DNA from: Psammoneis japonica | Lineage: Eukaryota | NCBI GenBank assembly: GCA_008632985.1 | Contig: QPGO01000047.1 | Coordinates: 326,608 to 390,607, forward strand | Direction: 5' to 3' | Length of the DNA stretch: 64,000 nt | Part shown: piece by piece, positions 1 to 64,000 of the stretch | How positions within the stretch are numbered: the stretch's first letter is position 1 | How the letters are laid out: every line of letters starts with the position of its first letter | Translations under genes and position numbers: made by a program | The notes under the pieces: generated by a model | Databases searched by the model: none | Seen by the model: the letters and a program-made list of their open reading frames with translations, nothing else | What the model was told of the DNA's origin: nothing

Positions 1-964
1 TAATTCGTCTCCTACTAGAACCGCGACAACGTCCCCAGTCGCTGATAGGGAAACGTGTGTGGCATGTACACGAACACTCTCTCCCACCTGCACCCACTCA
101 TCCGTTGTAGCCATGGTTTCCTCCTTTTGAAAGTGTGTCATGTTGTGTCGTGCCGCGTTTCTGCGAGTCGCGAGTCGGGGGTCGGGGGAGCGACGGGAGA
201 CGGGCGAGCGAGCATAAGAGGCAGAAGCGAAGCAAGGACATCACTTTGGGCGCTCCGCGGGTAGAAAAAAATGCTGAAGGGCATGCTGCCGGTAGTATGA
301 TCGGATTGCATGAAAGGTCAGATGGCTACTATAGCTAGAGTAGCAGCTGTTGCCACGATGCTGTAGCTAGCTACTAGTAGAGTTAGTAGCGTGCTACATA
401 GTTATTTTATGGTGCTCGCTCATCATTTCACGCTACTGTAGGGCCACCACACAGAATCGGTCACAGTTGAGTGACATATGCCGACGAGGTGCATTTCCAG
501 TGTTTCATACCATAGCACAAGCTTTGATTGATTGACGCTATAGACAGTTTCGTCGGGTCGAGTTACATAACTGGTTTGCTGTGAGAAAACACCTGGATGG
601 GCTTTGATCTCCTCAATGCTTTTTCACGGCTCTCCGATCAAGTCATTGCCATTCTGACCACTGCCAAAAGTACTCCCGAGAAGAATTACATATGAACTCG
701 TGGGTCCACAAAAATGAAACTTTCATTTGTATTCGTTCAATGGATAACTGTACAGTAGAGAGGCCGAGAGGACAGAACCTGGCTAGGGGATGGGGTCACA
801 AAATGATCCCTGGAAAGCTCCTTGATCATTCTGCTTTCTTTGTACAACTCGGAGATTCAAAAAAGGAAACGGAGACTAAGCCTCTGCCTTGTCGTTTCCA
901 TGAAGGTAACAATCAGCAAACTCTTGCAGGTCGCTCCACATTCGAAACAGTTGCTTACACTTTT

Positions 965-1925
965 TCACGCCACCCACAAGCATTCCGTGAAAGCCTCCCG
1001 GACAGTCACCAGCCTCGCAACCACTCCATGCTCCTCGAGACGCCGCCTATGCTCTTTAGCTTCATCGTGAAACAGATCCAAGTCTCCCACCATAATCCAC
1101 GCAGGCGCTAAACCTGACAGATTTTTCCCGCCGTGATGCCGCGGCATAGGGAAGCAGATTCGCGTCGTCGGGCTCCAAACTCGGTCCCAAGTAACTGGAC
1201 CACGCAAATTGGTTACTTCTATTGTTCCACACAAGGTGTTCGGCTCGAGTTTTGTCCTGGTCAAGGCATGTGCGGTCGTCCAGCATGGGGTAACAAATAA
1301 TCTGACACGCAGAAAGAGGACGCCCCTGGGCATTTTCGTCAAGTAGACGCTGGCATAACTCTGCGGCAAGACCTCCACCAGAACTTTCACCCACCACGGC
1401 GATTCATAAATCATTCGCCGAGCTTTGCTGAGTCATCATCTGTTTCGTCACCCAATCGTACGCGGCAACCAGGTCAAATCTGCAGGAAGCGCTAAAGACT
1501 GGTACGTTTAGTTGGCGCACGAGGCGGTACATACCTTGCTCTCGTTGGCTCCTTCTGAGCATCCCATATCCTATGACTCTTCTTCCTCCGTGAATAAACA
1601 ATATCACTTTGTTTCCCGGTGGGAAGCTGACTCCTTCGGTATCAAAGGGATAAAATTAAATTGCCCAATGCCCTTGAAGTTATGCATCCTGACACCTTGC
1701 TTTGGTTGGCCGGGAAGCTTGGTCAAGGATCGTAAAAGTTTGACTTTCCACATGGAAGTGAAGGTTGTTTTGGTGGGAAGAATTCGCAACAAGGGTCTGA
1801 GCTCTAGATCGACTTGGTCTTTCCATTTGATGGGGCGACCATCGTCCATCGTGATCAGCGCACTGCTTCACCATTTCTGTCGCCGCTGTCGCTTCATCTC
1901 CATTCTTCGCGTCTATGGCTACCAT
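965..1925 (-). pseudogene. Frameshifted alpha/beta hydrolase (HSL / Abhydrolase_3-type esterase)
   Basis: Motifs are spread over several frames: ILFIHGG (HGGG box, degenerate), GESSGGGLAA (nucleophile elbow), YPMLDDRT, LAPAWIMVGDLDLFHDE. TpA is retained in this region. Confidence 0.8.
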
Positions 1926-2294
1926 TGTCTGTAACCGGTACTTAGATTGCGTTTCCAAGTTGTCGCATTCGCTAATTTCGATGACCTCTCTCCTTTGAGC
2001 GAAACAAGAAAACGAAAATAACACGAGTTGATTGCTTCAGTCTTGGATTCTCTCGCCAAAATAGACATTTGGCGATAGTGCGACAACTACTATCAGTAGA
2101 ATAGATATATGTGTTCCTTATATAATATGCATATTTATTATGTTTTGTTAACGACGTACAGTCTTGCATTTAACGAAAGTGCGACCACTTCTATCACCAG
2201 AATAAATAATTGAATGCTATTGACATGCATGCATACGGTGAAATTTTCAAACGTCTCGCACCCGCCATGAGCGAGTCCCCCGCTCCCAGCCATC

Positions 2295-2865
2295 ATGCCA
2301 TGAAGGCGGAGAGCGGAGCCATTCAATTTGCTCGGCACTAAATCCCATGCTATGGAGGATAACACACGCTCCAACTCAAAGGGAATGTGAGGACCTTAAG
2401 ATGGTAGAGTTCTCAATTTCAGATGCAGTAATCAAGCGATATTCGCCATCATGTTCTTCCGACTAGAGTATATCGAGAGGGGTGCATCTAAGAGCGTGAA
2501 CGCGGTAGCACGGTCATACCGGTACGTGTTCTTGGCCGGATCTTTGATGGACCAGCGGCCTGAGTGCAGTGCTGAACCCATTCCCCAAGGCGAAAGCCCC
2601 CAACAATTCCAGCTTTAAACCAACGAACAAGGCTAGGTATGAGACCTTCTGGGATCTGCCATACAAAGTCTATCTGCTTCGCCAAGTCTATCATTTCGAG
2701 AGTCATTGGCTCACGGCTGTTAGGCACTTTCATTATCATGCTGTTGTCCTTCCGAACGTCCCTGTATGTTGGATGGCACCCCTTTGGATATTCATACAGT
2801 GCAAGGCTGAGCGTGCAAGGCATACACCATACCGGTACACGGCCAACACTTGAGAGTTTTCCCAA
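2295..2865 (-). mobile_element. Tyrosine recombinase remnant (DIRS/Ngaro- or Crypton-like)
   Basis: REPMTLEMI...GFRLGEW in ORF 2488-2865. Manual translation downstream gives GEYRLITASEIE and SHSL*VGACVILHSMGFSAEQI (HxxR box with probable CGA->TGA), then SAFMA after a frameshift. Confidence 0.7.
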
Positions 2866-3098
2866 CCATAGTCATATCTGGGTCGTCAATGTGCCACTCT
2901 TACAGTATACTAGCTACAATCGGTCGCAAATGAGTGACATGCCGAAGAGTGCCCGTGGTGTTTCATACGGTAGGTATAGTACCTGCTTTAGATGTTATGA
3001 GCGCTATACTCGAACCGATATATCCCTGAACTGTTTTCTTCCTCTTCATCCTGTACAGATTCGGAGTTATGCGCAAATGAGCTGGAAGGACAAAGGAC

Positions 3099-5938
3099 TT
3101 AGATCTCCTCTACATTTTTCCAAGGCTCAGTGATCAAGGCATAATCGCTGTCAAAGAAGAAAGCCTCGAAAGGATGGGCGCTGACAAACGCGGACCAAGG
3201 GGTGTCCTGAAAAGCAGTGATACTGTCAACGCCAACAGGAATAAGTTGAGCGTTCCATAGATCTCCGTTGCGATAGACGTTGTCGTAGACTCCCTTCTTC
3301 CACATAATCTTGTCATGGGATTCGACCCAGTTTTCTGACACCTTGATCCTCATGGTCGATGACACCATTGGAGCACTGAAAGTTGCTTCCATGTCCCCAT
3401 TTCGGATGAAAACGTTCAAGGAGCCATTGTCGATGGTCTTGACAATTATATCAGCTTGAGGCTTTAAAATTTCTTCGATATCCAGTCCTATCGCGTCGCT
3501 CTCCACTCGAAAGGGATGTAAGTAAGAGTTTCCATCATCATCCCCGACATAAACCGTCCAAGCAGCTTTGTCAGAGGAATCTCCACCATACAAGAAATCC
3601 TCGACGTAAACAGATACAGTCATCATATGCTTTGGCTTCGAAGTATCTGTCATTGCCATTTTCACTAAATGATATCCATCAGGCAGTGCAATGGCTTTCT
3701 CCAGCGACGTAATCGTTTCCTCGGGAATCTCAAAGTTAAGAATCAGCTTTGGCGTCTCCGGATATTTACCTTTCATCAAGGTATCAGACAACGGTTGTTG
3801 ATCACCAGTGAGAATGCTTACGGCTGATAACTGAGCCAGACCGCCGTACACTTGACTCTTGAGAGGTTGGAGCTGCATCTGAACCTCTAACGGAAGGAAA
3901 TTGAGATTGTGCCAAGGGCGGACAACATAGTCAATCCCTTTCTCGTAAACAAAGGAGCAAACAGGGGCGCGGGGGTCAAGAAGCAAGCCATCAAAGATGT
4001 TTGAGCCAGACACGCTTGTAAGCGGGGCGTCAATTGGATCCTGTGCAGTGAAGGACTTGTCCCAATGTACTTGGTCGGCTACACCATTGCGCCAGTAAAC
4101 CAAGTCGTTCGCATTAATCCAATCCTTCTCCACCGCCAGCGGTGCGTTTGAGTCAAGTGTAAAGCGGGCTTCCCAGCCTCCAGAGGCAATTGACAGTGTG
4201 TTTCCCACTCTCGAATGAGAAACGTCGGTGGCATCGACTGCGCCCTTCACTGGATCAAAGCTGTCAACGCTGGACAACGCTTCAATGACCATGTAGTACG
4301 GCTGCGAGCCGTCTTGATTCGCAACGTAGATGGAGTACTCAAAACGGACTCCAATGGAGGTGTCGCCGGGTATATCCTCAAAGTCAACAACGTACGTGTT
4401 CAGAGTCAACATGAAGCGGGGTTCCTTCCCGTCGACGATTTGGATCGGCACCATGGTTAGACCAAGGTTCTTGAGTTTCAACTCGTTGTCGAGCTGAGCC
4501 TTGCCGGTGTCAGAAAGCTCCCAATTCACAAACAACACGTTATCTAGCTGAGTCAACCGGAGTAATGTTTCGGCCTTGCCTGCGAGAATATCTGCAGCTC
4601 TTCGATTCCAGTTGTCAAAGAAGGCCTGGCGTTTGAAATCGACTCGTTCTTCCTTCTCTGCGAGCATAAGGTACGGCGTGCCTGACGAGCTTGTGATGTC
4701 TTCGTATTGCCATGTAATGGCTTTGGAATTTGACCCATACGCCTGAACTGACCTCAGCTTCGTCTTGTCAGGAAGCAAGCTGAGCAACGGATTAATATTT
4801 TGAGTTGGAAGGCACTTGTCATTCACTTTGAAGTTGCGGATCCGTGCATTGATAAAGTATTTGTTGAAGTAGTTCACATTCTTGTCAATGGGACTCCTAT
4901 AAGCAAGACCTAGTATATGAAAGATTGGTTGGATCGACGCATTGTGTTCAGTGGACGAACGAAGATAAGGATTGGTTGAGTGCTCACAAGATGTTACTTA
5001 CTGTTTGCCAGAACAAAATCTCGACTGAATATGGTCGTCTTCTCTTTGCAGTCCTGGTTAACTTCGATCGTGATATCCTCATTCAGGTCACCGCCACTGA
5101 TGGAAAACCCACCACTGCCTACCAGGAAATTGAAGGCGAAGACATGTGGGAAGGCGACCTTCCCAGTGCGCGAATCCAAGGCTAGGTTTTCAATAGAATC
5201 CTTGTATGCTTGTAAGAGCGTCTTGTCGTCCTGAAAGGCTCTTGGTACTTCTAACACGGCAGCAAGGAACACAAGCGATGGCTCTCCATCCGTGTCTGTT
5301 GCATACGTGAAGAGGTCGGCTCGTCCGACTTGAACTTCCATACCTCCGAACTCAACGCCGATCGACGCCAAGTAGAAGCTGACGTAGTATCCCTCTTTAC
5401 GAGATAGACGTCTTTGTCCGGGTCTCTTTCTATTGTGATTGGGAGTTTCCGCTTTGCCCTTCTTTGGTGTCCCTTCAATATCGTCGATCTTCAAGGGAGA
5501 GAATCTTGAGTCAGGCATCCTTGACACAGCTTCGGAAAAGCTGATCGGAAAATGGAGTTTGAACCCTTCGTAGTAATCAACAGAGAGAACACTGCAGGTG
5601 ACGTCTCCAGGAGAAGGAGCGGGAGAGCTAGTGCCCGGTGAGGGTCCAAGGGTTAAGCATGGTGTGTAGGTAAGGCACGTCGCACAAGAGGACTGACAGG
5701 TGTTTTGGCAACACACTGCCGCGGCACAGGCATCGGCACAAGCCTGCCACTTTTCGACAGTGTCGACTTTATCGCATTCGTTACCGAGACCAGGAGGGCA
5801 AGTCTGTAGTTCTCGTTTGGTGGGTGCTCGGTTCTTCGCCCTTTTCACCTCCTCCAATAGAGATTGCGGTATGAAGCTGTTGTGAGTGAGTGTTCCGGGA
5901 AGGAAACACAACAACAAGGCTAGCCTCTGTTTCTTCAT
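3099..5938 (-). CDS. Secreted hypothetical protein (~915 aa, 2 exons) with Cys-rich N-terminus and repeated domains
   Basis: Signal-peptide-like MKKQRLALLLCFLPG. Intron 4910-5001 (GTAAGT...TAG) joins ORFs 4994-5941 and 3099-4877 in frame. Internal repeats (DWINANDLVYWRNGVAD / NWVESHDKIMWKKGVYD; RPWHN / EPWKN). Confidence 0.8.
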
Positions 5939-6109
5939 CAAGACCTGTCGCTCAATGCTGCTGTTTGTTGTGTGACTGGTTTTATGTTGGATACCGTGTC
6001 AAACGCCACGGCTGTACGAGCGAAAAGGAAAAACTAGATAGACTGAAAACGGTCCGAAGCTTTCAAATAGCTTTAATCACACGGGAATGAACTAAGCGAC
6101 CCACTTTTG

Positions 6110-6243
6110 ACATCACCACCAATACTCTTACATTTCCCTCTTTCTAGAGAGTATGCTACAGCGTACCGGTACATCACCCCCAATACTCTCTACATTTCCC
6201 TCTCTAGCTAGAGAGTATGCTACAGAGTACAGTACCGGTACAT
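6110..6243. repeat. ~62-bp imperfect tandem duplication between genes
   Basis: catcacc.ccaatactct..acatttccctct...agagagtatgctacag...gtaccggtacat occurs twice in succession. Confidence 0.85.
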
Positions 6244-6367
6244 TATGCGTTGATCAACGCTTAAAAAAATAGATTCCGACAGATAACGTTATCAAATCGA
6301 GCGTTGGTTGTGTGACTGGCTCTGCCTCTGCCTTAGTAGAACCTACGAACGCCGTATGGCTTCGCTT

Positions 6368-9300
6368 TTAGCACCTGCCATCTTCCTGAGCCTTGTATAA
6401 CAATGGGGTGACAATGAGGAATGCTTCCAAATCATCGACAGAATGTTCATGACGGAACAAGACAAATTCTGCATCGGTTGTGCGACTGAGCACCCGGTTT
6501 CGAAGGCGAGCAACTGTTTGGTAGTGCAAAACTGGGAGTTGTTCTGAGATCGGTTTCGGCTTGTAATTGTGGGTAGCTAGAACCATAATGCTGTCTTGTG
6601 CAGCGTCGGTACGTTCGGAAGTGCTGTTCAAGTGAAGAGCTTCGTAGGCACGACTAAACATCGGCGGCGCATCACGTAGACTGTCAGGCAGGGTGCAATT
6701 GTCCGCTCGAACCTTTTGAATCATAGAGCCGACTCTCTTGACTCGGTTGCAAACAATTGGTACGTAGTCATGGAGCAGCATTGCCGCTTTGGCTCGCACG
6801 GCATCAGCGCTGTCCGCGTCTCTGCAGATTTCTTTTATTATACATTGTTCCTTTTCGAGGGCTTCACCTGCGACGTGAAGACCTACGGACGCAAGAAAGT
6901 CTTCCAGAACTAACACTTCGTTAAGATACCTTGCAGATGCACTTCGAGTGGCCCGTCGAAGCTGTTCTACTACCACTGAATCGGTCGAGCCATCAAATGC
7001 TGTCATCTCCAGAAACGTGTTCCTACAGATGCACGAGAGAGAATGTCCCATTGGTCCAAGAGCAATTGGAGCGCGGTATATCTGCAGCAGCTTCAAGTTG
7101 AAGTCTGATGCAACAGAAATGGAAAGTTCTGAATGAAGTTTCCCATCAACTATTATCTCGGATATGCTGTCTCCGAAATCACTCCTTGCCATATATTGGA
7201 TACGTTCGTCCCATCGACGTTGTTCGCATTCGTTCATGTTTATACATTCTTTTTGAAGAATATGCCCAGCTCGCTGCAGAAGCCTATTAAACTCCTCTCT
7301 GTCTGGGTTGAATCGGCGCCCTTGTAGTTCCGCCGCCAGAAGTAGGACATTGAATGAGGGGTTTGTCTTTGTATCAAGACGTTCAATCAACGCCTCGGCT
7401 ATGCAGTCTATTTGAACAGGGGTGCAGACATCTAGAGCAATGTCTGCTAGCATCGGGCTCTGAAATATCAGGACACTCTCGCCATCTTCTTCTCGTATAG
7501 TCAGCTGCAAAAAGCAAGCAGAAAGAAGGTTGTCAGAGAATTCGGACCTTTTCAAGAGAAAAGGACAAGCACGTTCACGTACCAGGCACATATCCTCCAT
7601 TTCCTTCAATATGACACCCATCAAGTGAGCATCAACACCCTCTGCAACAATGTCGTTTATAGCTTCCCACATGATGCGACGCGATAGTTTGTAGCATCCA
7701 CTTCGATTTGAAACAGCAAGAATCTTGCAAAACATCTGAAAAACAGGAGGAAGGTCATCGTAGATCTGGGCAAGCCTTGTCGTGACATCATCGCTGATTT
7801 GCATCACAGAGAGTCGTCTCACATCTTCAATGCCACCATGAGGAATGTCGAACATGTGGTCACCTGTTAGCTCCTTCGTTCCACTTTGCGCCAGAGAGCT
7901 TGCGCACAGCAGATGTAAGCTCCAAGAAATACCCAGCCATGTACCCAGCGCTTTCAGCAAACGTTGTAAGCGCAGTATCCGTCATTTTAACATCCCAAAC
8001 TTCTTGAAACATTTGATGTAGATCTTCCTTTGATGACTCGCCCAATTTGACAACTGGGACTTCCAACCGTTTGTGCGATCGTGTGATCTGTTCAACAATG
8101 TCAGGTGGAGTTGGGCAGTTGTATAAGCCACCTGATCATTATTAGAAAAAATGAACTACGGGGTCAGATGGCTTCGAGGGGGTAGGATATAGGCGGAAGC
8201 GAGTCGAAAACTTACAGTGAACAAGCAAAAATGATATCCTGCCCGTTCCGCCGTCCTCGCTCAACGTACTCGAAGATCTCTGTGATAGTATGCTTGAGTG
8301 CCGAGTGACCTTTCTCTGTCCATGGAGGCACTCTCGAATTAACGAGAATGAGAACTCGTCCAAATACTGAACACGATTTACCACGAAGCACGCTGCTAAC
8401 TTCGATTCGATTGCCATCTGCACAAGGGCTACGCATTCATCGTGAGCCCGACTTAATCGGTTGCATTTCATGTGCTCAAGTACGTGTTCAGCAAGAAGAC
8501 GGATTCGATCTTCTTCAACGTGGCTATACCAAATTGCGATTGTTCGGGCCAACTGCAGCATACCAGCTTGGCTCCCACAATTGTGTTGGAACGGGACGAG
8601 GTTCGCTAGTCCAGCAGCGCTTTGTGCCGCGATCTTTTTGCAAGAATCTGGGGGGCCGGTAATCAATACAGCGGACCGGACCTTTTCCCCTGCAGTATGA
8701 CTGTATATCGTCTGAACTGCATCTTTTTGCATAGTTGGATGAACCGTCTCGAGTACGCGAAAAGCAGCAGACTTAGTTGATTTGGTTAGGGTGTAAACGG
8801 AGCAGGGCTCGACACTTCCTTTCAATTTCACCACAGAACCGGTGTGAAGTCGAATAGTCCTCGTCGAGGCAAGCCGGTCGTCATATAGAGATTGGTCAAT
8901 TGCAACTTCAACTTGATGAGTAAGAGCGTACTGCATAAGCCGAGCAGCACGAACAGCAGGCGGGCCGGTGATGTCCCAGCGACACGCGATGTTTCTGAAG
9001 CAAGGAAAACGAAAAGATAGAGGGAAGGTTAGGAAGTCACCGAAAAAAGCGGCTGCCAGAATGAAAATTCCAACTCACGCCGATCCTGTAACTCCGCAAA
9101 AGCACGGGCCTTTTGAGATACCGATTGCACAACCGACTTGCTTGTCAACGAGCTCCCTACAGACTTTGAGACCAAGCAAACTGGCCTCTGGGGCAGCCTC
9201 ATAAAGGTTGACTGCGGCCACGACATGCACACCCTTGTCGTCATCTAAAATCTGAACAATGGGGCATCGATGCTTGTCTAATACCTGTTGGACCTCCATC

Positions 9301-10379
9301 AGCCAGTTTACAGAGTTTTGATTCGCCGTCATGGCTATGAACAACACACAGAGGTTCCTCATTTGAGAAATCTGTGTCGGCGACAATCCTCCATGCGTGA
9401 GTAGCTGGAGCACAACAGGGTGGATAAATTCTTTTTCGATTGTTTCATTTCTTCTTGAACAGCGTTCCACCACGACAGTTTCAATATAATCCTCGATCCT
9501 GTTCTCGTCGGTTTCATCAAGATGTATACACTCCATTATCTTTTGCCCATCGTGAGCGCCGCTTACGTTCCTGAACGTACCCCGTTTACCAACTAATCTG
9601 GTCCATTCTCTTGAAACGCAGACTTCACCAGCCTTGGCCAAGTCCACCAAGTCGCTCATTTCTTCAAGCGCTTCTCCACCGCAGCTGTGGAACAAGCGTT
9701 GCATGTTCTCGTGCACAGGAGCCCTGAAAATTTCTGACTCCATTTGGCCGCAGTGCAGCCCACAATGAATGCGAAACTCATGATCTGTTCCTTCAACTGG
9801 GTGGCGTCCCGCATCACGCTGCATCTGCAAGACGCACTTTGAGGCCTGCAATACATTTAACTCGAGTTCAGCTTCGGTGCCTTCCCATACAATCAACACG
9901 GCATCACCAGCAAATTTGACAACATCTCCGCTATGCAGCTTCACGATATCGAGCAACCGACTCAAGTACGAATTCACAACTGAGCTCAAGAAGTGCGCGC
10001 CTCGGTGTGCGATCGCTGCGGTGATTCGAGAGTAGCTACACAAATCCACGAAAAGGACGGCAGCATGGCACGTATAAGGCCGAAAGCTGACCTTTGAATG
10101 ATATCGCTGCGTCACGCACGATCGAAACGCCAAGTCAGAGACAAACGGATTTATCAGAGAGGCCCATTCGTCACTTCCTTGTCGAATGGATCGAACGGCA
10201 AACGTCCCCGAACTGCTCTTGGTCCGTGTCAAACCTTGTTCTCTCAAAAGAGCAGCGGTACTTCCTGTTCTGCCCCCCAGACTGCTTCTGATGTTCGACA
10301 ACGTCGGGCGTCTCGGCAACTCTTTTCCGTCTTCGAAATGATGAGCATAGCGGTTCTTGATTATTTCCAGGTCCTGCAT
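6368..10379 (-). CDS. Soluble-type (ADCY10-like) class III nucleotide cyclase with tandem catalytic domains and P-loop-like region
   Basis: AVLFVDLCSYS, GDVVKFAGDA, IHCGLHCG, DDKG, and a joined ACRWDITGPPAVRAARLM; P-loop-like ITGPPDSCKK. Predicted introns 8995-9078, 8132-8215 and 7505-7582. One unexplained frameshift near 7870-7890. Confidence 0.85.
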
Positions 10380-10689
10380 GGTGTATTATACACCGGTTGA
10401 CTTGCAGTCAGTTTATATTGCTGCAAGAAGTAACTGAGCTGTTTGTTCTGTTGACCCAGTATGATTTTGACAGCTGATTGTGATCGGATGTGGCACCGCT
10501 GTTTGCTTGGCGGCGACTTGAGAAAAGTGTAATGACGTGGGCATGTAATGACGTCATGTAATATTGCCCTTCTCGCGCTCGCTTGGTTTCGTAGACCCAC
10601 CGGCGCAGCACCGGCCGCGAGCGGTTTTGGTCAATTTTCTGGGTGAGAGAACCGCACAAACTCTGCATCAGCATCAAAAAATCGTGCTT

Positions 10690-12860
10690 CACATTGTCCG
10701 CTGCATTTGCTCAGATCCATTTTTTCAAGGAGAATGATTGAAATGAGTTTCTCTCATGTTGGCCTGGAAGGGCGAGTGTGCACTGGTGGTTTGATCAGGT
10801 GGAGTCGAGGAGGGGTTTGAGGGTTTGAGATGGATCTCTGGTTGTTTTTGAACATGCCCATCTCTGCCAAAATGCCCAACAGCTCTGACTGCCCCAGAGG
10901 GTAGCTTCAAAACTCCTTGTGGGCTGGCCAGCATGCACCTCCAGGTGCTGTGGAGCTTGGAGGGCCCTGTGCTTCTCCTTGTCTCTGCTGCATCTGGCTG
11001 CTGCAGCCATCTGGTGGCGAGAGCATGGTGCCTCCAGCTGCTGCAGAGACTGCCCCCGTGTCATGGAGCACAAAATGTGGGCTGTTGTAGAAGCATCAGA
11101 GCACCGCAGCAGCTGCAGCTGTTTGCCAATGGTGTGGCGGCTCTCAAGCTGCGGGGTCACCACACACAAAGCCACTCTTCTTGGGCTGTTCCCAAGCTGC
11201 GAACAAACTCACAAAGCGAGCAAATGACTGGGGGCAGTCAGCCAGTTTTGTGCTCACTCAATGGTGGTGCAAGAGGAGGTTGCCAAGGTTGAGTGAGCAA
11301 CTGCAACATGCAATCAAATGGTCAAGCCTGATGCATTGTCAAGTGTGGTGGTTGCAAAGGTTGGCTGGTGGTTGCAAGTGGAGAGGAGCCCATTTCCAAA
11401 AGAGGTGCTGTGGAGCTTGGAAGGCCCTGTGCTTCTCCTTGTCTCTGCCACATCTGGCTGCTGCAGCCATCCGGTGAGAGCAAGGTGCCTCCAGCCACTG
11501 CAGAGACTGCCCCCCTCCTGTCACAGAGTGCAAAATGTGGGCTGTTGCAGAAGCATCAGAGCACCAAAGCAGCTGCAGCTGTTTGCCCATGGCATGGCTG
11601 CTCTTAAGCTGCATCAAGCTGCATCCCCCACACACAAAGCTCTTTGTGCTCTTCCTGCACAGTCCAACCAGCTCCACTTTTCCACAACACAAAAGTGCCA
11701 GCCCAGCAAACAAAATTTTCAAACTCTCTCTCTCTCCATGCCAAGAGGAGCATGGTGCATTGCTGTTCAAGGAACAGAAGATTGTGAAAATGTCCTCACT
11801 TTCATGCTGCACAAAATTGGCCCAGCCCCTGATGTCAAACAATTTTGGATCACACTCAAATTCAAGTTCCTTGGGTCAGTGTAAAAACAAAACTTGCTTT
11901 TTAAAGATTTTCTGTTTTGCTGGTTGACAGCAACAAACAAACAACGTGGTGGCAGTTGAGCCATCTCCAGCTTGGCACTCTTTTCTCAGTGCTCTCACAA
12001 AAAACTGGCATGTGTTGAAGAGAGCAAAATGTGAGCTCATTTTGTGAAAATTGTTGTTGGCAACACAGCACAACAACGTGGCATTTGTTGATGTGCGCTG
12101 GTGGTTTTTTGGACTTGGGCACACCACCAAAATGCCCAAAAGTCCAATGAGCAGGGCGGTTGGAGCAATGACCACCCACAGTTGCTTGACACATTTTGTG
12201 GGCAGATCTTCTTGTGCTGTCATTGTGCTCAGTTGCCTCACAACACTTTCCCAACCCACATTGTCCCCAATGACACAACATGCTTTAAAAAATCAAACAA
12301 ACAGGGTCCTCATCAAATGGACCTCACAGGGAGGTGTCCCTGTCAGCAAGTCAAAAATGATGCCACAGCTGCAGAACACTGCAGACAACATTTTTTTGTT
12401 CCTCCAAGCCGCTGCCCCACCCAGTGCCTGAGCCCAAATCACAATCACAAGGCAACCCTGCTGCCCACAACCACAACTTTGGCCCTTGCTGTCTCCCCTC
12501 CCCCTCTCTCTCTCTTCCCCTTCCATCATGTTTTTCTCCCCTTTTCTGCTTCCCCTTCCCCTGCCCTGCCCTGGCCCCAACCCTGCCCCTGCAGATTTGG
12601 GGCAAAACCTGCACCCCACAGCTTTTTGCTCTTTGCAGCTTTTAGACAAACCCTGTGCCCTGTTGCTTTCTGGACTTTTGTGCAAAACCTGTGCCCCGCA
12701 GCTTTCTGCACTGTGGTGGTGGGCATCATCTCTGTTTTCTTTTTGAATCTGGGGGAACACACCTTAAATGACATTTGATGAATCTGGTCCATCTCTGACT
12801 GGAGTCTGGAATTTGATGTGCACTCCAATGTGTCTCCACCACTGCCAAAGAGACAGAGGA
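10690..12860. other. TpA/CpG-depleted block of unidentified eroded DNA
   Basis: Very few TA or CG, strong TG/CA excess, and overlapping Cys/His-rich Tyr-free ORFs in all frames. Normal composition on both flanks. Confidence 0.85.
10943..11612. repeat. ~210-bp direct repeat (10943-11152 and 11403-11612)
   Basis: aggtgctgtggagcttgg...aagctgc present twice. Many differences are TG/CA/TA swaps (ttgtagaag/ttgcagaag, ctcaag/cttaag, ctgc/ccac). Confidence 0.9.
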
Positions 12861-13099
12861 AAGACGTGATGGCGAAATAAGCGCCACAGTGTGTAGTTTG
12901 ACAGTTTTCTCTACAGTGCGTAACGAAGTCTTGCACAGGCCAGTAAAGGGTGAAATTTGCAAACGTAGAACACACACTTTGTGTACCATGTCAAAACGAA
13001 CTACTGTGGGCGACAGACGTTTTTGTCGCTAGAGTAGTGCATGTTCTACGTTCTCTAATTCTACGCGATAACGAGTAGGAAACGGATCAAAGAATTGAA

Positions 13100-13640
13100 T
13101 CATCTAATCTATTTCTTTGGAGGAATAGCGAGAGGGTTTCGGAGCAAGTTGTAGGGATTGTATTTGGTCTTGATGGTTTAAATCTTTTAGTACAGCCAGT
13201 ACTTAGCATCGTAGTCGTAGTAGGCACTCTTGACATTCTTCAACGGTTCCATGGATTTGGTATGACCGGGCTAGTAGTTCTTGCTAAAGCGATGGTCAAA
13301 AATGTACTCGCGAAGAGCCTGCTCATAATACTCGAAGTCTTTGGGTTTACCACTTCCCTCCTTTTAACCACAAGGAGTAAGTTATCACTAGCTGAATCTC
13401 GCTTGCCATAGGCCGTGTTTTCATTCTTGGTATCCATGGGACGAGGACCATGAATTTGCTTGTGCATTTCAGATGCAACCTTGGTCAATAGGTCCTCTAT
13501 CCATTCCATGTCGGCCTTGCAAGAGTCAATGGCACCAAAAACGTCACGTCCAGCCGCAATGAGTTGATGAACATCTACGGAATTTGAGTGCCAAGACGCT
13601 TGTTTTTGGGCAAGAAGTCCAAGCCATTGTCCTCCGCCGT
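13100..13640 (-). pseudogene. FAD-linked oxidase (berberine-bridge-enzyme-like) C-terminal remnant, copy 1
   Basis: Manual translation gives IKTKYNPYNLLRNPLAIPPKK*, resembling the BBE C-terminal pattern (LxxIKxKYDPxNxFRNPxSI). Upstream ENTAYGKRD. Frameshifts present. Confidence 0.6.
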
Positions 13641-13782
13641 CTTGGTGCTCTTAGCTTCACATCGCTAAAAGGCAACACAATGGCAAAAGGGACAGAAGTA
13701 TTTGTTGCCAGTGCTGCTCTGCCATGGGTCTATGTTCTCCAATTCTAAGTGACAACACGCAGGAAACGGAACAAAAAAGCGA

Positions 13783-13890
13783 ATCATCTAATCTGTTTCT
13801 TGGGTGGGACAGTGAGAGGGTTTCGGAGCAACTTGTTGGGAACGTATTTGGTCTTGATGGATTGAAGCTTTTCGTACAACCAAGGCTTGA
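13783..13890 (-). pseudogene. BBE-like C-terminal remnant, copy 2
   Basis: YEKLQSIKTKYVPNKLLRNPLTVPPKKQIR*. The DNA is a diverged duplicate of about 13075-13220. Confidence 0.6.
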
Positions 13891-15095
13891 CTCACAGTCG
13901 CAGGAGCAATCCTTTCCGATTTGGATAACGACACCATCTTGGAAATGCCTTCAAGAGCTCGAGAGAGCGGTGCAACAATAACAATATTTCGTTGCTTATG
14001 TTTTCGTTTGACTTTACCGATTCTAACACGTACTCCAAAAGGATACAGTCCGCAAAGGTACAATCCGAAGAGACTTTGTTTATTTTTTTTCAAGCGCAGC
14101 AAACTGACGTCGAATACCACCGTGGGCGAGTTTGTCTTCCATCTCTATACACTGTGGTGGCATATGCTGGATTGCCAGATCTACGCAAGCCAGAAACATG
14201 TTTCTTCAAGAGTTCATCATTGTGTTCGTCGCGAGATAAACAAACCGTCACAAAATAAACAAGACCGGTCGATTGTGTTGTGCTTTCAAAGTCACGCTCC
14301 CCCCAAAGCGCGAATCCAGAACGTTGTTATCAGAACGGATGTACTCGCTTCGTCTTGCGAAAATCGGTAAATGTACCAAACGATCCTTCACGACATGTCG
14401 TCGTCGTCGTGAGTAGTTCCAAGAAATCACAGCCTTTTTTCTAAATAACATCACTTGAAATTGATGAAGTAGAAATGGCAACGCGACCTTGTGCAAAACA
14501 CCCCACTGTTCACTGTTGCGGATGGCACGGTTGCAGCCCATCAGCAGAATGGCATGCGGCATGCAATTATTGAATCTCGCTTTTGTAAGTCTTTTTGTCT
14601 ATTTGCGAAAGACGATTCTTCCTTTTTCGCTGCAGCCTTGCATCGTTATTTTGGAGGCATTGGTGCAAACGTTGCTGAAAGAGCGACGGCAGATTATCAT
14701 GGGCGAGTTCTAGAGTGCAAGCACATCAAGAGAGAAAACTCCAGACGAGAAAAGATCAAGGATACCGGACATGCGCGCGTGCGCACGCCCCCCGAGTTCT
14801 CTGCGCTGGTTGCGCGCGGTTGCTGACGGGCTGTTGCATGTGGCAAAAAAACGCGGGAAATCTAATAGATTCATTCAATCGTGAAGACTTTGAATAAGTA
14901 AGATGGGCAATAGTCGTCCTACACAAACCATGGTACATATTTCTACGTGAAACCTACCAATCACACAACGTCGACATCGCAAAACCATCTGCAGATCCCA
15001 CGACCGATCGTTTCCACGGACCCACGCTTTCTCGTGCATAAGAGCACACAATTGATTCAATCGACGTATTGCATTGACTCAATTGCCTCGAAATC

Positions 15096-16300
15096 ATGGA
15101 TCTATCCGACTCTACCATGTCCAACATCTTTCTTGCATTCATCATCGTGTACTTCATTCTCTGTCTTCCGATTGTTATCGGGGGCATCGAGATCTACGTT
15201 CGCTTCTTCCGTCGCTATGTTTTCGGCCTCTTTCCTTGGGTGTTTCCAAAGAGCTGGACGACAACGGTAAGTGAGCGACTGGCTTATGTATCCAAGTTTT
15301 TCGCCTTGACAATCACATCTAACTGTGTTCTTGCGTTGTTACCGCCTTGATGTAGGAGCCGGTATTTGATGACAACCGCGAGTATGGAGAAGAGTATATC
15401 AAGCGCTTCTGGTACACCATGTATCTCTTGGTTCGGATGTTTGCTGTCTTTTGTTACAGTCGGGTAATCGGCGTCGATACGAAGCGTGCGTGGCGCATTT
15501 TTCGTAGCCCGACTTTCAACAGCAGTGTGTCTCTGTTGACGGTGCACATCATTTTGGGAGCAAGCATCAATCTCTACAAAAAGCTCATTGGCACGATTAA
15601 AAAGTCCATTATATTCCTCCGCGATCTGTCGAGCGCATTGATGGAGTCCACAATCAAGATGGTGGTTGAAACAAGTCCAATCGCGGCAGCTCTCGTCAAA
15701 TTCGTTTGCAAGAAGGCACTCAAGACAGTCAAAGGGTATACTTCCAGTATCGGATCCAAGGAAGACCCTTTGATTTTGCTGGCGAGTGTTGATATTGGAG
15801 AAGTTGTTTGTGCAGCTGATAAGAAGGTCGCTGGCATTGTGATCTATCTGCTCGTCGCGTTGGCACACGGACTTGACTCAACACAATGCATTGGACTTGC
15901 AACTCTGGTTTTCTGGCGCTTTGCTCCGTGGATGCTCAAGTGTTACAATGAAGGCTATTTCAGGAAGGGACTGGAGTCGACCATTAAGTTGCTCGATTCC
16001 AAGTACAAACGAGGACAAATTGTAATTCTCAAACCGGGTTCGGGACATGTCGAAACGCGAGCGAAAATTCTCAAGGTGCATTTCGATGACAAGTTGGTTC
16101 CCTATTACACCATCCTCTTGCCCAATAGAAAGGAAATTCTACAAACGGATGAGTCGCAGTTAATGAAAGAGCTACCTCCAACTCGTTACAAGTATTTCGA
16201 AGACGATTTTGACGACGACGAGGACGAATTTGAACGAAGCAGGGAAATAATGTCTGTATGGCACGTTTTGTTGAGCTCAAAAAGGTTCTGGCCGAAATAA
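15096..16300 (+). CDS. Membrane protein with C-terminal SH3/Tudor-like domain (2 exons)
   Basis: Exon 15096-15266, intron 15267-15355 (GTAAGT...TAG), exon 15356-16300 in frame. Hydrophobic segments and the domain KYKRGQIV...AKILKVHFDDKLVPYYTI...QTDESQL. Confidence 0.7.
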
Positions 16301-16662
16301 ACGCTGTGGTCCACGTATACGTGGCGGCCTCACCAATGTGGGAACCAATCGGTGAGACAACACAAAAAAGCAATCCTATACGTGACATTTGAATTCTGCT
16401 TTTGGGGAAATTTAGCTGCGTCGGAATGGAAAGAATTCGTCAAAATGATACTGCGAACGATACCTACTCTGTATACATATAATGTTTGTTTAGCACTGAT
16501 TATGATGTGTTCTACATAGTACGGCAGCTCTACTACTACGGTAGGCCGGAGCGATGCAGCTGCTTCCGACTGTACGACTAACTGGAACTCAACTCTAGTC
16601 GGGGATGCCATGAGACCTGCACAGATCCAATAATCTTTGGCTGCAACCGCGTGTTTTGTTGT

Positions 16663-17636
16663 TTACTCTGCAGAATGAATCGCAACCCATGGTGGTCTTC
16701 TTGGCTCCATCTTGCTCTGAACAAACAACCTCTTGGATCTTAAGAAATCAGATAAATCGTCACGATCCTCAATGATTTCATCTCGTTCCGATGGACGTTT
16801 TGGTAGTGTTTTGTTGCTATTCTTCTTTTGGAAACTTGCATTCTTGGCCGACTGCACTCGTGCTTTGGATGGTAATGGATCCCTTGCTGATGGTTGTACG
16901 ACAACTTCATCCCACGGAATGTCATTGGTACCATACTCGCATTGGACGACGATACAACAACTAATCTTTGTTTCCGTTGAGGCATACTGCGTACTCTTGA
17001 CGACGACGATACTGGATGGATGTATTGTTGCATCTCCGATGGGTCATGATCGTCGTGAAAATCATAATGCTCCGCCACGTGACCAAAAGAAAAATACATG
17101 TCTTCTTCTTCTTCGGATGATTCTTCTTCTTCCTGTACTTGTTGTTGTAGTCTCGCAAGAGCTGTCATGCGATACGATGACGCCGATTGTTGCTGTCGAT
17201 AGGGTGAATGTTGCATACCACTAATGGACGTCATGGAGGTGGATGTGACTTCACTCGCAGCCATGCTGGATGTCATTCCACTTGCCAAACTGGACGCATC
17301 CACATCAAAGGATTCATCAAACAAATGCTAATTATTGGAAGATGCTGACATTGTCGAACCCGCAGCCGCCATGGCGTAACCGTTTTCGTTGCCATCTTGT
17401 TTGGATATTTTGTTTTCGTCTTGATGTTGTCTCTCATCACTCACATTGTTACTATTCCGCGTCGTGGCCTTGGGTTGTTTCAGCACTATCCACCTCACTG
17501 CCAATAATTCCAATGCAAGTGCCACGGCCGCCACGCAGACACTATCAATGACTCCAGTATTATTACTGCTACTGCTCTTGGAAGATTCCTCTTCTTCTTC
17601 AGCATACTTTACTTCCACGCCTCGTACATTTAACAT
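16663..17636 (-). pseudogene. Low-complexity Ser/Gln/Glu-rich gene, apparently disrupted
   Basis: ORFs 17328-17636 and 16740-17324 are in the same frame, separated by one stop codon. No recognisable domain. Confidence 0.35.
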
Positions 17637-17829
17637 TTAATGCTTGTTGCAAACGTATCGCCCAAGTCTTGTCATTAAACGAAACGCACAAATTCGGTTT
17701 CGACGGGACTGCCTTGAAACAAAACTTGGCCCTTGTGCTCCAAAGTCGTTCTATTACTCTCTAAGTTGTCAACAAGACTTGATTTGATTTTTTTCAAGTC
17801 CAAATCAATGCCAACGGTCCGTGGTTGTT

Positions 17830-18067
17830 AGTTGGAAATGGTGAATTAAAAGTTCAAACACCAAAATTAGATAGCGTGAAGAAGACGTACGCGTCAGCGC
17901 TTGTGTGCTCCACGTGAAGCAACGAAACAGCCGATGGAAGCAGTCATTATTCTCTTTTAACTCTTAGAAAGTATTGGGATAACAAGCTTGTCTATTTTAG
18001 CCTCAGGATCAGACCTTAGAGGACTGAGGTGGCTCTGGAACAGTCACCAGAAGGATAAATTGCAACA
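17830..18067 (+). repeat. 5' LTR (238 bp)
   Basis: (a)gttggaaatggtga...aaattgcaaca aligns without gaps to 23632-23869, with 15 mismatches. Confidence 0.95.
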
Positions 18068-18171
18068 GCCAGAAGAGAGTGATCTCCAGCTGAGAGCTGT
18101 GAAAAGAAAGCAAGAAAGAAAAGAGTCACTCTCACGGCGTGTGAGATGTTTTGCTGCTTTGCCTTTTCATC

Positions 18172-21100
18172 ATGAGTGGAAGAGGCAAAGGTAGAAATGG
18201 CAACAGAAGCCAAGGAAGAGGACCCTCAGGAAGGGGAAACAAGAGTGGCAAGCAAAGCCACAAGGGCACCAATGATCATGTCCACTGTGTTGGAAGTGCC
18301 AAGCAAGCATCTGATTTTCAGATTGCTGCTGAGTTCATCATCAACTACATTGAGAAGACTTATGAGTTTGGAAATGACACTGCAACTGCACTCAACACTT
18401 ACACTCCATGTGACGTGAGTTCTGAGAAGCCGACTTTGCAGGTCAGCTTGACTGGAGATGACAAGGTGGACGCGCCATTGAACAAACAGTGTGAAATTGA
18501 GTTCAAGACAGAATTTGATGCTCACATTAAGAGGACCCAAACTTGTGAGAACAACCTTGTCAAGGCTTGTGCTTTGCTCTGGGAGAGATGTTCCAAGGCC
18601 ATGAAGAACAAGATTCAAGCAAGAGCCGAGTTCCAAACCAAAATTGAAAACGATCCTGTCGAGTTGCTCTCAAGGCCATTGAGGAGCATGCATTGAACTG
18701 CCAAGAGCACAGGTGTGACATGGCTGTCATCTCAGATTCAATGAGAGCGGTGCTGGAAACCAAGCAGAAGGAGAAGGAGAGTCTCCAAGATTGCACCAAG
18801 AGATTCAGGGTTGCAAGGGACGTCATGAAGTCTCACACTGGAGGACCAATTGTCCTCGCCAAGGCAGTGCAAGGCATGTCAGAACATGACAAGCACAATG
18901 CGGATTCTATCAAGAAGTGTCAAGAAAAGGCGTTCAGCCAATTGATGGGTTACATGTGCTTGGAGAACGCAGACCAGCGCAAGTGCGGATCAATTCTAAC
19001 AGGATTGAACACTCAGCAGTCCCTCAAGAACGACCAATGTCCCAAGTCCATTGCAGAAGCCAACACGGTGTTGAGCAACCACACTTTTGACCACGTTGGT
19101 CAGCCTGACAACTGCCACAACAAGAACAATCAAAAGAACAACTCTGACTCCAAGAAACAAGAAGAAAACCAAGAAATCACGCTGTCCTTCGCTCAGTTAG
19201 AAGGCAAGTGTTGCTGCTGTGGCAAGGCCGGACACAATTCCAACAAGTGCTGGGAAAGGCAAGGAAAACCTCAAGCAGAATGGGCCATCAACAAGGCCAA
19301 AGCCAAGCAAGAAGCAAGCAATGCTCAGGCGAGTGACAATGCCAGTGCAGCCAACTCTTCCACCAAAGAATCCACTGGAACAAAATCCACTGTTTTTCAG
19401 GATGGGCTGGCACGCACATCGATGTGTCTCTCTGCCAGGATCAATCTGGCAGCATGAGAGACTGGATTTTATTGGACAACCAGTCCACAACCACAATCTT
19501 CTGCAATGAGAAGCTCGTTGCAGACATCCATCCATCGGATGAAGCCATGCGTTTGCACACCAATGGCAGAGTCCCAGTCATGACACTCAAGGCCACGGTG
19601 CCAGGGTTTGGTGAGACTTGGTTTAACCCAGACGCAATCACCAACATTTTTGCTTGCTCCAACATGAAGAAGAAACACAGAATCACAAGTGATTCTAAGC
19701 AAGACAACGCATTCACCGTTCATCTCCCCAACAAGAAGGTCAGGTTCGAGGAGGACAGAAAAGGGCTGCATGTTTACAAGCCCAAGACAAACGACACTGG
19801 AGCTCAGCTCCAATTTGTGCAGAGTGTGGAAGAGAACAAGAAGTTCTACACTCCACGACAGTTTGAGAAAGCCAAGAGGGCTGGGGAATTGTTGCACGCG
19901 TTGGGAAACCCAACAGTGAACGATCTGAAGGCCATCATTTGCACGAACAGCATCAAGAACAATCCCATCACAATGGAGGATGTAGATTTGGCCGAGAAGA
20001 TTTTTGGACCAGACATTGGAAGTCTAAAAGGCAAGGTCACAAGGCAGAAGCCGGAGCCAGTTGTAGAAGACTACGTGGAGATCCCGAAGGAGCTCATTGC
20101 AGCGCAACACAAGGTCACTCTTTGCCTGGACGGTCTCAAGGTGAATGGATTGCCATTCCTCACTGCAGTGTCACGAAACATTTTTTATCGCACGGCACAA
20201 CCGCTCAAGGACTTGACCCAACCAACTCATCAAGAAGCTCTGGAAGATGTGCTGCGAGTCTGCAACAAGGCCGATTTGAAGGTCACACGCATTTGTTGCG
20301 ACAACGAATTCAGGCCCATTGGGAATGCACTAGAAGACAAGTTTGATCTCAAGATGAACTGCGCAAATGCTCAGGAGCATGTCCCAGAAGCCGAAAGAAA
20401 CAACCGAGTTATTCAAGAACGTGCCAGGGCAGTCCATCATCAGCTGCCATTCAAGCATCTGCCAAAACTCATGGTCGAAGTCATGGTCACCGAAGCTGCT
20501 GAGAAGCTCAGTTATTTTCCAGCCAAGCACAACGTTTCCAAACATTGCAGTCCAAGAATGATTCTCCATCAAAAGAATCTAGACTGTGACAAGAGCTGCA
20601 AGATCACGTTTGGCACTTGTGTGCAAGCTCACAATGACCCGGACCCCAAGAACACCCAAGAGTCACGGACCTTGGATTGCATTTATTTGCGCCCCACTGA
20701 CAGCAACCAGATTGGACATGAGTTGCTGCACTTGCAAACCGGCAAGAAGATCACTCGTCGCAAGGTCACCCCTGTGCCCATCACTCCCGCCATCATTGAG
20801 CAGGTTCATCGTTTGGCTGAAATGAACAAGATGCCCAATGGTCTCAAGATTCAGAACCGCACTGGAACTGTTCTTGGCTTGCAGGAGTGGATTGTGATGA
20901 AGAACAATTTGAAGACGAAGATTGCGATCTAGAAGAAGACATTGAAACTGAAGACGACGAGGAAGAAGAGCTCGGCTGGGGGGAGACTGCAACAGAGTTA
21001 GTCAAGAAGAGCTGCAAGACATAATTCGAGAACAAGAATTGGATGAAGAAGCCAGCCACATCAGTGAAGAACAAGACGAGACTCAAGAAGAAACCTCCAA

Positions 21101-23170
21101 TGATGAGCATCTCGGAGACAATGACGAAGTTGGTTCTCAACCGTCAGATGGCAGTGGAATTTCACAAGAAATCGATGACATGATTGACCACATTGATGAA
21201 CAACAGAGGCTGCTGGAACAAGAGAAGGAACACTCTCCAGAAGTGCAAGAGATCATCGACAAAATGAAAGACCTGGAATCTGATGATGAATCTGGAGAGG
21301 AGCAGAGTGAAACCAAAGAAAGTGTCCAAGAAGAGCCTGTTGCTACATCCAGGGCAGGAAGGACTCTGAAACCTCCAGCTAGATTGGGAGACTGCCAATG
21401 CCATCTACAGACTCAAGCTCATTCACAAGAAGAAGAGCACAGCTTAGAAACGGCCAGAATCATGGCCATGACAATGTGTCAGTGGAACGAGAAGATCAGC
21501 ACGATTTCCACTGATGAAGAAGCACATCAATTTATTCAGACGACTTGCAGCTTGGCACGAGGACTCCAGAAGTTTGGAGAAGAAGGCCACAAGTCGGCAG
21601 TGTCAGAGCTGAAGCAAATCCATGACAGAGTGGCTTTCAAACCCATTCACATCAATGACATGACTCCTCTGGAGAGGAAGAGAGCCATGGAGAGCCTCGC
21701 GTTTCTCACAGAGAAGAGAGATGGGCGAATCAAGTCAAGGTTGTGTGCAAACGGAAGCACGCAACGAGAGCACATGGACCGAGACGAAACCACCAGTCCA
21801 ACAGCATCCACAGAATCCATTCTCATCACAGGAGTGATTGATGCCAAGCAAGGCAGAGATGTTGTGACAGCGGACATCCCGAGCGCATTTGTGAAAACGG
21901 ACATCGAGGTCAAGGATGAAAAGATCATCATGAAGATCCATGGAAGGATGGTGGACATGTTGCTGGAATTGGATCCAGACACTTGCCAGGACTGCATCAT
22001 GTGCAAAGGCAAACACAAGGTTCTCTGTGTTGAAATGTTGAAGGCGCTCTGCGGAATGCTGGTGTCCTCCATTCTTTGTTGCAAGAAGTTCCGCAGAGAC
22101 ATCGAAGGAATCGGATTTGAGATTGATCCTCATGATCCATGTGTCGCCAACCACATCGTGAATGGAAAACAACACACGGTGACATGGCATGTGGACGATT
22201 TAAAGTCCAGTCACGTTGACAGCAAGGTCAACGATGAACTCAAGATTTGGTTGGACAAAACTTGTGCGGATGAGATCGGAAAGGTCAAAGTCACGCGTGG
22301 AAAGAGGCACGACTGCATGGCCATGACTCTAGATTGCTCCATTCCAGGAGCACTGCAAGTTGACATGATGCTTCATGTGCAAGGAATGGTCAAGGAGTTC
22401 TTCAAGGAATTCCCAGAAGAATTGTCGGGTGACGTGGATTGCCCGTGGAGCGAGAAGCTCAACAAGGTGGACGAGACAGCCAAGAAATTAGATCTCAAGC
22501 ATGCTCGGGCATTTTGCACTTTTGTGATGAAGGGCATGTGTTTGTGTGCAAGAGAGCCAGACAGGACATTCAGCCTGGCATTGCTTTTCTCTCCACCAGG
22601 GTCAAGGATCCAAATGAATTGGATTGGCCAAAGCTGGTGAGGCTCATGAATTTCCTCAAGACAACCCAGCTTGATGTCGCAGTCATGTCGGCTGGAGACA
22701 AAGTCATCATCGAGTGGCACACGGGCGCCGCACTCGCAGTCCATCTGGACCATAAAAGTCACACAGGTTCTGCCATGACCCTTGGAAAAGGTGTCATTAC
22801 ATCAGTCAGCACGAAGCAGAAGATCAACACCAGGAGTTCCACAGAAGCAAAAATCGTCGCAGGAGACGATGTTTTGGCAAAGGTCCTTTGGACCAAGCGA
22901 TTTGTTGAAGCTCAAGGTTTTGAAGTCGAGCGCAACATCATGCATCGAGACAACGAAAGTTGCACGAAACTAGAACAAAATGGAAAGGCCAGCTCGGGCA
23001 AACGCACGAGACATTTCAACGTGTCAAGCATTTTTGCATCACTGACCTCATCAAGCCAGGAGAACTTGAGGTTGAGTTCTGCCCAACAGACAAGATGATG
23101 GCAGATCACATGACCAAACCAGTGGTTGGTAAAAAGTTCATCATTGATCGTCAAGCCATCATGAACATCC
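18172..23170 (+). pseudogene. Copia gag-pol, frameshifted and Tyr-depleted
   Basis: Zn knuckle CCCCGKAGHNSNKC, protease WILLDNQST, integrase D..CCDNEF..EHVPEAERNNR, RT TADIPSAF / KALCG / WHVDDLK, RNase H SSTEA..RDNES. Confidence 0.95.
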
Positions 23171-23215
23171 AAGTGCCTGAGATGGTCAAATTTGGAAATG
23201 ACAAGAATCTTGTCA

Positions 23216-23607
23216 GACGCGTTCCAGGTCTAGAGGTGGGACCTCGTGCTGCTGAACTGTGACATCGACAGTTTTTTGAATCGCGTCGTATGTCGCGCAC
23301 GTAGATTTCTACGTGATTTTTTCGATATTTTGTGTCATTTTACGGTACACTTATTGAGCGATCCGTCCAACATCTTTTGACATTTTTTGTTACAGCGCGA
23401 TTCTATAATGTCTTAAGAATCGCGTAGGGCAGGCGCATTTGCAAAAACGTCGAGTGGTGTGAGGCATAATTGTACCACAAACTTGGCTGTTTATTTGATG
23501 TTGAAGACAAATATATCCATTGATTAAATTCTCGTACTACGGAGCTCGCACGTAGAATTCTACGGGCCCAATGTCACACGGAGTCCCACCTAGGGCTGGA
23601 ACGCGTC
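23216..23607. mobile_element. MITE copy A (392 bp) nested in the Copia 3' region
   Basis: TIR GACGCGTTCCAG...CTGGAACGCGTC (imperfect to ~30 bp). 4-bp TSD GTCA at 23212-23215 and 23608-23611. Reverse orientation relative to 59799-60188. Confidence 0.93.
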
Positions 23608-23631
23608 GTCATTGGTCAGCAGGAGTGTGCA

Positions 23632-23869
23632 TGTTGGAAATGGTGAGTTAAAAGTTCAAACACCAAAATTAGATGGCGTGAAGAAGACGCACGTGTCAGC
23701 GCTTGTGTGCTCTACGTGAAGCAACGAAACAGCCGATGGAAGCAGTCATCATTCTCTTTTGACTCTTAGAAAGTGTTGTGACAACAAGCTTGTCTATTTT
23801 GGCCTCAGGATCAGACCTTGGAGGACTGAGGTGGCTCTGGAACAGTCACCAGAAGGACAAATTACAACA
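23632..23869 (+). repeat. 3' LTR (238 bp)
   Basis: tgttggaaatggtga...aaattacaaca, with TG...CA ends. Confidence 0.95.
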
Positions 23870-23899
23870 GCAGCAAACTTCCAACAAAGGGTCCCATCA

Positions 23900-25450
23900 A
23901 GCATTGCCAAAAAGGGAGCCAAATGGCCCTCGTTGATTCCGGCATTCCTGTCAATCTCATGGCACACGCCGACAAACAATTGGAACGACTTTGCACCCAT
24001 TGTGTCCGTTCTCCTGCTGTGATGGATCATGTTTGTGGTTCTCCATTGGGTCGCAGGATTGTGGCTGAAGACATGGCCAGGATTGAGACATCATTGTTTG
24101 GACATCAGCTGCTTTGACTCCTTTGACCCAAATGACCTCCCAATCTCTCTTTGATGCAAAGTCTTGCCATGTTGTGCATTGATGGTGCCACCGGCATTGA
24201 CAAGCAGGCAATCCTTGGAGCACTGTCCAAAGAGGAAGATCCAAATGGCCCCAGCACCTGGGTTTTTGAAACTGCCTCAGCTGGTCATGTCAAAGACCTC
24301 TGCAAGTGGGAGATGGGTGAGCCCAACAAATTCATGGGGAGTGCAGATCCTGTGTTCATGCAAGAGCGCCAGAGTTGTTGGTGTGTGTGGAAATCAAAAC
24401 CACTGGGTGCACTCTCATCTGTGAGGGCCTTTTTTGGCAATTCTCACTGACGGGTTGACAACATCCAGAAACAGGTCTCCAATGTTGTCTCAGTGCATGT
24501 CTCTGCTGCAGCTGGCAGCTCAGGCTTCTTGGGAGTCTTTCCCAGCTACGACATGCAGTGCAAGAGCAGAAAAAAGCAGCCACGTGGGAGTTTTTGCAGC
24601 AAACTCTTTCCTGGTTTCATGCTCTTGTTCCTGAGTGGTTTGTGGCAGCATTGTCTTTGCTCAAAACAGTCTTGACAGGCCTTTTTGCAACATTTGTTGC
24701 TGACATTTCTCATGCCAAGCTCAAATGCCAAAGAGCTTGCCATCAGGTGCCAAGCTCTCAGCACTTGCAGTGCCATTTGCTCATTGTTTTGCTGCAGCAC
24801 TGGGCCCACAAGAGGCAACATGAGCCATCTCTCTTGAGTTGGGTTGGTCTCTCAGGTGATTGCAAGTTGCCTTGAGGACCTCAACATGGGGTGCTTGGCC
24901 TCCTTGGCTTGCTCAACTTCCTTGTTTGTGTGTCAGCAGGATCATTTCTGCCCCTGACTTCTGAGTTGAATTGCAGTGCTGGGTGCTGTTGGGTTGTCTC
25001 AACAGAGCTCTCTAAAACTCTCCATTTCTGGTTGCAAAACAAAGTGAGTTGACTCTGACCAAGCAGCAATTGTCAAATGTGTGCACAATGCATTGACACC
25101 AACAAAGGTTGCAACATGATGATCAAAATGACCAAAGAAGGACACCTTGACACCTGACACAAGGTGCAGGCTCTGACCACACTTTGCCAAAATGTGATCT
25201 TTGCATGTCCACACACTGGTGCTGAAACAGGTGCACAAGCAAGGCAAAATGCAAGTGCCTGGCAATTTGCCACAACCTTGTTTCAAAGAAACAACCACCC
25301 CTTTTCCACAGCACATGTTGTTTCTCCTGTTGTGGCAGAGGACCCCATTTGTGAACCTCCATTGGGGTTGCAGGCTTTGGCTTGGCTTCTTTGATCCAAA
25401 TGATCTCCCAATGTCTGCAGCTTCAAGTCACAAACTTGACAATGCACACA
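23900..25450 (+). pseudogene. Unidentified eroded coding-like sequence
   Basis: Protein-like fragments with an internally repeated motif (FDPNDLP at ~24122 and ~25390, each preceded by SP..PLG). Family not recognised. Confidence 0.3.
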
Positions 25451-25929
25451 TTTAGAATCCATCCAAGAACTGAGCAGCTTTTGTGCCACTTGTCTCATTT
25501 CTGATGCCGTGGAAAAAAGGAGAGGAGCTCAAGCTCAAGAGAGCAGTGCCCCGCCAAGGACCAGCCAGATGATGTGATGTGTTCACTGAGTCATCAGCAA
25601 AGGAAGCTTTCAAGCATTTGCAGTTCCAGCTCATGGGGGTCAGCAATGTTTTCAAATCATTGTCCTTGGAATTTGCATGGTCCTGGGAGAGAGAGCACTG
25701 GACATTTTGGGTTTCCAGCTCCTCCTGTCCCCATGTGTGCCACACTGCTGGTGCTGCATGCTTGCTCCAGTCCCAAGCAAACAATGCTCTGATTCCAACA
25801 TTCTTTTCAAAATGTCCAGAAATCTGTGGAAAATCTAGAAGGAAAACCAAGCTTGCTGTTCACCAGAATGTCACGCAGGTCGCAAAAAAGCAAAGAAAGA
25901 AAATGTGAGCAGCAGACAGCAGCATTTCT

Positions 25930-26760
25930 GATCTTTTGGCGAGCTCAGAGCTCAAGTGCAGGTTGACTTTTGGTGCCCACGCAGACATCCCTGCAATTCC
26001 AGCTCCTGATTGTGGCATCACGCCACTCAGCGGCTCTTTCGAAACATGCAGCAGGCAGTCTCAAGATTGTTGCAAGCACTTCAAGAGAAATGAGCATGGC
26101 ACAAGACAAGGACAATGTTCTTCCTGCAAGCAGTGTTTGATGCGAGCGTCATCATGAGTGTTCAACACCAGGTTCTGGGTGTTTTCTGCAGCAGGCCCTT
26201 TTTCTCACTTGTCATTTGTGTGCTGTTGGACATCGTGGGAGGATGTTTTTGAGAGATTGTCCAAGATTTTCTTCTTGACAGAAATTTTTCGTGTGTTGTG
26301 GTTGTCAGGAGAGGTGGCACTCAAGCCCAAAGTCACCATTGACCATCCGTGCAAAAAGGGTCACCTCAGTCCTTGCTTTCACGGTGAACACACCCTGAGG
26401 CATTGTCCTTCGGGCAAAGAATGGTGCATTGCCTGCAAGCTTTGTGAGGTGGCCTGTCCCACACAAGCCATTGCAATTGATGCTGAAGAGCATGAGGACG
26501 GAGCTTGTTGTGCAACGTGTTGTGACATTGACGCGACAAAATGCATCTGCTGTGGTTGTGCAAGTCATCACTTCTGATCAGCTTGATTTCTGTGTGATTG
26601 AATTGTTGATCTCACTTTTTAATCACAGTGCCAGGAAGCTTGACCAGTTGATGCGATTGTGCTGGAGGGACCCAACTTCAAATTTGCTGCTGAATTGAGG
26701 GACATCTGAGTGGACTGGTGGGGCAATGGGGTGCAAAAAAGTGACGGACAGATGCGTGCA
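25930..26760 (+). pseudogene. NDUFS8: Complex I TYKY subunit (NDUFS8/NuoI) pseudogene with intron
   Basis: KPKVTIDHPCKKGHLSPCFHGEHTLRHCPSGKEWCIACKLCEVACP...DIDATKCICCGC, then CQEA*PVDAIV..EGPNF after intron 26560-26628. Matches the family pattern [37 protein letters not shown] with Y->C/H and R->C/H/W changes. Confidence 0.95.
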
Positions 26761-28099
26761 TGCTGGGGGCACATGCAGACACCATGGAAGAGTGACTTTT
26801 GGCAACAATTTCCAAAATCTTTGGTCCTGTTCAAAGTTTTGTGTTGTGTGTGTGTTTTGTCAGCAGGGCTGTGCACTCTTCTTCATCAGTGTCTAAACCA
26901 AATGTCTGCAGAGGTGCGCACCATTGATGCACGTTGAATTGGTGATTTGGCACAGATTTTCAACGATCGCGCGTCAGTTGAGACCCAATCAGCACTCATC
27001 ATGTTGACACTCAAATGACAGCTCTTGTCATCTGCACTCAGATGAATGAATGTCCTGCACTCTAAAGAAAAGTTGCGCAGCGGTCTGGGGAGCTGGTCAA
27101 ATCTGACAGCAAAACTGCACGCCCGTCACTTGGAGAGAGTCAATTTTTGTGGAATTTTCAACACCAAAATGCGGCTCACATCTCCTCCTTGGCATCTGTC
27201 ATGATGGGACAAAGGCTTTGTTTGTCATGCAGTGGAGCACAAATGCAACAACTCCTGTTGACCACTTTTTGGAGCTTGTCCTTTGTTTTTTCAAAAAGAG
27301 CCTTGGAATCAAGAAGAGAAATTGCTGTTGACAATGATGCAAGTGTGTGGGCATTTTTGCTCATTTCTTGCCAATTGCAAGCATGTGCTTGCAACAATTG
27401 CTCAATTTGTCGTTGGTCTTGAAAGTTTCATTGTGAAAGAATGTGATTGAGTCACATTGCCATGGCATCAGAGACCGGCGTGCAAAATCCTTGTCGCCAT
27501 TGTCTCATCCACACAGTTCCACACAGTTTTAGCACCAGGCCTGCAGTGATGCATGCGTTTCATGCTTGCTGAAATTGGGCAAAACTTTGTCACTCATTTG
27601 GCGGTGACGTTTCTTCACAAGATTCAGCCCAACCAGCGCAACCAAGACACCACTGGAAAGCTGAGAAAGTCCTCTTTCGATCTGCTGCAATGAAAATGAC
27701 ATGATGACAGTTCTGTGCATGCACACTTCATTCACAAAAAATTCAGCCAAATGTGCATCAATGGCGCACACCTCTGCATGGGTCGAAATGTGTCAAGCCA
27801 AGTCATTCTTCCGAAGTCAGTGACAAAGAGGAAAGTCAACATTTTCTGTTCAAATGACACAACAGTTTTGTGCCAAGAAGTGTGTGATTAAATGTGAAAA
27901 TGTCAATGAAGTGACAATTGCACTTGAGTTGAATGGAGAAAATGCCGGGACAAAAAAATTTTGTCCTGCGGGTGCAGCGCGGAGAAAGCCAATTAGAAAA
28001 TGTCACCACAAAAATTTGGAAGTGGATGATTTTCTCTTTTTAGATGACACTCACTTGCCTCAATGCACAGAGTCACTGCTTCACACAACAAATCCTTTC

Positions 28100-28221
28100 T
28101 GAATTCAAGTCAATGTTTCTGATGACCATCACCTTGTGGAATGCCGGGTGTTTTTTCAACTGAATTCAAATCAATGTTTGTGATGACCACCACCTTGTGG
28201 AACACCGGGTGTTTTTTTAAC
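28100..28221. repeat. 61-bp tandem duplication
   Basis: tgaattcaa.tcaatgttt.tgatgacca.caccttgtggaa(tg/ca)ccgggtgtttttt occurs twice. Confidence 0.9.
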
Positions 28222-28394
28222 TTGCCCCACATTTTTAAATTGATGCTCCCTTCCTGAATTCAATGCAGTGTTTCAGCCACCCATCACCTTGTGCATTTCT
28301 GTGTGCCAATTGTTGGCTTTTTGGAGGAAATTGTTTCCTGCAATGACAACACAACAACAAGCAAGGCAATGGCAAAAGCAATGGCACTGCTTGC

Positions 28395-29790
28395 ATGATG
28401 GCTGCGACACTCAAGGAACAAAAAGGGGCTTTGTGACTGGCCAAAACAAAACAACAGCAGGGGAAATTGTGTTGATGTGTTTGCCATTGCCAGCTGGAGC
28501 TTGGTTGTTTCAGCTCATTGTGTCAAACCAACATGTTGAAAACAGCACAAGCAGCTTGATTGTGCTGGAAGCCACACTCATTCTGTCTCCAATGATGTTG
28601 GCTCAGATGGATTGTTTGCATCTGTGAGGACTCGTGACAGTGGTGCTCAATTTTCTCATTGCACCTTGGCTGTGGTTTGGGCAAGGTCTGGGTGCACCTG
28701 CATGAAGGAGAACAAAAAGCGGCAAACCACTGATCCATTGCCAGTGAGCAGCATGAAGAAGAGTTGTTTGCATTTTTTGACATGCTGTCAATTGAGCATC
28801 CTCTGCTTGACCTTTGTGGCAATTTTGGCTGTGGACTTTCCAGCTTTCCTTCAAAGATTTGCCAAAACAGAGGTTTCAGGATGTGGGCTGATGGATCTGG
28901 ATGCTGGTTTGTTCATGGTGGCTGCCGGCATTGTGTGGGCTTGAGCAAGAAAAAGTGACAAGCAACCAAGCATGGAAATGATTGGAAAAATGCTGCCTCT
29001 TGTGGTCATGGGAAGCACGCGTCTTGTGACAAACATGGCAGTGGAATGCCAGGAGCACACATCCAAGTGTGGCATTCACTGGAATTTCTTCTTCTCTGTT
29101 GTGGCAATGGCACCCCTGGGATCAATGCTGAGTTTGCCAAAGAAGTGGCAGTCTTGCAATTGGGTTCTTGCCTTGGTGACAATGACAATGTGTCAAGTGT
29201 TGCTTTCAAAGTTTGGGCTGTGAGACCACATCATGAGGCACCAAGATCCTGTGTCAAGCCAAATGAAACTGACGTGCTTTGCAGCTTGTTTGCGGCCAAT
29301 CAAGAAGGCATTCTGGGGTGCGTGGGTCACATTGGTGTCTGCATTTTCAGCAAAGATCTGGCTCACTTTTGCTTGTGGGGTGGCCACAGCAAGTCACAAG
29401 GCACTGGGCTTGCGGCATGCTTGGCAGGATTGTGGTTCCTTCACTGCACACTCACGCACATGCTTGACGTCTCTGCATCCCAAAGAATGGCCAATGTCAG
29501 CTGCTGCATGTGGGCCACTGTGAAAACAGCGACAAACAAAACAATGCCGCCCATCTTTGACTCTGTCAACAAGAGCGGGTTGCTGATTTTTGTTGTTGCC
29601 AATCTCTTGATGGGTCTTGTCAATCTCTCTGTCAACATGTTGGAGGCAAGTGATGTCAAGGTGATTTGCATTGTTGTTGCACACCTTGGTGCAGTTGGGG
29701 GATTTGCTCTGTTGGCAGATGGCATCCTTTTGCCTTTTCTGCAGGCCAGCTTTGAACAAAGTCTGCACATCATGAAAAGAAAAAGGTCAA
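28395..29790 (+). pseudogene. PIGW: GPI inositol acyltransferase (PIG-W/GWT1) pseudogene
   Basis: AILAVDFPAFLQRFAKTEVSGCGLMDL, ECQEHTSKCGIHWNFFF (cf. EYQEHxxEYGxHWNFFF), ANQEGILG, SQRMAN, NKSGLLIFVVANLLMGLVN. Stops and frameshifts present. Confidence 0.93.
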
Positions 29791-30149
29791 ATGATGTGAA
29801 TTGGTTTTTGTCATCTCCACACGGAATGCGTGCAACTTGCTTCACTGGAGTTCTTGGACAACATTTGCATGGAAACAAAATTGGCAAGCACAAAGCAAAA
29901 TTGAAAAAAACCAAAGTCCTGAATGGACCCTTCTGACAGACAAGAACTCTCTGCTGAGTCAATGCCACGCCTCTCTTCCACAAGAAAAGCCAAACACCTG
30001 GACTGGAATTGGCTCCCAAGAATTGCCGAGGCATCTCAGGTGCGCAAAGGCATCCATCCCATGGCCTTCAAGAAAAGCAATGAAGAGAAATTGATTGGTT
30101 TTTAAATTGGCGCAAGAATGCTTGCAAACAGAACAGACCACAGAGCAGT

Positions 30150-31550
30150 GTGCACAACAAACAAGAACAGCAGGAATGTCAGATTTGCCATCCATGATCA
30201 TCATGCTCAGGTCACCACCAAAGTGTTGAGTGCAACTCCTTGCAGTGGGCAACCCAAAACCCAAACCTGCCAAAGGAGTGTCAGTGGATTGATCTTGAGA
30301 ACCACCAATCATGTTCTGTTGCACCTTTGCATCTGCTGTTGTAAAGAGACACTTTAAGACTCGTTTGGCTTGTGATCAAGGCATTCCACCATCCTCATTG
30401 GATGCCTTGGTGACAGTGTCTTCATTCTCTGTGTTGTTGGCAATCACAATTGTTGTGGGTGGAAGCTCATCAAGAGTGTTGCTGTGTGTGACCATGGTGG
30501 CCTTCATGGCATTCTCAACAAGCTCCAGCAAAACACAGTGCAAATTTGTTGGAATCCACACACAAAGGTCAAGTCAAGTCTCCCTGCAATGTCAACATCA
30601 AGCGGGGCTTTGCCACATTGTTTCTTGCAAATCATGGTTGCACCACTGGCAGCAATTCACACAATTTCTTTTGGCGAAGTTTTTGGACAAACAGCACCAA
30701 TGCAGTCTGGAATGGGCTCATGTTGCAGTGCCAAATGCTGCCCAGCCAAGACCCGAGTGCCAATCTGACTCGTGTGGAACCAATCCTGAAAGGAGTGCAT
30801 CTCTTGCATCAGATCAAGCTCAAAGATTCTGTCTTCACCACACTTGCCCACCAATTCTCCCTTTGCAACAGCTGCTTGCAATTCAAAAGTGCCCCCAGCC
30901 ATTTCTGCAAGTGCCCTGGAATGTTTTTCATGCAAGGCCTCTGGGTGATTGGCAAAATGAGCTTCATCCTGGACTCACTGAATTTCAGGCCAATGGCTCA
31001 GCTTGTTGAAGGAGTCTGTGTAAATCTGCTTGACTGCCTGAACTGCTGGCATGTTGCTTGTCATGGGGGGCTGGTCTAAATCAGGAATCCCACAAGCAAA
31101 TCAAACTGGATTTTTTTTCTCACAAAGCTTGCCACCAGTGCAATCTTTTTGAAACTGTGCAAAGAAAAGTTGCGGCGCTGCTTCAGCATCACAAAATGAG
31201 TGCATGGCCATCTGCTCTTGTGCAAGCAGTTGTTGCAAAATGGCCAAGTCTTGCTTCAATGTTGCCAATCCTTGGTTTGTCCATCTTTGCCATCCTTTTC
31301 ATCCCAGCTAAAATCTCCTTTTTCTCCCTTCTTCTTTGACTGCAAGCATCTTTTCCATTGAGATGCCATCCTTGCAACTGAGGCTCCAATGTCATCATCA
31401 ACGTGATGATGGTTGTTGGCTGGGTGTTGCTTTGGCAGGAATTCTGTGTTGGGCGTTACAACGGAATCAGATTTCCCGCCAAAATTGAAACTCAAAACTT
31501 TGGATTTTGACAAAACAACATTTTTGGTGATGCGTTCCTCAGTTGCTGAA
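30150..31550 (-). pseudogene. PDK: Mitochondrial pyruvate / branched-chain ketoacid dehydrogenase kinase pseudogene
   Basis: FQDWFHTSQIGTRVLAGQHLAL (cf. FLDRFYxSRIGIRxLxxQ), IPTNLHCVLLELVENAMKAT (N box), SNEDGGMP, PLAGLGFGLPTARSCTQHFGGDL. N-terminal boundary uncertain. Confidence 0.9.
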
Positions 31551-32099
31551 GCACAGCAACAGATTGTGATGAAGTCAATGACTGAACACAGTCAAGGATT
31601 TTGAAATGGTGGCTGTCAGTCTTTAGACACATTTTGAACAGAAAAAAATGTTGCACCCTGCAATGCAGAACACAGTTGAATCTCTTTCTTTGGGATGCAA
31701 AGTGTGTTTTGAATGAAATGTTGGCTGGTGAGTGTGGCTGGTGCGCTGGCACAAGCACACAAGACCCAGCATCATGCTTCACACACCACACAAAAACAAA
31801 GAAGTGCTCATCATTTTGACAAGAGACAAGAGAGGGAGAACAATGACAATGGAAGCAATGTTGCTGGTTGAGATGGAGAGGCAAAGGCTCTGGACTTGAC
31901 AGGCAAGTAAAGACTGGCTGCAGTGCTGAAGAGTGAGCTTCATCTCACATTTTTCTTGCTTGCAACGACAGCAGATTGTGAGCAAAATCCACTCTTTCTT
32001 GCTGCAAAGGCACGCACTGTGCACATCCTCAGTGGCACATTCAATGCTTTTGCTCCTGACTTCTTGGCTCATCCCTTCATTTCTCTTTTCATTTGCTCA

Positions 32100-34830
32100 G
32101 GTTTCAGATCTGTTGCCACTTGCAGCATGCTGTGTTTTCAGAAGAAGGTCGTTGCATCAAGGACATCACAGGCTTGACTTTGGAAGATTTTTTGAAGCTG
32201 TTGGAAGAGAGCAAGGAAGAAGCCACGCAGGAGGCAGTGGGCAAGTTGGCTCAAAATGCTGTTTCAGGGTGCTGGAATCAATTTGGCACTGCATGGCCAA
32301 AGTGCAAGGAATGCATTGGATGCACCACCAAGAAGTCAAGGCTGCATGGCTCCGCTGTTCAGGGACTCTTGTGATGGGAGGGGCAGCAAGTGATGTTCTT
32401 GATGTGCCAAATTGTTTGCCCTTTCCTGTTGCTGACAAATGATGCTTCATTGTTCTTTGTTTAAATGGGCACGGGCAAAGGAATCCAGACTGGCACTGCA
32501 GTTCACAAAAGTTGGCCAATGCTTTGACATGGGAAGCCGGGTTGCTGCTTGCAAGAGTGTGGCTGTGGTCAAGCTGCCATGTCATTTGGCCTTCAGTGGA
32601 AACACAGCTTAAAAATTGGTTCAGATGCAAGCAAAACAAAATGAACAATGGCAATTTATGCGCAAAACATGATGTGGTTAGAAATTGCAGTTGTGGCTCC
32701 CTTTTAACACCAACAAGACAGCATTCAATCTGGGAGAACTGTTGCACTTTAACTGACAGTCAACTGCTTTTCGAGTGGCACTCCTGCTTTGACAGTGGGG
32801 AGCTGAGCAACTTCCTAGATTTGCCACAGTTTGCTCAGTTTGCATGTGAAATTTTGTCTGGCCCTGCTTTCCATTCATGTGTGACATGCTTCTGGGCATG
32901 TGAAAAATCCTGCTTTGCATTTTCCAGAGAGGAGGCCTGACCCAAATGACTGAGGTCCCAGATGCATTGTCGATTCCGGGTCCATGGGGCCTGTCTTGCT
33001 GGCGAACATTTGGATCATTTGTGTTGGCAGCTTCATCTGCACACATGGAATGACAGTGGGCCTTCTTGGCCTCATTGGAGACTTGACAGCATTGATGCTA
33101 AAATGGGACAAAGGCTGATGGGGCAGCCCCGCCTTTCAGTCTCTGGGACAAGTGAGCCACCCTGTCATTTCCGGCATTTTGGGTGCCCTCCCTCAGCTGC
33201 ACTCACTGGTGTTGCATTGGCGGTGGTGTTTTGCACCCTTTGCTCCTTTGTTGGGTGTTTGCAATGTGCTTGTGTGGGGCCAACTGGCTCAGATCTCTCT
33301 CATGTCTCTGGGTGCAGTTTGGGAACTCTTCAGGTGTGCTGCGGGGGTGTGCGCGGATGCACTCCAGCCCTGGGTGGGACTCCGTGAGACATTGGGCCCG
33401 CAGAATTCTACGCGCAAGCTCTGCAGTGTGAGAATTTAATCAATGGATGCACCTGTCTTCAACATCAAATGAACCGCCAAGTTTGTGGTGCAATTGTGCT
33501 GTGCCTCTTGCAACTCAATGTTTTTGCAAATGCGCCTGCCCCACACGATTCTTAAGACATTGTAGAATCGCACTGTGACAAAATGTGTCAAAAGTTGTTG
33601 GATGGATTGCTCAACAAGTGCACCGTGTAAAATGACACAAAATGTCACCAAAATCACGCAGAATTCCACATGCGTGGCATGCAACGAGATTCAAAAAACT
33701 GTCAATGTCACAGTTCAGCAGTGCAAGGTCCCACCTGGACCTGGAACTTGTTTGCATCAGTTGCCACCTCTGCCAGATCTGCTTTTGGATGCTGCTCCAG
33801 GGATTGAGGTGTTGCACCAGATTTTTCTTTCCTTGTGGTGGCACTGGGATGGGGGGTCCTTGCCATTGTTCTGATGGCAGCCAACCAAGGAACAGCAGTT
33901 GGGGGCACATGATGGAGCACTTGTCTTTGTCAAAGGCACATTGCCACGAAACTCCAGACAACAATGCATTCATGCCCCCCCAAAAAATTGGCCACATGGC
34001 TGAAAAACTTCAGAAAGTTTGCAACCATTGATGCACTCAGCCAGGTGAGGTGATCAGCCTTGCTGATTGCTTTTGGGTCCCCAAGGCAGCGCGTTTTGAA
34101 CCACAAGACAGCAAACTGTTGGAGGCAGTGGAGGACATTGGTGTGGTGTGCAATGGCACCTCCTCTGGGCCAAATGGGCCCTGTGGGCCCCTTCCTTCTT
34201 TTTGCCCACTGCTTCCTCCATGCTTGGGTGTGTGACAGAATCCACATTTTCTGTCAACCTTGATTTGGGCAATGTGGTTTTAAACTTCTTCATGAACCCT
34301 AAAATTTGGCCTTGCGCAGGGGCTCATCTCAAGGTGGCAGGTCAGGAGCACTTGACTGGGCTGTTCATGGGAATGAGACCAAGTCCTTGCCTTGCCATCC
34401 AGGTGTGTCACTGGGCTGACAAAGCAGCCCACGGGATCCTCTTCGGAAGTCAAACCCCATGGGGTTTGTTTCGAAGCCCCAGGCAATGAAGTGTAACTCT
34501 CACACAAGAGCCACAGTGGGAGATGTCAAAACCTTTGCTGATTGTCTTTGGCATTGGGGTTCAGAGCAAGGAGAACGCATGGCAAGCAGCACATCAAATG
34601 GCTGCTGGTCTGCAGCATTTTGGTTCACAGAATGCCCCGTGCAAGCTCAGCCCTCCATCCCAATGTGAGACAGGAGCTTGGGTGGGCGGCATCTTCAGGG
34701 TCACAGACAAGAAGGTAGTTCAGACAATTGCACAGGCCAAGTGGGACAAGGGAAAGAGAATGGCTTCTGAGCTGCTCTCGAAGCACAAAAACCAACCGGA
34801 AGGGTTCCTGCCCTCATTCAACTTCTATGA
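32100..34830 (+). mobile_element. DIRS/Ngaro-like retrotransposon RT remnant, hypermutated, interrupted by MITE copy C
   Basis: WWHWDGGSLPLF, DCFWVPK..DIGVVCNGTSSG, LWAPSFFLPT, NLDLGNVVLNF, LFMGMRPSPC, GDVKTFAD, LQHFGSQNAPCK..GAWVGGIF..KWDKGK. Family assignment is from recalled motifs; left boundary uncertain. Confidence 0.75.
33356..33752. mobile_element. MITE copy C, heavily mutated
   Basis: Colinear with 59799-60188. Eroded TIRs gatgcactccag / ctggaacttgtt. Flanks cgcg and tgca are compatible with an eroded 4-bp TSD. Confidence 0.9.
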
Positions 34831-35174
34831 GACTCCTAAGTGCTCTAGCATCGAGTTACTTCTTAGTGGTTCTTGGATAGATTTGTTGTGGTCCTTTCTT
34901 GGAGGTTTAGTTTTCGGCAGCCCAAGCGAATCCTGATGACAGCGGGAGCGGGGTAACACATCGTCTGCATACGACAAGCACACCGTCCGTCTTACATCCG
35001 CGAGAGTCTATGGGGCGACCCGGGGTGTGTGGTGTGCGAAGTGCGAAGCGCGATGGAGAGAGTCCAAAGACGCCCCACAAGTCACACCTCCCGAAAAGAG
35101 ATGATGACTGACTGCTCTCTACTAGAGTAGAACTAATTGTCACGCTGTGCCACGGGCTTCTCTTTGTTAATCAT

Positions 35175-38100
35175 TTATACTGGACCTTCGACAAAAACAA
35201 AATTCTGGAAATCAATTTCGCCATTGGTGGAGCTCAACAGGGCAATCACAGAGGATGCCTGGACAGCTGGCGACAAATCTATTCTCTCTGCTACAACGTC
35301 ATTAGCGTTGCTGCCCTGTGCATTCTGCCCAAGCCGTGGCATTGCTGTTTGCGTGCCCACGAGTTGGTTGTTTGCATTAAAGAATTGAAAATCGATTTGA
35401 TCCACGTCAAAGTCTTCTCCAAAATAATTCCAAAAGTATGCCGCTTCGAGATTGTACTCTATCCCGTCAAAGTCAAAAATGAGTTCCAAAGGACCTGGAT
35501 ACCACCAAACATGGCTCTGTAGGTTGTGCTGTTCACCTTCGTCCAAACCAAGACAGTCAACGACATTGGCGAGGGATTGCTGCGTAGGAACATTTACAAA
35601 ACTGCCGCTCGGATTCGAATTCGGTCCAACGGATACCGTGACTGGAATATTGTCACTGCATAACTGTAGGTTAGGAGCTGGCGATGGAACTGCCGATGGA
35701 ACTGCCGATGGAACTGCCGATGGGGACAAGGAGGTCATCAGGCATGGACTAATCCAATCCTCACTGGAATCGATTTCTTCGGTGACAATCTCCATGCCAA
35801 CAGAAGCCGCTTTCGTAATGAACCGGTTGTAAGACAGCTCGACGTCTTCAATGCCCAGGCTTCCAGAGTCGTCGACGAATAGAGCAACTTTCGTAATACC
35901 CATCTGACGCTGGACATCCAGTTCGCAAATACCAAACCAATCTGAAGATGGAGGATCTCCCTCATCCAGATAAACCGGTTCATACTTGTTAAGCAATGGG
36001 TCACTTGTAAAATTAGCTGGACGGAAGAGATCATCTTCATCATAAGGGTCACGGTCAGGTAGAATAGGTTGTAAAAGACAGAATGGACGGCCGGGAAAAG
36101 CAGCCCTCAGATCATCCCATAACGTCGTGACTCTTTCGTTGGAAAGACTTGATTCATTAATGACGGACACACAAGTCACGAGACGATCTTGTTCTTTAGT
36201 AGGACGTGATGGAGCAAGGCTTACAGAGGGGGCTGGGCTTGCGGAGGGGGCTGGTGACGTCGGTGTTGGAAAAGGTGTCGGTGATGGCGAAGGAGCTGGA
36301 GACGTCGTAGGAGTGGGAGTTGGACTCGGGGTTGGAGCAGGTGTTGGTGACGGCGTCGTAGGAGTGGGGGTAGGAACAGGTGTCGGCGACGGCGAAGGAG
36401 CTGGAGTATTCGTTGGAGCGGGGGTTGGACTCGTGGTTGGAGAAGGTGTCGGCGTAGGAGCTGGAGTTGTAGGAGCTAAAGTCGGACTCGTGGTTGGAGC
36501 GGGTGTGATTGCTTCCGTGGGGATTGGAGTTGGCAACCTCGTGGGAGCAGGTGTGGTTGCTTCCGTCGGAGCTGGAGTCGTCGCAATCGTAGGAGCAGGT
36601 GTGGTTGCCACCGTGGGAGCTGGAGTCGTCGCAACCGTAGGAGCTGGAGTCGTTGCAATCGTAGGAGCAGGCGTGGTTGCTTCCGTGGGAGCTGGAGTCG
36701 TCGCAACCGTAGGAGCTGGTGTGGTTGCTTCCGTCGGAGCTGGAGTCGTCGCAATCGTAGGAGCAGGTGTGGTTGCCACCGTCGGAACTGGAGTCGTTGC
36801 AATCGTAGGAGCAGGTGTGGTTGCCACCGTGGGAGCTGGAGTCGTTGCAATCGTAGGAGCAGGTGTGGTTGCTTCAGTGGGAGCTGGAGTCGTTGCAATC
36901 GTAGGAGCGGGTGTGGTTCCTGCCGTGGGAGCTGGAGTCGTCGCAACCGTCGGAGCTGGAGTCGTCGCAATCGTAGGAGCAGGCGTGGTTGCTTCCGTGG
37001 GAGCTGGAGTCGTCGCAACCGTAGGAGCTGGTGTGGTTGCTTCCGTTGGAGCTGGAGTCGTCGCAATCGTAGGGGTGGGTGTGGTCCCTGCCGTCGGAGC
37101 TGGAGTCGTCGCAATCGTAGGAGCTGGTGTGGTTCCTGCCGTCGGAGCTGGAGTCGTTCCGGTTGTTGGCGATGGGGTGCTTGCAACAGAGGGAGCTGGT
37201 GTCAAGGCACTGGGGAAGGGAGTAAAAAATCGACTCGGAGCAGGGGTAGATATTGGAGTGGGCACCACAGGAGCGGGTACCAAATCTTCAACAATGACGT
37301 TGGGATCAACATTCTCGACCACACCCCTTTCTCGCAATATCTCAATTGTATTTTCGAATTCGACCTGAAACTCGACTTCACCAGGCGCTCGGAGTTCAGC
37401 ATCAATCGGACAGAAACAAGTGTCATTAAGGTTTGACTGAAGAAATCTTGTCCTTTCCATCCACGGTAGTGAATCTTGGAGTAGCCGCCGACCGCTAACA
37501 TCATCAAAAAGGTTGGACCGGGAGGAACATCCTCTACATTTGCCTGTGCTTCTGTAAAGAAACGAGAATACACGTCGTCCTCCTGCAGGGGAGAATGAAG
37601 GCGCAGTTGTTGGTCGATGGGTTGGTGGAGGGGTGGGTGGCGGAGTTGGCGGAAGGGTTGGTGGCGGGGTTGGCGCACGAGTAGGGACAGGGCCACCTAC
37701 GGCAGGAGGTAGTGTAGGAGGTAGAGTTGGAGGTAGTGTGGGAGGTAGTGTTGGAGTTGTTGTAGGAGAAAGCGTATCCCTGGGGTTCGGATCGATCTCA
37801 ACAGTTTCAAGCACCCTGAAAAGAAGGTCACAAATCCTCCCATTCAAAGCATTGAGCTCGTTGTACGTTTCACGGTAGCCATCCTGCAAAGCCACAATTT
37901 CACCTTGAGAAATTGCACTTGGATCACCCGTATGAGTAACTGAAACAACGGATTCAAACAAGGTTTCAGGGCCACAATCAAGAGGCGCCAACTCGTACAC
38001 GGCATCGGCCGAGTCCACATTGTTGAGGATACCGACCGTCCCTAATCCTCCAATAACAGTGTTGAACGTCTCGAGAAAGTCTTCAGCAAACGGAGCCTCG

Positions 38101-38858
38101 CATACACACAGGCCTTCATCTTGGCGAGCTTCGACAGCGAAGTCAATTTGTTCGTCAACGGCTAGCTTGGTCTTGCTAGGACTTGAGGACTTGCGTAGCT
38201 TTATCATGCCGGCCTTGGGGTCTTCTTCGGGGGTCTTCTTGGTAAGCAATAAAGATCTGTCGGGCTTCACTCCCTTGATTCCTCCTTTTGGTGCCCCACG
38301 TTCTTTCTCTTGACTCCCGGCGCCCTTCTCGTTGAGCATGTCCAATTGCCTTGTAGTCGCGTTTCCGGCTGTAGAAAAAAGCCGAGAATCACTGGTGCAG
38401 CCAAGACAGCGAAGGGTTACTCTGTAGAGATAGGTAAACTCAATACGACGAACATCCGTTTGCCTCGTTGCAGCAACACGGCGTATGGCGTTTTCTCCAA
38501 CATCAAGTCCAGAGGTGACTTCTCTATCAATGGTTACGTTGGCAATGACTCGAAAACCTCCATCGTTGCCACAAGAGATTCTAGCCGTTTGGTTGTACGA
38601 CGTGGCAAAGGCGTCTTCAAGAGCACTGATCTCTGCTTCTGTCACGTTGAGAGGCTCACCCGTGTGCTCCACCAAGACGAGAATCTCGAGAAGTCGCTCG
38701 GTGGCATTTTCGCACAGATTGTCTTGGAGCTCTCGTGCTCGAAGGAAGGAAGGCTTGCCCTTGTTGGCGTTGTAGGATGCTTTTGCAAGTGGCAAGCGTT
38801 GGCATGCCCAGAAGAGGGCGAAAACGGGAAGCAGTCGCCGCAACTTGGGGAGGGACAT
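35175..38858 (-). CDS. Secreted mucin-like Thr/Pro-rich protein (~1227 aa)
   Basis: Signal peptide, REL/RQL/RRL motifs, two homologous Cys-containing N-terminal domains, TTPAPTxA repeats, a VWA-like ALFVDDSGS segment and a C-terminal beta-rich domain. Confidence 0.9.
36545..37165. repeat. 24-bp coding tandem repeat (TTPAPT[I/V/E/A][A/G]), roughly two dozen units
   Basis: ggagctggagtcgtcgcaatcgta-type units inside the mucin ORF. Confidence 0.95.
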
Positions 38859-41049
38859 GATGCGGTTGAAAGAGACCACTGCTTATTGTGCAGTTCACCT
38901 GTTCAGAAATCTTTAAACTTGTGCTTTGTGTTGCTTCCAAGTTCATGTGACGAAATGATACGCATGAAGTGGCTTTGTGCGTCGCAAATCATTCTTGTTT
39001 GTGGTGATTGGTCTTGAAACTTGAAATTTCTATTTAAAGCCACTCCAATACCAATTCTGATTCCTTGAAGATCTTGATTTGATGAAAATTGTAGGATCCA
39101 TACGTGTTGCTCTTGCAAGCACTCGTATTGCATTATCCCGATTGTGTGGTAACAAGAAAAATGTGAGCGTCCAATGAAAAAGTGAACTCAACGGTCGACC
39201 GATAAAAACGGAGGATGTCACGTGATCAATTTTAGTTTATATTTTTGTATACATTTAATGTTCAATCCGACAAAGCACTGCAATTAGAAGTGTCTCTTGT
39301 GCAAACAGGCAGCGCGGTGCAGAAGGAACGGCAACAGTTGTTCAGTGTTAACAGCATGCTTCCTCATTTGTTCAATTGAGTTGTCGTGCATCTTGCCATT
39401 GTCCAGTGCCAGAGACACGCAGAATCGTGCGCACTGTGCAAAGTGCCAAAAAAAGGTGTGCAGTTTGGGGTTTGGGATTGCGCAATGAGCCTGTGCCTGG
39501 ATCGAGGCACGTGCTGGACTCAAGGGCACACGCGTGCGCAACGAGAAATCTTTCTCTTCTTGTGTGACAAAAAAAAAGAGGTGGCATTGGCCTTTGCGTC
39601 AACCGTGGGATTAACGCCAATCGCATCAGATCCAGGTTCCCCCCCTTTTCATGGGCCGCATGCAGTCCAAGAAATGCACTTGCCTCCCATTTTCATGGGG
39701 GCCGCATGAGGCCCACACAAGTCATGCAAGCTCACCTGAGGAGACAGATGCTGCAAATTTCCAAGAGGGAGAGTGACAAGAGTTGACTTTCCAAGTCATT
39801 GGTTTCTGAGTCGATGACATGGGTTGGTCACGTGCGGGAACACACCCTCTTTGTGAGTCACTTTTTCGGGTCATTTGTTGAACCTTTGTCTGGTCCACTT
39901 GCAAATGCATGGAATTTGGCACTGAGTTGACACCTTTGGTCCCTTGAGATCTTTTGGGTCACTTTTGAGGCTCTCTTCTCCTCTCTCTCACTTCTTGTGG
40001 ATTTTCATGTTCGCCAGGATCACGAGCACTTGAGCCGTTGACACATGTCTGCTTCAGACAGTTGTTGTTGCCCCAGCTTGTGCTGTCATCTAGCTCATTT
40101 CCATGGAAAGCAGTCACATGGCACAGCAAAAGCAAATGGACAAGCCACCAAGGACAAAAAAGTTGTTGTTGTTTGTTGCCCCATTGTTCGCCAAGCAGGC
40201 AGCCCTCTGGAGGCAGCTGGGCAGCCAAGCAAACACACCATCATGGATGGCAGCAAGTGTGAGCACATGACCAGGCTGGGGCATCTTGCTTGGACTCTGC
40301 TGCAGGGCATCTGTCTTGCTTGGACTCTGCTCTGGGGCACCTTGCTTGGACTGGACAACTGGCCATTGTCCGAGCCCATTTTTTGACCAGCGAGCACCTG
40401 GTTTCGTGGCTGAACAACTCCAGCTGGCCCAGAAGCCAATGCCCATGGCAGCGTGTGTGCTCCTGGCAAGGCCTGTCTCTCCTGCTTGGGCTCCCAAGGC
40501 CAAGGTTGCTGACAATGAGCTGCTCAGCAAGGATGGGCTGTTGCCACACAAACAGCATGAGGTGCCCTGCCTCGTGATGTGAATGAAGACGATCCTCTTG
40601 CAGGCAAGTGAGAGCATCTGTTGTCAGAGGCTGTTTCTTTTCTGTTGAAGGTGCACTGTCCTGCACTCACAAATCTTTTCTGCTGCGGCCATTTGCTCTG
40701 AGCATCGCCAGCTTGCCTTGACACACACCCTGAGGCACCCGGCCTTGTGATCAAGTGCACTGCAGTGGGTCTTGAAGATGCTCTTTGCTGCTCCCTCAAG
40801 CATGTCACACAGCTCAATTCAGGCAAGTCTGGGTCATTGTTGCAAGTGCGGCAGAGGGCCATGTGCTTCCAAGCATGGTTGAAAAACTCATGCCATGGCC
40901 AACACTCCAGAATGTGTGACTGTCATGGTGCTGTCCACATCGCTCTCTCTTGCCAAATCAGAGAAAAAGTCCATCAGACTTTGCACCAAAGCACCCAAAA
41001 TGATGAACAGCACACTTTGTTCTGGGTGAAACAGAGCCAAAGAAATGCT

Positions 41050-41340
41050 GGAGACAGTGGGCAATTGCCATTTTTTTTTTGCGATGTCTTGCTTGCTGAG
41101 CGGTGTGCAGTGTCGTTGTGCAAGGGATGATTCCTGCAGTGCAGGGACAGCTGGACAATGTGACCAAGTTGCGCACTCTCAACTCAACTTGTCATCCAAT
41201 GACTTTTCTGGATTGTTCATCCCAACAGAGTTTGCCAATCTTTTGAATCTAGACAAGCTCATGTTGCACATGAATCAGATTGAGGGATCACACCTGCAAA
41301 ATTGGAAAAGACTCAAAAAGCTGCACAAGTGTGCTGACAG
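41050..41340 (+). pseudogene. Leucine-rich-repeat gene fragment
   Basis: GVQCRC then QLNLSSNDFSGLFIPTEFANLLNLDKLMLHMNQIEGS, fitting the plant-type LRR consensus LxLxxNxLxGxIP. Confidence 0.75.
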
Positions 41341-41669
41341 CTGACACATGACATTGCTTTCATGACACGGCCACCACTCACTCATTTGCTTGTTCCACCC
41401 ACTTGCGCTGTTGGGCCATTCCACTGGCTGTGTTTTCCATTGAAAAGAACATGTCACTTGGCACATCAAATTCAGATTTTTGTGATCTGATGCCGCGATG
41501 ATCTGCGATCTGTTCCTTTTTGCCCACAACATCTCAGTTTTTGCCACTCAGGCAGAGCCTCATTCTGTCACACAGAAAAGGCACAACACACAGCCACAAG
41601 GCCCAAACACAACTCTCAGCAGCTCACGCTGGCTGCACTTTACACAGTGTTGGCAATGCACTGTGTTGG

Positions 41670-43475
41670 AGCCAACCAAAATGCTCAAGAATTCTTTTGA
41701 CATTTGAGTTAAAGCAGTTGTGACTCAAGGCCAAAATTTTCACTTCAGAGCCAATCAAAATGCTCAGATTTTCCACTCAAAAAATCAGCTCAGAGCAAAA
41801 ATTCTTGCATCAGAGCCAACAAATGCTCAGATTTCCTGCTCAAAGAATTCTTGGGAAATTTGAGTTAAAACAGCAGCAACTCAGATCCAATTTTTTTCAT
41901 CAGAGCCAGCAGCCAGTCAAAAAGTCTGGGTTGTCTGCTCAAAAAAATTTGTGACACTTGGGTCAAAACAACTCTGATGTTCCACCTCTTGGTTGACATC
42001 TCTGGTGCAAGGGGTGATGCACTGTCCAAGGTTTGCAGCGCACACAGGTGTTTGTGCTCACTGCAGCCAGGATGGGTGTCAACGTCGTGGCCATGATGCA
42101 GCCCGCCTCCCTTGGCATTGCATTGACTTGGGCTGTGAAGTGGCAGGAGAGTGTGCCACTGCAACCAAAATGTTCATCATTGAGGTCAGCCAGATCATCT
42201 GCTCAAGAAATCTTTCAACATTTGAGGAGCCAAGACAGCTGCAGCTTGGATCTAAATTTTTTTGCATCAGAGCCAATCAAAATGCTCAGATTTTTCACTC
42301 AAGAAATCTTGCAACATTTGAGCTAAAACAGCCACAACTCAGAGCCAAAATTTTCACATCAGAGCCAATGAAAATGGTGTTTGGACTTTCCACTCAAGAA
42401 ATCTTGTGATGTTTGAGTTAAAACAGCTGCAGCTCAGAGCCAAAATTTTTGCATGAGAGCCAATCTAAATGCTCAGATTTTTTGTTCAAGAAATCTTGCA
42501 ACATTTGAGTTAAAGCAACTGCAGCTTAGAGCAACAATTTTTTTGTCAGATTCAATCAAAATGCTTGGACTTTGTGCTCACAAAATCATGCTGCATTGAG
42601 CTGGAACAGTTGCAAATCTTGCAACATTTGAGCCAAAGCAGCTGTGATGGACTTGGAGCCAAAATTTTCACATCAGAGGAGCCAACCAAAAGATTGCCCA
42701 GATTTTCTGCTCAACAACAAATCTTGCAAACATTTGAGTCAAAGCAGTTGTCATTGGCTCAGAGCCAAATTTTTCACATCAGTGCCGACCAAATCATGCC
42801 CAGATTTTCTGCTCAGCAAATCTTGCAACATTTGAGTTAAAACCATTGCAGCTCAGAGCCAAAGTTTTTGCCACACATTGAGTTGAAACAGCCGCAGCTC
42901 AGAGCCAAATTGTTTGCATCAGAGCCAATCAAAATGCTGGAACTTTCCACTTCAAGCATTTTTGCAATGTTGGAGTTAAAAAGAAGTTGTGACTCAGAAC
43001 CAAAATTCTCTAAAATGCTCAGATTTCCCAGTCAAGAAATCCTGCAACATTTGGGTTAAACAACTGCAGCTCAGATCCAAAAATTTTGCCACACATTTGA
43101 GTTGAAGCAGCTGCAGCTCAGATCCAAAAATTTTGCCTCAGAGCCTTTTGCTCAAAACCTCTTTGAACATTTGAGTTAAAGCAGAAATCTTGTGAGTTGA
43201 CAAAACAGCTCCAGCTCAGAGCCAAAATTTTTGACACACATTTGAGTTAAACCGGCTGCAGCTCAGAGCCAAAATTTTTGCATCAGAGCCAATCAAATTG
43301 CTTGAACTTTCTGCTCAAGAATTTTCGTGATGTTTGAGTTAAAGCAGCTGTGATTCACAGCCAGAATTTTCACATCAGAGCCAACAAAAATGCTTGGCTT
43401 TTCCATTCAAGAAATCTCATGACATTTGAGTTGAAAAAACTGCAGCTCAGAGCCAAAATTTTTGCCACACATGTG
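41670..43475. repeat. Degenerate ~92-bp minisatellite
   Basis: Unit catttgagttaaaacagctgcagctcagagccaaaattttt.catcagagccaatcaaaatgctcagatttt...ctcaagaaatcttgcaa, with starts e.g. at 42315, 42410 and 42502. Interrupted at about 41960-42160. Confidence 0.9.
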
Positions 43476-44177
43476 AGTTGTGGAGTTGTGACTGGCACAA
43501 TGTAAGGAGCTGCCAAAAATGTCCCAAACCCATCACAGCATGTGTTGCACATGGATGTTTGATGACAATGGCTTTTGTGCACATTTTGGCTCAAGTGTGG
43601 CTGCAGCATGTCAGCAAGTTGGCCACTGATTTTTTCCCCAAGAAGTGGGAGCAGAATCTGTTTCTTGAGGCTGGAGGCAGCTGGCACTTGTTTTTGCTGG
43701 GGACAACAAACAATGCTGCCAAAATCCCCACTCTGAGCATGTGTCAAAGACTCAATGAGATGGCAAAAGAGAAAGGCACTTGGGACACTCCTGCTGTGCT
43801 CATGTCATGATCAAATCAATTGATGAGCCAGCTGGCAGCTGGCGGCACATTGTCTGAGCAGATTTCTGTGCCATGACTGCTGCAAAAAAAGCAAAGCAAA
43901 GCCAAAACAGCACCTGACAGTGGCTTTGCTGATTGTGTTTGATGATGTCATCTTGGAAAGCAGTGCACAGCATGGCAAGCACAAAAGCAGCCACATTTGC
44001 TCATGGCCTTTTGCTCTGTTGGCTCCCTGCACTCTCTTCGTTGGACAAACTGTTGAGCAACTGGGCCAAGACACAAAAACAGTTGTCAGCCCAGGCTGGT
44101 GAGAAGACAATTTTTTGAGGCACTTTTGTTGTGCTTTTTCCAGCTGTGCTTTTTCAATGGATGCTGCACCCCCCCCC

Positions 44178-44286
44178 NNNNNNNNNNNNNNNNNNNNNNN
44201 NNNNNNNNNNNNNNNNNNNNNNNNNNNNNNNNNNNNNNNNNNNNNNNNNNNNNNNNNNNNNNNNNNNNNNNNNNNNNNNNNNNNNN
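44178..44286. other. Assembly gap
   Basis: Run of N flanked by poly-C and poly-T. Confidence 1.
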
Positions 44287-46331
44287 TTTTTTTGTTTTTT
44301 TTTGTGTTGCCAGGAAAGATGACGAGATGTGCCATGCAGCCTTTGCAAAATTGCTTGCAAAACTTTGGGCCATCATCTGGGCACTTGACTGGGCCAGCTT
44401 CCTTGTGGCAAGCAAACACTTTGAAGGGCAAAGACAGACCCCAGCTTTTGTGCTGCCAACTGACATTGAGAGAGTCCACCCAATGTCCAGAGAAAAGGAG
44501 TGCAGCTTTTCCTGCTTGGGGCTCAAGCAACTCTGCTGTGCCAAAGAACAAAAAATCTGGCAGCAACCCATGCCTGCAAAGCAGCCACAATGTGCACCCA
44601 TTGCAAACGCAGGAGCCATGGCAACCTTTGCTCTCAGAGACAGGCACAGCTGAGTGCTGTGCTTTGGACATGCCTCTTCATGGCAACCCCCATGCAAAAT
44701 CTGAGTCAGCAATCAGCACAACCGCAGCATTGTGACAAAACTGCTGAGAGTGCTGGATTTGACCTTTGTGGCTGCCTTGTTGCAGCAGAAGAACTCAGCT
44801 TTGGCACCACAGTTTGCAGATGTGAAAGCCCCAGCCACGGGGTCTGAATCACAGAAACTTCTGGTGGAAGGCATCAAAGCCTCCCACACCAATGCCAGTC
44901 TTGTTGCCAAACTGGCTGGTCATTTCAGGCATCCTGAACCATGCCTGAAGCAGCTCCACCCACTGGGGTTCCCATCAGACAACAAAAAGAGAGGCGGGCC
45001 ATGCTGTCACAATTGATCTCTTGCAAAGCTCAGCCAGTGCAAGGTCCAAGGAGACTTTGAGGTGGCTGGCAATGCCACACCAACATGCCTCTCATGGCTT
45101 CATTGCTTTGTGGCACTGACAAACAACGCACGCTCATTGTGGGGTGCCAAGAGCAAAGATTTTCCAAAAGCAAAGCTGTTTTGACTGCCATTTGGTTGCC
45201 ACCACAAGCAACAAACTCAGATGTGAGCATTTTCTGTGCTTGTCCAGTGCCCCAAAGTTGCACAGCCATGATTTCCAAGGTGCTGTGTGACCATTGTCTT
45301 GAAGCACCCAACACCTCTGGGGGCCCATCCTTCCCTTGCTGCTGCCAGCACACTCAAGAGAGTTGTGCTGGCTTTGAGAAATGGAGGCCATCAGCAACAC
45401 CATTTGAGGGTCTTGCCTGGGCATGCTGCCAAATCGTTGCCCACATGTTGATGGCACTCATGTTGTGTGGGTCAACTGGCCCAAATGCTGTTGTGCACAG
45501 ACACTTTTTTTGAAGACTCTGTCACATTTCCAGCCTCAGCACCGGGCTTGGACAAAGCTGCCCAAAAAGCAAGAAGCGCAGCATCTCGCCACTCATCTTT
45601 GTGAAAGCACAGCTTGCGTCAAAGACAAGCAGCTCATGCTGCTCCAAAAAGAGCAAGCGGAGACTGTCAAAAATGACTCACAATGCAAAATGAACAAAGC
45701 TGCTGAGGGATGTCTGTGGGGCCCACACATTTGTTTGTGCCAGAGCTGCTTTTTTCTCACAGCTTGTGCAAAATGGGCTTGGCTGTCAAATGTGTTGATC
45801 AAAAATGTGCCCAGTCAGATGACAGCCAAGCCCATTTTTCACAAGAACAAAACCCACAAGCATCGCAGGCAGGCTGATGGTGGACAATTTGACAGCTGTG
45901 TTGGCGCCGTTGCTCTGCACACAGTTTCTGCCTGGTGACTCCTCTCTGGCACCAGTGACAGAGGTGTCAGCAGGAGCCAGGAGCATCATCCAAAAAAGCA
46001 ACATTTGGGCAGCAGATGCTCTTCTCTGCATAGAGAGATGACATTTCCCGGTTGCAGCGCACTGACCAAGCGTGTTCAAGACCCCCCAAAATTCGAAATT
46101 CGTCTCGAGAGCTTTGAACCATCAATCGGTCATTCCAGAATGACTTTGAAAACCAATTTTCCAATCGGCATAAATAATTTGATGACCAGAATGGTTATCA
46201 AATGACCCATGAAACAGTCATTTCGTTTTCCCCTCCCTCTCATCAAACAATCGTCACACACACACTTTGTTCGAAAACAAGAAGAGTCGTTAGGCACTTG
46301 CCCAACAGATATTGTTACGAGCAGCAGCTCA

Positions 46332-47843
46332 ATGGCGCCCAAGCCACTAAGTCGTAGACCCCGCCTTGGTGGTAACTTTGCCGGGAAAAGAATATTGGGG
46401 CTTTGCCTTGTAGTAGTGGGCTGCCTCGTGTGGATGTCTGCTACTGTGGTTGAGACTCCTGGACATAATGACAATTGGATGCCGCTCTTTATGTTTGAAG
46501 AGGAACGGTACTCCATAAACTACGCGGATGAGATTGAGTCAATCGACTCTCTTCCACAAGTGCAAGTAGTGCAAGACAAGCAACAGATTAAACGGGCCGC
46601 CCAAGCACCGTTGCCGCCTGATGCCGAAGAGAAAGCGATATCCATGAAGGAGTTCTTGGGACCAACCAAGGGCCAATCAGAGTGTTTGAGGCGACCGCCT
46701 CATATTCAAAAGAAAGTAAACCAACGAAGAAAGGAGGGGAAGACTCTTATTTACTATCATGAAGGACCGACAAATGGAACTCACGTCCGCTTCATCGAAT
46801 GGTTCTTTCCAAACAACATTACGCACAAGTACTGTTACAATTGCGAGACCACTACTGACGAAGAGAGAGCTATTGAAGCTGATGCAGTTGTTGTCTTGTA
46901 TCGTAAAAAGTGGGAGTACTGGGCATCAGGGCAACGACCAAGGGTACCACCTAAATACTGCGGACAACTCTTTGTCTTGGTCCAAACCGAGTGCCCAAAC
47001 AACATTGATCCTAATTTAACGCCCGCTGATAAGCACGAAGAAGCAAAGGTGTTTGACATAAGCTCCACGTATCGACTAGATTCAGACCTTCCCCGTCCTT
47101 ATAATTGGGATATGGAGAAAACCCTAAAACAAGGGCGTAAAGTGTTTGTCCCGGTCGAGAAACGCCAAAAGGAATTCCCAGCGACGTGGATTGCCTCGAG
47201 ATGTGATACGACCAATTTGCGAATGAGCTATGTGGAGGAGTTGATGAAACATGTCAACATTCACAGCTTTGGAAAGTGTTTAAACAATGCGGAAATGAAC
47301 GTGAATCGCCAAGGACCAAACTGGAAGGAGGCCGCAGACGCACAAATTGCCGGCTACAAGTTTTACTTGGCGTTTGAAAACTCAAACTGCGACTACTACG
47401 TGACAGAGAAACTGTACCGTGCGCTCGCAATGGGTCTTATTCCAGTCGTCATGGGGGCGACGCAAGCGCACTTGTATTTGCCAAACAATCACTCCGCCCT
47501 ATTTGTGAAAGACTTTGATTCACCAAAGGCGTTGGCAAAGCGGATGCAAGAGATCAACGACAATGACGACTTGTTTCGTCATTACACATCCCATATTTGG
47601 GACCCAGAAAATAACATCGACGACAGTTTTCGCGAGCTGTGGTTCGGAAAAAAACCACCGCAAGCGTGTCAGTTGTGCGATTTCATCCGAGAGGCGAAAA
47701 AGAACAAAAAGAACAAGTTCAAAGGCGTCCCATACAGTCACTGGGAATCTTGTGAGCAAGTCCATGGTACGTGGAAGAATAATTTCAGGCCATTGAAAAC
47801 CAAGAATGGAATTGTACCCCGACCTAGGGTCACAGGACACTAG
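46332..47843 (+). CDS. Alpha-1,3/4-fucosyltransferase (GT10)
   Basis: Type II membrane anchor, STYRLDSD, and YKFYLAFENSNCDYYVTEKLYRAL...PVVMG. The ORF is also open from 46209. Confidence 0.95.
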   Translation: MAPKPLSRRPRLGGNFAGKRILGLCLVVVGCLVWMSATVVETPGHNDNWMPLFMFEEERYSINYADEIESIDSLPQVQVVQDKQQIKRAAQAPLPPDAEEKAISMKEFLGPTKGQSECLRRPPHIQKKVNQRRKEGKTLIYYHEGPTNGTHVRFIEWFFPNNITHKYCYNCETTTDEERAIEADAVVVLYRKKWEYWASGQRPRVPPKYCGQLFVLVQTECPNNIDPNLTPADKHEEAKVFDISSTYRLDSDLPRPYNWDMEKTLKQGRKVFVPVEKRQKEFPATWIASRCDTTNLRMSYVEELMKHVNIHSFGKCLNNAEMNVNRQGPNWKEAADAQIAGYKFYLAFENSNCDYYVTEKLYRALAMGLIPVVMGATQAHLYLPNNHSALFVKDFDSPKALAKRMQEINDNDDLFRHYTSHIWDPENNIDDSFRELWFGKKPPQACQLCDFIREAKKNKKNKFKGVPYSHWESCEQVHGTWKNNFRPLKTKNGIVPRPRVTGH

Positions 47844-48105
47844 GCAAACGGACTCCGCCAACAACGTAGACTGTTTTTCGTTGCTTCATGGTAAAAAACT
47901 TTAAAATATTCATTAGACCTTCCTTTTTATCTCTAGGCTCAGCAGATATCGAAACACCTGCTACTGATGCTGCTAGAACAACGGATGTTTTGCCGGTCTT
48001 GCTGCCCGTAACTCATTGATGTATATTTGCTTCAGCTCTTTGAAATACGGAACTGACGCACAGATGGTTCTTCTTTCACTCCCTCTCCTGGTTATTGATT
48101 ATTGA

Positions 48106-48483
48106 TCATTCAGAAACTAGCTCAAGAAAATGAGAGTGGCCGAAAGTATTATCAGCCGGGTCGTCCGTCAGTACCTGCTGCAACCATTCACAACATCCTT
48201 TATCTGGAAATCTCCAAATTCGAGCATCATTTCCGTCTCTAGGTGGCACTCCTCTGGTCTCTTCCTCGTAATACTGTTCGTCTCCATCAATTTCACCAGC
48301 GGTTCTTAATTCTGGCTTCTCTGTTACTTCTGACCCTTCGTTGTCGTTGCTGTCGTCGTCGTCAGTGAGATGCTTTGTCGATTTCTGCTTGTGAATTTTG
48401 TTTAGCATTTTGCGTCGATGCAAGCGCAAATCGATCTCACCACTTCGCTTCTTCTCTTGTGCGGCACATTGATATAGATTCAT
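48106..48483 (-). CDS. Small hypothetical protein
   Basis: Charged, protein-like ORF only; no recognisable domain. Confidence 0.3.
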   Translation of the reverse strand: MNLYQCAAQEKKRSGEIDLRLHRRKMLNKIHKQKSTKHLTDDDDSNDNEGSEVTEKPELRTAGEIDGDEQYYEEETRGVPPRDGNDARIWRFPDKGCCEWLQQVLTDDPADNTFGHSHFLELVSE

Positions 48484-48940
48484 CTTTACTTTTAACTGTG
48501 TTTCTTGGCAATTGTAATTTGGAATGTTTGAGGCGCTCCTACTACGACTAGAGCAGAGGCTGTATGACAATACGGTACATGCGATGAGAGTAACAACAAG
48601 ACGGTGATTTGTTCAGTCTTGCTTCCATTCCCGTAGGATATGTACCGATTCCCACGTGGCCAACAGTCGCGGAAACAAACGGGACTGGAGATCCGCGCCA
48701 CCCGCCATTGGTCAGACGACGCGATGATCAAACAGGCATCTATCTCTCATGTCGCGTCGCTGTCGCGACTTCCAGCTTCTTACAAGTACCGGCGACATGA
48801 CGATTTGGATCCCTCAATTGTCGATATACTAATGTGAAACAGTGCTGAAATGTTCAATTAAAAAATAACGGCCATTATTTTCAAAAAGAAAGTGCCACGG
48901 GGCAGATAATGCGTAATTCGAGCCGTACGCTGCGTGAGCA

Positions 48941-51900
48941 CTATTCATCCAGAAGACTGGCGTGGAACGACTTGCGTTTATACGTCCGCCCGTGCTGTGA
49001 GCTGCCCGCGTCACCGTTATCGGTTTGTGACGCTCCCATTAGATCGGCGGGCGTAAGAAGCTCAAAAGAGTCCACCATGCTGTTAACGTAGTCAGCTTCG
49101 ACGGGTTGTGAATCAGGAGCGAGGGACAGCATTGAGTGGACGATGGAGCTACCTGCAGGTACCGGAACATCTTCACTCGTTTCTTCCACAGCAATGCCGT
49201 ACGCCGCGGCTCTTGACTTCCGTTCACCCTGATACGACGGCATAGGTTGTAGCAGCGGGTTTCTGGGGCCAGTTCCTTGCAGGTCCTCGGACCCACCATT
49301 GCCATGTGTTTCGCCTTCAGCTCCATCAGCATCATCCAATATACTGTCCAAAAAGTCCATCACATTGAACCCTCCTCCCAACCCGAGAAGCGGTTTCCCG
49401 TCGGCAGGAGATTGCTTCCCAACCACCCTTTCCTCTATTGGTATCGAAGACTTTGGCGGAGCAAGGGGAGACAGACTCAAGTCGGATGTCGCTAACATCT
49501 TTGCTCCCAGCGGCGGTGACATGACTGGGCCAGGAAGAGGTGAAGCGACATCGCTTGAAAAGTACGGATTTGATAGCTCTGAGCGGTCGTCGCCATCGTC
49601 CTTGAGATAAGGTTTGTCGTCTGAGCGAGGAAGCAGAGTCGGCGATTCAACAAAGTCCGTTCCAACTACCTTTTGGATTGATGGAACGGCAGGAAGGTCG
49701 AGATCGAAACTATCCATGGTCGGTGCAGCTTCTCTGCTATCAGAAGACTGAAAGCCAGGAGGAGGAGCCAGACCGGGAGGAGGGCGTATTCCAGAGCTGC
49801 TTGTTGATGCCGAGGGTGACCAAGAAGATGTCGGAGAAGTCACAAGCTCTGACTGTCTCGGAGAAAGCACTTCTGGGGTTGACGACGACGGCCGGATTAT
49901 TCTCGAAGACGAAGACACAGCCTCTTGTCTTGCATCTCCAAAACGGTCCTTGGACGCACGTGAGGCTCTATCCCCGACGCCTGACTGGTCCACACTTTCG
50001 CCTTTCTTTGATAGCTTTGAATTCCCTTTTACTGCTCCGACACTAACTCCGTCGACAACGATCGGTTCATCGGTTTCTTCTTTGCGATTGCGATCACGCC
50101 TGCGTTTCGGTTTCTGCTGCGCGGGCTTCACCTTCTCCCGAGCTGCATTTCGCTGCTTGGGAATTGACGCACTCCCCGTGCGCTTCCAGTCACTGCTCGC
50201 TGGCGCCCCTTTGGCCGCATTATTTTCTCCAGTTTCCTGCTTGCTTTTTAGAGCAAGATCTTGTTTCAGACTCATGCCGCTCGGAACGCTATCTCGAATG
50301 GGCGTGCTCCGTTTCGGGGTACTACCGTAAGGAAGTGTTTGCAGACGATGAAAGGTAAGACTAGAAGAACACGGCATGCTCACTCCCGTCGGCATCTCTG
50401 CGTACCTTTTGATACCATCCCGTGTCTGCTTCTGTCCTTTTTTCTTCTCTCTCCGTTCATGCCGGGTGAACTTTTCTTCTGCGGCATTACTAGCAGCTGC
50501 GACTTGAAGGCTGCTGTCTTTCAGGGGCGCATTACCTGTAACCTTCTCGACAGTCTCCGTGATCGCTAGCGGCATGTCCGATTTCGATATGCGACTGTGT
50601 CCACTTGTGTCCGTGACGGTAGCGGACACGGCCCCGGCAAGTTTCATAGCTTCAACACCACGTCCATTCCGGACCTTCTCTTCGTCTTTCTTCTGAAGTG
50701 AATTTCGCCTCTGCAACAGGTCAGTCGTTTTCATCTGCAACGTCGAGTCGTTCAAGCTCCCCACGGACGACGGATGAATGATGCCGCGAGAAACCGCAGC
50801 TCTCCAACCAAGCCCGCAGGGTATAGCATCAGAGAAGGAAAAAGATTCTACGGCAGAAAAACTTGTACAGTTGGAAAAAATCGAGTCACTCAGCGTGCGG
50901 ATTTTCTCGTTTCCTCCAATGCTGCCTTCCTTTCCACCATTCTTCACCACGGAGCCCCCACCAGACCCAGGTCGTTCTCGCTGGAACCCACCTACGCTGC
51001 TCATACATTGCGGAGAGAGCACTCCCATGCTCTTGTAACGGTTGAGGACAACTTGACGAATCTGCTCTCTTCCAAGTGCCTGAAGCTCTGGCGAGGAGGG
51101 ATCTGTTCGCGCTAGGCAACGGAATGCAGCAGACCATACACTGCTTACACCCGAAGATTCACCTGTCCCATCTTCGCTGCTCCCCAATGCAATATCGCTG
51201 TTGTAAGGGTTTCCCCGGAGAGCTGAGCAGAAGAAAAAGCACGACTTGTTTCTCACTGACACGCCGTGGAAGACAAACGTCCCGAGCACAAATATGGCAA
51301 GAGCTGCTGCCATGGTCCGCAAGTATTCAACAGTGAAACTAACATTGATTTCGGCACCACTCAAAAGCATTTCAGAAGGCCTGGCTGCCATGCCTAATTT
51401 GTAGCCAAGGATTCCTCGATTGTTTTTCTTCTCTTCGAAAGGAACAACCGGTCGACAATCCGCCATTTCGGACTTCGACATGGAGAAGCCAACAAAGAGC
51501 TCAGCTTTCCGTTTCCTGAAAGACCGTTCCCAGTTGTTTGCCTTTGAATGCCTTATGTTACCGGAAGCGGAAACTGAATAGTTGCCAATGCTTTCCAGAT
51601 CAACTGCGGAGGACCTGCGGTACTCAAAATTTAGAGTTACGTATTCCTGTCGGAAAGTACAATCCGGACGGTGCTCGATGAAGAGTGTGCGATTGTGTCC
51701 TGGTAGAAGACGAAAGCCGCGGCTCAAACTGCGCTTCCCCTTCTTCCCAGTAACCTGAACCGATTGGTCGTCTGAGCAACCAAGCAATCGAAAGTTTCGA
51801 TATGAGCAAAAATCAGAACTATGCCCGATTCCAAAAAGCATTTTTGGATACTCGTCAAATGGCTTTGTTGCATCGCGCCCACCCCGCGAAGTCCCAACGG

Positions 51901-54900
51901 ATGCATCGGAGAAGTAGACAGCAGAAAAATCAACCTGCACGTCACCGGCATTGTGAACGACAACCCCTTTCACTACCGGAGCGTCATGTGAACGCCCCGC
52001 TTTTCTGTGACCAGTGCCTGAGAACATAAGGGTTTCACGTCCATGTCGATTCTCAATGTCACCAACAACTTCTTCTGTACTGCTGTCCGGTCCAGCATCG
52101 AGAAACACTACTCTTTCCCACAAACCCTTCCCTCGGAGCAGAACACGCTCGAGACCATTAAGGGAATTTTCGAGGAAAACCATTGATTCGAAGTACTTCA
52201 TACGACAAGATTCACGGTCTGCTGCTGCGTAATGGCTGCCTTTCTCGGTTGAAAAGTCGCAACCCAAAATCGGACGGCGCCCGGGAGGACGAAAGTAGAC
52301 TGGTCCCAGCTCCATCTCTCCATACGGAGGGACTATCACTTCGCCTTGAGACGAATAAGGAATGGCAAATGCAGAAGGGCCATTCCGACTTGGGATAGCC
52401 CCACCGGCGGAAAAGACCGGGTCCGATATTTGTACCCCGTTAAATTGTGCGTTTAAGCTCGGGCGGCCCAACAAGGTAGTACCCGACGCTGCTGAAGCTC
52501 CGAACGGGCTTAATTCTATTGGCATGCTCTCGCTATTCCTGCCGTAGTTCATACCCTGATTCACGCCCGCCATATCGCGGTCTCCACATCGACGCCCACA
52601 TCCCATTAAGAATGCTGAAGTGCCATGTAGTGAAGGGTTCACCAAACTTACGTGAGCTCCTGCCCCGGCTGTTATTGTGACATTGTGATGAGACTGGATG
52701 ATATTCCCGTTTTCGTCGGGGAGAAAGAAGCCGCCTACTCCATCCCACCAAAGCATTGCATTTGTGCGACTGCTGCTAGAATGGCCATTCTGGACAAAAG
52801 CTGCATCCTGGCTCATGAGGTAACCGTCGAGCGCACTGCCGGACACCGAGGAGCTGGATTCCGCGGGGTCGTTCAACCATTCACTATTCTCATGAGCGGC
52901 TGTCGGAGTAGAAGAGAGGCGCACCTTAACTGGTACCGCGGTTGGATTCCGAATAGGAATGGTCAAAGCAACGACATTTGAAACAAGTGCAGAAGGAAAA
53001 TCCAACACAGACAAAACCTCGTCTCCAGAAGTCTTGGGACGACGTGTCCGTTGCTTAGATCTTGTACAATCGAAAAGCCTCGGAGTAGATAATGTCGTTT
53101 CAAGATGTAACCCATTCATTGCGACGTTGAGGCTCCGTGTGTCCGCTTCATTGGAAGGCGCCTCACAGCACTTCTTTCCGTCATTCCTCCCATGACAAAC
53201 ACACGATTCGGTACCGTTTGTACTGTCCGAATATGAGTAGTCAATGGTTGCTCGTAGGCTGGAGCTCACTTTGTTGAAACCAAGCTCGGAAACAGCATTC
53301 CACGATTCTGTCAGGTCCGCAAACAGATCGACTTTCTCCAGGGTTAGAATCTTATGCAAACTTCCACCGCAAGCCGTCACTGAATCGCCATCTTTTCTCT
53401 GGACGCTGTTGGGTGCAGCTAAGTCCGATTTTTGCAAGAGAGGGTGAGGGTTACTTCTTTTCCATCCGCCGTAGACTTCATCCAGATGTGCCACTGCCTT
53501 TTTCAACGCAGATTTCGCTCGAGACAGCACCTCATCTTCTGTCACGTCATTCCATCGACGAGTCCTATCCAAAGTCAGCTCTACCCCGCAACCTCGAGGT
53601 TGCAGGACTGGGCGGCTTTCTAGCCAACTAAGCGCGCAATGGTAGAAGGAAGGGAACTCACCCAGTTCAAAAACGTGCTGCCCCGCTCCCGGAGGTTGAT
53701 GCGGTAGACAAGATATTGAACTATGAACAGTACCAATTTGGACACCACGCCCGGGGACGAAGGGGGTACCATCGCCACCAACGGGGTCGTCACGTCTTCT
53801 AAGAAGCACCTGAAACCATGGATTACAGGATTCAACTTTCCTTAATCGTACTTCTCGTGAAAAACTTGAGTTCAAGTAGAGCGATATGTTTCTGGACTCG
53901 CCACTAATCAGAGGGAGTTGACTCGTGCTGATGGATGAATGGGCGGAGGCTTCGGGGAAGATGATGATGCCATCATTTGGTGTCCGATCATCGAAGAAAG
54001 ATTCGCTATCGTGTCGACGAAAGAGAGAAGGTGGGACGCTGACAACGTTTTCATTGTTCCTGGCGTTCAACCTCTTGCCAACTGCGCATTCCGGAGTCAC
54101 TGATGTCGCTGGAACGTGTGTGAACTGAAGTTGCCCCACAAGCGCTTCAAAGCTGGAAATAATGGGCATTACCTGGCCGAAACTTGTCGAAAGCATGACA
54201 CCGGTTGATATGAAGGGCGAAACGTCCTTGTGAAGACTCTCTTTCGGAGGTCCGCGGACCTTGACATCAAGCCGCGCGACACCGCCTGGGGGGATTTCGA
54301 TTCGCTTTGGGCTTTCCTCTTTAGTTGCGAAACAGGACGAGGAGTTATAAACTGTACCAAGTGGATAAAGCCGCTGTTGATCAGCGGACAACAGGAGAGG
54401 CCAGCGCCCGTCGCGTCCGAAACTACGTTGATCTCGAAACATATTCTCGGCTCCGTTGCTGGGTTGATAGACAGGTGAGACGCATTGGTCAACCTGGTTC
54501 CTGTGGAAACGCACCGTCGCACTTTCCTTGTAAGCCTTCCGTAGCAGCGGTTCAGTTTCGACAGCCCTACGACTCAGCGCTACGGCATCCTTCTGGGCAA
54601 AATTCGCAAACCACGACATCGATTTCTCGGTTGATGCAAGAACCTGGCGCAGACCATGAAAAGAGTGTCCCGCCCATCTCCCAGATGAAACCTTTTCGTT
54701 CGAAGACACATCTTGAAACGGCAGGTAGTCAAGAGGACTACTACCGTCACCTTTTTCACGCGCGCTGTCAAGTCCAAGCGTGATGCTAGTTCCTTCCACC
54801 CTGCGGCATCAACAAAAAGTTCTACTGGAACTGGGTTGTGATTCGTCATGTAGAGTGGTGTGGTTTTAACTTCTCCGTGACCAACTGCTCCATGTTCGAT

Positions 54901-57732
54901 CAGAATCGGGTCCAGATGACTGCTCTCCCTGTCTGAAAAGTTGGTAAGGTCGAGGAGATATCGGCACAGCAGGTATGATTCGTGAGTAGTTGAAGTGCTC
55001 GTGCACTTATTCGACAACGCCTGCTCCTTCCCGGGATACAATTTGCCGAGCGTCGAAAAAAGAGCTAATCCCGAGAAAGAAGACTGGAATGAAGCGAGGA
55101 CGTTGTCGTATCCGGATACAGAAGTGGACCGCCCGCCACGTGGAATGTCTTTGGCTGAAGATTCGTTCGTGGCAGAACGTTTCTTCGAAGAATTGTCACC
55201 AATGCGTTCGAATGTGGAGGCCTCAAGCATGCCTGAGTATATCAATAGAGGAAGGCGGCTGCCGGTACGAATAGGATTTGTGGAAACTTCAAGGTAACAC
55301 TTCTGGGGTACGACAACATCAGGTGCGCCAAACTTCGGTGACGTCTTTGGCACATACTTTAATCCGATTGTTCCCAGATGAAACACTTGGGTTCCAATTC
55401 TGGTATCTGCTGCACCTATTCCAGTAAGAAAAAAGGTCTGAAAGCGATTGCATAAGCGCGAATCACCAGAACCCCGAATGGCCACACGGGATTTGTCAAC
55501 TGAAAGAGACATCGGGCTGAAAACCTTAAGTCGGCGGTCGAACGTTTCCGCTGTACTCGAAAATTCTTTCCCTCTTGCTTTATACATTGGGAAAAACAAA
55601 GCTGAGATAGCTGGAAGGTGTGGGGCAACAGGCGTTTCAGTAGTCAAAACCGACTCTTCAAAAGACGCGGCGTCTTCCATAACAAAATCTACCATGCCAT
55701 CCGTGACATATACCGTGTACGGGATTTCCAATCGCAGATGAGGTTCCAAGTCGGGGTTGATCTTCGCTTGCTCACTCCATTCCTCATATGACATTGACAA
55801 ATTGGCTGATGCACGGACAACAATGGTTCCGTTGAAGCTAACAGCTCGTCGAGCTGGACCAAACCCTAACGACGACAAATCCGGCCCAACGCTGCATGAA
55901 AGGAGCATCATATCTTTTGCTATGCAGCCTGGAGGTATTGGTTTCATATCAGAGGCCCGCTTGACAAAAGCGCATTCGCAATCTCTTTCGCAAGCATCGT
56001 CAATCGGAGACCCGAACGTCACATTCATTTTCAGCGTCGTTTGTGGCGCCAGTTCTGTTACCATCAGCATGGACTTTGCGACCATCAGCTTAACAGGCTG
56101 AGAGAAGTCGTTGCGTAAGGCAAGTTTTATTACCGCATTGGACGCCGTGGAGGTGACAATAAGAAACTCAGCCTTAGAGGGGACGGCGCTGATTGCAGTT
56201 AGAAACGCCGGGTCTGCGCGAAATCTGGGATCCAAGCTATGCAGCGGATTTCCACGCTCAGGCTTTGGTAGAGAAGTTGAACTGGCATTATAGCCACCTA
56301 TTTGCGCGTCTTGATCCTCAAACTCTTGAATCATTTTGTTTACATCGCTCAGAAAGTCGTCGGTTCTTATCACATTTGTAGCATCAGAGCGACGCTCGCG
56401 TTCCAGTATGATGAACAGAGTATCTCTGTCTGTTCTAACTTGTAAATACCCCAGACTGACCTCATTGACTCCAGCGTCCATTGAAAAGCCTTCTGGTATG
56501 GCACCAGTCAAGGACGGCGCACCTCTTGGTATGGCACATATTGACGCAACATAGACCTCTCGAGCTCCAGGTGATATGATGAACGGGCCACCAGCACTCC
56601 AGCCACGTCGAATACCATCTCTGCTCGACTCTCTGCTGTACACAATGTCGTGTTGCACCGACACCGAATCGGCTCGTGAAACCATAATTTCGCGTACTTC
56701 CAATTGTTGTGTTGCTGATGGATTAGATATATGTAAGTGGTAACAATCTCTGGGCGACTCATCAAAGAAAATGATTGTATCTGGCACATCGTAATCGTTC
56801 TTTCGAACCGTCGTCGCAGTCACGGGATAATCGAACTGGCCTCGTGACGTATCCACAACCAAGGTGGCTCGCACTTTGTACTCGCCATCACCGTAAACAT
56901 GTCGCTGCCCAATATTATTTCTCTGAGCTCGACCACCACCATCTAAGTTGTCATCTCCGTTCAAGTCCTCTAAATTATAGACATTGGAATCACTTAGCAC
57001 AGGAGCATCGTGATCATCATCGGAGGAGTCTCCCCGCTGCAGGGTTGGCCTCGGTTTGTTGCTACGGCCGTTTCGTTTCTTTTTCTTAGAAGACTCCTTC
57101 AGATGGGGATACCTCGGTAGAAAGGTTAAAGGGACAAGCGCTACTGAATTCGGTTGAAGGGTCAGGCCGCCTTGTTGCAAGCGCAGCACCTGAAACTGGG
57201 CCGGAAGGAACTCCTTCTCATCAAAGCTGTCTCGATCGGGAACATTGAAGATCGTCTCTTCAGGCCTCGCTTGAATTGAACGAATCGTAATGGGCTCGCT
57301 GATATCCTGTGAGTACAATGAGCGTCGAGGAGGAGGGCATAGAGAGGGTAAGTACGGGTTGGTAAGACGGCAAAACGTGCCGCTGGTCTCCCATGGCCGA
57401 CGCAGTGTCCACAAAATTTCCTCATGAATGACCATACAGCCCTATGATGTCATCAAGTTCATAAATAAATTCTGCTTATTTATTGAACACAGAAGGCCGC
57501 CGTCCACCAACACTAAATACAACAAGTCACAGGGCAATTTTACGACGTCAAGGAGACATACCAAATTCACGATTTCAACTTGCGCGAGGAGGTGGATGCA
57601 GGACGATCCCCGCTGGAGCCCTTCCTGACGGACCGACACCCTCAAACGTGCCTCATCAATGGTAGTCGCCCAAACGCTAAGAATAACAATGGACGACACC
57701 AATGCAAGACACCACCGTCGTATGCTCCACAT
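48941..57732 (-). CDS. TMEM131-like very large membrane protein (~2900 aa)
   Basis: Signal peptide; intron 57442-57561 (GTATGT...TAG); Ig/ASH-like motifs (MTNHNPVPV, IRNPTAVPV, GPVYFRP, FLENSLNGLERVLLRGKG, IEHRPDCT); single TM segment then a low-complexity tail. One-base frameshift at ~54800. Confidence 0.7.
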
Positions 57733-58247
57733 TGTTGTTGCTTTACGTAGGAGAACTTCACCTCATTTGCTGTTGTCTCTCTGAAGTCGATGATTTCTCA
57801 CAGCGTGGAGGTGATTGTGTGTGAATCGAGTTCCGAGTGGAGGGCTACGTAGGGATTTGTACCAAAAGATATGTACATGTAACATGGTAATGATTCTACG
57901 TCAGGGGCATTGCACATACAATTCCAACGTACGTTGTACGGAGTGTACACATTCAATCTTTATTCAGTGCTTAGGACGATATAAAGAACACACATACAAC
58001 ATATAAATGCATAGACATAACATTTCAAAAGATTGTCTGTAGGTTCGCTCACATGGGGTTCGCTGCGGTTGTTCAAATGATAATGCTGTAATGCTAACCC
58101 TCTCTTGCTTGTGCCTAAGTCGCCTCTCCCAGGGCAAGGTAAATCACCTATGAAACATTATGAAAGCAATAATGAGAAATTCCCACTTGTTTAGTGTGAG
58201 TTTCTCTCCCTAGATAAAGGAAACACCCCCCGCTTATTCCACATTTC

Positions 58248-58874
58248 CTAAACAAACCACCCACGAACTGACAACAGCCTTTCAGTAAACAGTTGAAGAA
58301 ACCACAGCTTGTGATGAAAAAGATCTTGTTCCATCATGAATCCCGAATTGGCAATTGTCAATAGAACCAGTGTCAATGTACCCATTGCAACTCGAACTCT
58401 AAAAACAACAATTGCATATTGTGTGAACATCCGACTCTTCTCTTGCCGAGCTGACGGAAGCTTTGCTTTGGACTCTCGCTTTATTCTTGTAATGATGATT
58501 TGAAGAAGTTCTTGCTGAACATAAAGAAACACTTGAGAAAAAATGATATCGACAATGGCAGAGACGACGTCTAGATTCGGTTGACCGTTCGTAGCACTGA
58601 CATTGTTGGAAGGCAGCGTCAGTAGTATCCAAGTAGAATAGATCCCCATCAATACCCGTCCCGTACCAGTGATCGTGACAAATAACAAGAAAAATGGTAA
58701 CAGTTTTTGAATAGTGGAGCTCGAAAAGAACCGTCGTCGTCGTGCTACTCTCCGCTTACGCCTAACCTTTCGCTTTCTTGGACTATTGTCATGTTTCGTG
58801 TCGTCGACAATAGGGTTTTCTTGTTCGTGTACACCATGATGATGATGACGATGGCGAACGTTGCTTTGCATCAT
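58248..58874 (-). CDS. Hypothetical membrane protein (possibly partial or disrupted)
   Basis: Basic N-terminal stretch followed by a hydrophobic segment; no recognisable domain. Confidence 0.3.
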   Translation of the reverse strand: MMQSNVRHRHHHHGVHEQENPIVDDTKHDNSPRKRKVRRKRRVARRRRFFSSSTIQKLLPFFLLFVTITGTGRVLMGIYSTWILLTLPSNNVSATNGQPNLDVVSAIVDIIFSQVFLYVQQELLQIIITRIKRESKAKLPSARQEKSRMFTQYAIVVFRVRVAMGTLTLVLLTIANSGFMMEQDLFHHKLWFLQLFTERLLSVRGWFV

Positions 58875-59163
58875 GCATGTAGTGACAAGCGATACGACGG
58901 TCTTCAAGTGTGCGCAAAAGAGAGCGAGGAGATGGGAACGCGGCCGAGATTTTGCAAAGTGCCGCTGCGTGCCGTCAAAAAAGAAAAAAGTGAGGCGGGT
59001 CATCGGGTCATTGCATCGGTCATTCTGGATTCGTCAGCAGTTTCCCGCCAAAACGAAAAAATGAGCGAAAGACACTGACGCATGAATTTGACGACCAACC
59101 CTCCTGCTAAATACGGTTACAACCCGCACAGCAAAGCTCATTGCAGTAGTAGCACTACTGGCC

Positions 59164-59484
59164 ATGCCACTAACACAAGTAAACGCCTCAAGTGTTCCTT
59201 CAGAATCAGTGTCTCCAAAATGTGCTGGACTCTGCGATGCGCTCACAAAGAAAAAGAAGCAAATCAAGCTGCAGGACACCGGAAGCTCCAAGAATAACGC
59301 GCTTGTAGAGTTTCTCAAGTGCAAGTCCAAGGCATCCAAAACCTGCAAAGAACAAGAAAAAGAGCGCACGTTGTGTTACAAAAGCTTTGTGGGAACCGGC
59401 TCGCACAAGGGACAGAGGCATTGTGGCGAACCGCTGGGAGACTTGTGCACATGTGCACTTGAGTCTCTTGAAAAAAGGGAATGA
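59164..59484 (+). CDS. Twin Cx9C small protein, probably partly hypermutated
   Basis: CKEQEKERTLC and CGEPLGDLCTC both have Cx9C spacing. Region is TpA-poor. Confidence 0.55.
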   Translation: MPLTQVNASSVPSESVSPKCAGLCDALTKKKKQIKLQDTGSSKNNALVEFLKCKSKASKTCKEQEKERTLCYKSFVGTGSHKGQRHCGEPLGDLCTCALESLEKRE

Positions 59485-59798
59485 GTAGAGCAGGTTGCAA
59501 GTGTGTCAGTGCTTTTGGCTTTGGCGGTTTGGATTCTCGTTGCAAAGAAGGCAGATGAACCCTGAACTGAATTGCCTTTTTCATCAAAGTTTTTGTTGGA
59601 ACGAGAAGATGCAGAATTGTTCAAGGTTGATGCGCCGCTGGGCAGCAATGCGCAGTTCTTTGTTGCGCTCCCTCCTAAAACCTGCTTTTGATCGAGTGAG
59701 GCCCTCCAATGTACTTTGGAAAGAGACGTCTCCTCATGTCGGACATGTTCGATGCAGAACAAAAGCAAGTCCATTTGCCGTGCACACTCATTCCAGGA

Positions 59799-60188
59799 GA
59801 CGCGTTCCAGCCCTGGGTGGGACTCCGTGTGACATTGGGCCCGTAGAATTCTACGTGCGAGCTCCGTATTACGAGAATTTAATTAATGGATATATTTATC
59901 TTCAACATCAAATAAACGGCCAAGTTTGTGGTACAATTATGCCTCTTACCACTCGACGTTTTTGCAACTTCGCCTGCCCTACGCGATTCTTAAGACATTG
60001 TAGAATCGCGCTGTAACAAAAAATGTCAAAAGTTGTTGGACGGATCGCTCAATAAGTGTACCGTAAAATGACACAAAATGTCGAAAAAATCACGTAGAAA
60101 TCTACGTGCGCGACATACGACGAGACTCAAAAAACTGTCGATGTCACAGTTCAGTAGTACGAGGTCCCACCTAGACCTGGAACGCGTC
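59799..60188. mobile_element. MITE copy B (390 bp), near-pristine
   Basis: TIR GACGCGTTCCAG / CTGGAACGCGTC. TSD AGGA at 59795-59798 and 60189-60192. Confidence 0.95.
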
Positions 60189-60520
60189 AGGAAGCATCAA
60201 AACAGAAGGCGGAGGAGGCATGCTTGGCGACATCTTTTCAAGGATTTTCGCCCTGTTGGCCTGCCGCAGCAAAAGACATAAAGCAGGCCAAAACAGTGAT
60301 GGAAAAAACCCACGACCTTGCTCGCTGGGTGCTGGATCAACCAGAAACTGCTGCAACTCTTGCCTCCAAGGCGATTCGCGCAAAGTGCATTGAAAATGTC
60401 CTTCTTGGTGCCTCGAGTTTCACAATCAAGCTGCATTCTTTCCATCTTCCGCAAGAAATGTTTCGAGCATTGAGGCCTTTACTCTCAAATGGTTTTGATC
60501 TGAGGGGACATGCAGGTGGA

Positions 60521-61171
60521 ATGGACCCACTTGGCCTGACTGCAACCAGAGATGCTGCGTGGTTTGTTGGCATTTGTTCTTGATGACTGGCAGCAGAGTG
60601 TGGCTGCTGTCAATCTGTGCTGAACAAGAGACAAGTCTGCAGCTGGTCTAAAGGGTGCCACACCAGTCCGCCGGCAGTGACGTCCTTGGCCTTGGACAGA
60701 ATGATTGCGAATGCAAGCTGTGACAAGAACGACGAGAATGGATCTACTTGGCCTGACTGCAACCAGAGATGCTGCATGGCCAGTTGGCATTTGTTCTTGA
60801 TGACCAGTGGCAGAGTGTGGCTGCTGTCAATCTGTGCTGAACAAGAGACAAGTCTGCAGCCAGTCTCAAGGGTGCCATGCCAGTCCGCCGGCAGTGGCGT
60901 CCTTAGCCTTGGATCGAATGATTGCGAATGCAAGCTGTGAAAAGAACGACGAGAATGGATCTACTTGGCCTGGCTGCAACCAGAGATGCTGCATGGTTGG
61001 CTGGCATCTGTTCTTGATGACTGGCAGCAGAGTGTGGCTGCTGTCAATCTGCACTGAACAAGAGACAAGTCCGCAGCTAGTCTAAAGGGTGCCATGCTGT
61101 TCCGCCGGTGGTGACGTCCTTGGCCTTGGATCGAACGATTGCGAATGCAAGCTGTGACAAGAACGACGAAT
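60521..61171. repeat. 217-bp tandem repeat, three units
   Basis: Units start at 60521, 60738 and 60955 (atgga...aagaacgacga). Confidence 0.95.
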
Positions 61172-61760
61172 GGTGCCACTAAAACCAGTTTACGACGACA
61201 CGGAGAAGTGTTGGTTAATTTTTTTTTTGTTTTTTGATGTTTGCATTGTACAAGACTCTGCTCATCTTGATTGAATGAAACCAAAATAGATTGCCCAACT
61301 GAGTTAGAATGGCAAAGCGTCTCCTGCAGAGGGAGCAAGAGTTTCTCGTGTTGAACAGTTTCCTCGACTTCAACTTTCCTTTCTCGATTGTTTGACAGGC
61401 ACCCCTCCACTTTCGAAAAAGAAGGCACCACCTTCACACCGGTGCGAATTTGAGTTTGATTGCCATGTGAATCTCTTGTTCTCGTTCACATGCTCTGTTC
61501 GGAAACAATGACATGTTTCGGAATCAGCTCGAATTAAATGTGCATCCAACACGAGCTTGAACTCAAGACCCAATGCAGTCAATCAAACTCTCACTCAAAA
61601 GCACAAAGATGGTCGCCCTCTGATCTCGACAGCAAAGGCCTTTTTTCGAAAAAAAGAGAGCCCGAGTTGAACAAAGAATTCAACACGCAAACTCGTCACA
61701 CCGCACCCACATTTAACACTCGGCAATCCTCCCCTGTCGAACATCTTGTTGGAATGATTG

Positions 61761-62687
61761 TCACAAGATTGCACTGACGACATCCCCTTCCCCCCATTGA
61801 GCACCTTGCAACATGTTGCAATCCGGATCGTCGTCAAAGATGTCAATAAAAACCTGAATGTGACCTGAGCCAAGCTGGTCCGTCAGGTGGTCCTCGGTCG
61901 TCTGCTTCTCACGTCCGTCGCCCAATTTCACGTCGTAGAACGGGTCAAGGTCATCGTCAAAATAGACCCTTAAAATCTTTGCTCTCCACGTCTTGTTTGA
62001 ATGGCGACAATGCACGCACTGTCCCTTTTTGAATTTGGACGTTGGCTCCTTCCAAGGCTTCTTGACAAGGTCGTCGCGATGGCCCGACAGATCGTCCTCG
62101 GTTGATGGTAAAAACGATCCCGCCAAGTGCACACGAATGAGAACAGCCAGTGCCACTGCCAACATGAGACGCAAGAGAAATCCCATGAGGCTGCTGATGT
62201 CAAAATTCTTGAAAGCCATGCCGATGTGAAACACGACAACCGCAGCAGTCAAATCGAAGCGCTTCAAGACGGCTGCTGCGCTCGCGAAGTCGAAACGCTT
62301 GATGCATTCCTTGGACATGCCAACAACGAGTCCCGTGCACTTCAATGAGATGGTTTTGGACTTGATGGCAACGAAATGGAGTTGGCTCCAGATGGGAGAC
62401 CCGATGATGGAGGACCAAATCGATTTGACAGTGACGTTCGGAAACCACTGCTGCTTGATGTGCAAAAAGTCCTCCGTGAGCCCCAACAACCCCTGGCACA
62501 ATCCGTAGATAAACGTCGAGAATGTCGTGATAGAAACAACATCGAGATCTTGTAGTAAGGCGCAACAGCCGACCCAAAGAGCAAAACGAAGCCAATCGCT
62601 CGCGCTCTTGCGTTGAATCACAACTGCAATCAAGTCACAGTGGCTGACATTGACAACGGCGTTCATAAAGAGGATAGAGGACATCAT
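61761..62687 (-). pseudogene. Membrane protein with the same SH3/Tudor-like domain as 15096-16300, partly mutated (gene or pseudogene)
   Basis: KFKKGQCVHCRH..RAKILRVYFDDDLDPFYDVKLGDGREKQTTEDHL aligns by eye with the domain near 16000. TpA-poor. Confidence 0.55.
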
Positions 62688-63304
62688 GGTGATGATGGAG
62701 ATGCAATGTCTTTGTTGCTTGTACCTTCAAAGAAATTGTGACAGCTTGAATCGATGCCTTTCGAAAGGCGCTCGGACAGTCGTCAGCACAAAGACACGTA
62801 GAATGTACGAGGAATCCCGGCAAAAAGAAAGTCTTGGCACCGTTTCACCATATGGTATACTAATATCGGGCTGGATATATGTATTGGCCGAAACCGACCT
62901 CTAACATCATGGTCACTACCGGTAAACATGTTCCGACATCATGGTGGTGTGTTGCGATCAATTCGGTTGCTTTTTTTCGACGATTTGAAAGATGATGTTT
63001 GTGTGAGGTCAAGAATGTTCATTTCCTACTTTGTCCTTCCTTCTGCCACGTAATTATGAATTTTCTTTCATTCAATTTCTTTATTTATTACTCTTTCTCT
63101 TCATACTGCCCGGTACTGTACTAACTGTACTGTCCTTACTGACGAGTTCGTCCACCTCTCTCCTCAAATCGCAGAGCGAGGCTCGAACCCGTCTAGCTAG
63201 TGGCCACAGATTGATACTCTTTTCGTTAACTATTGCAGTATCTATTAGCGCACTTGCATTATCTATTAGCTATGCATCTGTATTGAAGGGATGTAATGGT
63301 TGAC

Positions 63305-64000
63305 TCAATCCCCATCTCTATTCAAGTGTAAGCTCTTGTCGACTTTGTAATCCCAGTCCTTCGACCCCGTAACCCTCGCTAGTACGCCATGGACTTGCTC
63401 TGGCGTCGCTGTATTGGCAAGACATGCTGATACAATCAGTAGTCCACCAAGAGAGTCGTTCCATCCCAAACCTTCTCCTACCAAAACACTCGCAAAGAGA
63501 GCTGCCCATAGCGGCTCGGTTGCCAAAATAACAGACGCTTCTGCTGATGGCACGTGTCCCAAAGCAAAGTTCTCCAAAAAGAAATTGAGCGAAGTAGATA
63601 TCAATCCTGTCCACAAGACAGCGGCGCCCACGGTGGAGAGTCCAACCACAGCAGCGGCTCCGCCGTCTCCGTTATCAAACAGAACTTGAGGCAATGCCAT
63701 GCTCTGCCAGTCGAGTTGAAACATCCAGCCATCGGCGATACTCCAAAGCATGGAAACGAGTGCCGTCATGGCCACCATGACGGACGTGACTGGCAAGGCT
63801 TGATCTGGGTATCTCGTCATGGCTTTGCTACTAAGAAAGATACCAGCACCAAACCCAACCGCCTGACACATAGCCAAGGCGTGTCCCATGCTGATTCCCA
63901 TATCCAAAGCAGAGGCACCACCGTTTGGGTTCCACAATTCCAAGAAACCCACTCCCATGATGCAGAGAGCAGCAGCAATCCATGTTTGTGGAGCGTCTTT
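63305..64000 (-). CDS. EamA/DMT-family transporter (5' part outside the window)
   Basis: Multiple TM segments and VPSAEASVILATEPLWAALFA..VGEGLG...GGLLI. Confidence 0.85.
   Translation of the reverse strand, partial: KDAPQTWIAAALCIMGVGFLELWNPNGGASALDMGISMGHALAMCQAVGFGAGIFLSSKAMTRYPDQALPVTSVMVAMTALVSMLWSIADGWMFQLDWQSMALPQVLFDNGDGGAAAVVGLSTVGAAVLWTGLISTSLNFFLENFALGHVPSAEASVILATEPLWAALFASVLVGEGLGWNDSLGGLLIVSACLANTATPEQVHGVLARVTGSKDWDYKVDKSLHLNRDGD

What the first reader, a model, noticed from the sequence alone, without database searches (positions are those of the whole stretch)
17830..34830. Directional TpA->TpG/CpA hypermutation of repeat-rich blocks (an 'inverse RIP'): candidate undescribed genome-defence or mutator process
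Seen: long stretches have no TA (none found by eye in 24001-24300). The 533-aa RT-containing ORF 21039-22640 has zero Tyr, and positions that are Tyr in the families read Cys or His (KALCG for KALYG, PHDPC for PYDPC, RHCPSG for RRYPSG), meaning TAY->TGY/CAY. The same signature recurs at about 10.7-12.9, 39.3-46.0 and 59.2-62.8 kb while neighbouring genes look normal. Established: fungal RIP goes CpA->TpA and 5mC decay goes CpG->TpG, and neither removes TpA. Inference: a targeted A-to-G process acts on genomic DNA in silenced or repetitive domains. Candidate mechanisms are a DNA adenine deaminase (TadA-family enzymes favour UA/TA), deamination of methylated adenine, or Pol eta-type error-prone repair at WA motifs as in somatic hypermutation. 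I do not know of a prior description but could not search the literature.
Basis: partly seen in the sequence, partly recalled or inferred. Interest (0 to 1): 0.95.

Follow-up and report, generated by a model that had tools for sequence, protein, structure and literature searches.

The report
TpA-erasing hypermutation in diatom silent DNA
About 28 kb of this diatom-like window, covering transposons, repeats and dead copies of housekeeping genes, has had nearly every TA (and most CG) rewritten to TG or CA after the DNA was in place, a mutation process so far reported only once, in a 2026 preprint on an unrelated alga.

Summary
Five sharply bounded blocks (about 28 kb of 64 kb) have TpA o/e 0.00-0.24 and CpG o/e 0.06-0.68. 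TpG and CpA gain almost exactly what TpA and CpG lose. Polarised comparisons all give TA->TG/CA: a repeat with two clean copies and one mutated copy, an LTR pair, and three pseudogenes and an RT ORF compared with homologues. The changes arose in DNA after insertion. Contigs of a public run at about 67x depth reproduce the TA-free sequence.
- CpG decays in the same blocks.
- The largest block is single-copy and holds dead NDUFS8, GWT1 and BCKDK-like genes.
- There is a strong flank rule: RTAY is erased and YTAR largely survives, so the target is A in T-A-Y.
The process is not undescribed. A 2026 bioRxiv preprint reports TpA-only hypermutation of integrated viruses in Bigelowiella natans. Homology places this window in a pennate diatom, so it is a second, distant lineage with a stronger signature. 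The enzyme is unknown; an adenine deaminase acting on DNA is the favoured inference.

The parts
10551..12850 (.). TA/CG-depleted block 1; no recognisable domain; internal 210-bp repeat pair at 10943-11152 and 11403-11612
   Evidence: 11 TA and 30 CG in 2300 bp. The repeat pair differs by 5 TG<->CA swaps. No Pfam hit.
17831..23871 (+). Copia-type LTR retrotransposon, hypermutated inside. The 5' LTR (17831-18069) straddles the block edge; the 3' LTR is 23633-23871.
   Evidence: LTR pair is 225/239 identical; 11 of 14 differences are TA<->TG/CA. TA count is 13 in the 5' LTR and 6 in the 3' LTR. RVT_2 hit. K-mer depth is about 1200-1835 against 67 for single copy.
20952..22637 (+). RT-containing ORF of the Copia element, without Tyr
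   Evidence: 0 Tyr in 562 aa, against a mean of 3.7% in 60 homologues. The 14 conserved-Tyr columns read 8 Cys, 4 His, 1 Leu, 1 Thr.
23216..23607 (+). Clean copy of a ~390-bp MITE-like element inserted in the Copia 3' end; a TA-normal island inside the mutated zone
   Evidence: 7-8 TA per 100 bp here against 0-1 in the flanks. 95.9% identical to the copy at 59799-60188. Terminal inverted repeats and a GTCA target duplication.
23751..34800 (.). TA/CG-depleted block 3, mostly single-copy, holding pseudogenes of cellular genes
   Evidence: 42 TA, 140 CG, 1277 TG and 1167 CA in 11,050 bp. Depth is about 67-91 over most bins. Contigs of 1732 and 5471 bp match with 0 and 8 differences.
26233..26562 (+). 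NDUFS8/TYKY (complex I 23-kDa subunit) pseudogene
   Evidence: E 9e-36 to plant NDUFS8 chains. 4 of 5 Tyr read C/H and 8 of 11 Arg read C/H/W in the printed alignment.
28540..29780 (+). GWT1 (GPI inositol acyltransferase) pseudogene: intronless here, one in-frame TGA at 28942-28944, one frameshift near 29.2 kb
   Evidence: Pfam GWT1 in three ORF pieces. 8 of 8 conserved-Tyr columns read Cys (6) or His (2). Of 13 Arg columns, 4 read Gln (CAA) and 1 reads TGA stop.
30660..30974 (-). Fragment of a BCKDK/PDK-type mitochondrial kinase pseudogene
   Evidence: Pfam BCDHK_Adom3, E 4.5e-10. PDB BCKDK chains, E 1e-6.
33363..33747 (-). Older, mutated copy of the MITE-like element
   Evidence: Polarised by the two clean copies: 15 of 19 TA converted (8 TG, 7 CA) and 18 of 28 CG converted, while 21 of 22 TG and 19 of 21 CA were kept.
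39251..46150 (.). TA/CG-depleted block 4, with ~92-106-bp tandem arrays (42202-43462) and an N gap at 44178-44286
   Evidence: 24 TA and 83 CG in 6900 bp. Arrays. No Pfam hit.
59301..59850 (.). Short TA-depleted stretch abutting a clean MITE copy
   Evidence: 6 TA in 550 bp.
59799..60188 (-). Second clean MITE-like copy; a TA-normal island
   Evidence: 5-9 TA per 100 bp. AGGA target duplication.
60201..62550 (.). TA-depleted block 5 with a 217-bp x3 tandem repeat (60519-61169). CpG is nearly normal in its right half.
   Evidence: 24 TA and 111 CG in 2350 bp. At 61-63 kb, TA o/e is 0.20-0.34 with CG o/e 0.88-1.09. Repeat units differ by 4-6 TG<->CA swaps.

Best explanation
A post-insertional, DNA-level hypermutation converts TpA to TpG or CpA on either strand. 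It acts within sharply bounded domains of a pennate-diatom-like genome. Those domains hold an LTR retrotransposon, MITE copies, tandem repeats and dead copies of cellular genes, which are most simply explained as a duplicated segment. The target is best described as A in 5'-T-A-Y-3', or equivalently T in 5'-R-T-A-3' on the other strand. RTAY sites are erased, YTAR sites largely survive, and the two strands behave about independently. In parallel, CpG decays to TpG/CpA in most of the same domains, as expected if they are cytosine-methylated silent chromatin. The two processes can be separated. Steps shown: the direction, the DNA level, the timing after insertion, the domain limits and the flank rule. 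Steps inferred: the chemistry is enzymatic adenine deamination to inosine (read as G) by a TadA/ADAT2-like or other DNA deaminase recruited to silent chromatin, and the process serves as a genome defence.
For: Size and mass balance. TA falls from 3.86% to 0.51% of dinucleotides and CG from 5.77% to 1.85%. TG rises by 3.26 and CA by 3.53 points. G+C is unchanged.

Direction.
- Mutated MITE copy against two clean copies: 15 of 19 TA and 18 of 28 CG converted, 40 of 43 TG/CA kept, 14 of 268 other sites changed.
- GWT1: 8 of 8 conserved Tyr columns read Cys or His.
- RT ORF: 12 of 14 conserved Tyr columns read Cys or His.
- NDUFS8: 4 of 5 Tyr read C/H.
- 80 related Copia loci from metagenomes have TA o/e 0.45-1.09, and none of their 1-kb windows falls below 0.2.

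After insertion, in DNA.
- 11 of 14 LTR-LTR differences are TA<->TG/CA.
- A DNA-transposon copy and tandem-repeat units are affected.
- Other genomic copies of the Copia element carry CA where this copy has TG at the same dinucleotide, at 18147/8, 19425/6, 20294/5 and 22263/4, and the reverse at 23142/3. These come from the 40 rows shown of 234.

Both strands. The MITE copy gives 8 TG and 7 CA. Tyr gives 18 Cys and 8 His in all.

Not a read or assembly artefact. Contigs of run X1 at about 67x word depth match 23873-25604 with 0 differences and 27932-33402 with 8.

Domain limits. TA density switches within 100-200 bp. Clean MITE insertions form TA-normal islands.

Flank rule. Survival is 0.006 for RTAY (2 sites, against 405 in the unmutated part of the window), 0.105 for mixed contexts, 0.46 for YTAR and 0.78 for TTAA (chi-square p 3e-30). 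An independent baseline of 17,578 TA in 80 related loci gives 0.005, 0.078 and 0.325.

Separable from CpG decay. The LTR pair shows 11 TA-site changes and 1 CpG change. At 61-63 kb, TA o/e is 0.20-0.34 while CG o/e is 0.88-1.09.

Precedent. TpA-only A:T->G:C mutation was measured at about 6e-7 per site per generation in mutation-accumulation lines of B. natans (preprint).
Against: - No whole genome is held. Candidate deaminase genes, the parent copies of the pseudogenes, genome-wide extent and methylation could not be examined.
- Run X1 is probably the sample the assembly came from and its library type is not on record. Platform independence is therefore not proven.
- The flank rule cannot tell an A-targeted from a T-targeted lesion.
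- The polarised events are too few to confirm the flank rule directly: A followed by Y was mutated 19 of 95 times and A followed by R 12 of 93 times, p 0.24. The rule rests on surviving sites compared with baselines.
- The DNA contexts reported for amphioxus ADAT2 are GAA for A and TCG for C, not TAY (PMC10354150, passages).
- A defence function is inferred only from the targets.
- None of the 120 best RT homologues is Tyr-poor (minimum 2.6%) and none of the 80 related loci is TA-free, so no second organism was found here. Both searches favour intact copies.
Confidence: 0.72

Rival explanations
1. The primary lesion is on thymine, not adenine. A TET/JBP-type oxidase converts T in R-T-A to 5-hydroxymethyl- or 5-formyluracil, which mispairs with G and gives T->C.
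For: The flank rule is symmetric: T-A-Y on one strand is R-T-A on the other. The data therefore fit a T target equally well. From recall, not from any call: hydroxymethyluracil is enriched at TpA in dinoflagellate DNA and 5-formyluracil is mutagenic.
Against: No evidence here for such bases or enzymes in this organism. The only experimental precedent (B. natans preprint) leaves the chemistry open and favours deamination.
Confidence: 0.1
2. TpA is symmetrically N6-adenine-methylated in silent chromatin, and 6mA is lost to hypoxanthine. This would be the adenine counterpart of 5mCpG decay.
For: TA, like CG, is a self-complementary dinucleotide. Both are lost in the same domains with both-strand symmetry.
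Against: From recall: known eukaryotic 6mA is at ApT, not TpA. ApT is only mildly lower in the blocks, 5.47% against 5.99%. TA loss occurs where CpG is intact. No methylation data.
Confidence: 0.07
3. Sequencing, base-calling or assembly artefact at modified bases.
For: Modified bases can cause A/G and C/T miscalls in some long-read data (recall). The only run that holds the stretch may be the assembly's own sample.
Against: K-mer contigs at about 67x reproduce 7.2 kb of TA-free sequence with 8 differences. Clean MITE islands with sharp edges sit inside the blocks. The pseudogenes also carry a frameshift and other decay. Conversion is incomplete and depends on context.
Confidence: 0.03
4. RNA-level A-to-I editing (ADAR-like) of retroelement transcripts, fixed by reverse transcription.
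For: ADARs prefer a 5' U (review PMC10661471, Table 1 passage). One affected unit is a retrotransposon.
Against: The two LTRs of one insertion differ at TA sites. A MITE, tandem repeats and intergenic DNA are also affected. Both strands are hit. TAG, the ADAR motif, survives better than TAY. From recall: ADARs are metazoan.
Confidence: 0.02
5. The blocks are foreign or specialised DNA that was always TA/CG-poor, or selection against TA made them so.
For: The blocks are compositionally distinct, with sharp edges.
Against: Conserved Tyr and Arg codons are rewritten in four protein families. A sister copy of the same repeat keeps its TA. Related elements elsewhere have normal TA.
Confidence: 0.02

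Closest known systems
TpA-specific hypermutation of integrated NCLDV and virophage DNA in Bigelowiella natans (Mettrop et al., bioRxiv 2026, doi 10.64898/2026.01.13.699255; read: abstract, Results, Discussion, term searches)
   Same: Only TpA is hit, giving TpG or CpA according to strand. The process is confined to blocks beside normally mutating DNA. That genome also has 124 TpA-depleted, CpA+TpG-enriched clusters enriched for RT and DDE domains and unannotated ORFs, some with host-type domains. A deaminase is proposed.
   Different: The host there is a rhizarian; here homology points to a pennate diatom. There the proven targets are single-copy viral inserts still holding 3.3% TpA. Here the targets are a Copia element, MITE copies, tandem repeats and housekeeping-gene pseudogenes, with TpA down to 0.5%. 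The preprint text has no occurrence of CpG, flank or context. Co-occurring CpG decay and the T-A-Y rule are shown only here. No de novo rate could be measured here.
Repeat-induced point mutation (RIP) of ascomycete fungi, and the TCG-type variant in basidiomycetes (PMC3318451, search listing only)
   Same: DNA-level, post-integration, dinucleotide-specific transitions. They riddle transposons and duplicated genes with missense and stop codons in blocks and leave neighbouring genes intact.
   Different: RIP is C->T, mostly at CpA, and creates TpA. Here TpA is destroyed and G+C stays constant. Dependence on duplication is not shown here, and a MITE-like family whose k-mer depth corresponds to several hundred to about 1300 copies has nearly clean members.
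Deamination decay of methylated CpG
   Same: CG->TG/CA on both strands in transposon-rich DNA. This explains the CpG half of the signature. Related Copia loci in metagenomes show CpG o/e down to 0.09 with normal TpA.
   Different: It cannot remove TpA. TA loss is faster than CpG loss in the young LTR pair (11 to 1) and occurs where CpG is intact.
TadA/ADAT2-3 tRNA adenosine deaminases and their DNA-active forms (amphioxus ADAT2, PMC10354150, passages; evolved TadA in adenine base editors)
   Same: A-to-I chemistry read as A->G. The natural substrate has U 5' of the target A, followed by C in the ACG anticodon (PMC10661471, Table 1 passage). This resembles T-A-Y.
   Different: No gene could be examined. 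The DNA contexts reported for amphioxus ADAT2 are GAA and TCG, not TAY. No chromatin targeting is known.
APOBEC3 and ADAR hypermutation of retroelements and viruses in animals
   Same: Enzymatic editing used against selfish nucleic acids; clustered transitions.
   Different: Those enzymes act on cDNA or dsRNA during replication and are strand-biased. Here resident double-stranded genomic DNA of any origin is hit on both strands.

Membership tests
B. natans-type TpA hypermutation | Substitutions fall on TpA and are A:T->G:C | tested here: met
   15 of 19 ancestral TA were converted in the MITE copy. 11 of 14 LTR differences are at TA sites. 28 of 32 Tyr columns or positions do not read Tyr; 26 of them read Cys/His (8/8, 12/14, 4/5 in those three; the remaining 5 are counted in the total of 32). 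CpG->TpG/CpA occurs in addition.
B. natans-type TpA hypermutation | Both products, TpG and CpA (either strand) | tested here: met
   8 TG and 7 CA in the MITE copy. 6 TA<->TG and 5 TA<->CA in the LTR pair.
B. natans-type TpA hypermutation | Confined to foreign or repetitive blocks beside normally evolving DNA | tested here: met
   Edges are sharp within 100-200 bp. Flanking genes have TA o/e 0.43-0.91.
B. natans-type TpA hypermutation | De novo rate about 1000-fold above background in mutation-accumulation lines | not testable with these tools
   Needs experimental lines. Only historical divergence is seen here.
B. natans-type TpA hypermutation | Same enzyme or pathway (ADAT2-like candidate) | not testable with these tools
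   No genome is held for this window. The enzyme is unproven in B. natans too.
Fungal RIP | C:G->T:A transitions that raise TpA | tested here: not met
   TpA falls 7.5-fold, from 3.86% to 0.51% of dinucleotides. The direction is TA->TG/CA.
Fungal RIP | Triggered by sequence duplication | tested here: inconclusive
   Housekeeping-gene pseudogenes suggest a duplicated segment, but the parent copies were not seen. High-copy MITE members are nearly clean.
5mCpG deamination decay | CpG->TpG/CpA with other dinucleotides untouched | tested here: not met
   The CpG part fits: 18 of 28 CG converted. TpA loss of equal size does not fit.
ADAR-type editing fixed by retrotransposition | Only reverse-transcribed sequence affected; A->G on the sense strand | tested here: not met
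   The LTRs of one insertion differ, a DNA transposon and tandem repeats are affected, and both strands are hit.
Pol-eta WA-motif mutagenesis | A mutated after A or T (WA) | tested here: not met
   AA is 9.01% of dinucleotides in the blocks against 7.56% outside, so it is not depleted.

The most novel reading that the evidence does not exclude
Diatoms and chlorarachniophytes share an old, chromatin-directed DNA adenine-deamination defence with T-A-Y specificity. It permanently scrambles any silenced DNA: transposons, viral inserts and even duplicated cellular genes. That would make it a true functional counterpart of fungal RIP outside fungi. It would run in the opposite chemical direction, and its enzyme would be a natural DNA adenine editor acting on resident double-stranded genomic DNA.
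Probability: 0.3. Interest if true: 0.92.

Novelty: new member of a known kind. Interest (0 to 1): 0.78.

Why it matters
- Spread. If the process is the same as in B. natans, it spans two distant branches of the SAR supergroup. It would then be a general eukaryotic mutational process, not an oddity of one alga.
- New details. This window adds a flank rule (T-A-Y), sharp domain edges, co-occurrence with CpG decay but independence from it, and the destruction of housekeeping-gene copies.
- Practical consequences. LTR divergence here is 79% TpA changes (11 of 14), so insertion ages based on LTR divergence would be badly overestimated. TA-free DNA keeps only TGA stops and fills with long spurious ORFs. 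Homology tools lose the elements: the RT scored only E 1e-7 in Pfam.
- Possible use. A natural enzyme that edits A in resident genomic DNA with dinucleotide specificity would interest base-editing work.

Tried and rejected
No genome-wide map, parent genes or deaminase census was possible.
- Earlier scan notes: nothing on this genome, sequence or signature; the word hits were unrelated phage cases.
- Run search: 1 holder (X1) and 2 same-sample runs. No RNA holder is listed, so nothing can be said on expression.
- Runs X2 and X3 cover little of the stretch. One X2 contig is about 90% like 26003-26293 and skips 105 bases. This may be a spliced or intron-less parent of the NDUFS8 copy, but it was not followed up.
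- Strand runs of TG against CA events in the LTR and Tyr series: the events are interleaved or too few, so there is no evidence of single-strand processivity.
- Direct test of the flank rule on polarised events: the trend is there but it is not significant, p 0.24.
- CpG flank rule: only a mild W>S effect and no TCG specificity.
- Tyr-poor relatives among the 120 RT homologues: none. TA-free windows among the 80 metagenome loci: none. The search pattern contained Tyr, so mutated copies were disfavoured.
- Protein atlas on a neighbouring ORF for taxonomy: uninformative.
- Literature: five searches found only the B. natans preprint for TpA-targeted hypermutation. A search for 'YAC' context of TadA editors returned yeast-artificial-chromosome hits, so that recalled preference is not used as evidence.
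- The preprint's supplements could not be seen. They may hold flank contexts.
Full report
**Observation.** Sliding 1-kb windows show that TpA is almost absent (o/e 0.00-0.24) in five blocks: 10551-12850, 18001-23300, 23751-34800, 39251-46150 and 60201-62550, plus a short stretch at 59301-59850. The rest of the window has TA o/e 0.43-0.91. Base composition predicts 1170, and the window's own background predicts 667. The stretch 24001-24300 has none. ORF 21039-22640 has no Tyr, and the three quoted peptide motifs are present. TG and CA rise to o/e 1.4-2.1.

The books balance. TA falls by 3.34 and CG by 3.93 percentage points of all dinucleotides. TG rises by 3.26 and CA by 3.53. Base composition is unchanged. 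The balance also roughly holds within each of the 16 flanking contexts.

**Is it in the DNA?** One public run (X1) holds 94% of the sampled words of 24001-34000. Its contigs have about 67x word depth. They match 23873-25604 with 0 differences, 27932-33402 with 8, and 33718-35218 with 1. The run may be the assembly's own sample and its library type is not recorded, so this shows the reads support the bases but not that a second platform does. Three further points argue against an artefact. Two copies of a 390-bp repeat sit inside the blocks as TA-normal islands with edges sharp to about 100 bp. Conversion is incomplete and depends on context. The affected genes also carry a frameshift and other decay.

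**Direction.** Three independent polarisations agree.

1. The 390-bp MITE-like repeat has two near-identical clean copies (23216-23607 and 59799-60188) and one copy inside a block (33363-33747). Where the clean copies agree, the third copy has converted 15 of 19 TA (8 to TG, 7 to CA) and 18 of 28 CG (10 TG, 7 CA, 1 AG). It kept 21 of 22 TG and 19 of 21 CA. Only 14 of 268 other sites changed.
2. Protein outgroups.
   - In the Copia RT ORF (0 Tyr in 562 aa, against 3.7% in 60 homologues), 14 conserved-Tyr columns read 8 Cys, 4 His, 1 Leu and 1 Thr.
   - In a GWT1 pseudogene, 8 of 8 conserved-Tyr columns read Cys (TGY, 6) or His (CAY, 2). Of 13 conserved Arg columns, 4 read CAA and 1 reads TGA, which is its only in-frame stop.
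   - In an NDUFS8 pseudogene aligned to plant NDUFS8, 4 of 5 Tyr read C/H and 8 of 11 Arg read C/H/W.
3. Eighty related Copia loci from metagenomes have TA o/e 0.45-1.09, and none of their 1-kb windows falls below 0.2. Several are strongly CpG-depleted.

**Timing and level.** The two LTRs of the Copia insertion (17831-18069 and 23633-23871) were identical at insertion. They now differ at 14 of 239 sites: 11 are TA<->TG/CA, 1 is CG<->TG, and the 3' LTR has lost more TA than the 5' LTR (6 left against 13). Even the two clean MITE copies differ at 16 sites, 8 of them TA<->TG/CA. Tandem-repeat units inside the blocks differ by 4-9 TG<->CA double swaps per pair. Other genomic copies of the Copia family (depth about 1200-1835, roughly 20-25 copies at 90% likeness or more) carry CA where this copy has TG at the same dinucleotide. 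One example is 22263/4, where this copy has Cys for a conserved Tyr. Of 222 listed kinds of change in X1, 190 are transitions.

The process therefore acts on resident DNA, independently in each copy, on both strands. It affects a DNA transposon and non-transposon DNA as well as a retroelement. This excludes RNA editing fixed by reverse transcription.

**What is in the blocks.** The block at 18.0-23.3 kb is the interior of a Copia element. Its nearest named relatives are in Nitzschia and Epithemia. The 11-kb block at 23.75-34.8 kb is single-copy by depth. It holds recognisable remains of three cellular genes: NDUFS8/TYKY at 26233-26562, GWT1 at 28540-29780 and a BCKDK/PDK-type kinase at 30660-30974. 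All three are riddled with Tyr and Arg replacements, so they must be dead copies. The simplest origin is a duplicated segment, but the parent genes could not be looked for. The other blocks hold tandem arrays and nothing recognisable.

The block edges lie within 100-400 bp of the ends of apparently normal long ORFs, for example 34.8/35.18 kb, 38.88/39.3 kb and 46.1/46.2 kb. One edge falls inside the 5' LTR, not at the end of the element. Both facts point to a positional (chromatin-domain) limit and not to recognition of particular elements.

**A flank rule.** The 142 surviving TA in the blocks are not a random sample of contexts. Relative to the unmutated part of the window, survival is:

| Context | Survival |
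|---|---|
| RTAY | 0.006 (2 sites; 405 in the unmutated part) |
| RTAR and YTAY | 0.105 |
| YTAR | 0.46 |
| TTAA | 0.78 |

Chi-square over the 16 contexts gives p 3e-30. Using 17,578 TA from the 80 related loci as the baseline gives 0.005, 0.078 and 0.325. This fits two independent strand events, each hitting A in T-A-Y readily and A in T-A-R poorly, with TAA least. The same rule can be written R-T-A for a thymine target, so it does not identify the damaged base. It predicts more Tyr->Cys than Tyr->His, because the coding-strand A of TAY always has a 3' pyrimidine. The observed counts are 18 Cys and 8 His. A direct test on the few polarised events shows the trend only: A followed by Y 19 of 95, A followed by R 12 of 93, p 0.24.

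**Relation to CpG decay.** CpG loss shows only a mild flank effect and looks like ordinary methyl-cytosine decay. The two processes can be separated. The young LTR pair has 11 TA-site changes against 1 CpG change. The Copia interior has TA o/e 0.09-0.18 with CG o/e 0.31-0.68. At 61-63 kb, TA o/e is 0.20-0.34 with CG o/e 0.88-1.09. Related elements elsewhere lose CpG without losing TpA.

**Organism.** No genome is held. The fucosyltransferase gene gave no informative names. The named hits to the GWT1 copy are almost all diatoms: Seminavis, Thalassiosira, Odontella, Fragilaria, Cylindrotheca and Chaetoceros. The named relatives of the RT are Nitzschia inconspicua and Epithemia. No Bigelowiella protein appeared in either list. 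The window is therefore most likely from a pennate diatom or a close relative, whose own proteome is not in the database.

**Known or new.** Five full-text searches found one relevant paper: Mettrop et al., bioRxiv 2026 (abstract, Results and Discussion read). In mutation-accumulation lines of Bigelowiella natans, 231 of 302 new single-nucleotide mutations fell in two integrated viral regions. All but one of these were A->G or T->C, all of those at TpA, at about 6e-7 per site per generation. The genome also has 124 TpA-depleted, CpA+TpG-enriched clusters enriched for RT and DDE domains. The authors propose an ADAT2-like DNA adenine deaminase.

This window is a second case, in a distant lineage, with much more complete erasure, other targets, parallel CpG decay and a flank rule. 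The words CpG, flank and context do not occur in the preprint text. Its supplements could not be seen.

**Mechanism.**
- Shown: direction, DNA level, both strands, domain limits and flank dependence.
- Inferred: an enzyme-driven adenine deamination (A to inosine, read as G) directed to silent chromatin.
- For the inference: the precedent above; the tRNA deaminase lineage acts on an A preceded by U and followed by C in the ACG anticodon; an animal ADAT2 can deaminate DNA (PMC10661471 and PMC10354150, passages).
- Against or open: that ADAT2 prefers GAA and TCG in DNA, not TAY; ADAR's UAG motif fits worse than TAY; thymine oxidation or 6mA loss are not excluded; no gene could be examined.
- Rejected: Pol-eta WA mutagenesis, because AA is not depleted.

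**Verdict.** This is a real, striking and barely explored mutational process, here in a new lineage.

Noticed in passing
23216-23607 (+), 59799-60188 (-), 33363-33747 (-): A ~390-bp MITE-like element with ~25-bp terminal inverted repeats and 4-bp target duplications (GTCA, AGGA). Its k-mer depth is 37,000-87,000 against 67 for single copy, which means several hundred to about 1300 genomic copies. Clean copies appear to insert into already mutated blocks.
   Followed up: partly
all TA-free blocks, e.g. 23751-34800: Only TGA stops remain, so the blocks are full of long overlapping ORFs in all six frames. Many of the window's 240 ORFs of 90 aa or more lie here. A gene caller would over-predict in these regions.
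   Followed up: partly
26003-26293: A contig of run X2 (depth 552) is about 90% like this stretch and skips 105 bases (26125-26229). It may be the spliced or intron-less parent of the NDUFS8 copy. The skipped piece now starts near GCAAG and ends in TGG, as if GTAAG and TAG had been hit by the same TpA mutation.
   Followed up: no
61000-62550: TpA is depleted (o/e 0.20-0.34) while CpG is normal (0.88-1.09). ORF 61764-62726 (-) of 321 aa, with no family hit, lies here. This may be a recently targeted or unmethylated domain.
   Followed up: partly
35178-38882 (-): A 1235-aa ORF with no Pfam hit. It has internal 48/72/96-bp tandem repeats (36540-37203) and strong GC skew (0.29 over 36-38 kb).
   Followed up: no
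48944-57441 (-): Two adjacent giant ORFs (1955 and 953 aa) without a Pfam hit. The language-model atlas places the second weakly near HYDIN/Cep192-type Ig-domain proteins.
   Followed up: partly
L001-L080 (metagenome loci): Several related Copia loci are strongly CpG-depleted (for example L068, CG o/e 0.09) with ordinary TpA (0.51). CpG decay of this element lineage is common, whereas TpA erasure was not seen in any of the 80.
   Followed up: yes
44178-44286: An assembly gap of 109 N inside TA-free block 4.
   Followed up: no

Follow-up and report, generated by a model that had tools for sequence, protein, structure and literature searches.

The two LTRs of a dead Ty1/copia retrotransposon in the diatom Psammoneis japonica differ almost only where one reads TA and the other TG or CA, a pattern that follows from the element's location at the margin of a domain from which nearly all TpA has been erased. 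We consider these differences to be the scars of a domain-confined DNA hypermutation that converts TpA to TpG or CpA (A:T to G:C, on either strand), accompanied by a slower decay of CpG and made asymmetric between the LTRs by the domain edge, a reading to which we assign a probability of roughly 0.8. The window is the whole stretch of DNA that was analysed, 64,000 bp of contig QPGO01000047.1. Its first-pass annotation had drawn attention to the LTR differences; it lacked the direction of change, with TA as the old state, the scale of the phenomenon (28 of 64 kb), the asymmetry between the LTRs, and the cause of that asymmetry.

Gapless alignment of positions 17830-18067 with 23632-23869 (238 columns), the check that the first-pass annotation had proposed, shows that the LTRs are 94% identical. 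The 15 mismatches fall into the same classes as those counted earlier, with six TA/TG, five TA/CA, one CG/TG, and one AA/AG difference and two transversions (Table 1). The TA class accounts for 11 of 12 LTR transitions (binomial P for at least 11 of 12 = 4e-6, with TA made or destroyed by a transition possible at 63 of the 238 LTR sites), and TG and CA products occur six and five times, respectively, bearing out the even split between strands that had been claimed. The control comprised eight LTR-like pairs of related copia elements on metagenome contigs from other organisms, among which this class contributes 21 of 81 single transitions (26%), the level expected by chance.

At nine of the 11 TA-class sites the TA is present in the 5' LTR, and at two (positions 82 and 233) in the 3' LTR. 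With TA as the old state, as shown below, the 3' LTR has lost 9 of 15 TA and the 5' LTR 2 of 15 (Fisher P = 0.02). The 5' LTR is almost unmutated, with 13 TA (o/e 0.68, resembling the left flank) and eight CpG, and the 3' LTR is partly mutated, with six TA (o/e 0.34) and seven CpG; in the 3' LTR the loss of TpA runs ahead of the loss of CpG (9/15 versus 1/8). The asymmetry is caused by position relative to the domain edge: the 3' LTR lies inside the domain, and the 5' LTR, at its left edge and adjoining normal DNA, was largely spared. As had been anticipated, an age estimated from LTR divergence is too high. The raw divergence is 15/238 (6.3%) and that outside any TA or CG is 3/192 (1.6%), and with values of 1.3-1.6% for sites outside TA and CG the bias is approximately four- to five-fold.

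Table 1. Features of the window. Coordinates are window positions, except for the last five rows, which give positions within the 238-bp LTR.
Feature	Coordinates	Strand	Remarks
TpA-depleted domain	10601..12800	.	TA o/e 0.06, CG 0.18; internal repeats
5' LTR	17830..18067	+	Left edge of TpA-depleted domain
Element interior, Ty1/copia-type	18068..23631	+	Hypermutated: TpA o/e ~0.12, CpG ~0.5; ORF remnants in several frames
RT remnant	20952-22640	+	RVT_2 match
Young MITE-like insertion, 392 bp	23216..23607	.	~30-bp terminal inverted repeats, GTCA target duplication
3' LTR	23632..23869	+	Inside depleted domain
TpA-free block	23870..34800	.	40 TA in 11 kb, o/e 0.05; CpG o/e 0.23; diverged host-gene duplicate
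Complex I TYKY/NDUFS8 pseudogene	26158..26709	+	71-nt intron kept; in-frame TGA in exon 2
GWT1 (GPI-anchor acyltransferase) pseudogene	28540..29936	+	Three frames, no Tyr codon; Pfam GWT1 in three ORFs; aligned to 8xij_A
Branched-chain ketoacid / pyruvate dehydrogenase kinase remnant	30657..30974	-	Pfam BCDHK_Adom3, E = 4.5e-10; PDB matches
Old mutated MITE-like copy (c3)	33356..33747	-	Sets direction of change
TpA-depleted domain	39301..46100	.	TA o/e 0.05, CG 0.21; 92-bp tandem repeats and assembly gap
TpA-depleted domain	59201..62500	.	TA o/e ~0.14-0.15; three 217-bp tandem-repeat copies; interrupted by young MITE
Second young MITE copy	59799-60188		Inside domain 59201..62500
TA/TG differences (6)	44, 130, 144, 170, 189, 233		
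TA/CA differences (5)	59, 82, 119, 151, 227		
CG/TG difference	63		
AA/AG difference	16		
Transversions	1, 148		A/T and G/T, respectively

The RT remnant of the element scores 32.3 bits against the Pfam RVT_2 cut-off of 31.6 and has 9316 homologues with E up to 0.001; the sole sign of an integrase is a sub-threshold SH3_retrovirus match (E = 0.022) upstream of the RT. Among 1771 codons counted in the element interior there are 10 TAY, 64 TGY, and 67 CAY. The 3' LTR has the termini TG...CA and the 5' LTR begins AG, and no primer-binding site was recognized in the element. Inspection by eye of several choices of LTR boundary found no 4-6 bp target-site duplication, the flanking bases being ttgtt before 17830 and gcagc after 23869. 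The element may thus be the product of recombination between two copies, and identity of its LTRs at insertion is unproven. To the left of the element, a run X2 contig with a loose end near 17736 carries an 18-letter piece that is absent from the window.

It is thus possible, though we think it unlikely, that the element is a recombinant of two copia copies, with its 5' LTR derived from a young unmutated one and the remainder from an old mutated one, such that the same mutational process acted but the LTRs are not sisters and their differences partly predate the present structure. Apart from the lack of a target-site duplication, this is favored by the abrupt change in TpA density at the LTR/interior junction, where the depleted domain starts almost exactly and which is an odd place for a chromatin edge, and by the rearranged and joined members of the copia family in run X1 contigs. 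However, outside TA and CG no more than 3 of 192 LTR sites differ, the 5' LTR has two TA losses of its own, and with one flank hypermutated a missing duplication is weak evidence.

Segmentation of the window by dinucleotide o/e identifies six depleted domains that together span 28.0 of the 64 kb. The pooled o/e values inside the domains are 0.07 for TA, 0.32 for CG, 1.69 for CA, and 1.70 for TG, compared with 0.59, 0.99, 1.15, and 1.14 outside them, and the GC content is the same (47.9% inside versus 48.4% outside). The ratio of TA to AT is 0.00-0.17 in 2-kb bins lying wholly within domains and ~0.5-0.85 in normal bins. One domain, at ~18.07-34.8 kb, takes in the element interior, the 3' LTR, and the 11-kb host-gene duplicate to their right. 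Pairs of repeats within domains show double differences of TG against CA, which imply that each repeat copy was mutated independently. No viral genes were seen in the window, the targets being transposons, a host-gene duplicate, and tandem repeats, and no Rfam family was matched in it. The named matches of one protein point to a diatom source, and a fucosyltransferase ORF in the window has opisthokont names among its matches.

Loss of TA within these domains depends on the flanking bases. Counts in depleted versus normal DNA are 2 and 423 for RTAY, 55 and 713 for mixed flanks, and 79 and 231 for YTAR; RTAY is almost always lost and YTAR often survives (RTAY versus YTAR, Fisher P = 5e-30). A rule by which the flanks would also predict which base of the TA changes (the TAY rule) was rejected, with five agreements and four disagreements in the old repeat copy and three of each in the LTRs, the latter scored by hand. 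Flanks therefore predict loss but not the base changed, contrary to what a deaminase with a simple single-strand motif would produce. Gains of the tetranucleotide products are confounded by CpG decay and by the native composition of the element.

For the domain-confined process we envisage that an ADAT2/TadA-like enzyme would deaminate adenine in DNA, on both strands, leaving inosine, with CpG decaying in the same domains but more slowly than TpA; the targeted domains may be transcriptionally silent chromatin. A different chemistry, which we judge improbable, is that the thymine of TpA is modified or oxidized (to 5-hydroxymethyl- or 5-formyluracil, by a TET/JBP-type enzyme). Oxidized thymine mispairs with G and would yield T>C changes; the outcome would be strand-symmetric, and a sensitivity that follows the duplex context RTAY and not a one-strand motif would suit it. 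Set against this, amphioxus ADAT2 is reported, in the part of the source available, to act as a DNA deaminase on A as well as on C (PMC10354150) and could account for the loss of TpA and CpG together, and the available text of a preprint describing the same signature in Bigelowiella natans favors an ADAT2-like deaminase (10.64898/2026.01.13.699255).

The process is regional, since genes keep TpA at synonymous places: in eight long ORFs in normal domains, TpA spanning codon positions 2-3 has an o/e of 0.62 and that spanning positions 3-1 an o/e of 0.55, with NTA codons in free use. Both the segmentation and the synonymous places indicate that the remainder of this 64-kb window is ordinary. The depleted domains occupy the space between apparent genes, as would be seen if a genome-wide neutral bias removed TA and CG and selection alone preserved both in genes, but the synonymous TpA makes this very improbable. 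So do the domain borders, which fine maps of the edges show to be sharp within ~100 bp, and the normal composition of the 5' LTR and of the young MITE-like copies. The copy within the element is an island of normal TpA and CpG in a depleted domain, and an empty site for it is present in another copia copy in run X1; both young copies inside domains are normal, although the repeat is very high-copy. A scan of metagenomes with a conserved 28-mer of this MITE gave zero matches. The hypermutation may be chronic or episodic and not a single burst.

Near-complete depletion restricted to blocks is also what might be produced by a sequencing or assembly artefact, for example if modified bases were misread within domains. 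We regard this as highly improbable. Contigs with a word depth of ~60-70, from a public run, reproduce the TpA-free block; run X1 contigs agree with it without a difference over 1732 bp and with eight differences over 5471 bp, although X1 may be the window's own assembly data. Other contigs match parts of the block at only ~84-85% identity, and no part of the depleted domains is covered exactly by run X2 contigs. The pseudogenes of the block bear a premature stop, an extra codon, and frame changes, and a separate diverged contig has TA and CG at the same places. This spliced-like contig, from run X2, reads TA or CG where the TYKY pseudogene region of the window reads TG or CA. The comparison of read contigs with the window is confined to the best-supported 40 of 1323 differing places, 14 of which lie at 26036-26388; here the window has TG/CA against CG in the contig at six and against TA at two, with the reverse at one, and two other transitions and three transversions make up the rest. 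Of the 15 LTR difference sites, 23731 is the sole one covered for other family copies among these 40 places.

The direction of change is from TA to TG or CA, with TA as the ancestral state. All nine aligned conserved-Tyr columns of the RT remnant read Cys (six) or His (three) by comparison with 29 normal homologues, and most residues used as controls are retained (W 3/3, K 6/6, D 15/17, G 12/14, R 9/11, F 7/11, L 12/19). Likewise, alignment of the TYKY pseudogene to PDB chain 7ar7_I shows Tyr replaced by H/C/C/C at four of five places and Arg by C/H/W at eight of 11. The old MITE-like copy c3, compared with the two young copies, has lost 16 of 21 TA and 17 of 27 CG; its 47 private changes comprise these 16 TA and 17 CG losses, eight further transitions (A>G or T>C in every case), and six transversions, such that TpA holds 16 of the 24 non-CpG transitions, and the TG and CA products number eight each. 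The conserved tyrosines of both genes, the old and young repeat copies, and the diverged paralogue that keeps TA and CG together argue that TA is the old state. Although the unpolarized LTR comparison fits fungal-type RIP or non-CpG methylcytosine decay, with CpA/TpG changed to TpA (TA versus CA/TG being the classical RIP dinucleotide class) and the 5' LTR then being the mutated copy, this is scarcely credible and is refuted by the direction of change: TA is the old state in every polarity test, and the affected DNA is TpA-poor with an unaltered GC content.

The claim that the changes arose in chromosomal DNA after insertion, and on both strands, is substantiated by the same TA to TG/CA signature in the element interior and in adjoining DNA that was never retrotransposed, including the intron-bearing host-gene duplicate. 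Because such DNA carries the signature, neither RNA editing nor RT error can explain the pattern, as had been proposed: A-to-I editing of element RNA, or RT errors, copied into DNA would share the 5'-U/T preference of ADAR/ADAT noted in the available preprint text (10.64898/2026.01.13.699255), but both strands are changed, the two LTRs are unlike each other, tandem repeats and a DNA transposon copy are also affected, and for 23.9-34.8 kb this explanation is refuted, leaving it with next to no credibility.

If the process operates genome-wide, this would be a second, distant algal lineage with TpA-erasing hypermutation, turning a single-species curiosity into a candidate for a widespread defence or silencing-linked mutator. 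LTR dating and repeat-age landscapes would then be biased in such genomes. Gene finders would also be misled, since DNA without TA cannot contain TAA or TAG stops and thus presents long ORFs in all frames of dead DNA. Homology searches are weakened by TpA loss, as the RT score of only 32 bits in Pfam illustrates, and this too would be a general effect. The saturated domains, sharp edges, RTAY flank rule, and internal time markers (the LTR pair, the young MITE insertions, and the gene duplicates) would allow tests of both the targeting rule and the enzyme.

Several known systems share parts of this behavior. Decay of methyl-CpG accounts for the CG to TG/CA part but is incapable of producing TA to TG/CA; diatom transposons are reported to be CpG-methylated, and diatoms to have a RID-related DNMT4 of unknown function, in the portion of that source available (PMC9998398). 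APOBEC3-type editing is likewise a host-inflicted transition hypermutation of retroelements, but it acts as G>A on one strand of cDNA before integration, in a GG/GA context, and would not give two-strand LTR differences. ADAT2/ADAT3, TadA, and ADAR all prefer a 5' U/T beside the edited A, although their known natural substrates are RNA and the change here is at the level of DNA. RIP in ascomycete fungi is similarly a dinucleotide-context transition hypermutation of repeated or duplicated DNA, with sharp borders, copies mutated independently, genes killed, and LTR ages inflated. However, RIP changes C to T at CpA, making TpA and moving composition towards AT, whereas here TpA is destroyed at constant GC content. 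With regard to duplication, the copia elements belong to a multi-copy family and a diverged second copy of the 11-kb block exists, yet the very high-copy 392-bp MITE copies are untouched.

A literature search, with subscription journals and preprint supplements outside its range, found no account of TA to TG/CA hypermutation in diatoms and, apart from the B. natans preprint, none elsewhere. As described in its available text, integrated viral DNA of B. natans undergoes TpA-only hypermutation in mutation-accumulation lines, with new TpA mutations at ~1000-fold the background rate; the trace is TpA depletion with CpA and TpG enrichment in clusters, and depleted ORFs are enriched in RT and DDE domains (Mettrop et al., bioRxiv 10.64898/2026.01.13.699255). 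The signature in the window matches this, with A>G or T>C changes at TpA that yield TpG or CpA depending on the strand, in certain regions only and with ordinary DNA elsewhere. There are also differences from the preprint as far as its available text extends. B. natans is a chlorarachniophyte and its mutations were caught in real time, whereas here they are known in a diatom from sequence traces. Depletion is near saturation here (o/e 0.05-0.12) and has a rho of 0.45 in the B. natans viral region, and the targets are an LTR retrotransposon, tandem repeats, a DNA-transposon copy, and a host-gene duplicate in place of integrated viral DNA. CpG is lost together with TpA here and RTAY is preferred over YTAR; by term search, the available preprint text does not contain 'CpG', 'flanking', 'trinucleotide', or 'diatom'.

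The same signature is present in other public sequences. Ten of 150 representative RT homologues have at most 0.9% Tyr and carry Cys or His at the conserved-Tyr columns. A metagenome search with an alignment of these Tyr-poor RTs gave 79 loci, nearly all of which have ordinary TpA and among which the contigs of the Tyr-poor proteins themselves do not appear; a single contig, L006, is clearly depleted (TpA o/e 0.06-0.13, CpG 0.8), and another, L024, has one low 1-kb window. We tentatively suggest, as an idea more likely wrong than right, that distant SAR algae (chlorarachniophytes, diatoms, and the sources of Tyr-less copia ORFs) have in common a genome defence based on DNA editing, in which TpA is erased (A to I, read as G) wherever DNA is silenced, duplicated host genes not excepted, with a preference for RTAY and maybe with one ADAT2-like enzyme responsible for the loss of both TpA and CpG. 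Such a shared defence would be the equivalent of fungal RIP with its polarity reversed.

The copia-type retrotransposon is bounded by two direct 238-bp LTRs, whose gapless alignment shows 15 mismatched columns. Realignment and reclassification reproduced exactly the tally of the first-pass annotation (6 TA/TG, 5 TA/CA, 1 CG/TG, 1 AA/AG and 2 transversions), and its reading of these differences as changes to chromosomal DNA, on both strands and after insertion, is supported. Finding at least 11 of 12 LTR transitions at TA-capable sites (the 63 of 238 at which a transition makes or destroys TA) has a binomial P of 4e-6; in eight control LTR-like pairs from other organisms (metagenome contigs, related copia elements) the TA class takes only its chance share of single transitions (21 of 81, 26%). 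At the 11 TA-class sites the TA state lies in the 5' LTR nine times and in the 3' LTR twice, so that, taking the 15 places with TA in either LTR as the original set, 2/15 were lost from the 5' copy and 9/15 from the 3' copy (Fisher P = 0.02). TAs are closely spaced as far as position 18056 in the 5' LTR and thin out beyond it (18192, 18346 and onwards). This sharp left border places the 5' LTR at the edge of a TpA-depleted domain and the 3' LTR within it, and the pair records TpA erasure because its members lie on opposite sides of that edge. A target-site duplication was sought at the element ends and none was found. Its absence, and the coincidence of the domain edge with the LTR/interior junction, would both be accounted for if the element were a chimera produced by recombination between two copies, which we consider unlikely.

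TpA erasure in the window extends far beyond the LTR pair. A dinucleotide profile together with a two-state segmentation of TA counts per 100 bp, using parameters of our own choosing, separates six depleted domains from the normal DNA of the window, and TA is absent altogether from some 2-kb stretches. CA and TG stand at o/e 1.69 and 1.70 in the domains versus 1.15 and 1.14 elsewhere, with equal GC content (47.9% depleted, 48.4% normal). The right border of the block flanking the element is also sharp, the transition falling between 34716 and 34826. Two young copies of a MITE-like repeat form islands of normal composition within depleted domains, and repeat pairs inside the domains show many TG/CA double differences, as expected if the copies each resolved an old CG or TA independently. 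Across the 64-kb window the erasure is regional, not genome-wide. Purifying selection on proteins does not account for the TAs kept in genes: eight long ORFs from the normal domains have a TpA o/e of 0.62 at codon positions 2-3 and of 0.55 at codon junctions, and NTA codons are ordinarily used.

Features of the window and their observed/expected (o/e) TpA and CpG frequencies
Feature	Coordinates	Strand	TpA o/e	CpG o/e	Remarks
5' LTR	17830-18067		0.68		13 TAs; similar to left flank
3' LTR	23632-23869		0.34		6 TAs
Depleted domain	10601-12800		0.06	0.18	
Depleted domain	18101-23200		0.12	0.50	copia interior
Depleted domain	23801-34800		0.05	0.23	
Depleted domain	39301-46100		0.05	0.21	
Depleted domain	59201-59800		0.15	0.67	
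Depleted domain	60201-62500		0.14	0.75	
All depleted DNA			0.07	0.32	28.0 kb
All normal DNA			0.59	0.99	36.0 kb
MITE-like repeat, young copy	23216-23607				~392 bp; normal composition
MITE-like repeat, young copy	59799-60188				~392 bp; normal composition
MITE-like repeat, old copy	33356-33747				inside block
1235-residue ORF	35175-38882	-			without Pfam match
GT10 fucosyltransferase ORF	46206-47843	+			normal domain
N run	44178-44286				109 N between C-run and T-run, inside depleted domain; probably an assembly gap at a homopolymer

Four independent tests on the sequences indicate that TA and CG are the old states. The element interior holds ORF remnants in several frames, one of which barely passes the Pfam threshold for RVT_2 (32.3 bits, cut-off 31.6); a sub-threshold SH3_retrovirus match upstream of the RT is consistent with copia gene order. 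In an alignment with 29 homologues of ordinary composition, ten columns have Tyr in at least 70% of the homologues; the RT remnant is aligned at nine of these and has Cys at six and His at three, with other conserved residues mostly retained (W 3/3, K 6/6, D 15/17, G 12/14, R 9/11, F 7/11, L 12/19). Five copia ORFs (1771 codons) contain 10 TAY, 64 TGY and 67 CAY codons, compared with 115, 81 and 100 in five normal ORFs (4627 codons).

The 11-kb block to the right of the element carries remnants of host genes for TYKY/NDUFS8 (a complex I subunit), for GWT1 and for a ketoacid dehydrogenase kinase. When compared with the solved Arabidopsis chain 7ar7_I, the TYKY remnant has H, C, C and C at four of five Tyr; at eight of 11 Arg it has C, H or W, as CGN>TGN/CAN would produce. 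Its exon 2 contains an in-frame TGA. Among contigs from public reads (one sample of one study, runs coded X1-X3), some match the block exactly or nearly so (0 differences in 1732 bp, 8 in 5471 bp), an agreement that is not independent since the assembly may derive from run X1. Others reach only ~84-85% identity to portions of the three gene remnants; one of them lacks a 71-nt GT..AG stretch, as expected of a spliced transcript. The 14 listed differences between window and diverged contig at 26036-26388 comprise window TG/CA for contig CG at six, for contig TA at two and the reverse at one, plus two other transitions and three transversions. The remnants and the contig comparison together identify the block as a hypermutated gene duplicate that bears an intron; judged from these sequences, a better-kept and apparently expressed form of the genes also exists.

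The MITE-like repeats have terminal inverted repeats of ~30 bp and 4-bp target duplications (GTCA, AGGA). At positions where both young copies are the same, 47 changes are private to the old copy (8 TA>CA, 8 TA>TG, 10 CG>TG, 7 CG>CA, 8 other transitions and 6 transversions); it has lost 16 of 21 TA and 17 of 27 CG. The eight other transitions all run A>G or T>C, the direction also seen in the AA/AG difference at LTR position 16, and these changes outside TA and CG may reflect the same process acting off target. Two of the eight private changes in the young copy beside the 3' LTR are TA>TG. Summed word depth of the repeat in run X1 is ~133,000 versus ~70 for unique DNA, and run X3 gave few short contigs, located only on this repeat.

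Survival of TA depends strongly on its flanks. Comparing depleted with normal DNA by strand-collapsed tetranucleotide, with survival expressed per kb, RTAY occurs 2 and 423 times (survival 0.6%), the one-sided contexts RTAR/YTAY 55 and 713 times (10%) and YTAR 79 and 231 times (43%), with TTAA alone at 36 and 59 (76%); RTAY and YTAR differ with Fisher P = 5e-30. A one-strand TAY rule for which TA base changes was rejected (five sites agree and four disagree in the old repeat copy, three and three in the LTRs by hand), and the flanks do not predict the changed base. TpA loss is ahead of CpG loss everywhere: 9/15 TA versus 1/8 CpG are lost in the 3' LTR, and domains at TpA o/e 0.12-0.15 retain CpG o/e of 0.5-0.75.

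The RT remnant has 9316 homologues at E up to 0.001 in an exhaustive search. The copia family is multi-copy: its summed word depth in a public run, which is not a copy number, is 20-35x the depth of unique DNA nearby. Among the 150 best public representative homologues, ten have at most 0.9% Tyr (median 3.3%) and carry Cys 33, His 24 and Tyr 6 times at conserved-Tyr columns, in a pattern that varies between copies. These ten (P0209, P0228, P0246, P0272, P0163, P0271, P0248, P0264, P0176 and P0284; Logan, ENA and JGI records) thus bear the TpA-erasure signature in other public sequences too. The copia RT of a microbial-mat metagenome contig (L006, 1-1500) has TpA o/e 0.06-0.13 and CpG o/e ~0.8, and its 275-residue match contains 2 Tyr, 12 Cys and 9 His, indicating TpA erasure uncoupled from CpG loss in another organism.

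Because the stop codons TAA and TAG are impossible without TA, the dead DNA of the depleted domains (e.g. 24000-34800, 39300-46100) shows numerous ORFs of 90-325 residues, spread over all six frames, and ORF-based gene calling would be misled there. Of the 35 matches to a 1955-residue ORF in a normal domain, those with recognisable organism names are all pennate diatoms (Cylindrotheca, Seminavis, a Bacillariaceae bin; 32-35% identity). By this one protein the genome is termed diatom-like; further searches yielded no usable taxon. The 1235-residue ORF includes, at 36.3-37.3 kb, a 24-bp (8-residue) unit repeated in tandem ~40 times, in a stretch of 55% GC and strong GC skew. The closest named relatives of the GT10 ORF are opisthokonts (a filasterean-labelled EukProt entry, Glomeromycota, animals), not diatoms; its top match overall is unnamed, at 57% identity.

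Within the 64 kb, TpA erasure has a defined direction and di- and tetranucleotide context, affects both strands, is regionally limited and has struck each copy independently. An ADAT2/TadA-like enzyme could produce it by converting A to I at TpA, possibly together with C to U at CpG; deamination of A as well as C in DNA has been reported for an amphioxus ADAT2 (PMC10354150). The targeted domains would be silent chromatin between active genes. Relative to the normal o/e of 0.59, TpA loss is ~90% in the block, ~80% in the interior, 60% in the 3' LTR and 13% in the 5' LTR, a gradation that suggests accumulation over time rather than one burst. RID-related DNMT4 enzymes, their function not known, are reported from many diatoms, as is CpG methylation of diatom transposons (PMC9998398).

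The feature is real and rare, and its kind has been described only once before: the searched full-text literature gave no precedent for TpA-erasing hypermutation besides a 2026 preprint on the chlorarachniophyte Bigelowiella natans (bioRxiv 10.64898/2026.01.13.699255). In mutation-accumulation lines of that alga, two integrated viral regions mutate ~1000x faster than the remaining genome, in only some lines; nearly all the changes are A>G/T>C, and every one falls at TpA, giving TpG or CpA. Its genome has 124 clusters depleted in TpA and enriched in CpA+TpG, RT and DDE domains are enriched among TpA-poor ORFs, and the authors suggest that an ADAT2-like DNA adenine deaminase is responsible. By term search, the preprint text has no mention of diatoms, CpG or flanking context. 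Compared with B. natans, the window is best read as showing the same TpA-erasing process through its long-term, near-saturated trace, in another algal lineage, and adds a new host lineage, duplicated host genes as targets, coupled CpG loss and a flank rule.

Follow-up and report, generated by a model that had tools for sequence, protein, structure and literature searches.

Silenced repeats lose CpG through methyl-CpG decay, as in ageing Alu and L1 copies. In the chlorarachniophyte Bigelowiella natans, TpA hypermutation has been described for viral DNA integrated into the genome (Mettrop et al., bioRxiv 10.64898/2026.01.13.699255). Mutation-accumulation lines in that preprint yielded 231 mutations within two viral regions, and 230 of them were A>G or T>C changes located at TpA. 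De novo mutations observed in real time, at a rate raised about 1000-fold, are a mark of this type of hypermutation, and a TadA/ADAT-like DNA adenine deaminase was proposed. In dinoflagellates, 5-hydroxymethyluracil (5hmU) has been linked to transposon silencing (PNAS 2024, PMC11572971).

We analyzed one 64-kb stretch of DNA (the window), and the regional analysis refers to this window (Table 1). The nearest named homologues are diatoms and the organism looks diatom-like; the best fucosyltransferase match was only 57% identical. We consider it likely that a regional process acting on DNA turns nearly every TpA into TpG or CpA in silent domains of 2-11 kb, with genes being spared.

Table 1. Positions of the elements and blocks in the 64-kb window
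Feature	Position	Strand	Remarks
Converted block 1	10593..12877		TA 3.5/kb, CG 11.8/kb; holds 460-bp duplication
Copia 5' LTR	17831..18069	+	largely unconverted; 13 TA, 8 CG
Copia internal region	18070..23215	+	converted; TA 7.6/kb, CG 28.5/kb
Copia reverse-transcriptase ORF	20952-22640	+	tyrosine 0/563 residues
MITE copy A	23216..23607	-	unconverted; rho TA 0.83, rho CG 1.51
Copia 3' LTR	23633..23871	+	partly converted; 6 TA, 7 CG
Converted block 2	23900..34700		TA 3.5/kb, CG 12.8/kb, CA+TG 222/kb; holds MITE copy C and GWT1 pseudogene
GWT1 (PIG-W) pseudogene	28540..29933	+	two reading frames
MITE copy C	33356..33752	+	converted; both inverted ends mutated
Converted block 3	39350..46030		TA 3.0/kb, CG 10.8/kb; holds 92-bp tandem repeats
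Early-stage block around MITE copy B	59201..61900		TA 6-10/kb, CG mildly reduced (36-39/kb); three 217-bp tandem repeats
MITE copy B	59799..60188	+	nearly unconverted; rho TA 0.88, rho CG 1.55

Dinucleotide counts revealed a mosaic in which normal gene blocks, with 32-44 TA/kb and 55-61 CG/kb, adjoin converted blocks with 3.0-3.5 TA/kb and 11-13 CG/kb. TpA was depleted about 12-fold in the converted blocks and CpA+TpG was enriched, the CA+TG excess being about 84/kb and the TA+CG deficit about 81/kb. With cut-offs taken from the B. natans preprint (rho TA <= 0.43 and rho CA+TG >= 1.52), 22 of the 64 one-kb windows passed, in runs of 2 to 10. The conversion affected the Copia element, the MITE, the GWT1 pseudogene, tandem repeats and unannotated DNA. 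A Pfam scan of four converted blocks (10700-12800, 23900-34600, 39500-46000 and 60300-61600) recognised no viral genes among their 64 ORFs outside Copia. Converted block 3 contains an N gap at 44178-44286 and ends just before the fucosyltransferase gene. Tyrosine was absent from the 459 residues of the GWT1 pseudogene, in which three positions with conserved Tyr in the homologues are occupied by His, Cys and His, while ORFs in normal blocks contained 1.8-3.9% Tyr.

The sequence-only reading had placed three copies of one MITE in the window, and all three were found there. The copies are 390-397 bp long and represent one single element, with termini reading GACGCGTTCCAG...CTGGAACGCGTC and with inverted ends that are perfect over 12 nt and imperfect over about 25 nt. 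Its inverted repeats, target duplications, small size and high copy number identify it as a MITE. Copies B and C share one orientation, and copy A has the other. Copies A and B were 95-96% identical, and copy C was 84% identical to either. As had been proposed, the ends of A and B are intact and match, and both copies are flanked by 4-bp target duplications, GTCA for A (23212-23215 and 23608-23611) and AGGA for B (59795-59798 and 60189-60192). The duplication of copy C reads CGCG (33352-55) on one side and TGCA (33753-56) on the other, a decay by two CG changes. Within the converted Copia, copy A is unconverted and stands 25 bp ahead of the 3' LTR, in agreement with the proposal that it inserted there later. 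The flanks of copy B were also TA-depleted (10 and 6 TA/kb), so that A and B are both young islands.

The three-way alignment contained 72 variable columns, of which 51 were private to C, 9 to A and 8 to B, and 4 were three-way. Taking the state common to A and B as the reference, copy C was changed at 16 of 21 TA sites (8 CA, 8 TG; Fisher p = 4e-14) and at 19 of 28 CG sites (10 CA, 8 TG, 1 CT; Fisher p = 1e-14), compared to 15 of the 276 remaining positions. The systematic conversion of copy C described in the sequence-only reading was thus reproduced, although two of its six example changes were imprecise. Copy A, like C, has aatcaatgg, so the TA in aattaatgg belongs to B alone, and the first TA of cagtagtacgagg is private to B because cytosine stands there in copies A and C and in 86% of family read depth. 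The claim that a non-coding element had been affected at the DNA level was borne out, since copy C changed in place together with its flanks and target duplication. The unit of action, however, is a block of 2-11 kb and not the single element.

Outside copies of the MITE were sought and none was found; in run X1, 3048 contig pieces mapped onto copy B. The identities of these pieces formed a continuum (491, 793, 1134 and 630 pieces over four identity classes), and two contigs of the run joined the flanks of copy B without the element. Transitions accounted for 54 of the 73 variant places on copy B. At the same TA, CA and TG alternatives were both present across the family, each at 30-40% of depth, and variants were also present at TA sites that copy C had kept. 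These data bear on whether copy C descended from a diverged master already carrying the TG/CA states, which it would then have inherited. The sequence-only reading had named a multi-copy subfamily sharing these states as the observation that would count against conversion. Many copy C states are indeed frequent in the family, at 24-68% of depth (for example 59844 T>C at 35%, 59933 A>G at 55% and 59939 A>G at 68%), these being marginal frequencies per site and not linked haplotypes. However, the flanks of copy C carry the same conversions over more than 10 kb, as does its own target duplication. Its inverted ends were mutated differently and no longer match, which makes it a poor transposition substrate. 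The continuum of identities, the two alternatives at single TA sites and the variants where C kept TA also argue against inheritance, and we regard this origin as improbable.

The direction of the change was examined on independent evidence. Agreement of two copies on TA had been taken to fix the direction, but A and B are close relatives and their agreement is not a valid rooting; the direction itself, TA to TG/CA, was upheld. Site 60158-59 reads TA in B, CA in A and TG in C. Four repeat families were compared within converted DNA, and in three of them paralogues differed by 4-6 TG-versus-CA doublets per pair; other adjacent double transitions numbered 0-1. There were 5 such doublets between the two copies of the 460-bp duplication in block 1 and 4-5 per pair among the 217-bp tandem repeats near copy B, and none in the second, 88-bp pair of the 92-bp repeats. 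These doublets, the tyrosine codons and LTR differences of Copia described below, and the presence of both derivatives in the MITE family show that TA was changed to TG/CA. A RIP-like change of CA/TG into TA in A and B, with C keeping the original state, has next to no credibility. Three sequences do not by themselves root the split, and B does carry one private CA>TA change at 60155. The reverse direction would, however, also need CA/TG>CG at 18 sites, and we know of no process that makes this change. Moreover, outgroup proteins show that Tyr was ancestral at 13 of 14 Copia codons, the inverted ends match in A and B and not in C, and whole blocks are almost devoid of TA.

The Copia element was identified by paired LTRs around a pol region with an RVT_2 match (Pfam, E = 1e-7), which places it in Ty1/Copia. 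It had 407 homologues at E <= 1e-5, and PF07727 was present in all but one among the matches listed. In 27 homologues, Tyr was conserved in 14 columns of the polymerase; of these columns, 9 now encode Cys (TGY), 4 encode His (CAY) and one encodes Thr. At the inner edge of the 5' LTR, near position 18057, TA density collapsed, and the 13 TA kept in that LTR lie in about 225 bp. The two LTRs were 94% identical, and 11 of their 13 differences were TA versus TG/CA. The 11 TA differences between the LTRs place these changes after integration. The 5' LTR kept TA at 9 of these sites and the 3' LTR at 2, an asymmetry that is weak alone (binomial p = 0.065). Conversion had reached 13 of 14 internal Tyr codons but 2 of 15 TA sites in the 5' LTR (p = 2e-5). 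In principle, an already converted source could have served as the template for the internal region.

Editing of transcripts by an ADAR-like A-to-I activity, fixed by reverse transcription, was rejected as the source of these changes and is highly improbable. ADARs are described in the preprint as favouring U before the edited A (10.64898/2026.01.13.699255), and Copia is a retroelement. The LTRs nevertheless diverged after integration, and a DNA transposon with its flanks, tandem repeats and a continuous 11-kb block were all converted. The outcomes were also strand-symmetric, both in copy C (8 CA, 8 TG) and in block 2 (1139 CA, 1262 TG).

The same element bears on whether TA and CG are hypermutable uniformly across the genome, without targeting, so that blocks would differ in age or genes would be held by selection. 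Normal blocks coincide with long ORFs, their rho TA is already 0.45-0.9, and age alone might suffice to order the copies. However, inter-ORF segments of normal blocks kept 23-84 TA/kb, with at least 41 in 11 of 13 segments, and in genes TA was common across codon boundaries. Non-coding spacers beside genes were therefore spared as well, and selection does not explain the pattern. One Copia has a single insertion age, yet its 5' LTR was spared and its interior was not. Block edges were sharp, the change taking place within 100-300 bp. We therefore consider a uniform bias unlikely. Taken together, the data show that the process acted in place after integration, with regional targeting and context dependence.

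Surviving TA sites revealed this context dependence. Of the 66 TA left in converted blocks, 28 lay in TTAA, against 56 of the 1286 TA of normal blocks (p = 9e-19), and both TTAA sites of copy C survive; TTAA is thus nearly immune to conversion, and R-T-A-Y sites are converted first. CG loss formed a graded series across the elements, with CpG becoming TpG or CpA. TA loss was as strong as or stronger than CG loss, and comes first. The Copia 3' LTR had 9 TA changes and 1 CG change, 19% of TA and 49% of CG remained in the Copia interior, and 8% and 21%, respectively, remained in old blocks.

In the preferred reading, regional conversion at the DNA level, TpA would become TpG or CpA by transition on either strand in domains holding transposons, the pseudogene and tandem repeats, and CpG would become TpG or CpA in the same domains, later or more slowly. 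Copy C would have been converted at its site, flanks included, and copies A and B would have inserted into DNA already converted. Since A and B are intact within converted DNA, the process would be episodic, or slow relative to MITE activity; their unconverted state excludes continuous activity, and episodic action must be assumed. TadA-type enzymes favour U or T before the target A. Because of this preference and the hypothesis made for B. natans, we suggest that the TpA step may be an enzymatic deamination of adenine on DNA, the resulting inosine being read as G, and that a putative TadA/ADAT-like deaminase aimed at silenced chromatin carries it out. The CpG step may be ordinary 5-methylcytosine deamination in the same silenced, methylated domains.

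A different chemistry, in which thymine at TpA is modified (e.g. hydroxylated to 5hmU, as happens in dinoflagellates) and mispairs with G so that T>C is the primary event, appears rather unlikely. T>C on one strand and A>G on the other leave the same trace, 5hmU prefers TpA, and the dinoflagellate link to transposon silencing is consistent with such a role. Nevertheless, a search for the dinoflagellate spliced-leader motif, allowing up to 3 mismatches, returned 0 matches, and the nearest named homologues are diatoms. We tentatively propose, at slightly less than even chances, that a diatom-like marine protist, only distantly related to chlorarachniophytes, defends itself by programmed DNA editing of chromatin domains, which erases TpA from silenced DNA, R-T-A-Y first and TTAA immune, with CpG decay following. 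If so, TpA-directed 'anti-RIP' editing would be a widespread genome defence of marine protists and not one alga's quirk, and high-copy MITEs would be built-in clocks dating the editing of each domain.

Compared to other known systems, the process resembles ascomycete RIP in being DNA-level, transition-only and dinucleotide-specific, in ruining transposons and duplicated genes in sharp-edged blocks, and in leaving young insertions intact. In RIP, however, CpA/TpG become TpA and the AT content increases, whereas here TpA is destroyed and CpA/TpG made. The sparing of only one of the two LTRs would also not be expected from duplication-triggered RIP. Fungal RIP, with C>T at CpA and TpA enriched, was therefore rejected. 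Methyl-CpG decay likewise yields CG>TG/CA in transposons, more with copy age and with both derivatives per site across a family, but accounts for the CG half only. ADAR and APOBEC enzymes also produce deaminase-type transitions with a neighbour-base preference and are used against selfish elements. Their substrates are RNA or single-stranded replication intermediates and their marks are biased to one strand, whereas the marks here are strand-symmetric, post-integration and also present in a DNA transposon and its flanks.

For defence-like TpA editing, the closest precedent is the one 2026 preprint on B. natans, a different alga, the organism here being probably not B. natans. Its targets are giant-virus and virophage inserts, compared to Copia, the MITE, a host pseudogene and tandem repeats here. 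De novo mutations were recorded there, while the present process is known from its footprint. Conversion is near-saturated here (TA 3/kb), against 3.3% TpA in a B. natans viral region. The TpA-poor blocks here are depleted of CpG as well, and the term 'CpG' occurs 0 times in the main text of the preprint; as its data have no CpG component, the loss of CpG in the window may be a separate matter. The TTAA immunity and R-T-A-Y preference seen here are likewise not mentioned in the text of the preprint. The two systems nevertheless share transitions from TpA to TpG and CpA on both strands, confinement to regions, and long-term TpA depletion with CpA+TpG enrichment. The rho footprint found here is of the B. 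natans type. Reverse-transcriptase and transposase domains are enriched among the depleted genes of B. natans, and a Copia element was hit here. Activity there was episodic, appearing in only some lines, as is implied here by the untouched copies A and B.

The three copies of the MITE, designated A, B, and C, were aligned and compared. A and B shared 95-96% identity, whereas C was 84% identical to either. The 5' end of A and B was GACGCGTTCCAG, the other end was its exact reverse complement, and an imperfect inverted repeat extended over approximately 25 further bases. Target duplications of 4 bp, GTCA and AGGA, flanked A and B, respectively, while the two sides of the duplication at C have become CGCG and TGCA. 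In sequencing run X1, two contigs ran across the flanks of B without the element, skipping 394 bases (5 ambiguous letters) and 395 bases, which fixed the insertion boundaries. Of the 72 columns that varied in the three-way alignment, 51 were private to C, 9 to A, and 8 to B, and the remaining 4 were three-way. With positions at which A and B agreed as the reference state, C had changed at 16 of 21 TA dinucleotides (8 to CA, 8 to TG; Fisher p = 4e-14) and at 19 of 28 CG dinucleotides (10 to CA, 8 to TG, 1 to CT; Fisher p = 1e-14), compared to just 15 of the 276 remaining positions, through 9 transitions and 6 transversions. This confirmed C as the systematically converted copy described in the sequence-only reading. 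Of the six example changes listed there, two were TA states private to B rather than changes in C. Blastn of the window revealed no copies beyond these three, and degenerate element patterns detected 0 further loci in metagenome scans and a viral-contig scan.

Coordinates and properties of the features in the window
Feature	Position	Strand	Properties
Converted blocks 1, 2, and 3	10593-12877, 23900-34700, 39350-46030		TA 3.0-3.5/kb, CG 11-13/kb, CA+TG 214-222/kb
Normal blocks	1-10592, 12878-17830, 34826-39349, 46031-59200		TA 32-44/kb, CG 55-61/kb, CA+TG 138-150/kb
460-bp duplication	10943-11612		
Copia LTR retrotransposon	17831-23871		contains MITE A
Copia 5' LTR	17831-18069		
Copia reverse-transcriptase ORF	20952-22640		563 residues
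MITE A	23216-23607		orientation opposite to B and C
Copia 3' LTR	23633-23871		
Short Fer4 match	26158-26574		
GWT1 (PIG-W) homologue	28540-29933	+	in converted block; two frames
MITE C	33356-33752		same orientation as B
1235-residue ORF	35175-38882	-	in unconverted block; no Pfam match
24-bp (8-codon) tandem repeats	36349-37296		about 40 units within the 1235-residue ORF; strong GC skew
~92-bp tandem arrays	41668-43500		TTAA kept in most copies of the unit
N gap	44178-44286		109 N, within converted block 3
Overlapping ORFs of 1955 and 953 residues	48941-57441	-	no Pfam match
MITE B	59799-60188		same orientation as C
217-bp repeats	60519-61169		three copies; partly converted DNA

Converted and normal blocks formed a mosaic along the window. 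In converted block 2, the CA+TG surplus (approximately 84/kb) balanced the summed TA and CG deficit (approximately 81/kb), and the similar counts of CA (1139) and TG (1262) indicated that both strands were affected. Twenty-two of 64 one-kb windows fell within the cut-offs used in the preprint on TpA hypermutation in Bigelowiella natans (10.64898/2026.01.13.699255). The normal blocks were the sites of the long ORFs, namely the guanylate-cyclase-domain gene, the GT10 fucosyltransferase, and the ORFs of 1955 and 953 residues. Coding selection is not the explanation for the mosaic because TA was retained in spacers and at codon boundaries: inter-ORF segments within normal blocks contained 23-84 TA/kb (at least 41/kb in 11 of 13 segments), and TA was frequent across codon boundaries within the genes. 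Since loss of TA removes TAA and TAG stops, ORFs of 110-325 residues overlapped in large numbers in converted DNA, across several frames and both strands, and gene callers could take them for genes. Apart from GWT1 and a short Fer4 match, a Pfam scan of 64 ORFs from converted blocks gave one sub-threshold hit, to WRC; Rfam and tRNA scans gave no matches.

The agreement of two copies on TA had been taken to fix the direction of change. This rooting is invalid as stated, because three sequences, two of them near-identical, cannot root a tree; the direction from TA to TG/CA itself was upheld by independent evidence from outgroup proteins, a pseudogene, a three-state site, and family variants. The Copia reverse-transcriptase ORF was aligned with 27 of 120 listed homologues (P0001-15, P0017-25, P0056, P0060, and P0061). 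At the 14 columns with tyrosine in at least 60% of homologues, the window encoded Cys (TGY) at 9, His (CAY) at 4, and Thr at 1, and Y>C and Y>H were the two most frequent among 75 mismatches over 296 conserved columns. Tyrosine was absent from the entire ORF (0/563 residues), compared to 1.8-3.9% in ORFs of unconverted DNA. The homologue of GWT1, a host-type gene, likewise had 0 tyrosine in 459 residues, which, with its two frames, marked it as a pseudogene; it carried His, Cys, and His at columns with Tyr in 5/5, 4/5, and 5/5 homologues, respectively. Site 60158-59 was TA in B, CA in A, and TG in C, and in family variants the same TA carried both CA and TG alternatives, each at 30-40% of depth at 59891-94. 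The reverse change, from CA/TG to TA in A and B, would require CA/TG>CG at 18 sites, and we know of no process that does this. This RIP-like reading was rejected, the outgroup proteins showing tyrosine to be ancestral.

The two LTRs of a retrotransposon are identical at integration. Over 17846-18069, the Copia LTRs differed at 13 positions, 11 of which were TA versus TG/CA, with TA retained by the 5' LTR at 9 and by the 3' LTR at 2; the others were one CG versus TG and one transversion. At the inner edge of the 5' LTR, approximately 18057, TA density dropped sharply. Within this one Copia, of one age, 13 of 14 tyrosine codons were lost in the interior versus approximately 2 of 15 TA in the 5' LTR (p = 2e-5). 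Among paralogous repeats in converted DNA, the copies of the 460-bp duplication differed by 5 TG-versus-CA doublets and the 217-bp repeats by 4-5 per pair. In the ~92-bp arrays one pair showed 6 and another pair, of 88 bp, showed 0. These doublets were the main kind of difference between copies of the ~92-bp and 217-bp arrays. Such doublets are expected if an ancestral TA or CG was converted independently in each copy; adjacent double transitions of other kinds numbered 0-1. The LTR divergence at TA, the repeat doublets, and the decayed target duplication of C place the process on DNA, in situ and after integration, in agreement with the earlier proposal that an RNA intermediate is not required. 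RNA editing was rejected as an alternative because the LTRs diverged at TA after integration and because a DNA transposon and its flanks were converted.

The surroundings of A, B, and C were all TA-depleted. A sits within the converted Copia, at a distance of 25 bp from the partly converted 3' LTR; the flanks of B contained 10 and 6 TA/kb with near-normal CG (36-39/kb); and the block that holds C was the most converted. The dinucleotide ratio (rho) of TA was 0.83 in A and 0.88 in B, and that of CG was 1.5 in both. Being intact in depleted DNA, A and B arrived after their surroundings had been edited, and A was therefore inserted later than the Copia conversion, as had been supposed. TA loss precedes CG loss. 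The 3' LTR had 9 TA but 1 CG changed, and, with block percentages expressed relative to normal-block density, approximately 25% of TA and 66% of CG were left in the surroundings of B, 19% and 49% in the Copia interior, 24% and 32% in MITE C, and 8% and 21% in the old blocks. The inconstant TA:CG loss ratio is compatible with a TA step that was fast or episodic and a later CpG decay that was slower and clock-like.

Conversion depended on sequence context. For each tetranucleotide, the fraction of TA surviving in converted blocks, relative to normal ones, was 0.00 for ATAT, ATAC/GTAT, GTAC, and ATAG/CTAT, 0.01 for ATAA/TTAT, 0.04 for CTAC/GTAG, 0.10 for GTAA/TTAC, 0.14 for CTAG, 0.29 for CTAA/TTAG, and 0.84 for TTAA. 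R-T-A-Y sites are thus lost first and TTAA is almost exempt, a pattern consistent with two additive preferences, one for a purine two bases 5' of the edited A and one for a pyrimidine 3' of it. TTAA accounted for 28 of 66 residual TA in converted DNA, against a share of 56 in 1286 for normal DNA (p = 9e-19), was enriched among residual TA in all three converted blocks, and was retained at 2/2 sites in MITE C. In the less saturated Copia the context order was similar, but TTAA survival was 0.35 and the top survivor was CTAG (0.79). CpG loss was context-dependent as well, since surviving CpG in converted blocks was skewed to G/C flanks (GCGC 0.53 and CCGC 0.39 versus TCGA 0.08 and CCGA 0.06).

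In X1, 3048 contig pieces matched B at 80% identity or more: 491 at 99% or above, 793 at 95-99%, 1134 at 90-95%, and 630 under 90%. Summed word depth, which is not a calibrated copy number, was 1e5-5.8e5 over the element versus 300-800 on the flanks. Transitions made up 54 of 73 variant places in the family, and the 35 variant rows listed inside the element comprised 18 TA>CA/TG, 3 CG>CA, 4 other transitions, and 10 transversions. At least five TA sites kept in C carried variants elsewhere in the family; a partly converted source copy is an unlikely but conceivable origin of C, the family data being per-site depth frequencies. Marine metagenome runs X5 and X6 yielded 1 and 5 short matching pieces, respectively, mostly below 95% identity. 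Depth was maximal over the first ~60 bases of B (59799-59866), and 45 X1 contigs departed from the element at 59865/59866 into another shared sequence, indicating that the same terminal region (~65 bp) occurs in at least one other repeat family.

Among the matches listed, the named homologues were all from diatoms: Nitzschia inconspicua and Epithemia for the Copia and Fistulifera solaris for GWT1. The best match of the fucosyltransferase anywhere was 57% identical, which places the source proteome outside the set searched, and in the protein atlas it matched only animal-dominated fucosyltransferase clusters; a second ORF had no usable protein-atlas match. The source is likely a diatom or a close relative of diatoms. 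B. natans is an unlikely source, since its proteome is public and since the window has very long ORFs without interruption. A dinoflagellate origin was dropped as the leading idea given these diatom-type homologues and 0 matches in the window to the dinoflagellate spliced-leader motif, a weak test. The long uninterrupted ORFs suggest an intron-poor genome.

These observations, all from one 64-kb window, show a TpA conversion in DNA that is transition-only, strand-symmetric, context-dependent, and domain-restricted, and is accompanied by CpG loss. TadA-type enzymes naturally edit A after U. The TpA step would be adenine deamination by a TadA/ADAT-like enzyme, as proposed for B. natans (10.64898/2026.01.13.699255), and the CpG step would be deamination of 5-methylcytosine in the same silenced domains. 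Judged on sequence, thymine modification at TpA, with mispairing of 5hmU, is a less likely alternative chemistry. The TpA and CpG steps are treated as separate because the TA:CG loss ratio varies between elements, because the target base lies on opposite sides of the dinucleotide, and because 230 of 231 mutations in the hypermutable regions of B. natans were TpA transitions, with none reported at CpG in that text (10.64898/2026.01.13.699255).

In the literature searched on TpA hypermutation in dinoflagellates or diatoms, DNA adenine deaminase, and defence, only this preprint was relevant, and it is the single report, in one species, of natural A-to-G editing of genomic DNA as defence. The window would be a second instance of such editing, probably in another lineage, with clean internal controls in its paired LTRs, its paralogous repeats, and a single MITE present in both old and young copies. 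It would provide evidence that transposons and pseudogenes are targeted, in place on DNA, before CpG decay and with TTAA spared. For biochemists it offers a motif for testing candidate deaminases, for annotators it explains tyrosine-free pseudo-proteins with few stop codons, and for evolutionary biologists it presents a mirror-image counterpart of fungal RIP.

In B. natans, TpA>TpG/CpA hypermutation was described in two integrated viral regions, together with 124 clusters that combined TpA depletion with CpA+TpG enrichment, and the depleted genes were enriched for transposon domains (10.64898/2026.01.13.699255). The main text of the preprint contains no occurrence of CpG and no MITEs or extended motif; relative to that text, the LTR-pair proof of in-place action, the TA-before-CG order, and the TTAA immunity are new. 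Fungal RIP is a functional analogue, with a direction opposite to the TA to TG/CA change observed here.
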